From: Mobula hypostoma
Taxonomy: Eukaryota
Reading direction: 5' to 3'
DNA length: 64,000 nucleotides
Assembly (NCBI RefSeq): GCF_963921235.1
Contig: NC_086106.1
Location: forward strand, 18,476,001-18,540,000
A program made the position numbers and the translations under genes. The notes below the pieces were generated by a model that did no database searches, was not told where the DNA came from, and worked only from the letters and a program-made list of their open reading frames with translations. Below, in pieces: positions 1-64,000 of the stretch (position 1 is the first letter of the stretch; the number at the start of each line of letters is the position of its first letter).

Positions 1-504
1 GTAAAGATGAAGCCACACTCAGGTTGGAGGAACAACACCTTATATTCCGGCTGGGTAGCCTCCAACCTGATAGCATGAACATCGACTTCTCTAACTTCCG
101 CTAAGGCCCCACTTCCCCCTCGTACCCCATCTGTTACTTATTTTTATGCACACATTCTTTCTCTCACTCTCCTTTTTCTCCCTCTGTCCCTCTGAATATA
201 CCTCTTGCCCATCCTCTGGGTCCCCCCCGCCACCTTGTCTTTCTTCCCGGACCTCCTGTCCCATGATCCTCTTGTATCCCCTTTGCCAATCACCTGTCCA
301 GCTTTTGGCTCCATCCCTCCCCCTCCTGTCTTCTCCTATCATTTTGGATCTCCCCCTCCCCCTCCTACTTTCAAATCTCTTACTAACTCTTCCTTCAGTT
401 AGTCCTGAGGAAGGGTCTCGGCCTGAAATGTCGTCGACTGTACCTCTTCCTAGAGATGCTGCCTGGCCTGCTGCGTTCACCAGCAACTTTGATGTGTGTT
501 GCTT
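1..504 (+). mobile_element. 3' end of a Penelope-like retroelement (GIY-YIG C-terminus and 3' terminal repeat), cut by the window edge
   Basis: Near-identical to 41772-42265. Encodes ...KDEATLRLEEQHLIFRLGSLQPDSMNIDFSNFR* (stop 102-104), then the same pyrimidine-rich UTR and a degenerate hammerhead-like core at 401-440. Confidence 0.9.
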
Positions 505-824
505 AAAAAGTCCTGGATACAGACCAGACCATCACAGCTAAAGCCCTTGTTGTGACTATGAACGGAGTCACTGGAGAGACACTGAAGCTGGTGGTGATAG
601 AAGTCTTTATTCAGCAAAACAAGCAGCAGGCATCATACTCAGACACTCTTGGAAGAAGAGGCCTGCCTGACCCTATATGACATGACTCTTTCAAATGCTA
701 AAAATCAAATGTAGCAGCAGGACAATTCTGTAGTTATAATGTATCCAGAATGCTCCTTTTGATTTACATAAAATTTTCAAATACCTCAATCTTCACGTCT
801 ACACTCAAGACACCCACAATGAAT

Positions 825-1398
825 TGTAACCCTCAGGTTCGGCTGGCCACTTTAGTCGAGGGAAGACAGCCTCTGGCCCCACCAAATGTGTGAAATCTGA
901 GGCGAAAAACCTTTTGTTTGTGTGGATACTGCATGATGTGTTCCTCTGTTACAAATCAATACCAAGAAATAACAGACAGTACACCATATACAATTAAAGG
1001 ATTTAGCTTTACAATTCTTAATTTGACTATAGGGTTAGTACAGGAAAACAAAAAGAAAAGGTCCCACTTTAATGAAATAGTCTAATGTGCACGTTGGAGC
1101 TCACAGTTTCCCATCCATTAGCCCTCCACTGTTTTCCCCCAGGCGTCGTGGACTCCCAGCCCCATTCCAAGTCCACTCCGTCCTGGAGTCTACGACCTCT
1201 CCGATCTGGCATCTTCTCTCTCCATCTTTCGCTGAACAAAAGGCCTCGAACCACTCGCTCTCAGGCACACAAGAAAAAACACTCCCTTCATTAGATGGCG
1301 CACATTTCAAAGCCCCGGTTATCTCTAGTCATAACCCAAACACTGCTGCTACAGAACAACCATTACATTAGCAGTGAAACATTTCCCAGGACATTACA
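825..1398 (-). repeat. 3' LTR of Gypsy-1
   Basis: TGTAA...TTACA termini; PPT adjacent; aligns to 5772-6423. Confidence 0.92.
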
Positions 1399-4300
1399 CT
1401 CTCCCCCCACCAAATTTAGTCATGTCTTCCTGCAAAACACAGTCCAACCGGGCTGTAAAAGGCAGTGACATAGCTCCCCAAAGTGGTAGGGACACACTCC
1501 GCTCCCTGGTGCGACATAGGCCAGCCTATCCGGTGGGCTCCTGATTCTTTGAGACCTCCATACCCCCTCACCTACCTCTTCATGTTCCGACAGTACTGGA
1601 GATACTTCTGGTCTACCTGGCGCGGCCTTCCCCGGTCTATCACTCCTGCCCTCCTGCAACTCGGACCCCTCTGTCACTTGGCCGAGTCCTGCTTCATCCC
1701 TTGCAGGGTCCTGCTGAAACCCCAGCTGTCCACGGATAGCACCACCCCCCCCACCCCGATTTCACCTGACTCAATGGGAGAAGGGTTGGGAATCTCTTCT
1801 TCAATCAGCAGGGAGTTAGCAAAAGGTGGCATATACCACACCCCTATTTCGTTATCCTCCAAGTCTGTACCCTATTTAGGGGTGAGGGCCGGTCTAATCT
1901 CTCCTGCTGTTTGCCCTTCAGTCACCCAGCGATACCACAGAGTCCTCTTACTATGTTTGGGCTCCAGGATGGGCTCTAGGTCAACCCACACATCTTATCC
2001 CAGGGGCAGAAGGAGGGTCCGATGGAGAATCTTGACCAGCCCATTCCCATCCCCTGGTTTCACCTGGAAAACTGGTACATTTGGCATCTGGCTCTCCACT
2101 ACATAGGGCATAGCCAGCCAGCGGTCAGCCAACTTATGTTTTTCAGGTAGCCCCCAATTCTTTATGAGGACTCAGTCTCCCGGCATGAGTTGCGAGATCC
2201 TCACCTTTTGACGATACCTCTTCTTATTTCCTTGATTCTGCTGGGCAGCCGGGACCCCAGCTAATTCATAAGCCCTTTTCAGCTCCCTTTTCATGTCAGA
2301 CACATACTTCAAATAAGTCTTCGGTGGTAGGTCATCCTCGTCTATCCCAAAACAAAGGTCAATGAGCAACCTCACCTCGCGCCCAAACGTCAGATAGTAT
2401 AGCAAGTACCCAGTAGTTTCATTTTGGGTACAGTTGTAGTAGTGGGCTGGATGTTCAGTATGTTGACTCCACCTGCTCTTCTTGCTGGCCTCCAAGGTTC
2501 TGAGCATGTCTAGCAAGGTCGATTAAACCTCTCAGGCTGGGGATCACCCAGCGGGTGATAAGGAGTAGTCCTCGACTTTGCGACTCTGAGCATGCTCAGT
2601 AACTCATGGACGAGCCTACTCTCGAAATCCCATCCCTGATCACTATATATCCCCTTGGGGAAGCCATAATAAATGAAATACTTTCCCATAACACTTTGGC
2701 CACCGTGGACACCCTCTGATCCTTGGTAGGGAAAGCCTGCACATATCTGATGCAGTGATCCATGATGACTAAGACATTCGCCATGTTGCTGGCATCTGGC
2801 TCTATTGACAGGAAATCCATACACACCAGGTCAAGGGGCCCCGCAATCTGCAGTTGGGACAAAGGAGCTGCCTTGTAGGCAGTGTCTTCCTCCGTATGCG
2901 TCGGATGTATGAATTGTAGTTTTCTTCAACCTCCAGCTTCATTTAAGGCCCGTAAAACCGATCTCTGAGCAATCCACAGGCCATTTCAAACCCCAAGTAT
3001 CCAGAAACATCATGAAGTTACTTCAACACCATCCTCCGATACTTCTCAGGCAGAACCAGCTGGGAATGTCAAGGTCGTTCCGGAGGTGACATGACCTGGT
3101 ACAGGATCCAGTTCCCCAACTCCAATCTGGGCCATGCTCTCAGTAATGGAGGCGCAGTGTGTTTCGTCTTCTCCACTTAGACCGGGTCTCCCTTTTCGAC
3201 CGCTGACCAAATGGTACCGATGCCTGGGTCATCTCGCTGAGCAGCTGCCACTTCCCCAGGACTCAATTCCGGTAGCTGGTTTGTCTTCAGAGCCATCAGG
3301 TGACAGTGAACTTGTGGAATGACACCATCAGAAGCTCCAATTGATCTACTGCTCGATCCTGCCCTCGCCTTCCATCTGCCTTCACTGCCATGGCAAACTG
3401 GCATATGGCTTTTACCCCCAGGGCAAGAACGCTCTCCCACTCCTCATCCCTGTCCAGACCTTCATGTGCACGTCAGGACAAAGCATCAGCATCAATATTC
3501 CTACTTCCCAGCCGGTACTTCAGCCTGAAATCATCGGCAGACAACGCCACCAACCATCAATGGCCTGTGGCATCCAATATCGCCGAGGTTAGGAATAAGT
3601 TAGGGGATTGTTGTCCGTCCTCACCTCAAACTTGGCACCATAGAGGTAGTCAGTCAACTTATCAACAGGCCAGTTCAACACTAGAAACTCCAACTTGTGC
3701 ATGGTATAATTTTTCTTAGAGGGTGACAGACTCTGGCTGACTAATGCAACAGGTCTCAACCTGGTGCCCTGATTTTGATAAAGGACCTCTCTGCTGGCAT
3801 CTTTTCGAACTCGAAGAATCCCAGTGGACAAATAAATGCCGTCTTCTCTTTGTCAGCCTCACTCATGGGGATCTGGTAATATCCACTCCTCAAGTCCAGC
3901 ACACTGAACCATTTAGCACCACTCAGACAGGCCAGCGCATCTTCGATCTCTGGGACCATATACTGGTCAGGGACGGTACACCTATTCAGGGTCCTATAGT
4001 CCACACACATCCATACCTTTCTATTCTTCTTTCTGGCCACTACTATTGGGAATATATAGGGGCTTTTGGACTCAGTGATGATCCCAGCTTCCTTCGACTT
4101 CCACAAATGCTGCCGAACATCTTCCATCTCTGCAGGGGCCAATTACCGCGACCTTTCTTTGAACGGGGTGTCCTCGGTCACCCAGATACTGTGATGAGTA
4201 CTCTTGGAACAACCCACATCAAACTGGTCAGTGGAAAAGACACCTTCCGGATTTAACATCTTCTCTACCAACCTCCTCTTCCAACCCACACATAGCAGGG

Positions 4301-5771
4301 AGATGACGGAGTTGAATGACTCAGCAGTCAACTTTCCCCCTTTTTCCAGTAGTTTCTCCCTGGCTTGGCACACAGGGACTCTAGACATTACCGTCACCAG
4401 GAAAAGATGCACCAGGGCATCCCCCATTTGAAGGTGACCTCCCTCTTCGTAGTGTTCCTGACAATCACTTCCATCCTGTTCATCTGTACAACCGAGGGCT
4501 TCTGCTGTTCTCCACTCTGCCACAATCTCTACCACCCCCCGGGGCAGGCTACCCATGGTCACTTCACCACAAGGAACCACTACCGAGGACTCTACCCTGC
4601 TGATGGAAGCCTCCCGTGCCTCTGACACATTCTCCTCCTCTTGTACTTCTCTGATCAGCTCAACAAACGCGGGGGGCGGGGGGGGGCGCATCTTACGAGA
4701 TAGTCAGAAACCTCAAGCGATCAGGTCCTGGGACTGGGCGCCCTTTGCTATCTGGTCCATTCTTAACTGATCCACCTCAGCCGCCTGAATTGCCCCTCTG
4801 CACCGCAAGCAATTTAGCTGCCTGTCTGGCCAAAAAATTATAGGCAGAAAGCTCTTCCCCTTCTCCTGACACATGTTCTGAAACCCTGTCATGAGCTCCA
4901 TTGGGCTTCCTGTCATGCCAAATGCATTTTCCAGTGCTCGCATGTAAGTGGCAATAGTGGCAAGGGGGTACTGGGACTTTACGGCTCTCAAAACGTCAGC
5001 AGCCCACCCCCCTCAAACTTTCAACAAATCGCTGTTGTTTTACGTCATCAGGGCCCTGCCACTCATCTAACAACTGAGAGATCTGCTTCGCCCAAGTCTC
5101 ACACTTCTCTTCCCCTTTAGGGGTGGGCTTCATTCCTGAGAACAGGCGGAGCCGACCATAGCTGGGACTTTGGACCTGGGCATTTTTCCATTTATTCGCC
5201 AGGGAGGTAAGGGCGGATACTAACTCAGTATTCTCACACTTCCCTGGAGGACAGGGACTCATTAGACATTCCAAATCGGACCACTCCTTCCCCTCCCTAA
5301 GCAGAAACGAGAGAACCCTGTCTCTGAAGTTTCCTCCCCCAGCAACGGGAGACTGGACTTGCGCTATGGCTGGCTCACCTACACTCTCCTCCCACGGAAA
5401 GTATGGACAGTACATACCGCACCCCCCCACCCCCTCCTGGGGCCCGAATAGGACCAGGCAGTCCTACTGTCGTTACGTCAGTGCTAATCTGAACTAAAAC
5501 AAAGTCTGTGTCTGCCATTTTATCAAATCTCCACCCCGCAATCGTAACTTTGCCTACCACTTTAACAGTACTTAAAAGTGGAATAACAATTCATTAGGAT
5601 TACGAATATCTGCCCCACTCAACACACACGCATTAGTTACCAGTAACCCCATGGATGAACACCACTGCTCAACCCTGGCAGTATCCATACTAGCACACAC
5701 TTAAACACACAATCCACTGGTTCAATGCTCAGGGCAATCACACAGCATCCAACAGAATCAATCCCGAGCGA

Positions 5772-6423
5772 TAACCCCTCAGGTTCGGCTGGAGGCTTTA
5801 GTCTAGGGAAGACAGTCTCTGGCCCTGCCAAATGTGTGAAATCTGAGGTGCAAAACCAAAAATGCAAAAGAGCATGACTTCCTGACATTGTATTCCACCT
5901 ATCACTTATTTGCCCATTCTCCTAATATGTCCAAGTTTTTGTGTGGATGCTGCATGATGTGTTCCCCTGTTACAGATCAGTACCATGAAATAACAGACAG
6001 TACATCATGTACAATTAAACAATTTAGCTTTATAATCTTAATTTGACTAGAGGGTTAGAAAAGAAAAACAAAAAGAAAAGGGCCCATTTTAATGAAACAG
6101 TCTAATGTGCAGCGTGGAGCTCACGGTTTCCTGTCCGTTAGTCCTCCATCGCTTTCGCCCCAAGCGTCGTCGACTCCCGGCCCCATTCCAAATCCACTCC
6201 CTCCTGCGGACTACAACCCCTTCATTCTGGTATCTTCTCTCTCCATCTTCCACTGAACAAGAGACCTCGAACCACTTGCTCTCAGGCACACAACAAGAAA
6301 AAAACACTCCCTTCATTCGACTGTGCAAATTCCAAAGCCCCCCTTATCTCTAGTCATAACCCAAACACTGCTGCTACAGAATGACCATTACATTAGCAGT
6401 GAAATCTTTCCCAGGACGTTACA
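5772..6423 (-). repeat. 5' LTR of Gypsy-1, carrying a 76-bp foreign insert at 5867-5942
   Basis: Aligns to 825-1398 apart from the insert; its inner terminus is eroded (GATAACCCC vs TGTAACCC). Confidence 0.9.
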
Positions 6424-6689
6424 GAATGTTAATCCCCACTGACTCTGGGTTGCATCATGCATATGCAGGTATCTGGAGTTGAATGGTGAGTTTCTTTGTT
6501 TGCAATGGACTCCATTCTGCAGCTCCAAGAATACTATTGTTATGGGTGCATTTTAAACTGAATCTACAATCCATATTCAGGTATGAAGGCTGGTTGTTGT
6601 TGAAATTAGTATTTGAAATATAACAAAACTCCAGAATACACCCTAACAGCTCTCCACACTTCTACAAGAAGTGCTGTTGCAGGAAAGCA

Positions 6690-7147
6690 ACATCTATCAT
6701 CGAGCACATCCACCATCCAGGACATGCTCTCTTCTGACTGCTGCCATCAGGAAGAAGATACAGAACCCTTGTGTCCCAGACCACCAGGTTCAGGAACACT
6801 TATTACCACTCAACCATCATGCTCTAGAACTAGGGTTAATAATTTCATTCACCCCAACACAGAACTGATTCCATAAGACCATAAGATATAGGAGTAGAAT
6901 TAGGCCATGTAGTCCATCGAGTCTGCTTCACAACCAATGGACTCACTGTCAAGGGCTCTACAGCTGATGTTCACAATATTATTTATATATTATTATTTTG
7001 ATTTATTTTTCATATTTACACACTTTCTTGTATTTTGCACATTGGTTCTTTGCCCATCTTCATTGTGTGCACTAAGAAAATGAATCTCAGTGTAGTATAT
7101 AGTGACATCAATGTGCTTTGGTAATAAATTTACTCTGAACTTGTACT
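6690..7147 (+). mobile_element. Rex1/Babar LINE 3' fragment, interrupted by a short CR1 tail piece (about 6876-6935)
   Basis: Degenerate HHPGHALF.LLPSGRRY...TTRFRN.YY C-terminus; 3' tail GTAATAAATTTACTCTGAAC. Confidence 0.7.
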
Positions 7148-7569
7148 TTTGGTGATGTGCTGATGCAGAGGGTGGAAGAGGAGAAAGAGATGGTGTTGGA
7201 GGCCAGGTAGATCAGGAGGCAGAAGGTAAGTGATAGAGGGGGAGCAGTTACTGGATGCTGAAGAATTTAATTTTAAGATTGTCGAGGTGCAGGCTCCCCT
7301 GGAGAATATCAGCACACTCAGCACCCTATCGTTTACTGTGAAAGACTTTGCCTGGTTTGACCTCCCAAATTGGAACACTTCATGCAGATTCATAGAGCAT
7401 GGAAATAGGATTCTTGGCCCAAATGGTCAAATTGGACCAAGTTTCTTATCAAAGCTGCTCATTTGCCAGTGTATACCCAACATCCCTCAAAAACAGTTGT
7501 TTCCAACCCTTTAATGCCATGGACCAATACTATTAAGCAAGGGATCCACGGAACCCAGGTTAGGAGTCC

Positions 7570-8651
7570 CTGCTCTAAGTCGTCCCTATCCATGTACCTG
7601 TCCAAGTGTTTGTTTGTTCAAATGTCTGCCTCACCCACTTCATCTGGCAGCTGTGCAGACCATCCTCTGGGTGAAAAAGTTGTTCCTTCTGTTCCTATTA
7701 AGTCACTTCTTCTCCCAAAGAGCATGACTTCCTGACATTGTATTCCACCTATCACTTTTTGCCCATTCTCCTAATCTGTCCAAGTTTTTTGTTGCCTCTC
7801 TACTTCCTGAAAGCTTTCTTCCCCTCCACCTAAGATAAACTGGGTAATGATTTCTTTTCTTTAGCTTCTCTCCCTTCTTGAAGAATGAAGTGACATATGC
7901 AATTCTCCACTATTCTGGAACCATTCCATAATCTAATGATTCTTGAAAGATCATTATTAATACCTCTATAATCAATTCAGCCACCTCTTTCAGAACCCTG
8001 GGGTGTAGACCATCTGGTTCAGGTGACTTATGTACCTTCAGAACTTTCAGTTTCTCAAGAATCTTCTCTCTAATAATGGTGGCTTCACAAACATCATGAC
8101 CCTTGACACCTGGAACTTCTACTATTCTGCTCATGTCTTCCACAGTGAAGACTGATGAAATATATTTATTCAGTTCATCTGCCATTTCCTTGTCCCTCAT
8201 TACTACCTTTCCAGCATCCTTTTCCAGTGGTCCGATATGACCTCTTACCTTTCTTTTACACTTCATGTATTTGAAGAAACTGTTGGTATCCTCATCAAAT
8301 TTATTGGCTAGTTTACTTTAATATTCCACCTTTACCTTTTTACTGACTTTCTTAGTTGCCTTCTGTTGTTTCTTAAAAGCTTCCTAATCCTCTACCCAAT
8401 TGCTGCTTGGGTATATGCCCTCTCTTTGGCTTTATGTTGGCCTTGACTTCCCTTGTTTGCCATGGCTGTGTCATCTTGCCTCTAGAATACTTTTTCCTTT
8501 CAGGGATGTATATATTCGGTGCCTTCTGAATTGCTTCCAGCTATTGCTGCTCTGCCATCATCCCTGCCAGTGTTCTTTTCCAATCAATTCTGGCAATCAA
8601 CTCCTCTCTCATGCCTCTGTAACTTCCTTTACTCCACTGTAATATTGATAT
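7570..8651 (-). mobile_element. CR1-like LINE fragments (host of Gypsy-2; a few bases resume at 22646)
   Basis: ORF 7910-8266: KVHKSPEPDGLHPRVLKEVAE.I...L..IFQESL..GMVPE, the typical CR1 linker and RT start. Confidence 0.85.
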
Positions 8652-10351
8652 TGTCATGTATCCCATGACGGGTTAAAGATCCAGCAGAAATGGAAAACAC
8701 TTTGGAGTCCAGTATTGCTATTAACTAATGGTATTTATTAGTAACTACGCAATACAGTAATATAAATGCAGATATATCAAACAGGATTGCAATGATTATA
8801 TGTGTGGAAATATATGAAAACCAAGCTTCCTCAGGTCCAGGGGTAAATAGATAGTCTTATGATGATGAGTAAAGTTCAGTTCAGTTCATAGTATTGAGTT
8901 GAGTAGTGATGGAGCGAGAGAGAGGGAGAAATTTGAGTCTTCAGGTGAGCTGACGCCGTCAATCTTCTCATTATCCTCCGAAATCCTTTAGAAGTTACCG
9001 ACTGTGACCACAACAAAGGGGACCATTCTTCTGTGGTGGAATTATCAACCCAAGCGAGGGTTGGGCACACAAATAACTTCCCACCGGTCACTCCCTTTTC
9101 ACACTGCGAGAGCCACTGATTGATCCTCCAAAACCCACCTTTTCTGTGGGTACAACAAAGCTCATTCAGTGTCCAAAACCATGTGTCTTCAGGTCTAACA
9201 GTTGACCTTCTATCTATCTCACTGTGCTGAATACTAGCTGTCCATCAAGCAGCTCCTCCCTCCTCTCTCTGTAAGAACACAGAAGCTGCCAGTGTCCTTG
9301 TAGAAAGTATAAACAAACTGTGAGTAGTCTTCGCCTCTCTCCCTCTTTCTTTCTCTTTTTAACAAGGTGTCTGGTGTTGAACAACTCTCTCTCTCTTTTC
9401 AAAAGCACAGTTCATTGGGGTAATTCAGGACCCTGTTACACTCCCTTCCTTTAAAAAAATGATGCAGGCAAAACTTTTAGTTTAAATGTAAGTTATAAAG
9501 TTGAAACAATACATATATATTCATCAGATAACAGAGCAAAAACGTGTACCATTTCTAACTGAACATCTGGATGAACAATCAGCTATAATATTGTCTATAC
9601 CTTTCACATGTTTGATTTTCAGATCATATTCTTGCAATATCAGACTCCAATTTAATAACCTTCTATTCTTATCCTTCATCTTAGTTAGAAACACCAACGG
9701 ATTGTGATCCATGTAAACCACGTGGTCTCTGGGCAGGACAAACATAGACCTCAAAATGTTGTAAAGCCAGAATAAGTGCTTGTAATTCCTTTTCAACAGT
9801 GGAATAATTTTCCTGGTGCCCATTAAATTTCTTTGAGAAATATGCTACTGGGTGTTCAATGTCATACACACCTTTCTGTAACAATACTGCCCCAGCAGCT
9901 TTGTCACTAATGTCTGTTGCTATAGAAAATGTCTTGGAAAAATCAGGTGCTTTGAGCACAGGATAACACAGGATGGTTTTCAGGCGATCAAATGCCTCCT
10001 GGCAAAAATCACTCCATACAAATCTATCACTCTTCCCTAGGAGCTTTGTTAGGGGGAGAGTGATATCTGCAAAGTTCTTACAAAACTTATGATAATACCC
10101 AAACATTCTCAAAAACCTTCTGAAAGCTTTCTCACCCGTCAGAATGGGAACCTCAGCAAAGCTTGAACCTTGGCCTGTATAGGAGCCATTTGGCCCTGGC
10201 CTACTACGTAGCCCAGATAAGTAACTGTGGCATGACCAAACGCACTTTTATCCAGGTTTACAGTAAGATTGGCTTTGGACAGCCTTTCAAACAGTTTTTC
10301 AACAGCCACCATATGCTCTACCCACGTGTCATTCCAGACCACTAAATTATC

Positions 10352-13300
10352 TGTCATGGTCCCTTCTGGCAATCCCCCACCTTGCCATTTGCCTCAAGAA
10401 TTGAGCCTTAATTACCTCATTTAGATTTCAATCATTCCCAGGTTGCACTAACTACATGCACCTGCTTCCCATCAGAAATGACAGGATAAATACCCTGTGA
10501 CCACAGCAAGAAGCCACCAGTTTGTTGGTTGACTCTTGAGAGAGTAAACCTTGTTTCCTATTCCTGAGAACTGTTAGTTCTAAGTTTTGCATTGTCTCCT
10601 GGATATCAGCTCCCTGTTCGTGATGGCGCTATGCCTAACAACTCTGCCTCAGCATCTGTGTCCTGCACTTGGGTTCGTCCCCAGCCACGCCTTTGCAACA
10701 GAATGAACTTGCCAAGCATGAACCCAGCGGACATGGACCCCGTGCAACAGGCCCTGGCCAGCCAGGGCTACCTATTGGGCGCCCACGATCAACTACTTCA
10801 GGAGATCACAGAAAACCTTGAATCTGCAGAAGGTCAGTGAACAAGCAGACTGGCTCTCTGCTTCTTTTCCTCTGTTCCCTCCAAGAACCCTGGTTACCCA
10901 AACTGCACCGCTCGGGATGGCTTCACCCCTGGAATCAGCAACGCCACCCCCTCGAGAGCCGTATGTACCCGAGCCCGAACCCTACGCCGGGGACCTAGGT
11001 AGATGCCGGGCTTTCCTGTTACAATGCTCCCTAGTCTTTGAGCTGCAGCCACGTACCTACACTTCTGATAAATCAAAGATTGTGTACATCATGGGGCTGT
11101 TTCGAGGGGATGCCTTGGCTTGGGCAACTGTGATATGGGACAACTGACTGGAGATTTGTACCTCCTACTCCTCCTTTGTCGCTGAACTGAGGAAAATATT
11201 TGAGCAATCCATTCGGGGTAAGGACGCCGTGAAATAGTTGCTTACTTTTCGTCAAGCTTCGCGAAGTGTGGCCAAGTATGTCATTGAGTTCCGGACCTTG
11301 GCCGCAGACTCCGGGTAGAATGACGAGGCCCTACGGGAGATGTTCCGACAGGGCCTCTCGGACAAGATAAAGGATGAGTTGGCCGTGAGGGACGACACAG
11401 ACAGTCTGGACTTGTTGGTATCGCTAGCCATTCAATTAGATTATCGACTTCAGGAACGTCTGAGAGAAAAGCCCAGTCGCCCCACTCCTCGGGTCAGCCC
11501 ACGTCCTACCTTACCATCTTCTATCAGCACTAACCTCTCCCTTCCCACTATTCCTGGCAGAGACTCCGCTCCTACTGTCCTGGCGAATCAAACAACCCTC
11601 CCTTCCACAACCCAGACTCCGATGCAGATCCCAGCAACCGTGAATTACCAACAACTGTCCCTGTCCCTATCCGCTTTGGTGGATTCCGGTGCTGAGGGCA
11701 ATCTGCTGGACGAAGAGATAGCCACCCAGGCCGGAATACCTCGTGAGCTGCTAACCACCCCCCTGGAGGCCCGGGCCCTGGACTGAAAACTGCTGGCTCG
11801 GGTGACCCGCTGTACGCCGCCCCTGACCTTGATCCTATCTGGCAACCATTGGGAGGAGGTAAGATTCAGCCTCATTCATTCACCTCAAGCCCTGGTAGTT
11901 CTAGGGTATCCATGGCTGACCCAACACAATCCCCACATCAACTGGTCTATCAGGAGGATAGCAAAATGGAGCCCGTCTTGCCATGCCAACTGTCTGTGGT
12001 CGGCCCCATCCCCCAGAGGCTACCGCGACCCCGCCTGTGTTGGAACCCCTTGACTTGTCCCACATCCCCACAGAGTATCATGACTTGGGACAGGTGTTCA
12101 GTAAACAACGGGCCCTTTCCCTGCCTCCGCACCGCCCATATGATTGTGCCATCGACCTTCTCCCTGGGGCCTCGCTACCCACCAGTCGCCTTTTTAACCT
12201 ATCCCGACCGGAGAGAGAGGCAATGGAGAAATATGTTAGCGAGTCCCTCGCGGCGGGCATTATCAGGCCTTCATCCTCCCTGGTAGGCACCGGTTTCTTT
12301 TTTGTGGAAAAGGAGAATGGGATGCTTCGCCCTTGTATCGACTACTGAGGCTTAAATAATATAACAGTTAAGAACAAGTTCCCTCTACCACTCATTAGTT
12401 TGGCTTTTGAGCCACTGCATGGAGCCACCATCTTTTTGAAGTTGGACCTTCGCAACGCCTACCATTTAGTCAGGATAAGGGAGGGGGGACGAATGGAAGA
12501 TGGCCTTCAATACACCTCTGTGTCACTTTGAATATTTGGTCGTGCCGTTTGGCCTCACTAATCTTCCCGCTGTTTTCCAAACTCTGATCAATGACGTACT
12601 GAGGGACTTTATCAATCGATTCGTATTTGTTTACCTTGACGATATCCTGATATTTTCTAGCAGCCCCCAAGAACACGTACGCCATGTCCGTCAAGTCCTC
12701 CAGAGACTATGGGAAAACCAGTTATTTGCTAAGGCGGAGAAATGCGAGTTCCACATTCCTTTGGTCAGCTTCCTAGGCTATACCATTGAAAGCGGGCAGG
12801 TAAAAGCAGACCCTGAGAAGATCCGGGCAGTGGAAGAATGGCCTCGACCCACGACACGTAAACAACTTCAACGATTCCTGGGGTTTTCAAACTTCTATCG
12901 TAGATTCATCAGAGACTACAGTTGAGTGGCGGCACCCCTTACCCGGTTTACCTCGCCTACCACACCATTTTGCTGGGACTCTGAAGCAGACTCGGCATTC
13001 ACTGACCTGAAGAGACGTTTCACTACCGCTCCCATTCTGGTCCATCTAGACCCATCACATCAATTCATCATTGAGGTGGACGCCTCAGACTCTGAGGTAG
13101 GAGTGGTCCTGTCCCAATGATCAAGTTCAGAGGAAAAGCTTCACCCCTGCGCCTTCTATTCTCTCCGACTGTCCCCCACCGAGCAGAATTACGAAGTGGG
13201 AAATCAGGAACTGCTGGCGGTCAAACTAGCGCTGGAAGAGTGGAGGCACTGGCTGGAGGGGGCGGAACACCCGTTTGTGGTATGGACTGATCATAAGAAC

Positions 13301-15256
13301 CTGGGGTATATTCAGACTGCCAAACGATTGAACTCCCACCAGGCACGTTGGTCATTGTTTTTTGATCGGTTCAAGTTTACCCTCACATACTGTCCAGGAT
13401 CCAAGAACGGGAAGCCAGACGCGCTAACCTGCCAGCATGACTCCAAGGATGACACCTCCAGTCCCGAGACTATCCTCCCACCTTCCTGCATGGTTGCTAC
13501 CCTCACTTGGGAGATCGAGGCTAAAGTAAAGGAAGCCCAGTGGGACGACCCCGACCTGGGAAATGGACCTGGCGATCGCCTGTACGTGCCCACCTCCGTC
13601 AGGTCCCAGGTTCTCCAATGGGGGCACACCTCCCGGTTCGCCTGCCACCCCGGGAGTGATTGGACCCTAGCTCTCCTGAGGAAGCACTTTTGGTGGCCGA
13701 CCATGGAGGGGGACACCCGTTCTTATGTCTCAGCTTGTTCTATCTGTGCCTGGGGGAAGGTCTCTCATCGACCCCCTGCGGGGCTACTTCATCCTCTACC
13801 TGTCCCTGGTCGTCCCTGGTCACACATCGCCTTAGACCTTGTCACCGGTCTACCCCCTTCCCGCGGGAACACCACAGTCCTCACCGTGGTAGACGGCGAT
13901 TCTCTAAGGCAGTGCACTTTGTGGCCCTCCCTAAACCTCCTTCCTCTCAGGAAACCGAAGATCTCCTCGTCCGCCACATCTTCCGCCTCCAAGGAATCCC
14001 TGCTGACATTGTCTCCGTTCGAGGTTCCCAGTTTGTCTCGCAAATATGGAAGGCCTTCTGCCAAGCCTTGGGCGCATCGGTCAGCCTGTCATCCGGCTTC
14101 CACCCCCAGACGAACGGGCAGACGGAACGGGCAAACCAAGACCTGGAGGCGACACTTCGTTGCGTAACGGCAAACAACGCATCGACCTGGAGTGACCACC
14201 TCCCGTGGGTTGAGTACGCCCACAACTTTCTGGTGTGCTCTGCCATTGGGAGGTCTCCGTTCAAGTGCTCCCTTGGGTACCAACCCCACTGTTTCCCGCG
14301 CAAGAAGAGGAGATTGCAGTACCGTCGGTTCAGGACCATATTAATTGGTGCCTTAAGATTTGGGAGGAGACACGCACGGCCCTGCTCAAATCAACAAATC
14401 GAAATAAGAAGACAGCTGACTGACACCTCATCCTGGCGCTGGAGTACCAACCTGGGCAGATGGTGTGGCTGGCCTCCAAGGACATCCCGCTCAAGAACGA
14501 ACATAGAAAATGCGCCCCTCACTTCCTGGGACCATTCGAGGTTGAAAGAGTAATCAATCCCACAGTGGTCCACCTGAAGCTGCCTAGATCCATGCGCATC
14601 CACCCAACCTTTCATGTGTCTCAGTTAAAGCCAGTTTCCATCAGCACACTGTGTCCCCCTGCCAAGACTCCCCCACCTGCCCGTATCATCGACAACCATC
14701 CGGCATACACCATCCGATGGCTACTAGATGTGCGCCGTCGGGGCAGGGGTCTCCAATACCTGGTGGACTGGGAAGGGTACGGTCCAGAAGAGCAGTCCTG
14801 GGTCCCCCGCTCCTTCATCCTAGATCCTTCCCTCATCCAGGACTTTCATCGGGACCATCCAGACAGGCCGGGAAGATCGCCTGGAGGCTCCCATTGGGGG
14901 GGGGTACTGTCATGGTCCCTTCTGGCAATCCCCCACCTTGCCATTTGCCTCAAGAATTGGGTCTCAATCACCTCATTTAGATTCCAATTATTCCAAGGTT
15001 CCACTGACTACACGCACCAGCTTCCCATCAGAAACGGCAGGATAAAAACCCTGTGACCACAGCAAGAAGCCGCCAGTTTGTTGGTCGACCTTTGAGAGAG
15101 TAAACCTTGTTTCCTATTCCTGAGAACTGTTAGTTCTAAGCTTTGCATCGTCTCCTGGATATTGGCTCTCCGTTCGCGGTGGCGCTACACCTAACGACTC
15201 TGCCTCAGCATCTGTGTCCTGCTTTTGGGTTCGTCCCCAGCCACACCCTCGTGGCA
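10352..15256 (+). mobile_element. Chromovirus-type (sushi-like) Gypsy (Gypsy-3) with chromodomain, inserted in the RT of Gypsy-2
   Basis: 349-bp LTRs at 10352-10700 and 14908-15256; PPT G-run 14896-14904; 5-bp TSD TTATC/TCATC. Gag PEPYAGDLGRCRAFLLQCSLVF; PR LVDSGAEGN; RT RPCIDY and [10 protein letters not shown]; RH VDASD and WTDHKNL; INT H..P..H...[12 protein letters not shown] and [11 protein letters not shown]; chromodomain [17 protein letters not shown]. Multiple stops. Confidence 0.95.
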
Positions 15257-15366
15257 TCATCAATGTAAGCCCCTGTGTTTTCTAATGCTGTAGTCACAGA
15301 ATTGATCATTCTTTAAATGTCCCCAGAGCATTTTTCATCCTGAGGGGTAAAACATTATATTCACAC

Positions 15367-16452
15367 TGTCACAATGGTGGGGGCGTTGATGGTGGACCCA
15401 AATGCAAGACACAAGAACTGAAGTACTAGGAACAGGACAAGGATGCAGGACTTGGGCTAGGACATGGACAAGAAACAGGGGAACTGGACACGGAACTATG
15501 AACTAGGAGCCTGGGCTTGAACCCCAAGCCAGAGACTGGACAAGGACCCAGAACTTGGGTCTTGCCTCGGGTTCAGGCCCCAGAATCAGGCAAGGACGTG
15601 ACATGACTGCAGGACTGGAGGCTGGGGTCTTGAGGCTTGAGCTTGGAGACAGGCTCGGGGTCTTGGGTCGTGGGTCTAGGGTACTTCAAGGTTTGTGTAT
15701 GGACTCCGAGCCAGAGACAGGGCAAGGATCCAGAAACCTTGACTTGACTCGGGCTCGGACTCCAGAACTAGGTGAGGACAAGATGAAGCTACAGGACTGG
15801 ACATGGCTTGGGTGAGGAACTCTTGGGTAGGGCGAGACACAAGGACAGGTAAAAGCACATGGACAGGACTCGTTTAGGACTGGACTAGGCACGGACTGGA
15901 TGAGGGCCTTCAGGAGCACGGAGCCTTGGACTAGAAGAGACAGGAGCACAGAACACAGAGCCGGCAGCCCTCCTTGGGAACAGGACGTAGGGCCAGGACT
16001 CATACACAGAACACTGAACATGAAGCGATAGATCCCAACACAAGGTGGCGGCAAATGGCCGGACCCACCTAGCGAAGGTGTGGACATGGAGAGACAATTC
16101 CACACAACGAAAGACAATCCCTTATCTTGACCTAACAAGGCTCTGGTCTCGCTCTGGCAGTAAAACTTAAGCGATACAGGTGGGTTATACAGGCGGGAAA
16201 TCCAGGCTAGGTGAGCAGATAGAGAATCAGGCGAGGTATCCAGGCAGAGTCAGGTGGGGGGTGGGGGGGGGGGAGGCAAGGAGGGGAACAGAACAGTCCA
16301 GCAGGGAATCCCTGATTTGCAGAGGTATTTATGTCTCAGCCGCAATACGAGAATCATGTGCCTACAACAGAAACTGGGGAGAAACCCTGGAATAAGGAAC
16401 TATGGACTGGACCGTGAACCGGAATACGGACTTCACGGACCGGACCATGGCA
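15367..16452 (-). repeat. Solo LTR (1086 bp) inserted in the RT of Gypsy-2
   Basis: TG...CA termini; 5-bp TSD CACAC/CATAC; the host RT reads through when it is removed (SAFVTPS.LY|EYNVLP). Its minus-strand end resembles the Gypsy-3 LTR end (TCTTGCATTTGGGTCC vs CCTGCACTTGGGTTCG). Strand is inferred. Confidence 0.8.
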
Positions 16453-17401
16453 CATACAGTCAAGATGGTGTCACAAATGCTGATATCTCTCTAGCCCTCT
16501 CTGTTAAAGGATATCCTTTTAACAGGTCAATCTTTGTAAGGTATTTAGCCTTCCCCACTTTATCAATGCAGTCATTCACTCTCTTTCCTTGTTCTTTCTT
16601 GTTTCCAGCTTCTTGTTCAACCATCTTACTTTCCTCTAAATTCATTCTGTAAGAATGCTCCTTGATTGGCTGGGCTGAATTTACAATGACGTCATGCCCT
16701 GCAGCCATACACCATCTTGGAATGTCAGAAAATAAATCTTTATGTTTGCTAGTTAATTTTTCAACTGTTTTTGCAGTGTAGGTTCCAACTGATGGACCTT
16801 GTCAGTGATATTTTTCAAAACAATGGAACTCTTAAATCTTGTTGATACTAGATTCAGTGGGTTAAAATGATTTTTCACCTCATTCCCAGCCTCTGCCACC
16901 ACAACTGTTTTCCTAACTACCCACAGGTGCTACCCTATCAAATAAGTGTTTATTTTAATTTGAACATTCTGCAAACTTTTCTTTGCAAGGTCACAAACAT
17001 TGTTAAGTCTTTCCCACACATTGACCCATATTTCCAAATCAGATCACAGTTCTCTGAGTAGGGTCAAATGTCCTTTTCGTCTGTGACCGAACACACGTTC
17101 AAACAGACTACACTCCAATGATTTTTGAATTATATCTCCAACAGCAAATAAGAGTAGGGAAACCCCCTCATCTCAGTTTTGTTCCAATTTTTAACACAAC
17201 ATTGTATCATTTCTTAATGCATGTATGCATTTCTAAATGACAATAAAAGAGGACTGAGTGTTCTCATAATCTAAAAAAATATATTTTTATCATGGTCTTA
17301 AGAGTGGAGTTGAACCGTTCCAAGGCTCTCTCGGACTCTGTGTGATGTGCAGATGACCCAATGTGCTTAGCTCCAAATTCTCCAATTATCCCTGGAATGT
17401 T

Positions 17402-19736
17402 CTCGAAGTAACTGTATGCTGACAGGCCGACTAGGGGGAATGCCATACTAGATCTAGTATTAGGTAACGAACCGGGTCAGGTCACAGATCTCTCAGTGGG
17501 TGAGCATCTGGGGCACAGTGACCACCAGTCCCTGGCCTTCAGCATTATTATGGAAAAGGATAGAATCAGAGAGGACCGGAAAATTTTTAATTGGGAAAGG
17601 GCAAATTATGAGGCTATAAGTCCAGAATTTGTTGGTGTGAATTGGGATGATGTTTTTGCAGGGAAATGTACTACGGACACGTGGTCGATGTTTAGAGATG
17701 TATTGCAGGATGTTAAGGATAAATTTGTCCCAGTGAGGAAGATAAAGAATGGTAGGGTGAAGGAACCATGGGTGACAAGTGAGGTGAAAAATCTAGTCAG
17801 GTGGAAGAAGGCAGCATACATGAGGTTTAGGAAGCAAGGATCAGATGGGTCTATTGAGGAATATAGGGTAGCAAGAAAGGTGCTTAAGAAGGGGCTGAGA
17901 AGAGCAAGAAGGGGGCATGAGAAGGCCTTGGCAAGTAGTGTAAAGGAAAACCCCAAGGCATTCTTCAATTATGTGAAGAACAAAAGGATGACAGGAGTGA
18001 AGGTAGGACTGATTAGAGATAAAGGTGGGAATTTGTACCTGGAGGCTGTGGAAGTGAGCGAGGTCCTCAATAAATACTTCTTGGTATTCACCACTGAGAG
18101 GGAACTTGATGATGGTGAGGACAATATGAGTGAGGTTGGTGTTCTGGAGCATGTTGATATTAAGGCAGAGGAGGTGTTGGAGTTGTTAAAATACATTAGG
18201 ATGGATAAGTCCCCGGGGCCTGATGGAATATTCCCTGAGCTGCTCCACGAGGCATGGGAAGAGATTGCTGAGCCTTTGGCTAGGATCTTTATGTCCTTGT
18301 TGTCTACGGGAATGATACCGGAGGATTGGAGGGAGGTGAATGTTGTCCCCTTGTTCAAAAAAAGGAGTAGGGATAGTCCAGGTAATTATAGACCAGTGAG
18401 CCTGACGTCTGTAGTGGGAAAGCTGTTGGAAAACATTCTTAGAGATAGTATCTGTGGGCATTTAGAGAATCATGGTCTGATCAGCATGGCTTTGTGAAGG
18501 GCAGATCGTCTCTAACAAGCCTGATAGAGTTCTTTGAGGAGGTGACCAGGCATATAGATGAGGATAGTGCAGTGAATGTGATCTATATGGATTTTAGTAA
18601 GGCATTTGACAAAGTTCCACATGGTAGGCTTATTCAGAAAGTCAGAAGGCATGGGATCCAGGGAAGTTTGGCTAGGTGGTTTCATAATTGGCTTGCCTGC
18701 AGAAGGCAGAGGGTTGTGGTGGAGGGAGTACATTCATATTGGTGGGTTGTGACTAGTGGTGTCCCACAAGGATTGGTTCTGGGACCTCTACTTTTCATGA
18801 TTTTTATTAACGACCTGGATGTGGGGTTAGAAGGGTGGGTTGGCAAGTTTACAGATGACACAAAGGTTGGTGGTGTTGTAGGTAGTGTAGAGGATTGTTG
18901 AAGATTGCAGAGAGACACTGATAGGTTGCAGAAGTGGGCGGAGAAGTGGCAGATGGAGTTCAACCCGGAGAAGTGTGAGGTAGTATACTTTGGAAGGACA
19001 AACTCCAAAGCAGAGTACAAAGTAATTAGCAGGATACTTTGTAGTGTGGAGGAGCAGAGGGATCTGGGGGTACATGTCCACAGATCCCCTAAACTTGCCT
19101 CACAGGTAGGTAGGGTAGTTAAGAAAGCTTATGTGGTGTTAGCTTTCATAAGTCGAGGGATAGAGTTTAAGAGTCGCGAGGTAATGATGCAGCTCTATAA
19201 AACTCTGGTTAGGCCACATTTGGAGTACTGTGTCCAGTTCTGGTCGCTTCACTATAGGAAGGATGTGGAAGCATTGGAAAGGGTACAGAGATGATTTACC
19301 AGGATGCTGCCTGGTTTGGAGAGTATGGATTATGATCAGAGATTAAGGGAGCTAGGGCTTTACTCTTTGGAGTGAAGGAGGATGAGAGGAGACATGATAA
19401 AGATATACAAGATATTAAGAGGAATAGATAGAGTGGATAGCCAGTACCTCTTCCCCAGGGCACCACTGCTCAATACAAGGGAACATGGCTTTAAGGTAAG
19501 GGGTGGGAAGTTCAAAGGGGATATTAGAGGAAGGTTGTTTACTTAGAGAGTGGTTGGTGCATGGAATACACTGCCTGAGTCAGTGGTGAAGACAGATACA
19601 CTAGTGGAATTTAAGAGACTACTAGACAGGTATATGGAAGAATTTAAGGTGGGGGTTTATATGGGAGGCAGGGTCTGAGAGTCGGCACAACAATGTGGGC
19701 TGAAGGGCCTGTACTGTGCTGTACTATTCTATGTCT
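17402..19736 (+). mobile_element. 5'-truncated CR1 LINE inserted in the integrase of Gypsy-2
   Basis: ORFs 17496-18497, 18494-18901 and 18905-19294 ([50 protein letters not shown]); CTATGT tail; probable TSD ATGTT (17397-17401, 19737-19741); host DQGINF|NIPG restored in frame. Confidence 0.93.
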
Positions 19737-22657
19737 ATGTTAAAGTTAATACCCTGGTCAAATTGAATTTCTTTGGGCAGACCTACCAGTGTGAAAAACT
19801 TACTGAATGCTTTTACCACAGTCTTTGCCTGGATGTTTCCGAGTGGCATGGCTTCAGGGAACCGAGACACAGCACACATAATTGTTAACACATACTGATG
19901 ATCAGCTGCAGTCTTTGGCAATGGGCCTACACAATCCACTGTGACCCTTGAAAAAGGTTCACCAAAAGCAGGTATCAGTTTAAGTGGTGCTACTTGAATA
20001 ACCTGATTAAGTTTCCCATCAACCTGGCTGGTGTGTCAAGTCCTGCAATAATTCACACCATCCTATCTTAAACTAGACCAGTAGAATTCCTTCATAATCC
20101 TGTTCACTGTCTTTCTCTCTCCAAAATGTCCACCGAAAGGCATATTTAAAATTTCATCCCTGTAAAGTTTCAGAACTACTACCTGATGCTCAATGGCCCA
20201 ATCCTCACTTGCAGGCACAGTGGCTGGTCTCCACTTTCTCATCAACATCCCATCTTTAAGGTAATATCTCACTGACTCTCTCTGAACCTTCTCTTCTGTG
20301 AGAGCTGTCTCCTTTAAAGCCACCATATCTGAATCTTTATTCTGTTCCTCCATAAATTCCTTCCTCGATAAGGACAAACCTTTTGTCATACATCTTACTC
20401 TCATCAGCTTTACTACCCCCTAAGTCCTGCTGGGATACGAAAGGTAGAAAAGTCAATGACACATCATCCTGGAGAGGTGTCAACCTCCTCCCATTGTTTA
20501 CTAAAGTTAGCATTATCAATAGACTTATAAAAACCATGTGTATATTGTGGAAGAGGCCAAACAATCCATTTATCTCATTCCTACGACCTTTATTCTGACC
20601 TGTCTCCTTAGCAACTTCCACCAATGGCGTCTCAAAACCATATCAATTCTCCTTCTTCTCCACAACATCGTCATGCATAACATCATAACCTTGAAGGTGT
20701 TTACCTCCAAATGTCAAAAAACAAAATTCAACAGAGTGGCACATACTTCCTCAGCAGGCCTTTGTCCTGCAAGCACGGTCAAATGTCGTGAAACCGATCT
20801 AACTTTCACAATTACTTTATTCAAAAGTCCAGAAACAACACCTTTCCCAATATCTTCAGTAACATTTACCTCACCGATTTTTATCTTATTACTAACTTTT
20901 AAACCTCCCCCCCCCTCACCCACCAATACAAGTGCCTAAGAATCCTCAATTTCCACTGGTACCAAGGTTAACCCCTTATTCACTGAACCAAAACCATCTG
21001 ACACAAAAGAACGGCATTCCTTTCCAACCAAGTCAGACACCTCAGACCTTAACTGAGCTTCAACGCAAGGTTCAGTACCCTGTGAATCCACAGATACTTC
21101 AACAATCTGAACATAGGCAATCGGGACAGCTGCCTCTTCTGGGCCTTCATCACTTGCCCCAGTTTCAAATTCAAGGTCACCCCGAACCTCCCAGCTACTC
21201 TCTGGGTAACTCTCATCTGGAGTAGACTCAACCTCGTGGGATAAACCAACTTCATCTGCTGTCTTAGCAGACCCCTGCAAGGTGGCGGCATCCTTTTCAA
21301 CTAGGTATGCATTTACATCAGCAGGAACACAATTTTTAAATTCTTCAAACAAAACAAGCTCCTCCGAGCTGTAAAAATCATCAGGGTCTGACACTAAACC
21401 TCTCAGCTGCCACATCTCCCTCTTGAACTGTCTCTGTCTTTCTGCCTCTTCTGCCTTGAGCTGTTTCAGTTGCAACTCATGTTCCCTTTTTAATTTTTCC
21501 AACTGAAGCTGAAGCTCAGCCTCAGTAAGTACTTTATCTTCAGCAAACATTTTCAACACATCCTCAGTAAATTGCGTCGTCGAAATATAATATTCAATTT
21601 TTTTTTTGAATTTCTACCTTAGCCATACCCTTCTTTACCGTCTTAAGTTCCAGCTCCTCAACAATTGTCCGCAATTCATCCTTTTTAGCTCTCTTCAAAA
21701 CCACAGGGTTTGACAATGCCAGAAATTTCCTAACATCCATTTCTGCTGTTTTTCCACATGACCAAATCAAAAGGGATTTTCCCCAATCAATTCCAAATAA
21801 GCCCCAACCAATTTGTTCATATCCCAGACGCAGGCCCCAATTTTGATAGGGACCCAGGACGGGCTAAAGTTCCAGCAGAAATGGAAAACACTTTGGAGTC
21901 CAGTATTGCTAGTAACTAATGGTATTTATTAGTAACTACAGAATACAGTAATATAAATGCAGATATATCAAACAGGATTGCAATGATTATATATAAGTAA
22001 GTGTGGAAATACATGAAAACCAAGCTTCTTCAAGTCTAGGGGTAAATAGATAGTCTTATGATGATGAGTAAAGTTCTGTCAGTTCGTGGTATTGAGTTGA
22101 GTGTTGATGGAGAGAGAGAGAGGGAGAGATTTGAGTCTTCAGGTGAGCTGACGCTGTCGATCTTCCCGTTGTCCTCCAAAATCCTTTAGAAGTCACCGAC
22201 TGTGACCACAACAAAGGGGACCATTCTTCTGTGGTGGAATTATCAACCCGTGTGAGGGTTGGACACACAAATAACTCCCCACCGGTCACTCCCTTTTCAC
22301 ACTGTGAGAGCCGCTGATTGATCCGCCTGATCGATCCTCCAAAACCCACCTTTTCTGTGGGCACAACAAAACTCATTCAGTGTCTAAAACCATGTGTCTC
22401 CAGGTCTAAGAGCTGACCTTCTATTTATCTCGCTGTGCTGAATACTAGCTGTCTATCAGGCAGCTCCTCCCTCCTCTCTCTGTAAGAACACAGAAGCTGC
22501 CAGTGTCCCTGTAGGAAGTATAAACAAACTGTGAGCAATCTTCGCCTCTCTCTCTCTTTCTTTTTAACAGTGTCTGGTGTTGAACAACTCCCTCTCTCTC
22601 TTTTCAAAAGCACAGTTCATAGGGGTAATTAGAGACCCCATCACAATATATCTAACA

Positions 22658-25600
22658 TGATTACCAATTTGCGAGACTGTCCTGAATCCTTAAAGGAGCT
22701 GCACCAGCTATCCGCACTGCGAAGAGTTAGAGTGTCTAAGTTCCAGAAGCTGGATCTGTTGGGTGCGTCTCGTAACAGGACCCATCACCTATGGCTGACT
22801 GCTGACAATCCTGGCTGTTTGTAGAGACAGTGATGATAGTCGTCAAAGAGGGCCAGATCTAAGATGTCTCTATCAGGCACCCAGCACCTCTACTGTGGTC
22901 CGAATTCTTCCCAGTCCACGAGGTATTGTTGAACACCTGGAGCAGTACGCAAGTACAGAAGTCTTCTCACCGTGAAGACCTGTTCCCCCTCAATAAACCA
23001 GAGTGGCAGCAGGGCTGGTGGTGGTGGGGCTAAGGGACTGATACAGACAGGTTTTAATTTATAGATGTGGAAGGTGGGATTGATCTTTAGAGTCTTGGGG
23101 AGCTGCAAGGTATAAGCCATGGGGTTTACTTTCCTTAGGACTTTGATGGATCCAGTGAATTTGCTCGCCAACTTTCTAGATTCCACACAGAGATGCGAAT
23201 TATAAGTGGACAGCCAGACCTGTTGCTCAGGGTCTAAATTGGGTCTGTCTTCTCCTTCAGTTTGCTTTGGTCTCTGACCTCTGGATGGAGGCCAGAAAAG
23301 TTTCTCATGCCCTAATCTATTTCTGCTTGCAGCATTGGATGAAATCTTTGGCTGCAGGGACCCCAACCTCTGCCTCCTTGCACGGAAAGAGGGGCAGTGG
23401 ATAACCAAACTGTCACTTGAATAGTGACATCCCATACGCTGAATGCTGTAAGATGTCCACTCATAAGGTCTTTCTGAGGCCAGGCATCTGAGGGTACATT
23501 CTAAATCTTGTTTAGTCCACTCCATCTGACCTTTGGATTGAGGGTAAAACCTAGAGGAAAAGCTTACTGTTGCCACTATCAGTTTACAGAACACTCTCCA
23601 GAAATATGATGTTTATTGTGGACCACAATCTGAGACAACATCTACCAGGAATCTGTCTATCCTGAAGACCAGCACCAGGACTGTTTTGGCTGTCCCCCCT
23701 GCAGATGGTTGCTTCTTCAAGACAATGAACTTGCAGGCTTTCAAAAACCAATCGAAAATTACCATGATGACCGGCTTCCCCTTGGTTGGCAGGAGACCCA
23801 TGACAAGGTCCATGGAGGTGTGTGTCCAATGTCTTTCCAGAACAGGATGGGAGTGGGGGAGCCCTTGAGATCAGGAATGAGGCTCCTTGTTCCAGTCACA
23901 CACCTTACATGCTTCCACGAAGGACTGAACCTCTTTTGTCATTCCGGGCATCCAGTACCTCCACTTGGTAAACCTGAGGGTCCTGGCAATCCCTGGCAGT
24001 GTGGTCATTTTTGACGAATGACCCCATTGGAGTACTTGTGACCAGAATGAAGTTGGGACAAAGAGCTGACCTAGAAGGCTGATCTTAGAAATTCCCCCCA
24101 ATCGCTTGGGCCTTGTGAACAGTATCATCGTTTGCTCATCCAATTGCTGTGACCACACTGACTTGCGGCAAAATAGGGGTAGGTTGCTCCTCTTATTCTG
24201 GTTCGTCAAACTCACGGGACAGGGCATCTGGCTTCTGGTTCTTTGACCCCAGTCAATAGAACAGGATGAATTCAAAAAACAAAGACAACCTGACCTGCTT
24301 GGAATGCAGGCTCTTGGCCTCCTGAATATAAGCCAGGTTCTTCTGGTCAGTCCAAATGATAAAAGGGTTCCTGGCCCTCTCAAACCAGTGGCGCCATTAC
24401 TCCAAAGCTAAGAACTGCAAGGGGCTCCCAATTCTCGTTGTCATAGTTCCTCTCTGCCGGGGATAGACACCTGGAGAAGAATGCGCACAGGTTTAGTTTA
24501 CCATCCAAAGGTGATCGTTGAGACAAGATGGCATCCACTCCATTGATTGAGCTGTCCACCTCCATGATGAAGGGGAGGTCCCAGTTAGGAGAAACCAAAT
24601 TAGAAGCTGTTGTGAACCACTGTTTGAGCTCAACAAAAGCAGACTCTGCTTCGGTAGTCCAGACGTAAGGGTGTGTAGAATTCTTAATTAGCAACAGCAG
24701 CAGACCTGCACCGAGCTGAAGTTGCTTATGAACTTCTGGTAGAAATTTGCAATCCCCAAGAAACATTGGATTTGTTTGCTGCTAGATGGTGGCGGTCAGT
24801 CTCTGACTGCCTGGGTCTTGGTAAGTCTTGGTAGACTCCATCTTGAGATTGCCATTGGAGATGATGAACACCAAAAATGAAACAGTTGTCACGTGAAACT
24901 CAGACTTCTCCAACAGAACATCAACTCCATGCTCTAGACGCCTCTTTAAAATATCCCTGACGTTAACGTCGTTTTTCTCCATGGACTTTGAAAAGATTAC
25001 GGTATCATCAATGTAGATGAAGGAATACTTATCAAGAATATCCATAATGGCTGGAGCATTCACGAGGCCGAAGGGCATCACCAGGTACTCGTAGTGCCCC
25101 GTTGGTGTATTGAATGCAGTCTTCCACTCATCACATTCCCTTATATGGACCAAATGGTACACACTCTGTCATTCCAGATTTGTGAATACTCTCAGTCTTG
25201 GAGCATTCCGAAGTCCATGAATGGCAGTGGGTAGTGATATTTGGCCATCATGCAGTTTTAATCCTCTATAATCAATGCACGGCCGAGGGCTCCCGTCCTT
25301 CTTTCGTATGAAGCAGAAGCCTGTGCCAGCGAGTGAGGTGAAGAGCCGAATGAAGCCTGTGGCAAGAGCCTCCTTAATATACTCTTCCACTACACTTCTC
25401 TCTGGGCCCAAGAGCGTGTTCAATCAACCCTGCAAGAGACAAGTACCAGGCAGCAGGTATCGCACAGTTGTCGGGTTGGTGTGTTGGAAGAGTTGAGGCC
25501 TTTCCCTTGCTGAAGGCTTCCTCCATGTCCTTGTAGATGGAGCGCTTTCAACAGGTTTGGGTGTTCTATCTCCTTGGACTCTCTTTCGAAGATGATCCCT

Positions 25601-26406
25601 GAGGCTTTTTAGGTGGTGGGGTGATTCAACTGACCTCAGAGTCCGCTCCCTAGGCTCACAAAGCTCATTCATGGAAACGAGCCAAATCAGAGTCTAAATC
25701 CCAATCAGAATCCTCAGGCGACGGCAGCGAGGTGTTACAGAGGGTTCTTTTCCTCCTGGAAACAGGTTTCAAGGCTCGGCATAATGGAGTCTGTTCCATT
25801 ACTCGAGACCTGGTAGCTGTGTTCTTAAGGTTGGCTGCAAGTTTCCCAGAGAGTTCGGGCATCTCTTTGGTCTAGTTCCTGTGGGATTCAGACTCGATAG
25901 TGTCAGAACTCATACAGTCTCATTGTCTGGAATCAGTTTCTCCATCCAGGAGGGCAGGACTAAGTCACCAGAAGGTCTTGGGTTACTTCGCACTGACGGC
26001 TGCCCCCTTTTTGGTCATTTCTCATGGGAGTGTCTGAGTCTTGGAACACCATGCCACAAACAAACCCTCTTACAATGACGGACCAAGAAATTGAGGGGTA
26101 GGGCCAGGAGGGGATTTGGTACTCGAATTAATGTAGTAAAGGGAACAGATAATATTAGTGTGAGGAATGTGAAACCAACGTTTTGTTTCAATGATTCTCC
26201 CCCCCTCCAGTCCATGGAGGATTATGCTGGGATAGCCAAGGGTACTCGAGGATCAGGGGTACAAGTGGAGAATCAATTATGTAGAAACTAATATCATCCC
26301 CATGATCTGCTATCCTCATCTGCAAATCCACAGTCTGTTGCTGGATCCGCCCAGAACCTAGTGGGAAACCGTCCAAGACAGTTGCAGGCATGGCTTGGCT
26401 CAACAC
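22658..26406 (-). mobile_element. 5'-truncated chromovirus-type Gypsy (Gypsy-4): PR-RT-RH-INT-chromodomain plus partial 3' LTR (about 22658-22807)
   Basis: PR ...PLILEYPWLSQHNP; [11 protein letters not shown] and DEWKTAFNTPTGHYEYLVMPFGL; RH MEVDSS; INT WGHSSK..TLPG and DLVMGL; chromodomain QYLVDWEEFGP. The LTR piece matches 49917-50020. Confidence 0.88.
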
Positions 26407-26439
26407 TCACAGCGAGCAGTAAGTTACAGATAAGTTACA

Positions 26440-27505
26440 GTACCTGGGCCTTTGTCCCTCCCTCTGCAATTGGATGCTTCGGTTAGGAAGACCACAATTC
26501 GCGATAATATCTCCTCCTTGCTGACGATCAACACTGGTGCACGTCAGGGGTGTGTGCTTAGCCCACTGCTTCTCTCTTTCTGTACCCATGACTGTGTGGT
26601 TGGGCATAGCTCAAATACCATCTATAAATTTGCTGCTGATACAACCGTTATTGGTAGAACCTCAGATGGAGATGAGAGGGCGTACAGGAGGGAGATATAC
26701 CAACTTGTGTCGTGGTGCCACAGCAACAACCTTGCACTCAATAACAGTAAGACGAAAGAGCTGATTGTGGATTTCAGGAAGGGCAAGATCAAGGAACACA
26801 TACCAATCCTCATAGAGGAATCAGAAGTGGAGACAGTGAACCATTTCAGGTCCCTGGGTGTCAAGATCTCTGAGCACCTAACCTGCCCCCAACATATCGA
26901 CGCAGCTATAAAGAAGGCAAGACAGTGACAATACTTCATTAGGAGTTTGAAGAGATTTGGTATGTCAACAAAAACACTCAAAAGCTTCTATAGATGTACC
27001 ATGGAGAGCATTCTGACAGGCTGCCACACTGTCTGGTGGGGGGCGGGGGTGGAGTGTTGGGTGGCTACTGCACAGGACCGAAAGAAGCTGCAGAAGGTCG
27101 TAAATTTAGTTGGCTCTATCTGGGGTACTAGCCTACATAGTACCCAGGACATCTTCAAAGAGAAGTATCTCAGAAAGGCAGCGTCCATTATTAAGGACCC
27201 CCAGCACCCATTCCCATCAGACAGGAGGTACAGAAACCTGAAGGCACACACTCAGCGATTCAGGAACAGCTTCTGCCCCTCTGCCATTCAATTCCTAAAT
27301 GGATATTGAACCCATGAACACCCCCTCACTTTTTAAATATATACTATTTCTGTTTTTGCATAATTTTTAATCTTGTTCAATATATGTAAACTATAATTTA
27401 TTTATTTATATATTTTTCTTTTTATATTATGTATTGCATTGAACTGCTGCTACTAAACTAACAAATTTCATGACACATGCTGGTGATAATAAACCTGATT
27501 CTGGA
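26440..27505 (+). mobile_element. 5'-truncated Rex1/Babar LINE (RT C-terminal half and 3' tail)
   Basis: TG.RQGCVLSPLL...THDCV...SNTIYKFA.DTTVIG; NNLALN.SKTKELIVDFRK; RRYR.LKAHTQRFRNSF.PSAI.FLNG; tail ATAATAAACCTGATTCTG. Confidence 0.9.
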
Positions 27506-27629
27506 TGTTGAACCAACCAGTGAATCAATGGGATTGGGATTAGTGACTGCTACTGTTACAGTCCTCCTGATACTGAACGGTCTTAGCAGTCCTGACTGTT
27601 CCAGCCTGGGATGTTCAATCATGCCCACA

Positions 27630-29250
27630 GAACCTGGTCTTAGACTCTCCCAGTATAGGAAAAATCCTCTCCACATCCACTCTTATCAATGCTTTTCAAC
27701 ATTTGATCAGTTTCAATAAGGTCACCACTCATTATTCTGAATTCCAGCAAGTACATGAAATTCTCTCCTTATGACAAGCCTTTCAATCCCAGAATGATTT
27801 TTGTGAACTCTCCTCAATGTGACCACATTCTTTCTTAGATAAGGGGCCCAAAAGTGCTCACAGTACTCCAAGTTGGGCCTCACCAATGCTTTCAAAGACT
27901 CAACGTTACATCCCTGCTCTTATCTTGTAGTCCACTTGGAATGAATGCGGACATCACATTTGCCTTCCTCACCACTGACACAACCTGCAAATTAACCTTT
28001 AGGAAATCCTGCACAAGGACTTCCAAGTTCCTCTGCACTTCAGATTTTTGAAATTTCTGTCCATTTAGAAAACAGTCTGCCCTTTTATTTCTTCTTCCAA
28101 AGTGCATGACCATACAATTCCAAACATTGTATTCCACCTGCTGCTTCATTGCCCGCTCTCTCTATCTGTTTTAGTCCTTCTGTAGCCTCTCTACTTCCTC
28201 AAAACTACCTGCCCCTCCACCCATCTTGATTCATGTGCAAACATTGCAACAAAGCCGACAATACCATCATCCAAGTCATTGACATTTTTCATTAAAAGCA
28301 GTCCCACCACTAGTCATCGGCAGCCAAACAGAAAAGTCTCCCTTTTATCCCATTCTTTGCCTTGTAGCAATCAGCCACTTTATCCATGCTAGTGTCTTTC
28401 CTGTAATACCATGGGCTCTTAACTTGTGAAGCAGCCTCGTGTGCGGCGCCTTGTCAAATGCCTTCTGAAAATCCAAGTACACAATATCCACCGATTCTAT
28501 TCTGCTTGGTAACTCTTCAAAGAATTCCAACAAATTTCTCAGGCAGGCTTTTCCTCCAGAAAACCATGCTGACTGTGGCCTGCTTTATGATGTGCCTCCA
28601 AGTACCCGGAAACTACAACCTTAACAATCGACTCCAAAATCTTCTCAACCACTAAGATCAGAATAACTGGCCAACAATTTCCTTTCTTCTGCCTCTCTCC
28701 TTCTTGAAAAGAGGAGTGACATTTCCAATTTTCCAGTCTTCTGGAACCATTCCAGAATCTAGTGATTTGTGAACGATCATCACTAATGCCTTCCCAGTCT
28801 CTTCAGTCACCTCCTCCAGAACCCTGGGGTGTACACCATCTGGTCCAGGTGACCTACCTACCTTCAGACCTTTCAGTTTCTCAAGAACCTTCTCCCTAGT
28901 AATGGCAGTCTCCCACTTCTGCCCCCTGACACTCTCGAAATTCCCATACAGCTCGTGCCTTCCACAGTGAAGACTGATGCAAAATACTTCTTTAGTTCTT
29001 CAGTTTGTCCACCATTTCCTTGTCCCATATTACTATCTCTCCAGCATCATTGTCCAGTAGTCTGATATCCATTTTCTTCTCTCTTTCACAATTTATGTAT
29101 CTGAAGAAACCTTTGGTATCCTTTTTAATAGTATTGGCTAGCTTACTTTTGTATTCCATGCTTTTCTTCTTTAAGACCTTTTTCATTGCCTTCTGGTGAT
29201 TGTTAAATTCTTCCCAGTCTAACTTCCCACCAATTCTTGCTCCATTATAT
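27630..29250 (-). mobile_element. Fragmented CR1 LINE
   Basis: ORFs 27892-28149, 28345-28533 (YLDFQKAFDKAPH) and 28992-29186. Confidence 0.88.
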
Positions 29251-31024
29251 TAACTTCCTGCCATAGGGATTGCGTTTACCAGTCTATAGTTTCTGGCATT
29301 TTATGGGATCGATTTCCATCAATGAGAGGACTCCTTCATCTGGTTATCAGCAGTCATTTGGACAAAGCCCCAGGATGAGATTGAAAGGAAGAAATCTCAG
29401 TCCGTCTCTGTGGGAATGCCCCCAAATGCAGTATTGTGCAAAAATATACTTGGATCAGAATTTGGAGAGTCACACGTTCACAAAGTCGGGGAGATTTCCA
29501 GTGCCTAGAACACAGGGTGCAGAGCAGGAAGTGAGGAACATGTCCCGGATTTGGATATTAGTCCAGTACACTGGCCTTTGAGGATCTCTCCCTCGTACTC
29601 TGACCTCTCCTTCCTTGTCCTTCCTTGTTTCCCTCCCTCTTTCACCTCCCACCTTCTCTATTCATTTCATCAAGAGGTTGAGTTGGTGATGCAGATACGC
29701 AAGTTCAGATCACATCACGGCAGCTGGGATGTTTAAACTCAGTTCATTAAACATGTAACTGTGGCTTTGACGAAATGGATTGATGTCTAAATGTATGACT
29801 GATGTGTTTCAGGGAAGAGAATCTGCTGACTTTACCTGGTCTGGCCTGTATATGTCTCCAGGCCCTCAGTAATGTAACTGACCTTTAACTGCACTGTGAA
29901 ATGACCCAGTAATCCACCCAGTTCAAGAGCAGTTGGGATGGGAAAGAAATGTTGTTCTACTCACATCTCATGACTGAATAACTAAAAGTCATCCACGGTT
30001 ATATTGTATCATGACGGATCCATCACAGTTTTGTTTTTAGATTTGTGATCAATCCCATGAGATTGGGATTTATTTTAATTTAAATTGCAGATATAGCATT
30101 AGGAATGACTCTTGTCAATAGTTGGATTGGCCAGTCCTGCTTACACATGAGTGACCAGTGTAAGTTCAGGTTATGGGCATGGGAAATCTCCACAGGATCT
30201 GGTCCCAAGTCATCTCCTTAGCTGCAATAACTTCCCCAGTATCTGAGTCAGCGCCATGCCCCCTCATGACATGCTCTGCACTCCAGGTTATGGGCACAGG
30301 GAGTCTCCTACAATACATGATTGTGGGTGCAGTCTCTAAAATCTGCTCCATATATATTTTCCCAAATGTCCGAACATGGTGCATTCCTCAGATATGGGGT
30401 TGGGAATCTGATACTTGGATTCTTCCAAATAGCTGATTTTAAATTGCTTCTCAAACGTGGGAATCACCACCCTTCCCGAAGATCATTCGTGCATTCCCAA
30501 GCTCTTGTCATACTTCCTCATGAATGATGTTGAGAATTAACCACAATTTCTGGTCCTGTGGAGGAGTATTTTTCTCATTGTCTGGTCTTTCATAGTTTTC
30601 CCCAATGTCTATTCCTGGAGTATATTCCTTCAATATCTGGTCCTGTGTGCCTTCCTGTAATGCCTGTCCCTTGGACTTACTCTGCTCAAATCAGGTGCTG
30701 GTGTCCATCACACAAACATCTGTTGTATTCTATTCTATCTTGGTTTGCAATAATTTCGTACCTGTTTATCTTTTCTACTCCTGGTGTGTTTTACCCCAGT
30801 ACTGTTGTATTTTCCTGCATTGGCATATTTTTAAAAAAATGCTCTTTCTTGCTGACATCCCATTCAAACATGTGCCTGGTCGATATCCAGTTCTGCTTCA
30901 CCTGTACTTGTACCAACAGCTCCACACTCTCTGATGGGTTTCCTTCAGCTTAGCACCGAGCAGGCCAAAAGCTTTGGTCCCCACAGTAAGTTCTGTTTCA
31001 CGGCACTGATGCTGTCAAGTGCCT

Positions 31025-31130
31025 TTTCAGTGACCTGAGAACAAAAATTCAGGGTGACTTGACAGTTCACTGTGGTGCAGAGGGACAAAGGTGCTGCCTT
31101 TCAGCTGAGACATTGAAGGGAGATTGTGCA
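31025..31130 (+). repeat. Decayed Deu-domain SINE relic (low confidence)
   Basis: GACCTGAGAACAAAAATTCAGGGTGAC...GGTGCTGCCTTTCAGCTGAGACATT resembles the DeuSINE/SacSINE-type core as I recall it. Confidence 0.45.
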
Positions 31131-31948
31131 TACAATGGAGAAGCTCCTGTACCTACAGCTTTATAGGACATGGAGTGTGGATATTAGGATAATGTGTTGA
31201 AATATGCGATTGAGGCACTCATTATGAAACATTCCACCAATATCTGTATCTGGGATGTGTAACACGGTTCTGAAAAACTCTTCCAATGAGCCTCTGTGTT
31301 TTCCTGAATAACTTTCTCAGGGTGCAGCACCTTGGTATTCCTACCATGGGAAATCCATTAAGAACATGAACAGTATGTGTGGGGCTACACTCATATATCA
31401 CAGGCTGGAAATCTCTCTGATATTTGTCCCGGGATGTATTACCCACTTCTTGTACTTGGACGCAGGTGAAGTCACTGCAGTGATGAGGGAACTAAGATGG
31501 GCTGAATGGTTTTATCAACTCCAGACACTTCATTTTCTCATTTTCTTTGTTTTTTAATTCACATAATTTCAAATCATGATATAAACTCCAGCGGAATAAT
31601 GAAAGAAAAGCTACAGGCAATGATTTCCATAATGTCTGATTTCCAAAATATGACAGAACAAGATCCCAAGCCCCCCCTCCACCACAATCCCCCTCCCCAT
31701 GTCAACTTCTTGCTCCACAACAATAATACCCATTTCCTCACCTCCCTCTTCTCTTTCACTAAGCACACCCATATTCCCCGCTCCCCATTGCCAAGCCTTA
31801 ACCCTGCCTTCCTCTGCCCTCCTGTATGCCCCCTCCAGTGTCACATATCCTGCCATTTTCCCAATGTATCATCCACTGCTGTCCCTCCGCCCACCGAACC
31901 GGCTCTGTGTCCCCATTTCCCATCTGGCATCCCCGGTACATTTAGAGG

Positions 31949-31954
31949 TTTATT
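31949..31954 (-). terminator. AATAAA polyadenylation signal for the membrane-form Ig mRNA
   Basis: TTTATT on the plus strand, 125 nt downstream of the TM2 stop, in non-repetitive sequence. Confidence 0.7.
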
Positions 31955-32079
31955 TCCTGAAATGAGCAGTTGCAGTGCAGTAGCCTCGGATTGCCGAGTG
32001 AGTGAGATGGAGACTCCATTTCCAAACATCGCAGCCACACGGGGATCTCTTGAGTGAATGTGGGGTGTGTGTCTGCTGG

Positions 32080-32091
32080 TCACTGCTGAAC
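32080..32091 (-). CDS. IgW: Ig heavy-chain TM2 mini-exon (V-Q-Q-stop)
   Basis: Acceptor ctctcctgtctatatttcag|GTT CAG CAG TGA is phase 0 and matches the phase-0 TM1 donor ATCAAG|GTAACC. It gives the tail K-V-Q-Q, analogous to the K|VK split of Ig TM exons. It lies in the first unique sequence after the TE block and is followed by AATAAA. Confidence 0.72.
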   Translation of the reverse strand, partial: VQQ

Positions 32092-33431
32092 CTGAAATAT
32101 AGACAGGAGAGTATGATATTGTGTGACAAGGTGCAGCACGGACCTTAACCTGTGAGGACAGGTGAACTAAACAACATCTCATTCCAGGAGGTGGAATCCC
32201 ATAAAGAGATGTTTGTCATTAGTCTCCGAGGTCATACCAAAACAAAAACCTGAATACCAGTTCAGACCTTTAGGGTGATCCACAGTTGGGCTAATGTTTT
32301 AGTTCCTGAGTAAAACCATAAGATAAGACATAGGAGCAGAATTAGGCCATTTGGCCCATTGAGTCTGCTCCAGCATTTCATCATGACTGATCCAATTTCC
32401 CTCTCAGCCCCAATTACTTGCCTTCTCCCAGTATCCCTTCATGTCCTGACTAATCAAGAATCTATCAACCTCTTCCTTACATATATCCAGTGAGTTGGGT
32501 ACCACAGCTGCCTGTGGCAATAAATTATACAGATTTTCCACTCTCTGGCTAAAGAAATTCCCCTTCACCTCTGTTCTAAGTGGATGGCCCTCTATTCTGA
32601 GGCTGTGTCCTCTTGTCTTAGACTCTCCCACCGCAGAAAACTCCTCAACACATCAACTCTATTGAGATTTCAACATTCGATAGGTTTCAATGAGGTCCCC
32701 CTCATCCTTGTAAATTCCAGTGAATACAGACTCTGAGCCATCAAACACTTGTCATATGATAAGCCTTTCAATCCCTGAATCATTTTTGTGAACCTGCTCT
32801 GAATCCTCTTCAATTTCAGCAAATCCTTTCTTAAAAAAGGTGCTCAAAACTGCTCACCATACTACAAGTGAGACCTCACTAGTGCCTTAGAAATACTCAA
32901 CATTACATCCTTGCTTTTATATTTTATTTCTTTTGAAATGAATTCAAACATTGCATTTGCCTTCCTTGCCACAGACTCAACCTGCAAATTAGCCTTAGTG
33001 GAATCCTACACAAGGACTCCCAAAGCCCTGCACTTCAGATTTTTGAATTTTCTCTCCATTTATAAAATAGCCTATGCCTTCATTTCTTCTCCCGAAGTAT
33101 TTGACCATTCACCTCCCAACACTTTATCATATCTGCCACTTCTTCGCCCATTCTCTTAATCTGTCTAAGTATTTCTGTAGCCTCACTTCTTTCTCAACTC
33201 TACCAGCCCTTCCACCTGTCTTTGGCCATAAAAGCCATCAATTTTGTAATCCAAATCATTGACATTTTACATGAAAAGATGCAGTCCCAACACAGACCCT
33301 TGTGGAACACCACCAGTCACCGGCAGCTAACCAGAAAAGGCTCCCTTTATTCCTACTCTTTCCCTCCTGTCAATCAGAGAATGTTCTATCCATGCTAGTA
33401 TTTTTCCTGTAGTACTATGGGTTCTTTGGTA

Positions 33432-33567
33432 ACACACACACAATGCTGGAGGAGCTCAGCAAGCCTGGCAGCATCTGTGAAAAAGACTAAACATTCGAAG
33501 TTTCAAACTGATGAAGGGACTTGGCCCAAAACATCGTTTGTTTAGTCTTTTCCATAGACGCTGCCTG
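33432..33567 (+). repeat. Short Penelope-derived palindromic element with a degenerate hammerhead-like loop
   Basis: Inverted arms at 33467-33493 and 33539-33565 (GGCAGCATCTGTGAAAAAGACTAAACA vs rc GGCAGCGTCTATGGAAAAGACTAAACA) flank CTGATGAAGGGACTTGGCCCAAAACATC. Confidence 0.7.
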
Positions 33568-36087
33568 CCATCATCCTGCCTTTAGAATATTTCTTCTTTG
33601 GGTTGCATCTATCTTGTGCCTTTCAAATTGCTCCCAGAATCTCCAGCCATTCCTGCTTTGTCATCATCCCTGCTAGTGTCCCCTACCAAATAAATTTTGG
33701 CCAGCTCCTCTCTCATGCCTCTGTCATTCCCTTTACTCCACTGTAATTCTGATCCATTGATTTTAGCTTCTCCTTCTCAAATTAATTGCAGGATGAATTA
33801 AATCATATTTTGATCATAGCTCCTAAGCGTTCCCTTACTTTAAACTCTCCACTCCAGTTCATTGCACAACACCTAATCCAGAATAGCTAATGCCGAGTGG
33901 GCTCATTCATCACCTGCTCTAAAACAACTCATAAGCATTCTACAAATTCTTTCCCTTGGGATGCGGCACCAAAATAATTTACTACAGCATGGGCCATTTG
34001 GCCTGCACTGTTGTGCAGAACCAGCTATAAAGCAAATCGAAAGTACCCAAGCACCAATCCCTACCACCTACACCATGTCCATATCCCCCCTTCTTCCCTA
34101 CATCCACTTGCCTATCCAAACATCTCTAATGTATTTGCCTCTACCATCACATCAGCCGATGCATTCCAGACATCCTCCACTCTCTGAGTATAAAACTAAG
34201 CCCTCACTTCCCCTTGGTCCTATCCCCCTCACCTAAAATTCATGCTCTCTGGTAATACATATTTCAACCCTGGGAAAGAGATACTCTCTCTCCACTCTAT
34301 CTTTGTCTCTCATAATCTTGTAAACCTCGAGTAGATCCCGCACCCCCCAGCCTCCAAAGCTCCAGGGAAAACAACCCAAGTTTATGTGGCCTCTCCTGAT
34401 TGCATGTTCCCTCGAAACCAGGCAGAATCCTGGCAAACCTCCTCTACACCCTCTCCAAGGCCTCAACATCCTTCCAATAGTGGGGGAACCAGAATTGTCC
34501 GCAATACTTCAGTGTGGTCTAACCTGAGTTTTATAAAGTTGTAACATAACCTCCTGACTTTTGAACTCAATGCCTCGATTAATAAAAGCAAGCATTCCTT
34601 AAACCTTGTTAACCAATTTATTGACCTGTGTAGCCACTTTCAAGGAGTATGACCTTGGATCCTATGATCTCTCTGCTTAACAATACTGTAAAAGACCTTC
34701 CCCTTAAAGGTGTACTGTCTCTTTACATTTGCCCTCCTGAGGTGTAACACCTCACATTTATCTGGATTAATCTCCATCTGCCATTTCTGAGTCCACATCT
34801 GCAGCTGATCAATGTTGTGCTGTATTCTTTGCCAGTCTTGCACACTATCCACAACTCCACCAGCCTTGGTATCATTCGCAAATTTACAAATCCACTCATC
34901 CACATTTTCATCCAGATCACTTATATACATTACAAACAGCAGAAGTCCCAGCACAGATACCTACGGGACTCCACTAATTACCGACCGCCAGCTTGAACAA
35001 ATCCCCTAAACCATTAGCCTCTGTCTTCTATTCGCAAGCTAGTTCTGAATCCAAACAGCTGGTTTGCCACGGACCCCATGTATCTTAATCTTCTGGATTA
35101 ACCTCCCATGGGGGACTTTGTCAAATGCCTTACTAAAATTCATGTGGACAGCATCCACTGCCCTACCGTCATCAATCTGTCTTGTCACCTTGTCAAAAAA
35201 CTCAGTCAAGTTGTAAGGCACAACCTGCCACGCATAAAGCAATGCTGGCTCTCCCTAATTAGGCCATGGCTTTCCGAAAGGGGATATCGAGGTACAACAT
35301 TAGCCACTCGCCAGTCCTCTGGGAACTCACCTGTGGCAAGATAGGACACAAAGAGACTGGTCTCTTGCCTCCTTCAATAACCTGGAGTAAATCCCATCTG
35401 GGCTGTAGGACATCCATCTTAATCCTGATCAAGAGGCCCAACACTTCCTCCTCCTTGACTCTAAATGTCCAAATGTATTTATCTACTCAGCACTGATCTC
35501 CATATCCTTTTCCTTGGTAAATACTGAAGCAAAGTACTCATTTGGCACCTCATTCATATTCTCTGCATCCAAGCAAATATTACCGCTCCCCCCATCCTTG
35601 AGTGGTCACACCCTCTCCTGAGTTATCCTCTTATTCTTGATGTATGTATAAAATGCCTTGAGATTCACCTTAATCCTAGTTGTCAAGGACTTTACATGGC
35701 CCCTCCTGGCTTCCGTCATTCCCTTTAGTTCCTTTATATAGAAGATAGAACATAGAATAGTACAGCACATTATAGGCCCTTCGGCCCACAATGTTGTGCC
35801 GACCCTCAAACCCTGCCTCCCATATAACCCCCCCACCTTAAAGTCCTCCATATACCTGTCTAGTAGTCTCTTAAATTTCACTAGTGTATCTGCCTCCACC
35901 ACTGACTCAGGCAGTGCGTTCCACGCACCAAGCACTCTGAGTGAAAAACCTTCCTCTAATATCCACCTTGAACTTCCCACCCCTAACCTTAAAGCCACGT
36001 CCTCTTGTATGGAGCAGTGGTGCCCTGGGGAAGCGGCGCTGGCTGTCCACTCTATCTATTCCTCTTAATATCTTGTACACCTCTGTC

Positions 36088-36715
36088 ATGTCTATGGGAG
36101 AGTATAGGAGCAGGGATGTGATGTTGAGGCTCTATAAGGCGCTGGTGAAACCTCACTTGGAGTACTGTGGGCAATTTTGGTCTCCTTATTTAAGAAAGGA
36201 TGTGCTGACATCCTTTGGAGAGGGTACAGAGAAGATTCACTAGAATGATTCCGGGAATGAGCGGGTTAACATATGAGGAACATTTGTCCGCTCTTGGACT
36301 GTATTCCTTGGAGTTTAGAAGAATGAGGGGAGACCTCATAGAAACATTTCGAATGTTGAAAGCAATGGACAGAGTGGATGTGACAAAGTTGTTTCCCATG
36401 ATGAGGGAGTCTAGTACGAGAGGGCATGACTTAAGGATGTAAGGGCGCCCATTCAGTACAGAGATGCAAAGAAAATTTTTTAGCCAGAGGGTGGTGAATC
36501 TATGGAATTTGTTGCCATGGGCGGTAGTGGAGGCCAAGTCATTGGGTGTATTTAAGGCAGAGATTGATAGGTATCTGAGTAGCCAGGGCATCAAAGGTTA
36601 TGGTGAGAAGGCGGGGAGTGCGACTAAATGGGAGAATGAATCAGCTCATGATAAAATGGCGGAGCAGACTCGATGGGCCAAATGGCCGACTTCTGCTCCT
36701 TTGTCTTATGGTCTT
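36088..36715 (+). mobile_element. CR1 3' fragment nested in the minus-strand CR1
   Basis: [37 protein letters not shown]; tail GTCTTATGGTC; the host sequence resumes after it. Confidence 0.85.
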
Positions 36716-38446
36716 TTGTCTCTTGTCATCCTCCTTCTCTCCAAAGAGTAAAGCCCTAGCTCCCTTAATCTCTAATCCATACTCTCTAAACCAGGCAGCA
36801 TCCTGGTGAAACTCCTCTGTACCCTTTCCAATGCTTCCACATCCTTCCTATAGTGAGGCAACCAGAACTGGACACAGTACTCCAAGTGTGGCCTAACCAG
36901 AGTTTTACAGAGCTGCATCATTACCTCGCGACTCTTAAACTCTATCCCTCGACTTATGAAAGCTAACACCCCATAAGCTTTCTTAACTACCCTATCTACC
37001 TGTGAGGCAAATTTCAGGGTTCTGTGGACATGTACCCCCAGATCTCTCTGCTCCTCCACACTACCAAGTATCCTGCTATTTACTATGTACTCTGACTTGG
37101 AGTTTGTCCTTCCAAAGTGTACTACCTCACAATTCTCCGGGTTGAACTCCATCTGCCACTTCTCAGCCCACTTCTGCATCCTATCAATGTCTCTCTGCAA
37201 TCTTCGACAATCCTCTATACTATCAACAACACCACCAACCATGATCTCTGTCATCTGCAAACTTGCCAACCCACCCTCCTACCCTGACATCCAGGTCATT
37301 AATAAAAATCACAAATAGTAGAGGTCCCAGAACCAATCCTTGTAGGACACCAAAAGTCACAACCCTCTAATCCAAATGTTCTCCCCCCACCACGACCCTC
37401 TGCCTTCTACAGGCAAGCCAGTTCTGAATCCACCTGGCCAAACTTCCCTCGATCCCATGCCTTATGACTTTCTGAATAAGCCTACCGTGTGAAACCTTGT
37501 CAAATGCCTTACTAAAATCCATGTAGATCACAACTGCACTACCCTCATCTATATGCCTGGTCACCTCATCAAAGAACTCCATCAGGCTTGTTGGACACGA
37601 TCTGCCCTTCACAAAGCCATGCTGACTGTCCCTGATCAGACTATGATTCTCTAAATGCCCATAGATCCTATCTCTAAGAATCTTTTCCAACAGCTTTCCC
37701 ACCACAGACGTAAGGCTCACTGGACTATGATTACCTGGACTATCCCTACTACCTTTTTTGAACAAGGGGACAACATTCGCCTCCCTCCAATCCTCCGGTA
37801 CCATTCCCGTGGACAATGAGGACATAAAGATCCTTGCCAGAGGCTGAACAATCTCTTCCCTCGCCTCGTGGAGCAGCCTGGGGAATATTCCATCAGGCCC
37901 CGGGGACTTATCCATCCTAATGTATTTTAATAACTCCAACACCTCCTCTCCCTTAATATCAACATGCTCCAGAACATCAACCTCACTCATATTGTCCTCA
38001 CCGTCTTCAAGTTCCCTCTCATTGGTGAATACTGAAGAGAAGTATTCATTGAGCACCTTGCTCACTTCCACAGCCTCCAGGCACATCTTCCCACCTTTAT
38101 CTCTAATCGGTCCTATCTTCACTTCTGTCATCCTTTTGTTCTTCACATAATTGAAAAATACCTTGGGGTTTTCCTTTACCCTACTCGCCAAGGCCTTCTC
38201 ATACCCCCTTCTTGCTCCTCAGCCCCTTCTTTTGCTCCTTGCTACCCTATATTCCTCAATAGACCCATCTGATCTTTGCTTCCAAAACCTCATGTATGCT
38301 GCCTTCTTCCACCTGACTAGATTTTCCACCTCACTTGTCAACCATGGTTCCTTCACCCTACCATTCTTTATCTTCAAGAGATCCCTAAACATCGACCACA
38401 TGTCCACAGTACATTTCCCTGCAAAAACATCATCCCAATTCACACC

Positions 38447-41400
38447 AAACAACAGGAATTTTGCAGATGCTGGAAATTCAAGCAACATACATCAAAGTTG
38501 CTGGTGAACACAGCAGGCCAAGCAGCATCTCTAGGAACAGGTGCAGTCGACGTTTCAGGCCGAGACCCTTCGTCAGGACGAACTGAAGGAAGAGTGAGTA
38601 AGGGATTTGAAAGCTGGAGGGGGAGGGGGAGATGCAAAATGATAGGAGAAGACAGGAGGGGGAGGGATAGAGCCGAGAGCTGGACAGGTGATAGGCAAAA
38701 GGGGATACGAGAGGATCATGGGACAGGAGGTCCGGGAAGAAAGACAAGGGGGGGGGTGACCCAGAGGATGGGCAAGAGGTATATTCAGAGGGACAGAGGG
38801 AGAAAAAGGAGAGTGAGAGAAAGAATGTGTGCATAAAAATGAGTAACAGATGGGGTACGAGGGGGAGGTGGGGCCTTAGCGGAAGTTAGAGAAGTCGATG
38901 TTCATGCCATCAGGTTGGAGGCTACCCAGACGGAATATAAGGTGTTGTTCCTCCAACCTGAGTGTGGCTTCATCTTTACAGTAGATGAGGCCGTGGATAG
39001 ACATGTCAGAATGGGTACAGTAGAGGAGGCCGTGGATAGACATGTCAGAATGGGATGTTGGGCAAAGATCGCAAGCTCCTACATCTACGGACTCCAGAGC
39101 CTGCCGGCCCCGACGCTAGCAGGCATGAACTTTCAATTGCGGCCCCTGCCATTGATCTCGGCGGCTCCAACACCTCAGGGCATATTCAAAACCCGGACTC
39201 CAGCAACGACCATGGACACATTCGAAGTGATTGCGCAACCACCAACTGCAACTCCAGCCTTGAACTCCAGGCAGGGTCTTTATGTGCTGCTGTTGTGACT
39301 CCCGTCTCCCCTTCCCCCACCACCACTCCGCAGCCCCGTCTTCCTCAGATCCCACCGTCAACTCCTGGGCCCTCAGAGGCTCCATCTTCCTCTCACCCCA
39401 ACCCTCCCCTCTCCACTGACACCCCCAGCCTCCCCCCTCCCCCCTCTGATCCCAGCTCTCAAGATTCCAGCCTTGAACTCCAGGCCGGGTCTTTATGTGC
39501 TGCTGTTGTGACTCCCGTCTCCCCTTCCCCCACCACCACTCCGCAACCCCGTCTTCCTCAGTTCCCACCGTCAGCTCCTAGGCCCTCAGAGGCTCCATCT
39601 TCCTCTCACCCCAACCCTCCCCTCTCCACTGACACCCCCAGACTCCCCCCTCCCCCCTCTGATCCCAGCTCTCATCCGTGCCGGGTCTTTACCATCCCCT
39701 CCGACCTTCAACTGTCTGAGGCAGAACGCTCTGTTCTCAGTAAGGGCCTCACGTTTGTCCCCCTTCGCCCACACCTCAGCGAGTTCCGTGTTCGCCATGA
39801 TGCGGAACTTTTCTTCCGCCGTCTCCGTTTCCGAGCCTACTTCTTCGGCAAGGACTCTTCCACCCCCACCGATGACCCCTTCTCCCGTCTTCAACCCTCC
39901 TCTTCTTCATGGACACCCCGCTCTGGTCTTCTGCCTGCTCTGGATTTCTTTATTGCTAACTGCCGACGGGACATCAACCGTCTCGACTTCACTGCACCTT
40001 GTCCCCATTCCAACCTCACTCCTTCGGAACGCTCTGCTCTCCACTCCCTCCGCACTAATCCTAACCTTATTATTAAACCCGCTGATAAGGGGGGTGCTGT
40101 TGTAGTCTGGCGTACTGACCTCTACCTTGCCGAGGCGCAGCAACAACTCGCGGATACCTCCTCTTATTTACCCCTCGATCGTGACCCCACTAAGGAGCAC
40201 CAGGCCATTGTCTCCCACACTATCACCGACTTTATCCGCTCAGGGGATCTCCCATCCACTGCTACCAACCTTATAGTTCCCACACCCCGCACTTCCCGTT
40301 TCTACCTCCTACCCAAGATCCACAAACCTGCCTGCCCTGGCCGACCTATTGTCTCAGCTTGCTCCTGCCCCACCAAACTCGTTTCTGCATACCTCGACAC
40401 TGTTTTATCACACCTTGTTCAATCCCTTCCGACCTATGTTCGTGACACCTCTCACGCTCTTAAACTTTTCGATGATTTTAAGTTCCCTGGCCCCCACCGC
40501 TTTATTTTCACCATGGATGTCCAGTCCTTATATACTTCCATCCCCCATCAGGAAGGTCTCAAAAGCTCTACGCTTCTTTTTGGATTCCAGACCTAATCAG
40601 TTCCCCTCTACCACCACTCTGCTCCGTCTAGCGGAATTAGTCCTTACTCTTAATAATTTCTCCTTTTGCTCCTCCCATTTCCTCCAAACTAAAGGTGTAG
40701 CTATGGGCACCTGTATGGGTCCTAGCTATGCCTGCCTTTTTGTTGGGTTTGTGGAACAATCTATGTTCCGTGCCTATTCTGGTATCTGTCCCCCACTTTT
40801 CCTTCGCTACATCGATGACTGCATTGGCGCTGCTTCCTGCACGCATGCAGAACTCGTTGACTTTATTAACTTTGCCTCCAACTTTCACCCTGCCCTCAAG
40901 TTTACCTGGTCCATTTCCGACACCTCCCTCCCCTTTCTAGATCTTTCTGTCTCTGTCTCTGGAGACAGCTTATCCACTGATGTCTACTATAAGCCTACTG
41001 ACTCTCACAGCTATCTGGACTATTCCTCTTCTCACCCTGTCTCTTGCAAAAACGCCATCCCCTTCTCGCAATTCCTCCGTCTCCGCCGCATCTGCTCTCA
41101 GTATGAGGCTTTTCATTCTAGGACGAGGGAGATGTCTTCATTTTTTAAAGAAAGGGGCTTCCCTTCCTCCACTATCAACTCTGCTCTTAAACGCATCTCC
41201 CCCATTTCACGTACATCTGCTCTCACTCCATCCTCCCACCACCCCACTAGGAATAGGGTTCCCCTGGTCCTCACCTACCACCCCACCAGCCTCCGGGTCC
41301 AACATATTATTCTCCGTAACTTCCGCCACCTCCAACGGGATCCCACCACTAAGCACATCTTTCCTTCCCCCCTCTCTCTGCATTCCGCAGGGATTGCTCC

Positions 41401-42265
41401 CTACACAACTCCCTTGTCCATTCGTACCCCCCATCCCTCCCCACTGATCTCCCTCCTGGCACTTATCCGTGTAAGCGGAACAAGTGCTACACATGCCCTT
41501 ACATTTCCTCCCTTACCACCATTCAGGGCCCCAACCAGTCCTTCCAGGTGAGGCATCTCTTCACCTGTGAGTCGACTGGGGTGATATACTGCGTCCGGTG
41601 CTCCCGATGTGGCCTTTTATATATTGGCGAGACCCGACGCAGACTGGGAGACCGCTTTGCTGAACATCTACGCTCTGTCCGCCAGAGAAAGCAGGATCTC
41701 CCAGTGGCCACACATTTTAATTCCACATCCCATTCCCATTCTGACATGTCTATTCACGGCCTCCTCTACTGTAAAGATGAAGCCACACTCAGGTTGGAGG
41801 AACAACACCTTATATTCCGTCTGGGTAGCCTCCAACCTGATGGCATGAACATCGACTTCTCTAACTTCCGCTAAGGCCCCACCTCCCCCTCGTACCCCAT
41901 CTGTTACTCATTTTTATGCACACATTCTTTCTCTCACTCTCCTTTTTCTCCCTCTGTCCCTCTGAATATACCTCTTGCCCATCCTCTGGGTCACCCCCCC
42001 CTCCTTGTCTTTCTTCCCGGACCTCCTGTCCCATGATCCTCTCGTATCCCCTTTTGCCTATCACCTGTCCAGCTCTCGGCTCTATCCCTCCCCCTCCTGT
42101 CTTCTCCTATCATTTTGCATTTCCCCCCCCCTCCAGCTTTCAAATCCCTTACTCACTCTTCCTTCAGTTAGTCCTGACGAAGGGTCTCGGCCTGAAACAT
42201 CGACTGCACCTGTTCCTAGAGATGCTGCTTGGCCTGCTGCGTTCACCAGCAACTTTGATGTATGT
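38447..42265 (+). mobile_element. Nearly intact Penelope-like element: inverted 5' terminal repeat, RT and GIY-YIG endonuclease, 3' terminal repeat
   Basis: 14-bp TSD TCCCAATTCACACC (38433-38446, 42266-42279). 38447-39058 is an inverted copy of the 3' end. The ORF (39055-41874) is broken by two frameshifts (about 40561 and about 41370). Motifs: KPADKGGAVV, PGRPIVS, MDVQSLYTSIPH, GVAMGTCMGPSYA, RYIDD, CKRNKCYTC, VIYC..C..C.LLYIGET.R.L..RF.EH. Confidence 0.95.
38546..38579 (-). ncRNA. Minimal type I hammerhead ribozyme core in the inverted Penelope repeat
   Basis: Minus strand reads gtc-CTGACGA-agggtctcggcct-GAAACGTC-gac: conserved CUGANGA and GAAA, stem II, palindromic ACGU stem III, GUC cleavage triplet and a gtc/gac stem I. 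The copies at 42170-42205 (GAAACATC) and 401-440 (GAAATGTC) are mutated. Confidence 0.65.
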
Positions 42266-42549
42266 TCCCAATTCACACCGGCAAGTTCTAGCCTTAATGC
42301 CTCAAAATTTGCCCTTCCCTAATTAAAAATTTTCCAATCCTCTCTGATTCTATCCTTTTCCATGATTTATACTCCACACGTGCTTCGTTTGATTCAAACT
42401 TCTGAAGGTTTACATACTTTTTCTTCTAAACTAAGTTCATCACGTCTCTGGATATCCAAGGTTCTCTTATATTTCCATCCCCATCCTTCCTTCTAACAGG
42501 TACATACCTTTCCTGTACTCTGTGTAATTGCTCTTTAAACATCTTCCAC

Positions 42550-43985
42550 TCTTTAAGAAGGGAGGAAGGCAAAAAAAAGGAAATTATAGGTCAGTTAGCC
42601 AAAACTCAGTGGCTGGGAAAGTGTTGGAGTCTCTTATTAAGGATGAGTTTTTGGGGTATTTGGAGACTAATGATGATATAAGTCAAAGTCAACATCGTCT
42701 CTACAATGGGAAATTTTGTTTGACAAATCTGTTAGAGTTCTTCGAGGAAGTAACAAGCAGGGTGGACAAAGGAGAGGCAGTGGATGTCATTCACTTGGAT
42801 TTTCAGAAGGCATTTGTTAAGCTGCCACACTTGAGGCTACTCAACAAGATAAAATCCGATGATGTTACAGGGAACATACCGGCATGGATAGAGGAATGGC
42901 TGACAGGCAGCAGGCAGCGAGTGGGAATAAGAGGGGCCTTCTCTGGTTCATTGCCATTGACGAGTGATGTTCCTCAGGGGTCAGTATTGAGACCGCTACT
43001 TTTCAGATTGTTTGGTTATGATTTTGATAATGGAATTGATGGTTTTGTGGCAAAGTATGAAGATAGGTGGAGGGGTAGGTAGTGCTGAGGAAGCAATGCA
43101 ATTGCAGCATGACTTAGACAAATTGGAAGATTTGGAAAAAAGTGGCAGAGGAATTACAATCTTGGGAAATGTATGATAATGCATTTTGGTAAAAGGAACA
43201 ATAGTGCTGACTATTATCTAAATGGGGAGAAGGTTCAAACATCAGAGGTGCAAAGAGACTTAGGAATCCTTGTGTAAGACTCCCAGAAGGTTCATTTACA
43301 GGTCAAGTCTGTGATGAAGAAAGCAAATGGAATGTTGGCATTTATTTCAAGGGGAATAGAATATCAAAGCAAGGAGATAACGCAGAGGCTTCATAAGACA
43401 CTAATCAGGCCACACTTGGCATACTGTCATCGGTTTTGGGCCCAATATCTCAGAAAGGATGTGTTTTCATTGGAGAGTCCAGAGAAGGTTCATGAGAATG
43501 ATTCCAGGAATGACGGAGTTAAGGTATGAGGAGCAAATGGCAGATTTGGGCCTGTACTCACTGGAATTTAGTAGAATGCGGGGAATCTCATTTACCAAAT
43601 GTTTACCAAACATCTACCAAATGTTGAAAAGACTAGATAGGATGGATGTGGAGTGTATGTTTCCTCTGGTGGGGGTATATGGAACAAGAGAGCACAGCCT
43701 CAAACTTGAGGGGCAATCTTTTAGAACAAAGGTAAGGAGGAATTTTTTTAGCCTGAAAATGCTGAATCTGCAGAATGCTCTGCCACAAACTGCAGTAGAG
43801 ACCAAATCGTGGATGTAGTTAAGGTGGAAGTTTATAGTTTCCTAGTCGGTCAGGGCATCAAAGAATATGGCGAGAAGGCAGGTGTATGAGGTTGAGTGGA
43901 GTCTGGGATCAGCCGTGATGGAATGGCAGGGCAGCCTTGATGGGCTGAATGGCCTAATACTGCCCCCGTCTCACGGTCTTATGTC
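42550..43985 (+). mobile_element. 5'-truncated CR1 inserted in the inner CR1 of composite A
   Basis: PLFKKGGRQKKGNYR.VS, HLDFQKAF.K.PH, DVPQGSVL.PLLF; tail GGTCTTATG; the host is contiguous in the paralogue at 56100-56130. Confidence 0.88.
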
Positions 43986-45644
43986 TGATGTGGACTTGCC
44001 AGAGAAAAGGTGTTCCCAATTAACACTTCTTAGTTCTTGCCTAATGCCCTTGTAAGTTGCCCTGTGTCAATTTAAATCTCTTCCACAAGGATCATACCTA
44101 TCCTTGTCGATAGCTATCCTGAAAGTTAATGAGTTCTGGTCACGATTCCCGAACTGTTCACCCACTGAAAGGTCAGTCACCCGGTCAGGCTCATTCCCCA
44201 AAACCAGGTACAGTGTGGTCCCTCCCTTCATTGAACCATGCACATATTGATTTAAGAAACCTATTTAACAGATTCAAACCCATCTGACCCCTTACATGAA
44301 GAAGCTCCCAGTTTACATTAGGGAAGTTGAAATCCCCCATGAGACCAAACCTATTATTTTTACACTTTTCCTTCACCTGATTACATCTGCTCCTCAATTT
44401 CCCAATGACTATTAGAGGATCTGTAGTACAATCCCATCAGTGGGATTGCACCCTGCTCATTCCTGAGTTTCACCCAAATGGATTCAGTTTCTGACTCCTC
44501 CATTATGTCTCCTCTGTGCGCAGCTGTGATATTGTCCCTGCTCAGGAGTGCAACTCCCCCCGCCCCATTACCTACTCCTCTATCCTTTCCAAACCTTCAA
44601 AAACCAGGAACATTAATCACTCAGTCCTGCTGCTCTGTCAACTAAGTTTCAGTAATGGCTACACCGTAGTTTCATGTACTGTTCCATCACCCTTACCCAT
44701 AATACTCACAGCATTAAAATATACACACCTCAAACTATCTGACCCATCCTACCTGTCATTTCAATTTTGCCTTTCAATACCTTCTCTGACACCTAACTTC
44801 TGGTCAGATCCATTCCCTACTGACCTGGACTAGTTTAAACTCTCCCGACTAGTAAACCTCAGTCAGGATATTGGCTCCTCTCCAGTTCAAGTGCAAACCA
44901 TCCCAATTTATCTGCATATTGAAATTCCTGATTACTCTCTTAACATTGCACTTTTGACATGCATTTTCTATCTCTCATTGTAATTTGTAGACTGCATCTT
45001 TGCTACTGTGCGGAGGTCTGTATATAACTCCTATCAAGGACTTTACCCTTACTGTTTCTTAGCTCTACCCACAACAATTCTACAACTTCTGATCCTTTGT
45101 CATGTCTTTCTAATGATTTGATTTAATTTTTTTCCCAACACAGCTGCACCACGCCTTCTACCTATCTCCCTGTCCTTTCAATACAATGTTTTTTCTTTGG
45201 GCATCACCCCAAGGTTCATCACCCTTTTCCATTTTGTCCCCCTTTTACATTTCAACTCATCCCATTGACTGCAATTTTGCCCTAACATCAGCCTTTGCTT
45301 GCTAGCAGACTCACTGCACACTGCCTCTGTTTGTAAACCAACGAATAGATCCTCAGCGCTATCACTCCATTTTCCATCCTCTGCCAAATTCATTCAAACC
45401 CTTCTGAACAGCTCCAGCAAACCTGCCCACAAAGATATTTATCTGCCTTGGATTCATGTGCAACCCATGAATATTCTTCCACCTTTTCCTTATCAAGACC
45501 CAGAAGACCCAGCAGACTGATGCAGCTTCAGAGAAGGCACAACAGCTGCTGTATTTGTTTAGGAGCTTGAGGAGTTTTGGTATGTCACCGTGGAGAGCAG
45601 TTTCACTGCACACTGCTTCTGTTTGTAAACCAACGACAGAATAT

Positions 45645-47150
45645 TATTTACTATCATGATAAATGATATATTTTCTAATAGAAATAGTAGTATTGGAATA
45701 TCATTATTTGTGGATGATGGAGCTATGTGGAAAAGGGGTGGGAATGTGGAATTTATAACACGGAAACTTCAAGAAGCAAAAGTTAAGGTGGAAGATTGGG
45801 CATGAAAATAGGAATTCAGATTTTCAGCAGAGAAATCCAAAATAATGTTTTTCACTAGGAAGAGGACAGAACAACACTTGAAACTAAAACTTTATGGTAT
45901 GGAATTAGTAAGTGTGGATACCTTTAAATTTTTAGGAATCTGGTTTGATAAAAGACTCACATGGTCAACACATAGTAAAGAAATAATAACCAAAAGTAAG
46001 AAAGTGCTAAATGTTATGAGGTGTTTAAAAGGAAAGGAAAGGGGAGCTGACAGGGGCAATAAGGACAATACCAGTGGTGGCAATGCAGGTGGAGTTTGGA
46101 GAGACACCTCTGGAACTGAGAAGATCACAACTTGTGTTAACATATTGGGTAAACCTACAAGGGCCTGGAGAACATCATCCAAGTAAACAGCTTTTAGACC
46201 GATGCTGGGAAAAGGAAAGAAAGAAATTCAGAAGTTTTGCATGGACTATTGAAGGGAAAGCAGAAAGGACAGGAGTTAGTAATAAGGCCCTGAGTGATAC
46301 AGTGCCTTTTCCTGAGCTGTCTCCATGACTGTGTGAAGCACCAGGTGTGGATCCTAAATTATTCCAAAAGAGACAGAAAAATAGAGAAGTGATTTTAAAT
46401 CAAGATATAGTTGAAACTTATGTAAATAATGGTCATTATGTATATTTACAAATGCAAACAAATGCTTCAAAACTGGCAATATTAGATTAGGGGTAGGATT
46501 GGTGGTGCCTGATTTTAACATGAAAAAGCAGGTGAGGATAAATGATGATTTCTCAGTGTATACAGATGAAATGACAGCTGGACTATTCACTTTGCAGTGG
46601 GTGGAGGGGGTAAGATCAATGAGATTTGCAATATTGTCTGATTCAAGGACAACAATCAGGAGTCTAAAAGATTTACATTCAGAGGCAAGACGAGACATTG
46701 TAAGTAAGGTAATACAAACCTTATTTCGACTATATAATAATATCCAGAAAGAAATGGGATGGTTGAGGAATGCAGGAAAGAGCAGGAGGCAGGAGGTGAT
46801 AACATCAAAATTGAGATTTGGGCACACAGGATTAAAGTACATCGTTTTTCATGAAGAAACACAATAATGGGAGTTGTGATTATTGTAATCAACAAGACAT
46901 AATCAAGAGAGTGGTTGGTTGATTTTAGAGTTATCACAGAATAAAATTCAATTTAAAATTAACAGCATTTTGCAGAAAGGATTGCAGGATTATTACCTTA
47001 AGTATATAGTGCAGTTCGTTAAGAACACAGGTCTTTTTATAAATTTGATACAAATATAAATATGGGGTCAAATTTTAAAATGTGTGTCATGATATGTTGA
47101 CCCACACTCCGGTTCAGTAGTGGCGGTAATGCACCCTTAAGCTTTTTGCC
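45645..47150 (+). mobile_element. Nimb/I-clade LINE fragment with RNase H domain
   Basis: LFTIMINDIF...LFVDDGAMW; FKFLGIWFDKRLTW; GETPLELRR; RNase H-like ...FSVYTDEM.A..F.LQWV......FAILSDS; 3' motif CAGTAGTGGCGGTAATGCAC. Confidence 0.7.
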
Positions 47151-47574
47151 AACCACCATAAAAACCTTAGAACATTATCGACTATTGAAAGGCCCAGATA
47201 GGGTTGATGTGGAGAGGATGTTTGCGAGAGTGTCAGGATGCCAGTATACACAGGCCGCTCCCACCATAGGCTGTTTGCGGAGGGAAGACAGAAGGGAAAC
47301 ACCAGAGAAAAAGTCAGGTAGACACAGTGAACCAGACCTCCCACCTACCTGTTTCTATCCCTGCCGCCATTGGTTAAAAGGTCTGCTGGTCCTCCCACCC
47401 GTCTTTCATCTGGTTAGAGAAACATACAGACCATCTACCTCTATTGGTTGGAGGTCTGCATGTTCCCACCCTCCCTTTTTATCTCCAATGGTTTGCGCAT
47501 AGATCTGACATACGGCTTGCCCTACCAGTGGTCACATTTTTTAAAGTCGTTGTGGGGGTTGAATCGCATGAAAA

Positions 47575-48445
47575 TTTTTCAGAAAGGTTCAATTCCTCGG
47601 CACAGACTCATCCTGCAAATTAACCATGAGAGAATCCTGCACAAGGATTCACAAAACCCTTTGCATCTCAGAGTTTTGTATTTTCTGTCCATTAGGAAAG
47701 AGTCAACCATTTCATTTCTTCTACCAAAGAGCATGACCATACAATTCCCAACATTGTATTCCATCTGCCTCTTCTTTGCCCACTCTCCTAATCTAATCTA
47801 TTTAACTGTTTCTGTATTGTCCCTACTTCCTCAAAACTACTTGCCCCTCAACCTATTGTCTGCAAACTTTCCAACAAATCCATCAAGTCCAACATCCAAA
47901 TCACTGACATATAATGTAAAAAGATAAAATCTTTCTGAATGTTGTGGTGTACACCATCTGGTCCATGTGACTTATTTACCTTCAGACCTTTCAATTTCTC
48001 AAGAATCTTCTCTGTAATAGTGGTAGATTCACACACCTCATGACGCTGACACCTGGAACTTCTAACAGACTGCTAGTGTCATCCTCACTGATGCAAGATA
48101 TTTATTCAGTTTGTCCACCATTTTCTTGTCCCCCATTATTACCTCTCCAGTATTTTTTCCAGTGGTCCGATACCCACTCTCGCATCTCTTTTACACTTTA
48201 TGTATCTGAAGCAAGATTTGGTGTTCTCTTTAATACTATTGGGTAGCTAACTTTGAAATTCCGTCTTACTCTTCTTACTGATGTTTGTAGATGCCTTCTG
48301 TTGGTTTTAAATGCTGCCCAATCCTCTAACTTCCCACCAATGCGAGCTCAATGATATGCCCTGTCTTTGGCTGTTATGTTGCCTTTGACTTCCATTGTTG
48401 TGTCATCTTGCCATGGTTGTGTCATCTTGCCTTTTGAACACTTCT
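47575..48445 (-). mobile_element. Fragmented CR1 LINE
   Basis: MEYNVGNCMVM.FGRRN; LKGLKVNKS.GPDG.H. Confidence 0.8.
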
Positions 48446-50030
48446 TCCTCCTCAAATCCCCGTCTGAATCCTCAGGCAATGGCAGCGAGGCATTACAAAG
48501 GGTTATTTCCCTCTTGGAAATAGACTTCGAGGTCCTTCAGACCTAGTGGCTGGATTCCATAAGCTTGGCTGCAAGTTCCCCAGACTGTTCAGATATTTCC
48601 TTGGTCCTCTCCTGAACGAGAGGTCCCAACTAGATGGTGTTGGGACTTGCAGTGTATTGACTGGAAATGGCTTGTTCATCCTTGAGGGCAGGACTTGGTC
48701 TCTCGAAGGTCTCAGGTTACCTCACACTGAAGGCAGCCCTCTTATTGGTTGTTGGTCACAGGAGAGTCTGAGTCTCAGAACACCATGGCGCAAACAAACC
48801 CTCTTATGATGACTGGAGCAAGCAATGATTCTCCCCTCCCTCCAGTCCACAGCTGGGGATATTCGGCCCACCAGTGACAGACTTTCCCACAGTAAAAGCA
48901 GCGACCTTGACTCTGACGCCAGGACCTTTCATCGGCGGAGACTCCAGTACAACCGACCTGCATGGGTTCAACTGGATCTTGAGTCAGCGACGGGCTGGTT
49001 ATGGTCCGAGGTTCGGGGGTGAAACTGCGATGCGTAGGGACTGGGATTGGACCAGCTCACTTTGACTTCCTGAAGTGGTCCCACTTTTGGTCTGCCAGAC
49101 GATTATTGAGATGGATGGACTGATCACTCAAAGCCTCTGCGATCTCAGTTGGCTTTCCCGAGGAGAGGCATCCTTCAGTTCATCCGTGGCAGTAGAACAT
49201 GGCCATGGCCTCCCCATTCCAACCACTCTTCTGGGCCAAGGTCCAAAATTCGACTGCATTGTCGGCCGCAGACCATACCCACTGTTGAGCTCGCTGGCAC
49301 CGATGAGGTGATTAAACACCTTCCATATGGCAGCCATGAATTCCTCTGAATCCGAAGAGGTCTCAGACCTACATTCCAAATGCGTAGTGGCCCAGGCCAG
49401 GGCTCTTCCAGTCCGGAGAGAGATAATGAAGGCCACCTTTCCTCGCTCTGAAGGGAATTGGGACAGCTGTAGTTCAAACACGAATGAGCATTGGGTGAAG
49501 AGCCATGGCAAGAACCCGAGTCACTGTCGAATCTCTCTGGGGTTGAATGATGTGCTGGCTCCATACAAGCATGAAATGGCTTTCCCAAACGACCTTGGCT
49601 TCCTCCTTGCGTAAGTTGTTGAATGGCTACCTGGAGTTCGTGAATCTCCAGGCCTTGTCTGGAAATCCTCGTCACCACAGTGGACGAAAGATTTTGATAT
49701 CCCACTGGGTCCATGTTTGCTCAATTGTAATGTGACAAGAGTCCTTGATGAGAATGGTTTGGACCCAATTGCCGGGGTAAACGAAGCAAGGTTCTAAACA
49801 CAGTATCAAACTAGATCTGAGCACAAAACAAATGCTGGATGATATCACCAGTTGGCTTATGATTGAGCACCAAACCTCTGTTCAGCTGTTCCTTAAATAC
49901 TCAATTCTTGGTGCCCAAACATGATTATCAATTAGCAGGACCATCCTGATTCCCTAAAGGGGCCATGCCAGCTATCCGTACTCCCGGAAGCTGGTGCAGT
50001 TGGGAGTGTCTTGTAATAACGACTTCTGGC
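48446..50030 (-). mobile_element. 5' part (LTR, gag, PR remnant) of a chromovirus-type Gypsy of the same family as Gypsy-4
   Basis: LTR at about 49732-50020; gag FVFELQ..QFPSERGKVAFIISL.TGRALAWAT; zinc knuckle GRCFYCGK..HW; 48446-48830 aligns to 25690-26210. Confidence 0.85.
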
Positions 50031-50650
50031 TAGTCACGCTTGCCGTTGAGAATACCATGGACACAATCTTTGATATCCCTGCTCCTGGCAGCAGGGAAGC
50101 AACATACCATCTGGGTGTCTCTATCGAGCCCACAGAACCTCGTCCCTGTTCTTCTGATGAAGGAATCTCCTATCATAACTGCATTCCTCTTCACCTCTCT
50201 CCTCTTCTGAGCCACATCACCAGACTCAGTGCCAGAGACCCGGTCATTCTGGCTCCCCCCGGTAGGTGGATTCCTCTCCATTGTATCTAAAGTTAAATGC
50301 TTGTTATTGAGGGGAACAGCTACAGGTGTTCTCTGCACTGGTTCTGCATTTCCCCTCAATCTCCTGACAGTCACCCAGTTACCTGTCTCCTGCAACCTTG
50401 GGGTAACTATCTCTCTGTAGCTCCTGTCTATCACCTCATCATTCTCCCATATGAGTCGAAGGTCATCGAGCTGCAGCTCCAGTTCCTTAATACATTCTCT
50501 CAGTTGCTGCAACTCGGCGCACCTGGTACAGATGTGTTCACCTGGGAGACTGGAGTCTCCCAGACTTCCCACATCCCACACAGAGTGCAAAACACTGTCC
50601 CTGGAGCCATTCTCACTAAACTACCATGTCCTAATAGATGAGGAGTGAAC
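50030..50650 (-). mobile_element. CR1 5' region (Cys-rich, coiled-coil, SGNH esterase start)
   Basis: HICTRCAELQQLRECIKELELQLDDLR; AVMIGDS.IR; MVCCFPAAR. May be the 5' end of the outer CR1 of composite A. Confidence 0.85.
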
Positions 50651-50814
50651 AAATAGGAACAGAAAGAGAGAAACCTTGTGGTCTTATGGAAGGTGGAGCA
50701 GGGTTGAAATGGAGGAAATTCATGAGACATAATCTCCCACACACACAGCCTTGTTGACTAATCCTAATCAACCCAAGTTTTTTGAAATAGCTCTTAACCC
50801 TCAGGTCTCCTCCA

Positions 50815-53800
50815 TTAAAACCATAAGATATAGCAGTAGAATTAGGCCATTTTGGCCCATCAAGTCTGCTTCACCATTTCATCATGGCTGATCCACTTTC
50901 CCTCTCAGTCCCAATCTCCTGCCTTCTCCCTGTATCCTGTCATGCCCTGACTAATCAAGAATCTATCAACCTCTGCCTTGAATATACCTAAAGAATTGGC
51001 CTCCACAGCTGCATGTGGCAGCAACTTCCACAGATTCATCACTCTCTGCTGAAAAAAAATTTGTCCTGATATCCTTTCTAAAACAGGCCCCTCAATTTTG
51101 ATGCTGTGCTCTCTGGTCATAGACTCTTCCACCATGAGAAGCATCCTCTCTATATCCACTCTATCAAGGCCTTTCAACATTTGATCAGTTTCAATAATGT
51201 CAGCCTTTATTCTTCTGAATTCCACTGAGCACAGGCCCAAAGCCATCAAACGGTCTTCATATGACATGCTTTCAATTCTGGAATCATTTACATGAATTCC
51301 TTTGAACCCCCTCCAATGTCAGCACATCCTTTCTTAGATAAGGGGGCCAAAATTGCTCACAGTAGTCAAAGTGAGGCCTTACCAGTGCTTTCGAAAGCTT
51401 CAATATTACATCCTTGCATTTATCTTGTAGTCCTCTTGAAATTAATGCTGACATCACATTTGCCTTCCTCACCACTGACTCAACCTGCAAATTAACCTTC
51501 AGGGAATCCCACACAAGGACTCCCAAGTCCATTTGCACCTCAGATTTTTGAATTTTCTCTCTATTTAGAAAATAGTCTATGATTTACTTTTACGAGTTCC
51601 TTTACTTTTAACTCTGGTTCATTGCACAACCCCCAATGCAGAATAGCTAATTGCCTGGTGGGCTCAATCACCAGCTGCTCTGAAAAAACAAGCTCGTAAG
51701 CATTCTACAAATTCCTTCCCTTGGTATCCGGCACCTTAATGATTTAGTACAGCACAGGCTGTTCAGCCCACAATGTTGTGCTAAACCAGCTATAAAGCAA
51801 ATCAAAACCATCCAGACATCAATCCCTCCTACTTACACCATGTGCATAGCCCTCCTACTTCCTTACAACAACTGAGAAAGAGATACTCTCTGTCCACTCA
51901 TATGCCTCTCATAATCTTGTACACCTCTATCTGATGCTCAGAGGAAACAAACCAAGTTTATCCAGCCTCTCATGATAGCACATGCCCTCTAAACCAGGCA
52001 GCGTCCTGGTAAACCTCTTCTGCAACCTCTCCAAAGCCTCAGCATATTTCCTATAGTGGGCCAACCTGAACTCTACGCAATACTCCAGATGTGATCAAAC
52101 CAGGCTTTTATAAAGTTGCAAAATAACGTCCCGACCTTTGAATTCAATGCCGCAACTAATACAAGCAAGCCTTCTGCAAATCTTGTTAAGCCCCTTATTG
52201 AACTGTGTAGCCATTTTCAAGGAGATTGAACTTGGATCACAAGATCTCTCTGCTCAGCAACACTGTTAAGAACCTTGCCCTTAAAGGTGTGCCCTTGTTC
52301 CCTTCATAAACAGAGGTACAATATTAGTTCTGATGACTTATGCATCTTAATTCGGAGCAGGAAGGCTGCCAGTGAACGGCTAAGGATTTCTGGAGCGAAG
52401 GCATTTTGCTACTCGGGGTAGGAGGCAAGACTGCGCAAGCGCATGACATCAACCAGTAGAGTAGGAAAAGTTCAAAAAGAAGTCTGCCATATTCAGTGGG
52501 CAGCATTCAGAGCAGGCAACGGAGTGAGAAGTAGCAGAGTGAGAGGGCTTTAGCTCAATGGGCTTAGGCAGTAGCGAGGCAAGGTGGGTTTACCTGTGCT
52601 CATAGCGGAAAGGAAGTATGTGTGTGAGGCTGGTGTTCTGTGCTCGGTGTCAGATGTGGGAGGTCCTGGAGTCTCCTAGTCTCCTAGACAGCCATATCTG
52701 CACCCAGTGTGTCAAGCTGCAGCTCCTAAGGGACCGCATTAGGGAACTGGAGATGCAGCTCGATGACCTTCGTCTGGTCAGGGAGAGTGAGGAGGTGATA
52801 GAGAGGAGTTACAGGCAGGGGGTCACACTGGGGCCACGGGACACAGACAAGTGGGTAACAGTTAGGAGAGGGAAGAGGAAGAGTCAGGTACTAGAGAGTA
52901 CCCCTGTGGCTGTACCCCTTGACAATAAGTACTCCTGTTTGAGTACTGTTGGGGGGGACAGCTTACCTGGGGGAAGCAACAGTGGCTGTGCCTCTGGCAC
53001 AGAGTCCGGCCCTGTGGCTCAGAAGGGGAGGGAAAGGAAGAGAACGGCAGTCATGATAGGGGACTCTATAGTTAGGGGGTCAGACAGGCGATTCTGTGGA
53101 TGCAGGAAAGAAACTTGGATGGTAGTTTGCTTCCCAGGTGCCAGGATCCAGGATGTTTCAGATCACGTCCAAGGTATCCTGCAGTGGGAGAGAGAACAGC
53201 CAGAGGTCGTGGTACATATTGGTACCAATGACATGGGTAGGAAAAGGGAAGAGGTCCTGAAAAAAAGACTACAGGGAGTTAGGCTGTATTTGATTTGGTA
53301 TTGGGAAATGAACCTGGTCAGGTGTCAGATCTCTCAGTGGGAGAGCATTTTGGAGGTAGTGATCATAATTCTATCTCCTTTACAATAGCATTGGAGGGAA
53401 ATAGGAACAGACAAGTTAGAAAAGCGTTTAATTGGAGTAAGGGGAATTATGAGGCTATCAGGCAGGAAATTGGAAGCTTGAATTGGGAACAGATGTTCTC
53501 AGGGAAAAGTACAGAAGAAATGTGGCAAATGTTCAGGGGATATTTGTGTGGAGTTCTGCATAGGTACATTCCAATGAGACAGGGAAGTTATGGTAGGGTA
53601 CAGGAACCATGGTGCACAAAGGCTGTAATAAATCTAGTCAAGAAGAAAAGAAAAGCTTACAAAAGGTTCAGAGAGCTAGGTAATGTTAGAGATCTAGAAG
53701 ATTACAATGCTAACAGGAAGGAGCTTAAAAAGGAAATTATGAGAGCCAGAAAGGGCCATGAGAAGGTCTTGGCAGGCAGAATTAAGGAAAACCCCAAGGC

Positions 53801-56800
53801 ATTCTACAAGTATGTAAAGAGCAAGAGGCTAAGATGTGAAAGAATAGGACCTATCAAGTGTGACAGTGGGAAAGTGTGTACGGAACCGAAAGAAATAGCA
53901 GAGGTACTTAATGAATGCTTTACTTCAGTATTCACTATGGAAAAGGATCTTGGTAATTGTAGTGATGACTTGCAGCAGACTGAAAAGCCTGAGCATATAG
54001 ATATTAAGAAAGAGGATGTGCTGGAGCTTTTGGAAAGCATCAAGTTGGATAAGTCGCCGGGACCGGATGAGATATACCCCAGGCTACTGTGGGAGGCGAG
54101 GGAGGAGATTGCTGAGCCTCTGGCGATGATCTTTGAATCGTCAATGGTGACGGGAGAGGTTCTGGAGGATTGGAGGGTTGCAAATGTTGTTCCTTTATTC
54201 AAGAAAGGGAGTAGAGATAGCCCAGGAAATTATAGACCAGTGAGTCTTATTTCAGTGGTTGGTAAGGTGATGGAGAAGGTCCTAAGAGGCAGGATTTTTG
54301 AACATTTGGAGAGATATAGTATGATTAGGAATAGTCAGCATGGCTTTGTCAAGGGCAGGTCGTGCCTTACAAGCCTGATTGAATTTTTTGAGGATATGAC
54401 TAAACACATTGATGAAGGAAGAGCAGTAGATGTAGCGTATATGGATTTCAGCAAGGCATTTGATAAGGTACCCCATGCCAGGCTTATTGAGAAAGTAAGG
54501 AGGCATGGAATCCAAGGGGACATTGCTTTGTGGATCCAGAACTGGCTTGCCCACAGAAGGCAAAGAGTGGTTGTAAATGGGTCATATTCTGCATGGAGGT
54601 TGGTGACCAGTGGTATGCCTCAGGGATATGTTCTGGGACTCCTACTCTTCGTGATTTTTATAAATGACCTGGATGAGGAAGTGGAGGGATGGGTTAGTAA
54701 GTTTACTGATGACACAAAGGTTGGTGGTGTTATGGATAGTGTGGAAGGCTGTCAGAGGTTACAGTGGGACATTGATAGGATGCAAAACTGGGCTGAGAAG
54801 TGGCAGATGGAGTTCAACCCAGATAAGTGTGAAGTGGTTCATTTTGGTAGGTCAAATATGATGGCAGAATATAGTAGTAATGGTAAGACTCTTGGCAGGG
54901 TGGAGGATCAGAGGGATCTTGGGGTCCAAGTCCATAGGATGCTCAAAGCAGCTGCCCAGGTTGACTCTGTGGTTAAGAAGGCATACAGTGGTTAAGAAGC
55001 CTTCATTAATCATCAAATTGAATTTAGGAGCTGAGAGGTAATGTTGGACCCTGGTCAGACCCCACTTGGAGTACTGTGCTCAGTTCTGTTCGCCTCACTC
55101 CAGGAAGGATGTGGAAGCCATAGAAAGGGTGCAGAGGAGATTTACAAGGATGTTGCTTGGACTGGGGAGCATGCCTTATGAAAACAGATTGAGTGAACTC
55201 GGCCTTTTCTCCTTGGAGCGACGGAGGATGAGAGATGACCTGATAGAGGTGTATAAGATGATGAGAGGCATTGCCCGTGTGGATAGTCAGAGGCTTTTTC
55301 CCAGGGCTGAAATGGTTGCCACAAGAGGACACAGGTTTAAGGTGCTGGGGAGTAGGTACAGAGGAGATGGTATGTCTTTTTTATGCAGAGAGTTGTGAGT
55401 GCGTGTAATGGGCTACTGTCAACGGTGGTGGACGTGGATACGATAGACTCTTTTAAGAGACTTTTGGATAGGTACATGGAGCTTAGAAAAATAGAGGGCT
55501 ATGGGTAAGCCTAGTAATTTCCAAGTTAGGGACATGTTCAGCACAACTTTGTGGGCCAAAGGGCCTGTATTGTGCTGTAGGTTTTCTAAGTTTCTATGTT
55601 TCTATGTTAATCCCTTTACGGAGGCCCAATACTTCCTCCAACTTTACCTTGAAATGCCCGAATTTATTTGTACATTCAGCACTGATCTCTTGGTCATCCA
55701 CATCTTTTTCCTTTGTAAATACTGAAGCAAAGTACTCATTAAGTACCTCACTCACATTCTCTGCATCCAAGCAGATATTCCCCCCTTTATCATTAAGTGG
55801 TCCCACCCTTTCCCGAGTTATCCTCTTACCCTTGATATATGTATAGAATGCCTTGGGATTCACCTTAATCTAACTTGCCAAGGACTTTTCATAGCCCCTG
55901 CTGGCTTTCCTAATTTCCTTTAGTTCCTTTCTAGCTTCTTTATACCCCTAATGTGCTTTGTTTGATTCAACCTTTACATTCTTGATCTTTTTCTTCTTGA
56001 CTAAACTCATCACCTCTCTGAACATCCAGGGTTCTCTTATCTTTCCATCCCCATCCTTCCTTCTGACAGGAACATACTTTTCCTGTACTCTGTGCAATTG
56101 CTCTTTAAATACCTTCCACATGTCTGATGTGAACTTGCCAGAGAAAAGGTGTTTACAATTAACAATTCTTGGTTCCTGCCGAATGCCCTTGTAAATTGCC
56201 CTATGCCAATTTAAAATTGTTCCACAAGGATAATACCTATCCTTGTCAATAGTTATCCTGAAAGTTAATGAGTTGTCACTCTTCCCTTACTGTTCACCCA
56301 GTGAAAGGTCAGTCACCTGGCCAGGCTCATTCTCCAGTACCAGGAGCAGTATGGCCCCTCCTTTCATTGGACCATACACATATTGATTTGAGAAACCTTC
56401 CTGGATGCACTTAACAAATTCAGCCCGATCAGAATCCCTTAAACTCTCCCATGTAGCATCAGCAAATCTTGAAGCCAGGTTAATGGTTCCCCAGCAGTTC
56501 AGGTGCAATCCATCTCAATCAACCTGCAGACTGAAATTCCCATTGATTATCTTAACATTGCACTTTTGACATGCATCTTCCGTCTCCCATTGTAATTTGT
56601 AGACCACATATTTGTTATACTATTTGCAGGTCTGTTTCTAATTCCCATCAGGGACTTTCACCCTTGCAAATCCTTAGCTCTACCTAGAACAGTTCTATAC
56701 CATCTGATCCTATGTCACCTCTTTCTAATCATTTAATTTAATATTTTACCAACACAGCCACACCACACCTTCGGCCTACCTCCCTGTCCTTTTGATACAA

Positions 56801-57245
56801 TATGTATCCTTGGACATCAAGCTCCCAGTTATACAGTAATCTTCTTTCAGCCACAATTCAGTGATACCCACAATGTCATACATGCCAATCTGTAGCTGTG
56901 TTACAAGTTCATCTAGCATAGTGTATTCCGTATACTATGTGCGTTCAGATATAACACCTTCAGTCCTGTGTTTATCACAATTCAAAATTTTGTCTCCCTT
57001 TTACATTGTAACTCATCCCGTTGACGGCAATTTTACCCGAACATCAGCTTCTTCTTGCTAGCAGTCTCACTACACACTGCTTCTGTTTGTAAACCAACAA
57101 CTTGATCCTCAACCCTTTCACTTCATTTCCCATCCCCCTGCCAAATTTGTTCCAACCCTTCTGAACAGCTCTAGCAAACTGGTCTGCAAACCTATTTGCC
57201 TCCATCGATTCAGGTGTAACCTGTCCCTTTTCTACAGGTCATAAC
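50815..57245 (-). mobile_element. Composite CR1 copy B: outer CR1 (50815-51735, 56513-57245) with the same second CR1 family nested at 51736-56512
   Basis: Same junctions as copy A: ...ggtatccggcacc| then inner tail (51735), and gtgcaatccatc|tcaatcaacctgcagactgaaattccc (about 56512). Confidence 0.75.
52352..55608 (+). mobile_element. CR1 retaining 5' UTR, esterase start, RT and 3' tail, but with most of the APE endonuclease deleted
   Basis: ORF 52618-53388 (C..C, HIC..C, VMIGDS, FPGA, VHIGTND) joins directly at about 53285 to LDLVLGNEPGQV; open 566-aa ORF at 53295-54995; TTTCTATG tail. Confidence 0.92.
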
Positions 57246-57437
57246 TTCTGCTTATCAAGGCCCAGAGTCTTCGAGTAAAGAGGAAAGGTGTAAAGTTCCC
57301 CGGGGTTGTGAAGGGCTTCAGACTGCATTGTCTGTTGATTGTGCTGTCGTTGGGATTGCAGTGTCAGGGAATGCAATGTGAGTTAAGGAAGGTGAAAGTT
57401 TGGGTTTCATGGGAGTCTTTGTTAGTCACTTGGTTAC

Positions 57438-57580
57438 CTTGATAACGGTGACGAAGGTGCTGTAGAGGAAACTGATGATGAACAGAATGGCAAAGGCAGC
57501 AACTGTAAGCACATTGTCATCTCCATCCACGTGTCCCTGTTCTTCCTTCCCCTCCTCTCCTGTCATGTCTGTGCAGATTC
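57438..57580 (-). CDS. IgW: Ig heavy-chain TM1 exon
   Basis: Acceptor ctttctcaattctttcag|GA (phase 1). Encodes (G)ICTDMTGEEGKEEQGHVDGDDNVLTVAAFAILFIISFLYSTFVTVIK: acidic spacer, hydrophobic helix with the antigen-receptor F..S..YST.VT pattern, then donor AAG|GTAACC. Read-through gives VTK* (stop 57426-57428). Confidence 0.92.
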
Positions 57581-58792
57581 CTGAAAGAATTGAGAAAGTG
57601 AGACTGTTAGTTTCTTGTCGATGTTTCTTGAAGATCAACATGGCAATAAACTTGAGTAAACTTGATGACTCAAGTCATGTTTCCCCACAGCATGTCATTT
57701 GTAACCAGGGAGCAGCTGGATAGAACTAAATTAACTAGTTTCTCCGAATCGACTATGTTCGCTCCGCTAAAAATATTGACCAGATATTCACTTAGCGTTC
57801 ATTAAACATCATCCCAACATGTAATTTACTCTGGGGAGTGCAGGTATGTTCAGCAGTCCCTCCAAGACAGTTTGTCCAAAGACCTGGAGTTGGTTCCTGC
57901 GTATTCATTTCATTGATTATTATCTCTGCAGTTAAAGCCTTTCAGATGCTGACAGATCTGCCAGCCTTGTGTGAGTGGCAAAGTTTGTCATGTGTGTTTC
58001 TGCCCAATATCTAAACCATGAATAAATCTAGTGAATAGTGTCAGCACTGAACACATTGCTGCAGGTCACAGGGCATCACTGTCTACATATTGTCCCTTCT
58101 TTCTGTAACTCTCCACTTTCTGAATGAGATCACCAAATGTCTTCACAAAGTTGATGAAATACCTTTCCCTGTCAATTACCTTTGTATATTTGAAACTGCG
58201 GACCAATCCAGAATGTTCTGTCATCTGTACCGTAGAAACTAGAATACACATACACCTATACCCATTTGAATGTCTGTCTGCCTGTCTATATAATGAAGGA
58301 CAGAACCAACCAGGCAACACTTCCAGCCCCTCATGTTTGAGTCACACAGTTGTATCCCAAAACATACCGGCACGGAACACTGGCAGCCGAATGCTTTCCA
58401 TACCTTCTTTATTGAACTTTGATTACACAAACACAGGCTGACATTCAACCTCTCATGTAGTCTACACAAGTTTCCAACAGGATCAGACCTGACATTAGGA
58501 AGTTTTTAAAAAAACTGCAGGATCTCAGAAATGTTAGTAATTTATTTTGATGTATTTAATCATGGAAATATATATTTCCATTTTGAGCTAATGAGAAAGG
58601 ACTTGCAGGTAACCTTGCTTATTTCAGGGAGGTAAACCACATTGTTGTAGGATCAGCCACCAACTGGAGGTTGACCAGTGGGGTAGTTGGCCACAGGAAT
58701 CTCTGCTGCAAAGAACTCAGTGACCTGACACTTGTCCTTTTATCTGATGAGGAAGTGTAGCTTTAGAGGGTTCCTACTGGAAATGGACTTTT

Positions 58793-58949
58793 TTTATTCA
58801 TCTGAAGTTTTCCTGGAATATTCTGCTCTTACACCATTCAGGCTAATATTTACACCAGGAGTGATCTCTCCACATCTAAAATGTAAAGGCTTTTTACTTT
58901 TGGAAATGAAAGAGAAATTGTGGAAAGTGTTCAGTGGGTTAGAGAACAC
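58793..58949 (-). CDS. Candidate minimal secretory terminal exon after CH4 (G-V-L-stop, 3' UTR, AATAAA)
   Basis: Strong acceptor ttatccctttctctgtttacag|GT GTT CTC TAA (phase 1; stop 58939-58941); AATAAA at 58793-58798. Confidence 0.5.
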
Positions 58950-59419
58950 CTGTAAACAGAGAAAGGGATAACATTGAGATAGCATCACAAGTGTACTCTG
59001 TCCCATTGCTTCAGCACTAGTTCTGTGCCTGGCTGAGTACTGTGCATCTCTCTGGTTTACTGGAACTCAACAACTGTCTGGTGTCCAGTTACATTCCACA
59101 ATGCCTGCTCCAGTGGAACTGAGTTCCTCCAGTTCTGCTGACAGACAGACTTGCTTCATGTTTCTGAGACGCTGGTGTGCAAACATTGACCCTGCAGTCA
59201 TTATTTCATCAGTCCCTCACTGACAAGGCCGGCATTCCTTGCTCTGCTCCAGCAGGCCCATCACAGAGCAGTGAAGAGTTTGGTGTGGGACTGATGGATA
59301 CGGGTAAACAGGGTAGGAAGGGCAGTGTCCTTCACCAAAGAACATCAGTGAAATAGTTTGTAATCTAAAACTAGAATCCGGCACAGTCACCTCTGGTTAT
59401 GTGTTCACGCCATTGTCCT

Positions 59420-59550
59420 GAGGCTTGGGAACAGACTGTAGGTCAATGATCCTGGTACTAGTACTGAGGGAGTGCTGCACTCTCGCACATCTGTCTGAGA
59501 TGTGACAGAGGGGCCCAGATGGGCACTTACTGATGGACAGACAGACCTTG
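59420..59550 (+). repeat. Deu-domain SINE relic in the CH4-TM1 intron
   Basis: Core AGTACTGAGGGAGTGCTGCACT (59460-59481), typical of DeuSINE-family elements. Confidence 0.65.
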
Positions 59551-59749
59551 TGTTGGTAGTTGGGAAGAGAGTCAAGTTTTGAAAGCATCGGATGAACTCT
59601 GATTCTTTCCCACTCTCTGCCTCTGCATTATTAATCCACTCACACAACTACAACAATGCCAGACTTGCCGTTACCTATTGACCTTGCTTGTCCCTGGGTT
59701 GTGACTGTGGCAGAGGATGTCAACAGTGGAGTGAATCTCAGAATCATAC

Positions 59750-60073
59750 CTTGAATGTTTTTCACATCCTGCCTGACACTGGTGTTGGAGGGGGGATGAG
59801 ACACTGTGCATCTGAAAACTGAGCCTTCCTTCCACTCCTCTGTGCTCACAGTCAGGACGTAGCTGGCAATGAAAGTCCCTGCCTGTTCCAGAGCAGTTGG
59901 TCTCACACTGATGTTGGAGGAGATCAGAGAGTAGCCTTTCTCCCAGGTGGCGGTTATTTGGTCCGGGTAGAATCCAGAGGCAACACACTCGAGGGTGACC
60001 GTGTTCCCACTGTTGGTCCCTCCCTCTGGCGGTGGCAGCAGTCTGACTTTGGGACTTTTTGTCTCCAGTGGAA
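59750..60073 (-). CDS. IgW: Ig heavy-chain constant domain, homologous to IgW CH4 / IgNAR C3
   Basis: Phase-1 exon cag|TTCCACTG...CAAG|GTATGA, 324 nt, open. (V)PLETKSPKVRLLPP...TLECVASGFYPDQITATWEK...PTALEQ..TF...LTVSTEEWKEGSVFRCTVSHPPS...KNIQ; canonical C, W, C. Confidence 0.93.
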
Positions 60074-60156
60074 CTGATGGGCAAACAGTGGAAATGTCAA
60101 ACATTTTTACTGAGGTAACCAACGTTGTCCATTTTAATCGCTGACCTCTTGCCCAC

Positions 60157-60459
60157 CTTTGGTACTTTTTGTCCGTGCTGATACTGGTGAGGTTGCAGAA
60201 GGTTGTTGGGCAGAGCAAGTGTACTCCACCCCACTGGTCCACTCCTCCACACTGGTCTGGAGTTGGCTGATCACTGTATCTTGGGTTCCTTCCTCTCTTG
60301 GTTTTTTGGTCACATTTGCTTTGATTTTCTCCCTCTCGTTCACCTTCCAGTGGATTTGGACCTGGCTCAGATCAGCACCCACAATCATACACACCAGAGT
60401 AGCGGTCTGCTTGATCCACATCTCTTCAATGGAGGGATTTTGGATAAAGACAGACAACT
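60157..60459 (-). CDS. IgW: Ig heavy-chain constant domain, homologous to IgW CH3 / IgNAR C2
   Basis: Phase-1 exon ctacag|AGTTG...AAAG|GTGGGC, 303 nt, open. (E)LSVFIQNPSIEEMWIKQTATLVCMI...IHWKVN...ISQLQTSVEEWTSGVEYTCSA; 83-nt intron to CH4. Confidence 0.93.
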
Positions 60460-60643
60460 CTGTAGATTAGAAATAGAAAACTTACAAACTGGACAATATC
60501 TATTGTCAGCTGGCTTGACAACTTCAGCTCAGACTTATCCTGAAGCTCAATTTGTACATAATTGTACAATGGGGTGAAATCAGGTTTGTCTGCAGAGTGG
60601 GTTTGCTCATCTCTGTTTACAACCTTTGACTGAGAAAACAAAA

Positions 60644-60762
60644 TCAAACATCAAGGAGCTTCTTTCCTTGGGACCCAGTTGGGTCACAACAGGGACTACA
60701 GGACAGTTGCCCAGCTACGTGACATTTAGCTGCTGCAATGCCAATCAAATGCACTATCAGAG
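60644..60762 (-). CDS. IgW: Cys-rich secretory-tail exon of the short IgW form (expected to follow CH2)
   Basis: Acceptor ctctcattgcaattcacag|CT (phase 1). Encodes (A)LIVHLIGIAAAKCHVAGQLSCSPCCDPTGSQGKKLLDV* with 4 Cys. Its position just upstream of CH3 fits the known short IgW Cys-rich tail. Only a variant signal AATAGA (60499-60504) follows. Confidence 0.65.
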
Positions 60763-60949
60763 CTGTGAATTGCAATGAGAGATGCAGTTTCTCATGAAAG
60801 ACGACATTTCCTGAAATCTTCTTGTCTCGGAGCATGTGAGAGCCTGTAGATCCATTTGTGACATTGAGCTGAATCAATGAGCTGCCTCATATCTGTTAGG
60901 ACTGAGCCTGGGATTCCTCCAGAATGAAAATTCTGATGCTGACTTTCGA

Positions 60950-61200
60950 ATCTCCCATGAAAAATCTCTCTTTTCATTCCTGTAACTTGCCTGCCCCAGT
61001 CAATGATCTCACTTTGTTCCAGTTGTCCTGTTCACTTCATCTATTTCCATCTCTACACTTTAAACCTCCCTGTCGTTCTATTTCCTGTGGAGTCTGCTTT
61101 TCATTTGATGGACACTCATAGACATGGCTTTGTGTCCCATCATCCACATCATTAGTAATATCAGTGAATAGTTGCAGGGCCGACAAAGATCATTGCAGGA
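60950..61200 (-). mobile_element. Old CR1 RT relic
   Basis: Degenerate VLGPQLFT...DVDDGT...KADSTG pattern on the minus strand. Confidence 0.5.
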
Positions 61201-61696
61201 CACTGCTCACGATTAAGTCCTGCTGGGTTCAGTCCCCTGTCACATGACACAGTGATAATGGAGTTGTTGATGAATGATTGCAAACAATTTCAGTCCATTC
61301 GTCCACAGCAGATCCAGGCATGGTGTGGGGCAGCCACCTCAGGCCAACATCGGGCAGTCACTGGAAGAGCTGAGCGCCGTGATCAGTAAACACGAAATAG
61401 CACACCTGGATTTGAACCAGGACATCTTGAGGAAGTCTCTGAACAATGGCCACTAACATATCTCCTGTGGAACCAGAGGAGCCAACACTTGACCACTGTG
61501 ATACCACCATCAACAACGGTTACCGTGCCAGCACATGGCCACACTTTGGTAAGGCCGATCACCTGGCTGTACTTCAACTCCCGGCTCATAGGCAGAGACT
61601 AAAGACCACAGTGCTGGTAGTGAGGACCAAGAAGATATGGTCAAGGAAGGCAGAACTGCGCCTACAGGACTTTTGAGTTGGTGAACTGGATGATAT

Positions 61697-62702
61697 TACT
61701 GCACAACAATTTTTTCAAAAATGTTGCTTCCTCAGAATTTTTTTTGTTTATGATAGACTGCTTGAAGATGAACACAAATATAATTTCAGACTACTTGGAT
61801 CACGTAGGAATTTGGAGAAACAACAAATTAACTTTTATTGAATATAATGTGTTTAATTGCATAATGGTGCTGATGCTTTGCAATAGTTCAACTAAGATGA
61901 AAATATTTTGTTAATGATTTTCATTTGTGCTCAATGTCTGCGGCTTCTTGCTTAGCTGTCCAACAATAATCCACCAGCATCGATGGATTCCAGTTGCCCT
62001 GATATCTTTTCTCCATGACCGCAACGTCCTGGTGAAACCTCTCACCATGCTCATCACTAACAGCACCAAGATTTGCAGGGAAGAAGTCTAAATGGGAATG
62101 CAGAAAATGAATCTTTAGTGACATATTGCATTTCAAGGTTTTTGTATGCTTGAAGCATGCTTTCAACCAGCTGCATGTAGTTTGGTGCTCTATAGATGCC
62201 GAGAAAAGTTTCAACAACTTCCTTGAATGACTTCCATATGATTTTCTCCGGTCCCACTAGAAATTCTTCAAATTGCCTGTCATTGATGACCTGTTTGATT
62301 TGTGGACCAACAAAAATGCTTTCCTTAATCTTGGCATCAGTTATTCTGGGAAGCATCTGTCTCAAATATCAAAATCCTTCATAGAAATGTTTGTGCCTGG
62401 TGATAGAAAATTCCATCCTTACAGTCCTGAACCCAGTAATTATTACTAAAACCTGTCCTGCCATGCAGCAGCCGTGCCGCCTAAGCATGCTCAAGCCTGC
62501 CTGGACAAGATAGGAATCTTTCCAGCTTACTTTGTAGGCAACATTTTAATTGACTTGAATTATGAATTGAAATAATAAACATAAGTGACTTCAAAAAATG
62601 GTGCGTGATAGGGAAATTTCATGATGATTTTCATGATCAGTAGCCCAAAACTCATAAAATACACCTAAAGGTATTCAGAAAGCAAAATCTTTGTATTCAG
62701 TG
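61697..62702 (-). mobile_element. Internally deleted DNA transposon, probably CMC/Chapaev3-like
   Basis: Transposase C-terminus ...FVGPQIK...; MSLKIHFLHSHLDFFPANLGAVSDEHGERFHQD...EKRYQG.WNPSML.DYCW. Imperfect bipartite TIRs (TACTGCACAACAA..TTGCTTCCT vs rc CACTGAATACAAA..TTGCTTTCT); 3-bp TSD TAT. The family name is from recall of the motif. Confidence 0.8.
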
Positions 62703-62946
62703 TATTCAGAGACATCTTCAAATCAGAATGAATATGCCACAGTTGTCACCAACTTCGTCAAGCCCTGTGTGGATAAGTGTGTGGCTTCAAGAACATACTG
62801 GACATACCCAAAGCAAAAGCTGAGGATGGACCAGGATATTTGTAGTCTGCTGAGGGCTGGATCTATGGCAGTCTAGGCTGGTGATCTAGCATTAGACAAG
62901 AAGCCCAGGTACAACCTGCGGAAGGCTATTTTAAGAGTGAATAAAC

Positions 62947-63799
62947 TCATCTTGGTCAAGATGGTGCCAGAGTGCAATCCTCCCTCGGTCAACCTCTTCC
63001 AGATAGCTCATGAAAATATCCTTTTTTGGTCTTTTATGTCTATTTTTCTCCTTAAATATGTTTCTGGGACTGTTAGAGTTAGAGACTGCGATTTTGATTG
63101 GAAATTGTTTCAGTGATCCAGTACCTTGCTGACTCTGAGAAGATTCTGAGTATGTACTCAGACGGCTTTGATGCAATGAAACTTCAAGACAGCGTGTGAG
63201 CCGATGATTGACTCCATTTCTCCATTTGAAGCATCCATTAAGTGAGAGAGAGTTTCAGCGCCGATGCCTGTGTTTTGATCACTGCTGGAGATGGATTCTG
63301 TGAGCGGCCCTATTGCTGTGTGTCTCGCTGTGACAGGCGGGTCCGCCTCTCTGCCTCGTGTGGTGTCCCTCTCCTCTCTTTCGATGAATGTTGGTGATAT
63401 CGGAGATGGTGTTGTGTTTCTGTGTTTATGGATTCGACTGTTGTGTTTATGGATTGTGGACAGTTTCAGACTTATATTCTGTGTTTTTATTGCCCGTTCC
63501 TTTTCTGTTTTGTTGTGTGAGGGGAGGGTGTTTGGGGGTCGGTGTTCTGTTAGTTTTTTGTGCAGGGGAGGGTTTGTCTTTGGGGAGTCAATGTTCCTGT
63601 TCCGTTTTCTGAAGGGAGAGGGGGTTATTGGGGGCAACTGATGATCAGTATGCTGTTTTTGTCGGTGGGGGTGGTGGTGAAGGGATGGGTTTGATGTTTC
63701 TCTCTGAACGACTTTCATATTCTTGTTTTCGTGGCTATCTGGAGAACACAAATTTCAAGTTGTATGTGGATACAGGCTTTGATAATTAATGAACCTTTG
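62947..63799 (+). mobile_element. Non-coding retroposed element with a Rex1-like 3' tail, inserted in the Rex1 LINE
   Basis: Starts near CAAGATGGTGCC; GT-rich body; ends GATAATTAATGAACCTTTG, similar to 7078-7147; host ...GAGTGAATAAAC|AATTCC... restored around an AAC overlap. Confidence 0.65.
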
Positions 63800-64000
63800 A
63801 ACAATTCCAATTGAACTTAGAGAAGGAATCAGATCCCCTTCAGCTCTGGCAGACTTTTCAGGCCATTACTTCCTACAAGGTGAAACCTAACAACATGAAT
63901 GGCAGTGATGCTTCATTCTCAGATGAGCTCAACACCATTTAAGCACACTTTGAAAGGGAGAATGAAACTACATGTGGGTAAATCCCTGCAGTGTCTGTTG

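What the first reader, a model, noticed from the sequence alone, without database searches (positions are those of the whole stretch)
32080..57580. TM1 and TM2 separated by a 25,346-nt TE-filled intron
TM1 ends in a phase-0 donor (AAG|GTAACC). The only fitting mini-exon with a poly(A) signal that I found is at 32091, giving ...FVTVIK-VQQ*. Only about 200 nt next to TM1 and about 200 nt next to TM2 look unique; the rest is nested TEs. The upstream C-region introns are only 83 nt to about 2 kb. This local expansion could slow or reduce production of membrane relative to secreted mRNA, and it will defeat automated annotation.
Basis: partly seen in the sequence, partly recalled or inferred. Interest (0 to 1): 0.7.

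Follow-up and report, generated by a model that had tools for sequence, protein, structure and literature searches.

The report
Transposon-bloated intron between IgW membrane exons
The two small exons that anchor a ray IgW antibody in the B-cell membrane are real and are spliced together, but jumping-gene insertions have stretched the intron between them from about 0.5 kb, as in a sawfish, to 25 kb; this is an ordinary kind of genome bloat with no shown effect on function.

Summary
On the minus strand, TM1 is 57580-57438, with an AG acceptor and a phase-0 AAG|GTAACC donor. TM2 starts at 32091 (GTT CAG CAG TGA = VQQ*), with AATAAA at 31954-31949. The intron is 57437-32092, exactly 25,346 nt, and contains no N.

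- **Homologues:** annotated IgW membrane forms of relatives end the same way. Bamboo shark has ...VTVVKVQQ, Mobula AQQ, stingray VQE and sawfish VLK/VLQ.
- **Sawfish locus:** there the same TM1 and TM2 lie only 488 nt apart. The two halves of that intron align to the 193 nt beside TM1 and the 221 nt beside TM2 in the window.
- **Inserted block:** the 24,932 nt in between (32313-57244) are interspersed repeats. They include LINE reverse-transcriptase fragments on both strands and at least one nested insertion.
- **RNA:** contigs from four public runs stop at the TM1 donor and continue with letters that match window 32060-32089 uniquely and exactly.

Read-through (VTK*), another TM2 and misassembly are therefore all refuted.

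The functional reading, slower or reduced membrane mRNA, is untested and mechanistically weak. "Defeats annotation" is only partly true, because related Mobula gene models do include TM2. This is an ordinary TE-expanded intron in a known gene type.

The parts
60157..60459 (-). C1-set constant-domain exon (CH3-type; the first of the pair just before TM1)
   Evidence: Pfam C1-set, E 1.8e-11. It is 94% identical to residues 1366-1466 of Mobula hypostoma IgW P0017. Acceptor cag|AG and donor aaag|gt are read. RNA contig pieces end at these borders.
60074..60156 (-). 83-nt intron between the two constant exons
   Evidence: Joint 60157->60073 'skips 83' in contigs of X3 and X9. GT..AG is read.
59750..60073 (-). 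C1-set constant-domain exon (CH4-type, ...VRQDVKNIQ), the exon spliced to TM1
   Evidence: Pfam C1-set, E 1.2e-15. It is 86% identical to P0017 residues 1458-1572. Contigs of X1, X3 and X4 join 59750 to TM1.
57581..59749 (-). 2,169-nt intron between the CH4-type exon and TM1
   Evidence: Joint 59750->57576 with 4 letters between them, in three runs. The region is partly colinear with the sawfish locus.
57438..57580 (-). TM1 exon: acidic membrane-proximal spacer plus transmembrane helix (...AAFAILFIISFLYSTFVTVIK)
   Evidence: Translation. phmmer hits to ray and sawfish IgW membrane forms are 80-91% identical, E 1e-16 to 1e-19. In X9, a contig end just past the acceptor continues into a spliced CH4-type exon end.
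32092..57437 (-). TM1-TM2 intron, 25,346 nt (GT...AG)
   Evidence: Sequence read. No RNA contig covers 57267-57383 in any of the four runs, and loose ends at 57436 continue with the letters of TM2.
57245..57437 (-). Ancestral 5' part of the intron (193 nt), homologous to the sawfish TM1-TM2 intron
   Evidence: L001 13236-13641 aligns to window 57640-57245 at 83%. Alignment A1.
32313..57244 (.). 24,932-nt block of interspersed repeats inserted into the ancestral intron. It holds LINE reverse-transcriptase fragments at 37367-38191 (-), 42528-43082 (+) and 53295-54995 (+). A nested insertion lies at 42550-43980. A young 3.8-kb element with 532-nt inverted ends lies at 38484-42266.
   Evidence: The block is absent from the sawfish intron. 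70.5% of it is repeated elsewhere in the window. RVT_1 hits, E 2e-14 to 3e-32. Repeat families D7, D9, D11-D13, D16 and inverted pairs I2, I6, I7.
32092..32312 (-). Ancestral 3' part of the intron (221 nt) with a conserved pyrimidine tract and acceptor
   Evidence: L001 13719-15886 aligns to window 32312-30179 at 76%. Alignment A1.
31911..32091 (-). TM2 terminal exon: GTT CAG CAG TGA (VQQ*, 32091-32080) plus a 3'UTR with AATAAA at 31954-31949. The 3' end is approximate.
   Evidence: Sequence. The orthologous sawfish TM2 (GTT CTG AAG TGA) has a conserved acceptor and UTR. The X4 contig continues 179 letters past the GT shared by donor and TM2. Its first 30 letters match 32060-32089 uniquely. 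Runs X3, X4, X9 and X10 hold 73-100% of the sampled words of 31930-32130.

Best explanation
These are the two membrane exons of one devil-ray IgW (IgD-orthologue) heavy-chain gene on the minus strand. TM1 (57580-57438) encodes the acidic spacer and the transmembrane helix. TM2 (32091 onward) adds the three cytoplasmic residues VQQ, the stop, the 3'UTR and the poly(A) signal. The ancestral intron was about 0.5 kb, as it still is in the smalltooth sawfish. In the ray lineage about 24.9 kb of transposable elements, LINEs and others with some nested, accumulated in its middle. The splice sites and about 200 nt of original intron on each side were left intact. The exons are still joined by ordinary GT-AG splicing. 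I read the expansion as neutral intron bloat typical of a TE-rich elasmobranch genome, not as a regulatory device. Exon identity, orthology, insertion origin and the spliced junction are shown. Neutrality is inferred.
For: - **Homology of TM1:** it is 80-91% identical to annotated IgW membrane forms of Mobula birostris, M. hypostoma, Hemitrygon akajei and Pristis pectinata.
- **Homology of the TM2 product:** all of these carry exactly three residues after the TM1-final K: AQQ, VQE, VLK or VLQ. Bamboo shark IgW ends VTVVKVQQ, identical to the window's tripeptide.
- **Sawfish locus L001:** TM1 ends at 13438 and TM2 starts at 13927, a 488-nt intron. The donor is the same AAG|GTAACC, the acceptor context is nearly identical, and the 3'UTR is conserved.
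- **Colinearity:** L001 is colinear with the window on both sides of the block. L001 8122-13641 matches 60960-57245, and L001 13719-19054 matches 32312-29302.
- **TE nature of the block:** 70.5% is repeated within the window, it has RVT_1 ORFs on both strands, and it contains a precise nested insertion. Copy 55987-56398 is contiguous, while copy 42417-42549 / 43981-44262 is interrupted.
- **RNA contigs:** four runs from two coded organisms have zero depth over 57267-57383. Their loose ends at 57436 read, on the minus strand, GT+TCAGCAGTGACCAGCAGACACACACCCCAC. This matches window 32060-32089 exactly and uniquely.
- **One long contig:** a 594-nt contig holds the CH4-type exon, TM1 and 179 further letters.
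- **Shared runs:** the same runs hold the words of both exon stretches, in shares that fit exon-only coverage.
- **No competing exons:** no other Ig exon lies anywhere in 1-57,400, and the window has no N.
Against: - **Which cluster is expressed:** the contigs that carry the CH4-type exon joined to TM1 differ from the window at the first four TM1 letters (AAAC, giving E-T, against the window's GAAT, giving G-I). They also differ at about 3% of the CH exon letters. They therefore come from a paralogous cluster or an allele.
- **Window-type start seen once:** a window-type TM1 start spliced to a CH4-type exon was seen only as one contig end, in X9.
- **Contig limits:** contigs cannot assign the junction to this exact cluster or measure its use.
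- **One outgroup:** only the sawfish locus could be read as DNA. I could not determine whether the expansion is specific to this cluster or when it arose.
- **Neutrality:** it is inferred, not measured.
Confidence: 0.87

Rival explanations
1. The 25-kb TE-filled intron acts as a brake. It delays completion of membrane mRNA or loses transcripts to premature polyadenylation inside the TEs. This cluster would then yield less membrane IgW relative to secreted IgW.
For: The intron adds 25 kb of transcription before the only membrane poly(A) site. On the gene's sense strand it holds 11 AATAAA and 6 ATTAAA hexamers and one sense-oriented LINE RT fragment at 37367-38191. From established knowledge, not tested here: experiments on mouse mu genes showed that intron length can shift the secreted/membrane ratio.
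Against: Those classic experiments concern the CH4-M1 intron, where the splice competes with the secretory poly(A) site. The TM1-TM2 intron lies downstream of that decision. Spliced TM1-TM2 contigs nearly identical to this cluster are present in all four runs laid. No data on ratios could be obtained, because contig depth is not a measure of expression.
Confidence: 0.08
2. The cluster is a decaying or silent gene. The intact-looking TM exons are relics, the intron bloat reflects relaxed constraint, and all expressed TM1-TM2 contigs come from paralogous clusters.
For: The well-covered contigs that include the CH pair differ from the window by about 3% and at the TM1 start. Exact matches to the window outside exons are only low-depth unspliced pieces: X1 57577-57825 and 59592-59779, depth 3-7.
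Against: Both TM exons, their splice sites and the poly(A) signal are intact. In X9, a contig end just upstream of TM1 continues into a spliced CH4-type exon end, across the window-type first letters of TM1. X4 holds all sampled 31-letter words of the TM2 stretch. TE-rich long introns are also common in functional genes of such genomes (general knowledge).
Confidence: 0.2
3. TM1 is not spliced to 32091. Either it is read through (…VTVIKVTK*), or it uses another TM2 inside the block, or the 32091 exon belongs to another cluster joined by misassembly.
For: The read-through ORF ends after three codons, VTK*. A second V-initial mini-ORF with a distant hexamer exists at 54668.
Against: - No contig covers 57267-57383 in any run, and every loose end at the donor reads into the 32091 exon.
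- Spliced gene models of relatives end in tripeptides of the same type (VQQ, AQQ, VQE, VLQ).
- There is no poly(A) hexamer in the 240 nt after TM1.
- Both breakpoints map to adjacent points of one sawfish intron, L001 13641 and 13719, and colinearity continues for kilobases on both sides.
- There is no N and no other Ig exon in between.
Confidence: 0.03

Closest known systems
IgW (IgD-orthologue) membrane exons TM1/TM2 of elasmobranchs, for example the NCBI models XP_072126131 (Mobula birostris), XP_062916197 (M. hypostoma), XP_051882955 (Pristis pectinata, 'igW transmembrane form Tm2T7/Tm7T7/Tm3T3-like') and the Chiloscyllium punctatum IgW models
   Same: The TM1 sequence is the same (80-91% identity). 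The splice phases are the same: phase 1 into TM1 and phase 0 out of it. TM2 is a three-residue mini-exon (VQQ/AQQ/VQE/VLK/VLQ) followed by the stop. The acceptor and 3'UTR are conserved. TM1 is spliced from a CH4-type exon.
   Different: The intron is 25,346 nt here against 488 nt in the sawfish locus that could be read. A second sawfish TM unit spans only 2.8 kb in all. The first TM1 residues are G-I here against E-T or E-I in the Mobula models.
Mammalian IgM/IgD M1-M2 membrane exon pairs
   Same: The logic is the same. M1 encodes the spacer and TM helix, and M2 encodes a two- or three-residue cytoplasmic end (KVK type) plus the 3'UTR and membrane poly(A) site (established knowledge).
   Different: Mammalian M1-M2 introns are about 0.1 to a few kb (from memory, not tested here). 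The cytoplasmic end here is K-VQQ.
TE-driven intron expansion in large elasmobranch genomes
   Same: LINE-rich, partly nested insertions lengthen an intron while the splice sites and nearby intron sequence are kept.
   Different: There is nothing mechanistically different. It is notable only because Ig membrane-exon introns are usually short and the other introns seen in this gene are 83 nt and 2.2 kb.

Membership tests
Elasmobranch IgW heavy-chain membrane exon pair (TM1+TM2) | TM1 encodes an acidic extracellular spacer and a conserved transmembrane helix (…AAFAILFIISFLYSTFVT..K) | tested here: met
   Translation. phmmer against 1.84 billion representatives found only IgW membrane forms of rays and sawfish, at 80-91% identity, plus one unrelated low-identity hit.
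Elasmobranch IgW heavy-chain membrane exon pair (TM1+TM2) | TM1 is spliced, in phase 1, from an upstream C1-set constant exon of IgW type | tested here: met
   C1-set exons lie at 60459-60157 and 60073-59750. RNA contigs join 59750 to TM1. An X9 contig end joins a CH4-type exon end to the window-type TM1 start.
Elasmobranch IgW heavy-chain membrane exon pair (TM1+TM2) | A phase-0 donor after the TM1-final lysine, joined to a mini-exon of three codons plus stop | tested here: met
   AAG|GT and cag|GTTCAGCAGTGA. Loose ends at the donor in four runs read into 32089-32060. Homologues end VQQ, AQQ, VQE, VLK or VLQ.
Elasmobranch IgW heavy-chain membrane exon pair (TM1+TM2) | TM2 carries the 3'UTR and poly(A) signal and is orthologous to TM2 of other species | tested here: met
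   AATAAA at 31954-31949. The acceptor, coding part and UTR align with sawfish TM2. Downstream colinearity extends for about 3 kb.
Elasmobranch IgW heavy-chain membrane exon pair (TM1+TM2) | The product is displayed on B cells as an antigen receptor with CD79 | not testable with these tools
   This needs protein and cell work.
LINE (non-LTR) retrotransposon fragments, as filling of the intron | Reverse-transcriptase domain, with repeated dispersed copies | tested here: met
   RVT_1 hits at E 2e-14, 9.7e-14 and 2.9e-32. Copies in both orientations are 65-84% alike within the window and in the sawfish locus.

The most novel reading that the evidence does not exclude
The TE-swollen TM1-TM2 intron is a natural experiment. 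If clusters of one ray genome differ 50-fold in this intron's length, the long-intron cluster may make measurably less membrane IgW through late terminal-exon definition or premature polyadenylation in sense-oriented TEs. Intron bloat would then tune, or be the first step in silencing, individual Ig clusters.
Probability: 0.08. Interest if true: 0.45.

Novelty: new member of a known kind. Interest (0 to 1): 0.22.

Why it matters
The main value is practical. This gives the correct 3' end of one IgW gene in a devil-ray genome. It also shows that the membrane terminal exon of an Ig cluster can lie 25 kb beyond TM1. Annotators of elasmobranch Ig clusters should therefore search far downstream and use the conserved TM2 acceptor and UTR as a probe.

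In evolutionary terms it is a clean, datable example of an intron growing about 50-fold by TE insertion while about 200 nt next to each splice site is preserved. It does not change what is known about IgW biology unless an effect on membrane/secreted output is shown.

Tried and rejected
- **Read-through end VTK*:** rejected. No contig covers the intron next to TM1, and all loose ends read into TM2.
- **Other TM2 candidates (54668 VIYKNHEE*, 7829 VEGKKAFRK*):** rejected. They have no resemblance to homologues and no RNA support.
- **Another Ig cluster or exon between TM1 and TM2, or downstream:** none found by tblastn with four IgW proteins.
- **Rfam families in 31000-58000:** none at gathering score.
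- **Pfam on 14 further ORFs of the block:** this included the 518-aa and 424-aa ORFs of the inverted-repeat element. Nothing significant was found.
- **The search for homologous proteins with the TM end of P0001 (105-332 aa range):** it found only the query itself. This says nothing about other lengths.
- **DNA of Mobula birostris, M. hypostoma and Hemitrygon akajei loci:** The bamboo shark isoform is not on record. Intron lengths in those species are therefore unknown. Only gene spans are known: 34.6, 57.3, 41.7 and 15.7 kb.
- **Literature searches:** they gave no published TM1-TM2 intron lengths or TM2 sequences for IgW.
- **Earlier notes of the scan:** they hold no IgW TM1-TM2 distance for other clusters of this genome.
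- **Direct joint across 25 kb in read laying:** not attempted. The stretch limit is 6,000 letters, so I used the loose-end letters instead.
Full report
**What is there**

The gene lies on the minus strand. TM1 occupies 57580-57438 (143 nt). It follows ...attctttcag and ends ...GTT ATC AAG|GTAACC. Read from its third base it gives ICTDMTGEEGKEEQGHVDGDDNVLTVAAFAILFIISFLYSTFVTVIK. That is an acidic spacer plus an Ig-type transmembrane helix, entered in phase 1 and left in phase 0.

At 32091 the sequence ...actctcctgtctatatttcag|GTT CAG CAG TGA gives VQQ-stop. AATAAA lies at 31954-31949.

I scanned everything downstream of TM1 for a pyrimidine tract + AG, a short V-initial ORF and a poly(A) hexamer. 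Only three sites came up, among them 32091.

**Is the mini-exon the real TM2?**

An exhaustive phmmer search with TM1 found three related representatives. All are annotated IgW membrane forms, and all have exactly three residues after the TM1-final lysine:

| Species | Protein | C-terminal end |
|---|---|---|
| Mobula birostris | XP_072126131 | ...VTVVKAQQ |
| Hemitrygon akajei | XP_072884950 | ...VNIVKVQE |
| Pristis pectinata | 'igW transmembrane form' | ...VTIVKVLK |

The 90% cluster of the Mobula protein also holds a M. hypostoma model with AQQ. A second search added another M. birostris gene (AQQ), a sawfish gene (VLQ) and five bamboo-shark IgW isoforms ending ...VTVVKVQQ. The bamboo-shark tripeptide is identical to the one predicted here. 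VQQ is therefore the canonical elasmobranch IgW TM2 product. The read-through alternative, VTK*, matches none of them.

**Orthology and the origin of the long intron**

One relative's DNA could be read, the sawfish locus L001.

- **Sawfish exons:** TM1 ends at 13438 with the same AAG|GTAACC. TM2 (GTT CTG AAG TGA) starts at 13927 behind the same ...ctcctgtctatatttcag. The intron is 488 nt.
- **Split homology:** L001 13236-13641 aligns to window 57640-57245 (83%), and L001 13719-14600 aligns to window 32312-31426 (78%). The three-way alignment shows this base by base, including the conserved 3'UTR up to the poly(A) hexamer.
- **Ancestral parts of the ray intron:** its first 193 nt and last 221 nt are the two halves of the short intron. 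The 24,932 nt between them (32313-57244) have no sawfish counterpart.
- **Colinearity beyond the exons:** L001 8122-13641 matches 60960-57245, and L001 13719-19054 matches 32312-29302.
- **No competing Ig exons:** the only Ig exons in the whole window are the two C1-set exons at 60459-60157 and 60073-59750, plus TM1.

This excludes a second cluster between TM1 and TM2. It also makes a misjoin very unlikely, because the two breakpoints are neighbouring points of one ancestral intron.

A second sawfish TM gene model spans only 2.8 kb in all.

**What fills the intron**

- 70.5% of the block matches other places in the same 64-kb window, and 45% matches places outside the block.
- Three ORFs hit Pfam RVT_1: 37367-38191 on the gene's strand, and 42528-43082 and 53295-54995 on the other strand.
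- The same LINE family occurs in the sawfish locus at 84% identity.
- Nesting is shown at least once. One repeat copy is contiguous at 55987-56398. Its sister copy, 42417-42549 / 43981-44262, is interrupted by 1,431 nt that carry an RT fragment.
- A young 3.8-kb element with 532-nt inverted ends, 97-99% alike, lies at 38484-42266. Its ORFs match no Pfam family.
- No Rfam family is present in the block.

**RNA**

Runs that hold words of the TM1 stretch also hold words of the TM2 stretch. The shares fit exon-only coverage: about 0.3-0.45 of a 401-nt stretch with a 143-nt exon, and 0.73-1.0 of a 201-nt stretch with about 157 exonic nt.

I laid the contigs of four runs on 57150-60650. X1, X3 and X4 come from coded organism A, and X9 from organism B.

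- **Coverage:** exons are covered, but 57267-57383, the intron beside TM1, has depth zero in all four runs.
- **Joints:** the 83-nt intron is spliced out (60157->60073), and 59750 is joined to TM1.
- **Loose ends at the donor:** every run has a loose end at 57436. Read on the minus strand, it continues from the GT shared by donor and TM2 into TCAGCAGTGACCAGCAGACACACACCCCAC. X1 has one difference, and X3 and X9 show shorter pieces.
- **Unique match:** these 30 letters match the window once, exactly, at 32060-32089, directly abutting 32090-32091.
- **One long contig:** a 594-nt X4 contig contains the CH4-type exon, TM1 and 179 further letters. That places its end near 31911, about 40 nt past the hexamer.

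**Caveat on which cluster is expressed**

The contigs that join the CH4-type exon to TM1 carry AAAC (E-T) where the window has GAAT (G-I). They also differ at about 3% of the constant-exon letters, so they come from a paralogue or an allele.

A window-type TM1 start was seen in X9. There a contig end just upstream of TM1 (57582) continues into the end of a CH4-type exon (...IKKQVKNVQ) that is not in the window. The same exon end also precedes the exon at 60459. TM1 is thus reached both with and without the last constant pair.

Exact matches to the window outside exons are low-depth unspliced pieces. Contigs cannot give levels. The splice pattern is shown, but its use by this very cluster is likely and not proven.

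**Context from earlier notes (leads, not evidence)**

Other follow-ups on this genome describe a 'membrane-only' CH3'-CH4' pair lying between the secretory exon and TM1 in devil-ray IgW genes (s1-142013, s1-142288, s1-142291). The two exons at 60459-59750 fit that layout. The RNA joints here agree that they are spliced to TM1.

I could not read that sequence.

Another note calls the V-CH1 part of the upstream cluster recently disabled (s1-142012). If that is the same gene, the intron bloat may sit in a decaying cluster. I did not test this.

**How it works**

TM1 and TM2 are joined by ordinary GT-AG splicing across 25.3 kb. The donor (AAG|GTAACC), the pyrimidine tract and acceptor, and about 200 nt of flanking intron are conserved with the sawfish. 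That is what one expects if only insertions sparing the splicing signals were tolerated.

From established work on mouse mu genes, the secreted/membrane choice is a competition between the secretory poly(A) site and the CH-to-M1 splice. That competition lies upstream of this intron.

The extra 25 kb would add minutes of transcription. It also offers 17 sense-strand poly(A) hexamers, which could cost some transcripts.

'Will defeat automated annotation' is only half right. NCBI models of related Mobula genes do reach TM2. No database protein with this cluster's own end was found.

**Verdict**

This is a new member of a known kind: IgW membrane exons with a TE-expanded intron. It is useful for annotation, gives a tidy example of about 50-fold intron growth, and is of low surprise.

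Noticed in passing
window 38484-42266: A young 3.8-kb element inside the intron has 532-nt inverted ends that are 97-99% alike (38484-39015 and 41735-42266). It has an internal 209-nt tandem duplication (39253-39674) and is GC-rich. Its two long + strand ORFs (518 and 424 aa) hit no Pfam family. The class of the element is unknown.
   Followed up: partly
window 57577-57580 and 59750-60459: The well-covered RNA contigs differ from the window at the first TM1 letters (AAAC, giving E-T, against GAAT, giving G-I). They also differ at about 3% of the CH3'/CH4' letters. A very similar paralogous IgW cluster, or a divergent allele, therefore supplies most of the membrane transcripts in these runs.
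   Followed up: partly
window 57582 and 60461 (loose ends of X9 contigs): The same upstream exon end (...ATCAAGAAGCAAGTGAAGAACGTCCAAG = ...IKKQVKNVQ, a CH4-type exon not in the window) is joined both to the exon at 60459 and directly to TM1. Membrane isoforms therefore exist with and without the last constant pair.
   Followed up: partly
window 59372-59592: Contigs of X1 and X3 skip 208-219 nt of the intron between the CH4-type exon and TM1, with 4-15 other letters in their place. This is an indel difference between the window and the transcribed copy or allele.
   Followed up: no
window 13196-14553 (+) and 22890-23594 (-): Downstream of the gene there are fragments of LTR retrotransposons of Ty3/gypsy type. 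Pfam hits are RT_RNaseH, Integrase_H2C2 and rve on the + strand, and SH3_Tf2-1 on the - strand.
   Followed up: no
L001 16239-17609 vs window 54230-55597: A LINE copy just downstream of the sawfish TM2 is 84% identical to a LINE copy inside the ray intron. That is as similar as the orthologous unique DNA of the two species. The family is either long-lived and slowly evolving, or was active in both lineages.
   Followed up: no
L001 (Pristis pectinata) 2572-3300 and 8596-9309; gene model P0021: The sawfish locus has two tandem copies of the CH3'/CH4'-like pair upstream of a single TM1/TM2. One NCBI model (P0021, 1734 aa) spans about 598 kb across several IgW clusters, so it is very likely a chimeric gene model.
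   Followed up: no
window 57209-57248: Short contigs (32-71 nt) of X1 and X4 match only these roughly 35 nt and diverge on both sides. The sequence is probably a fragment shared with a repeat transcribed elsewhere. It lies at the edge of the TE block.
   Followed up: no
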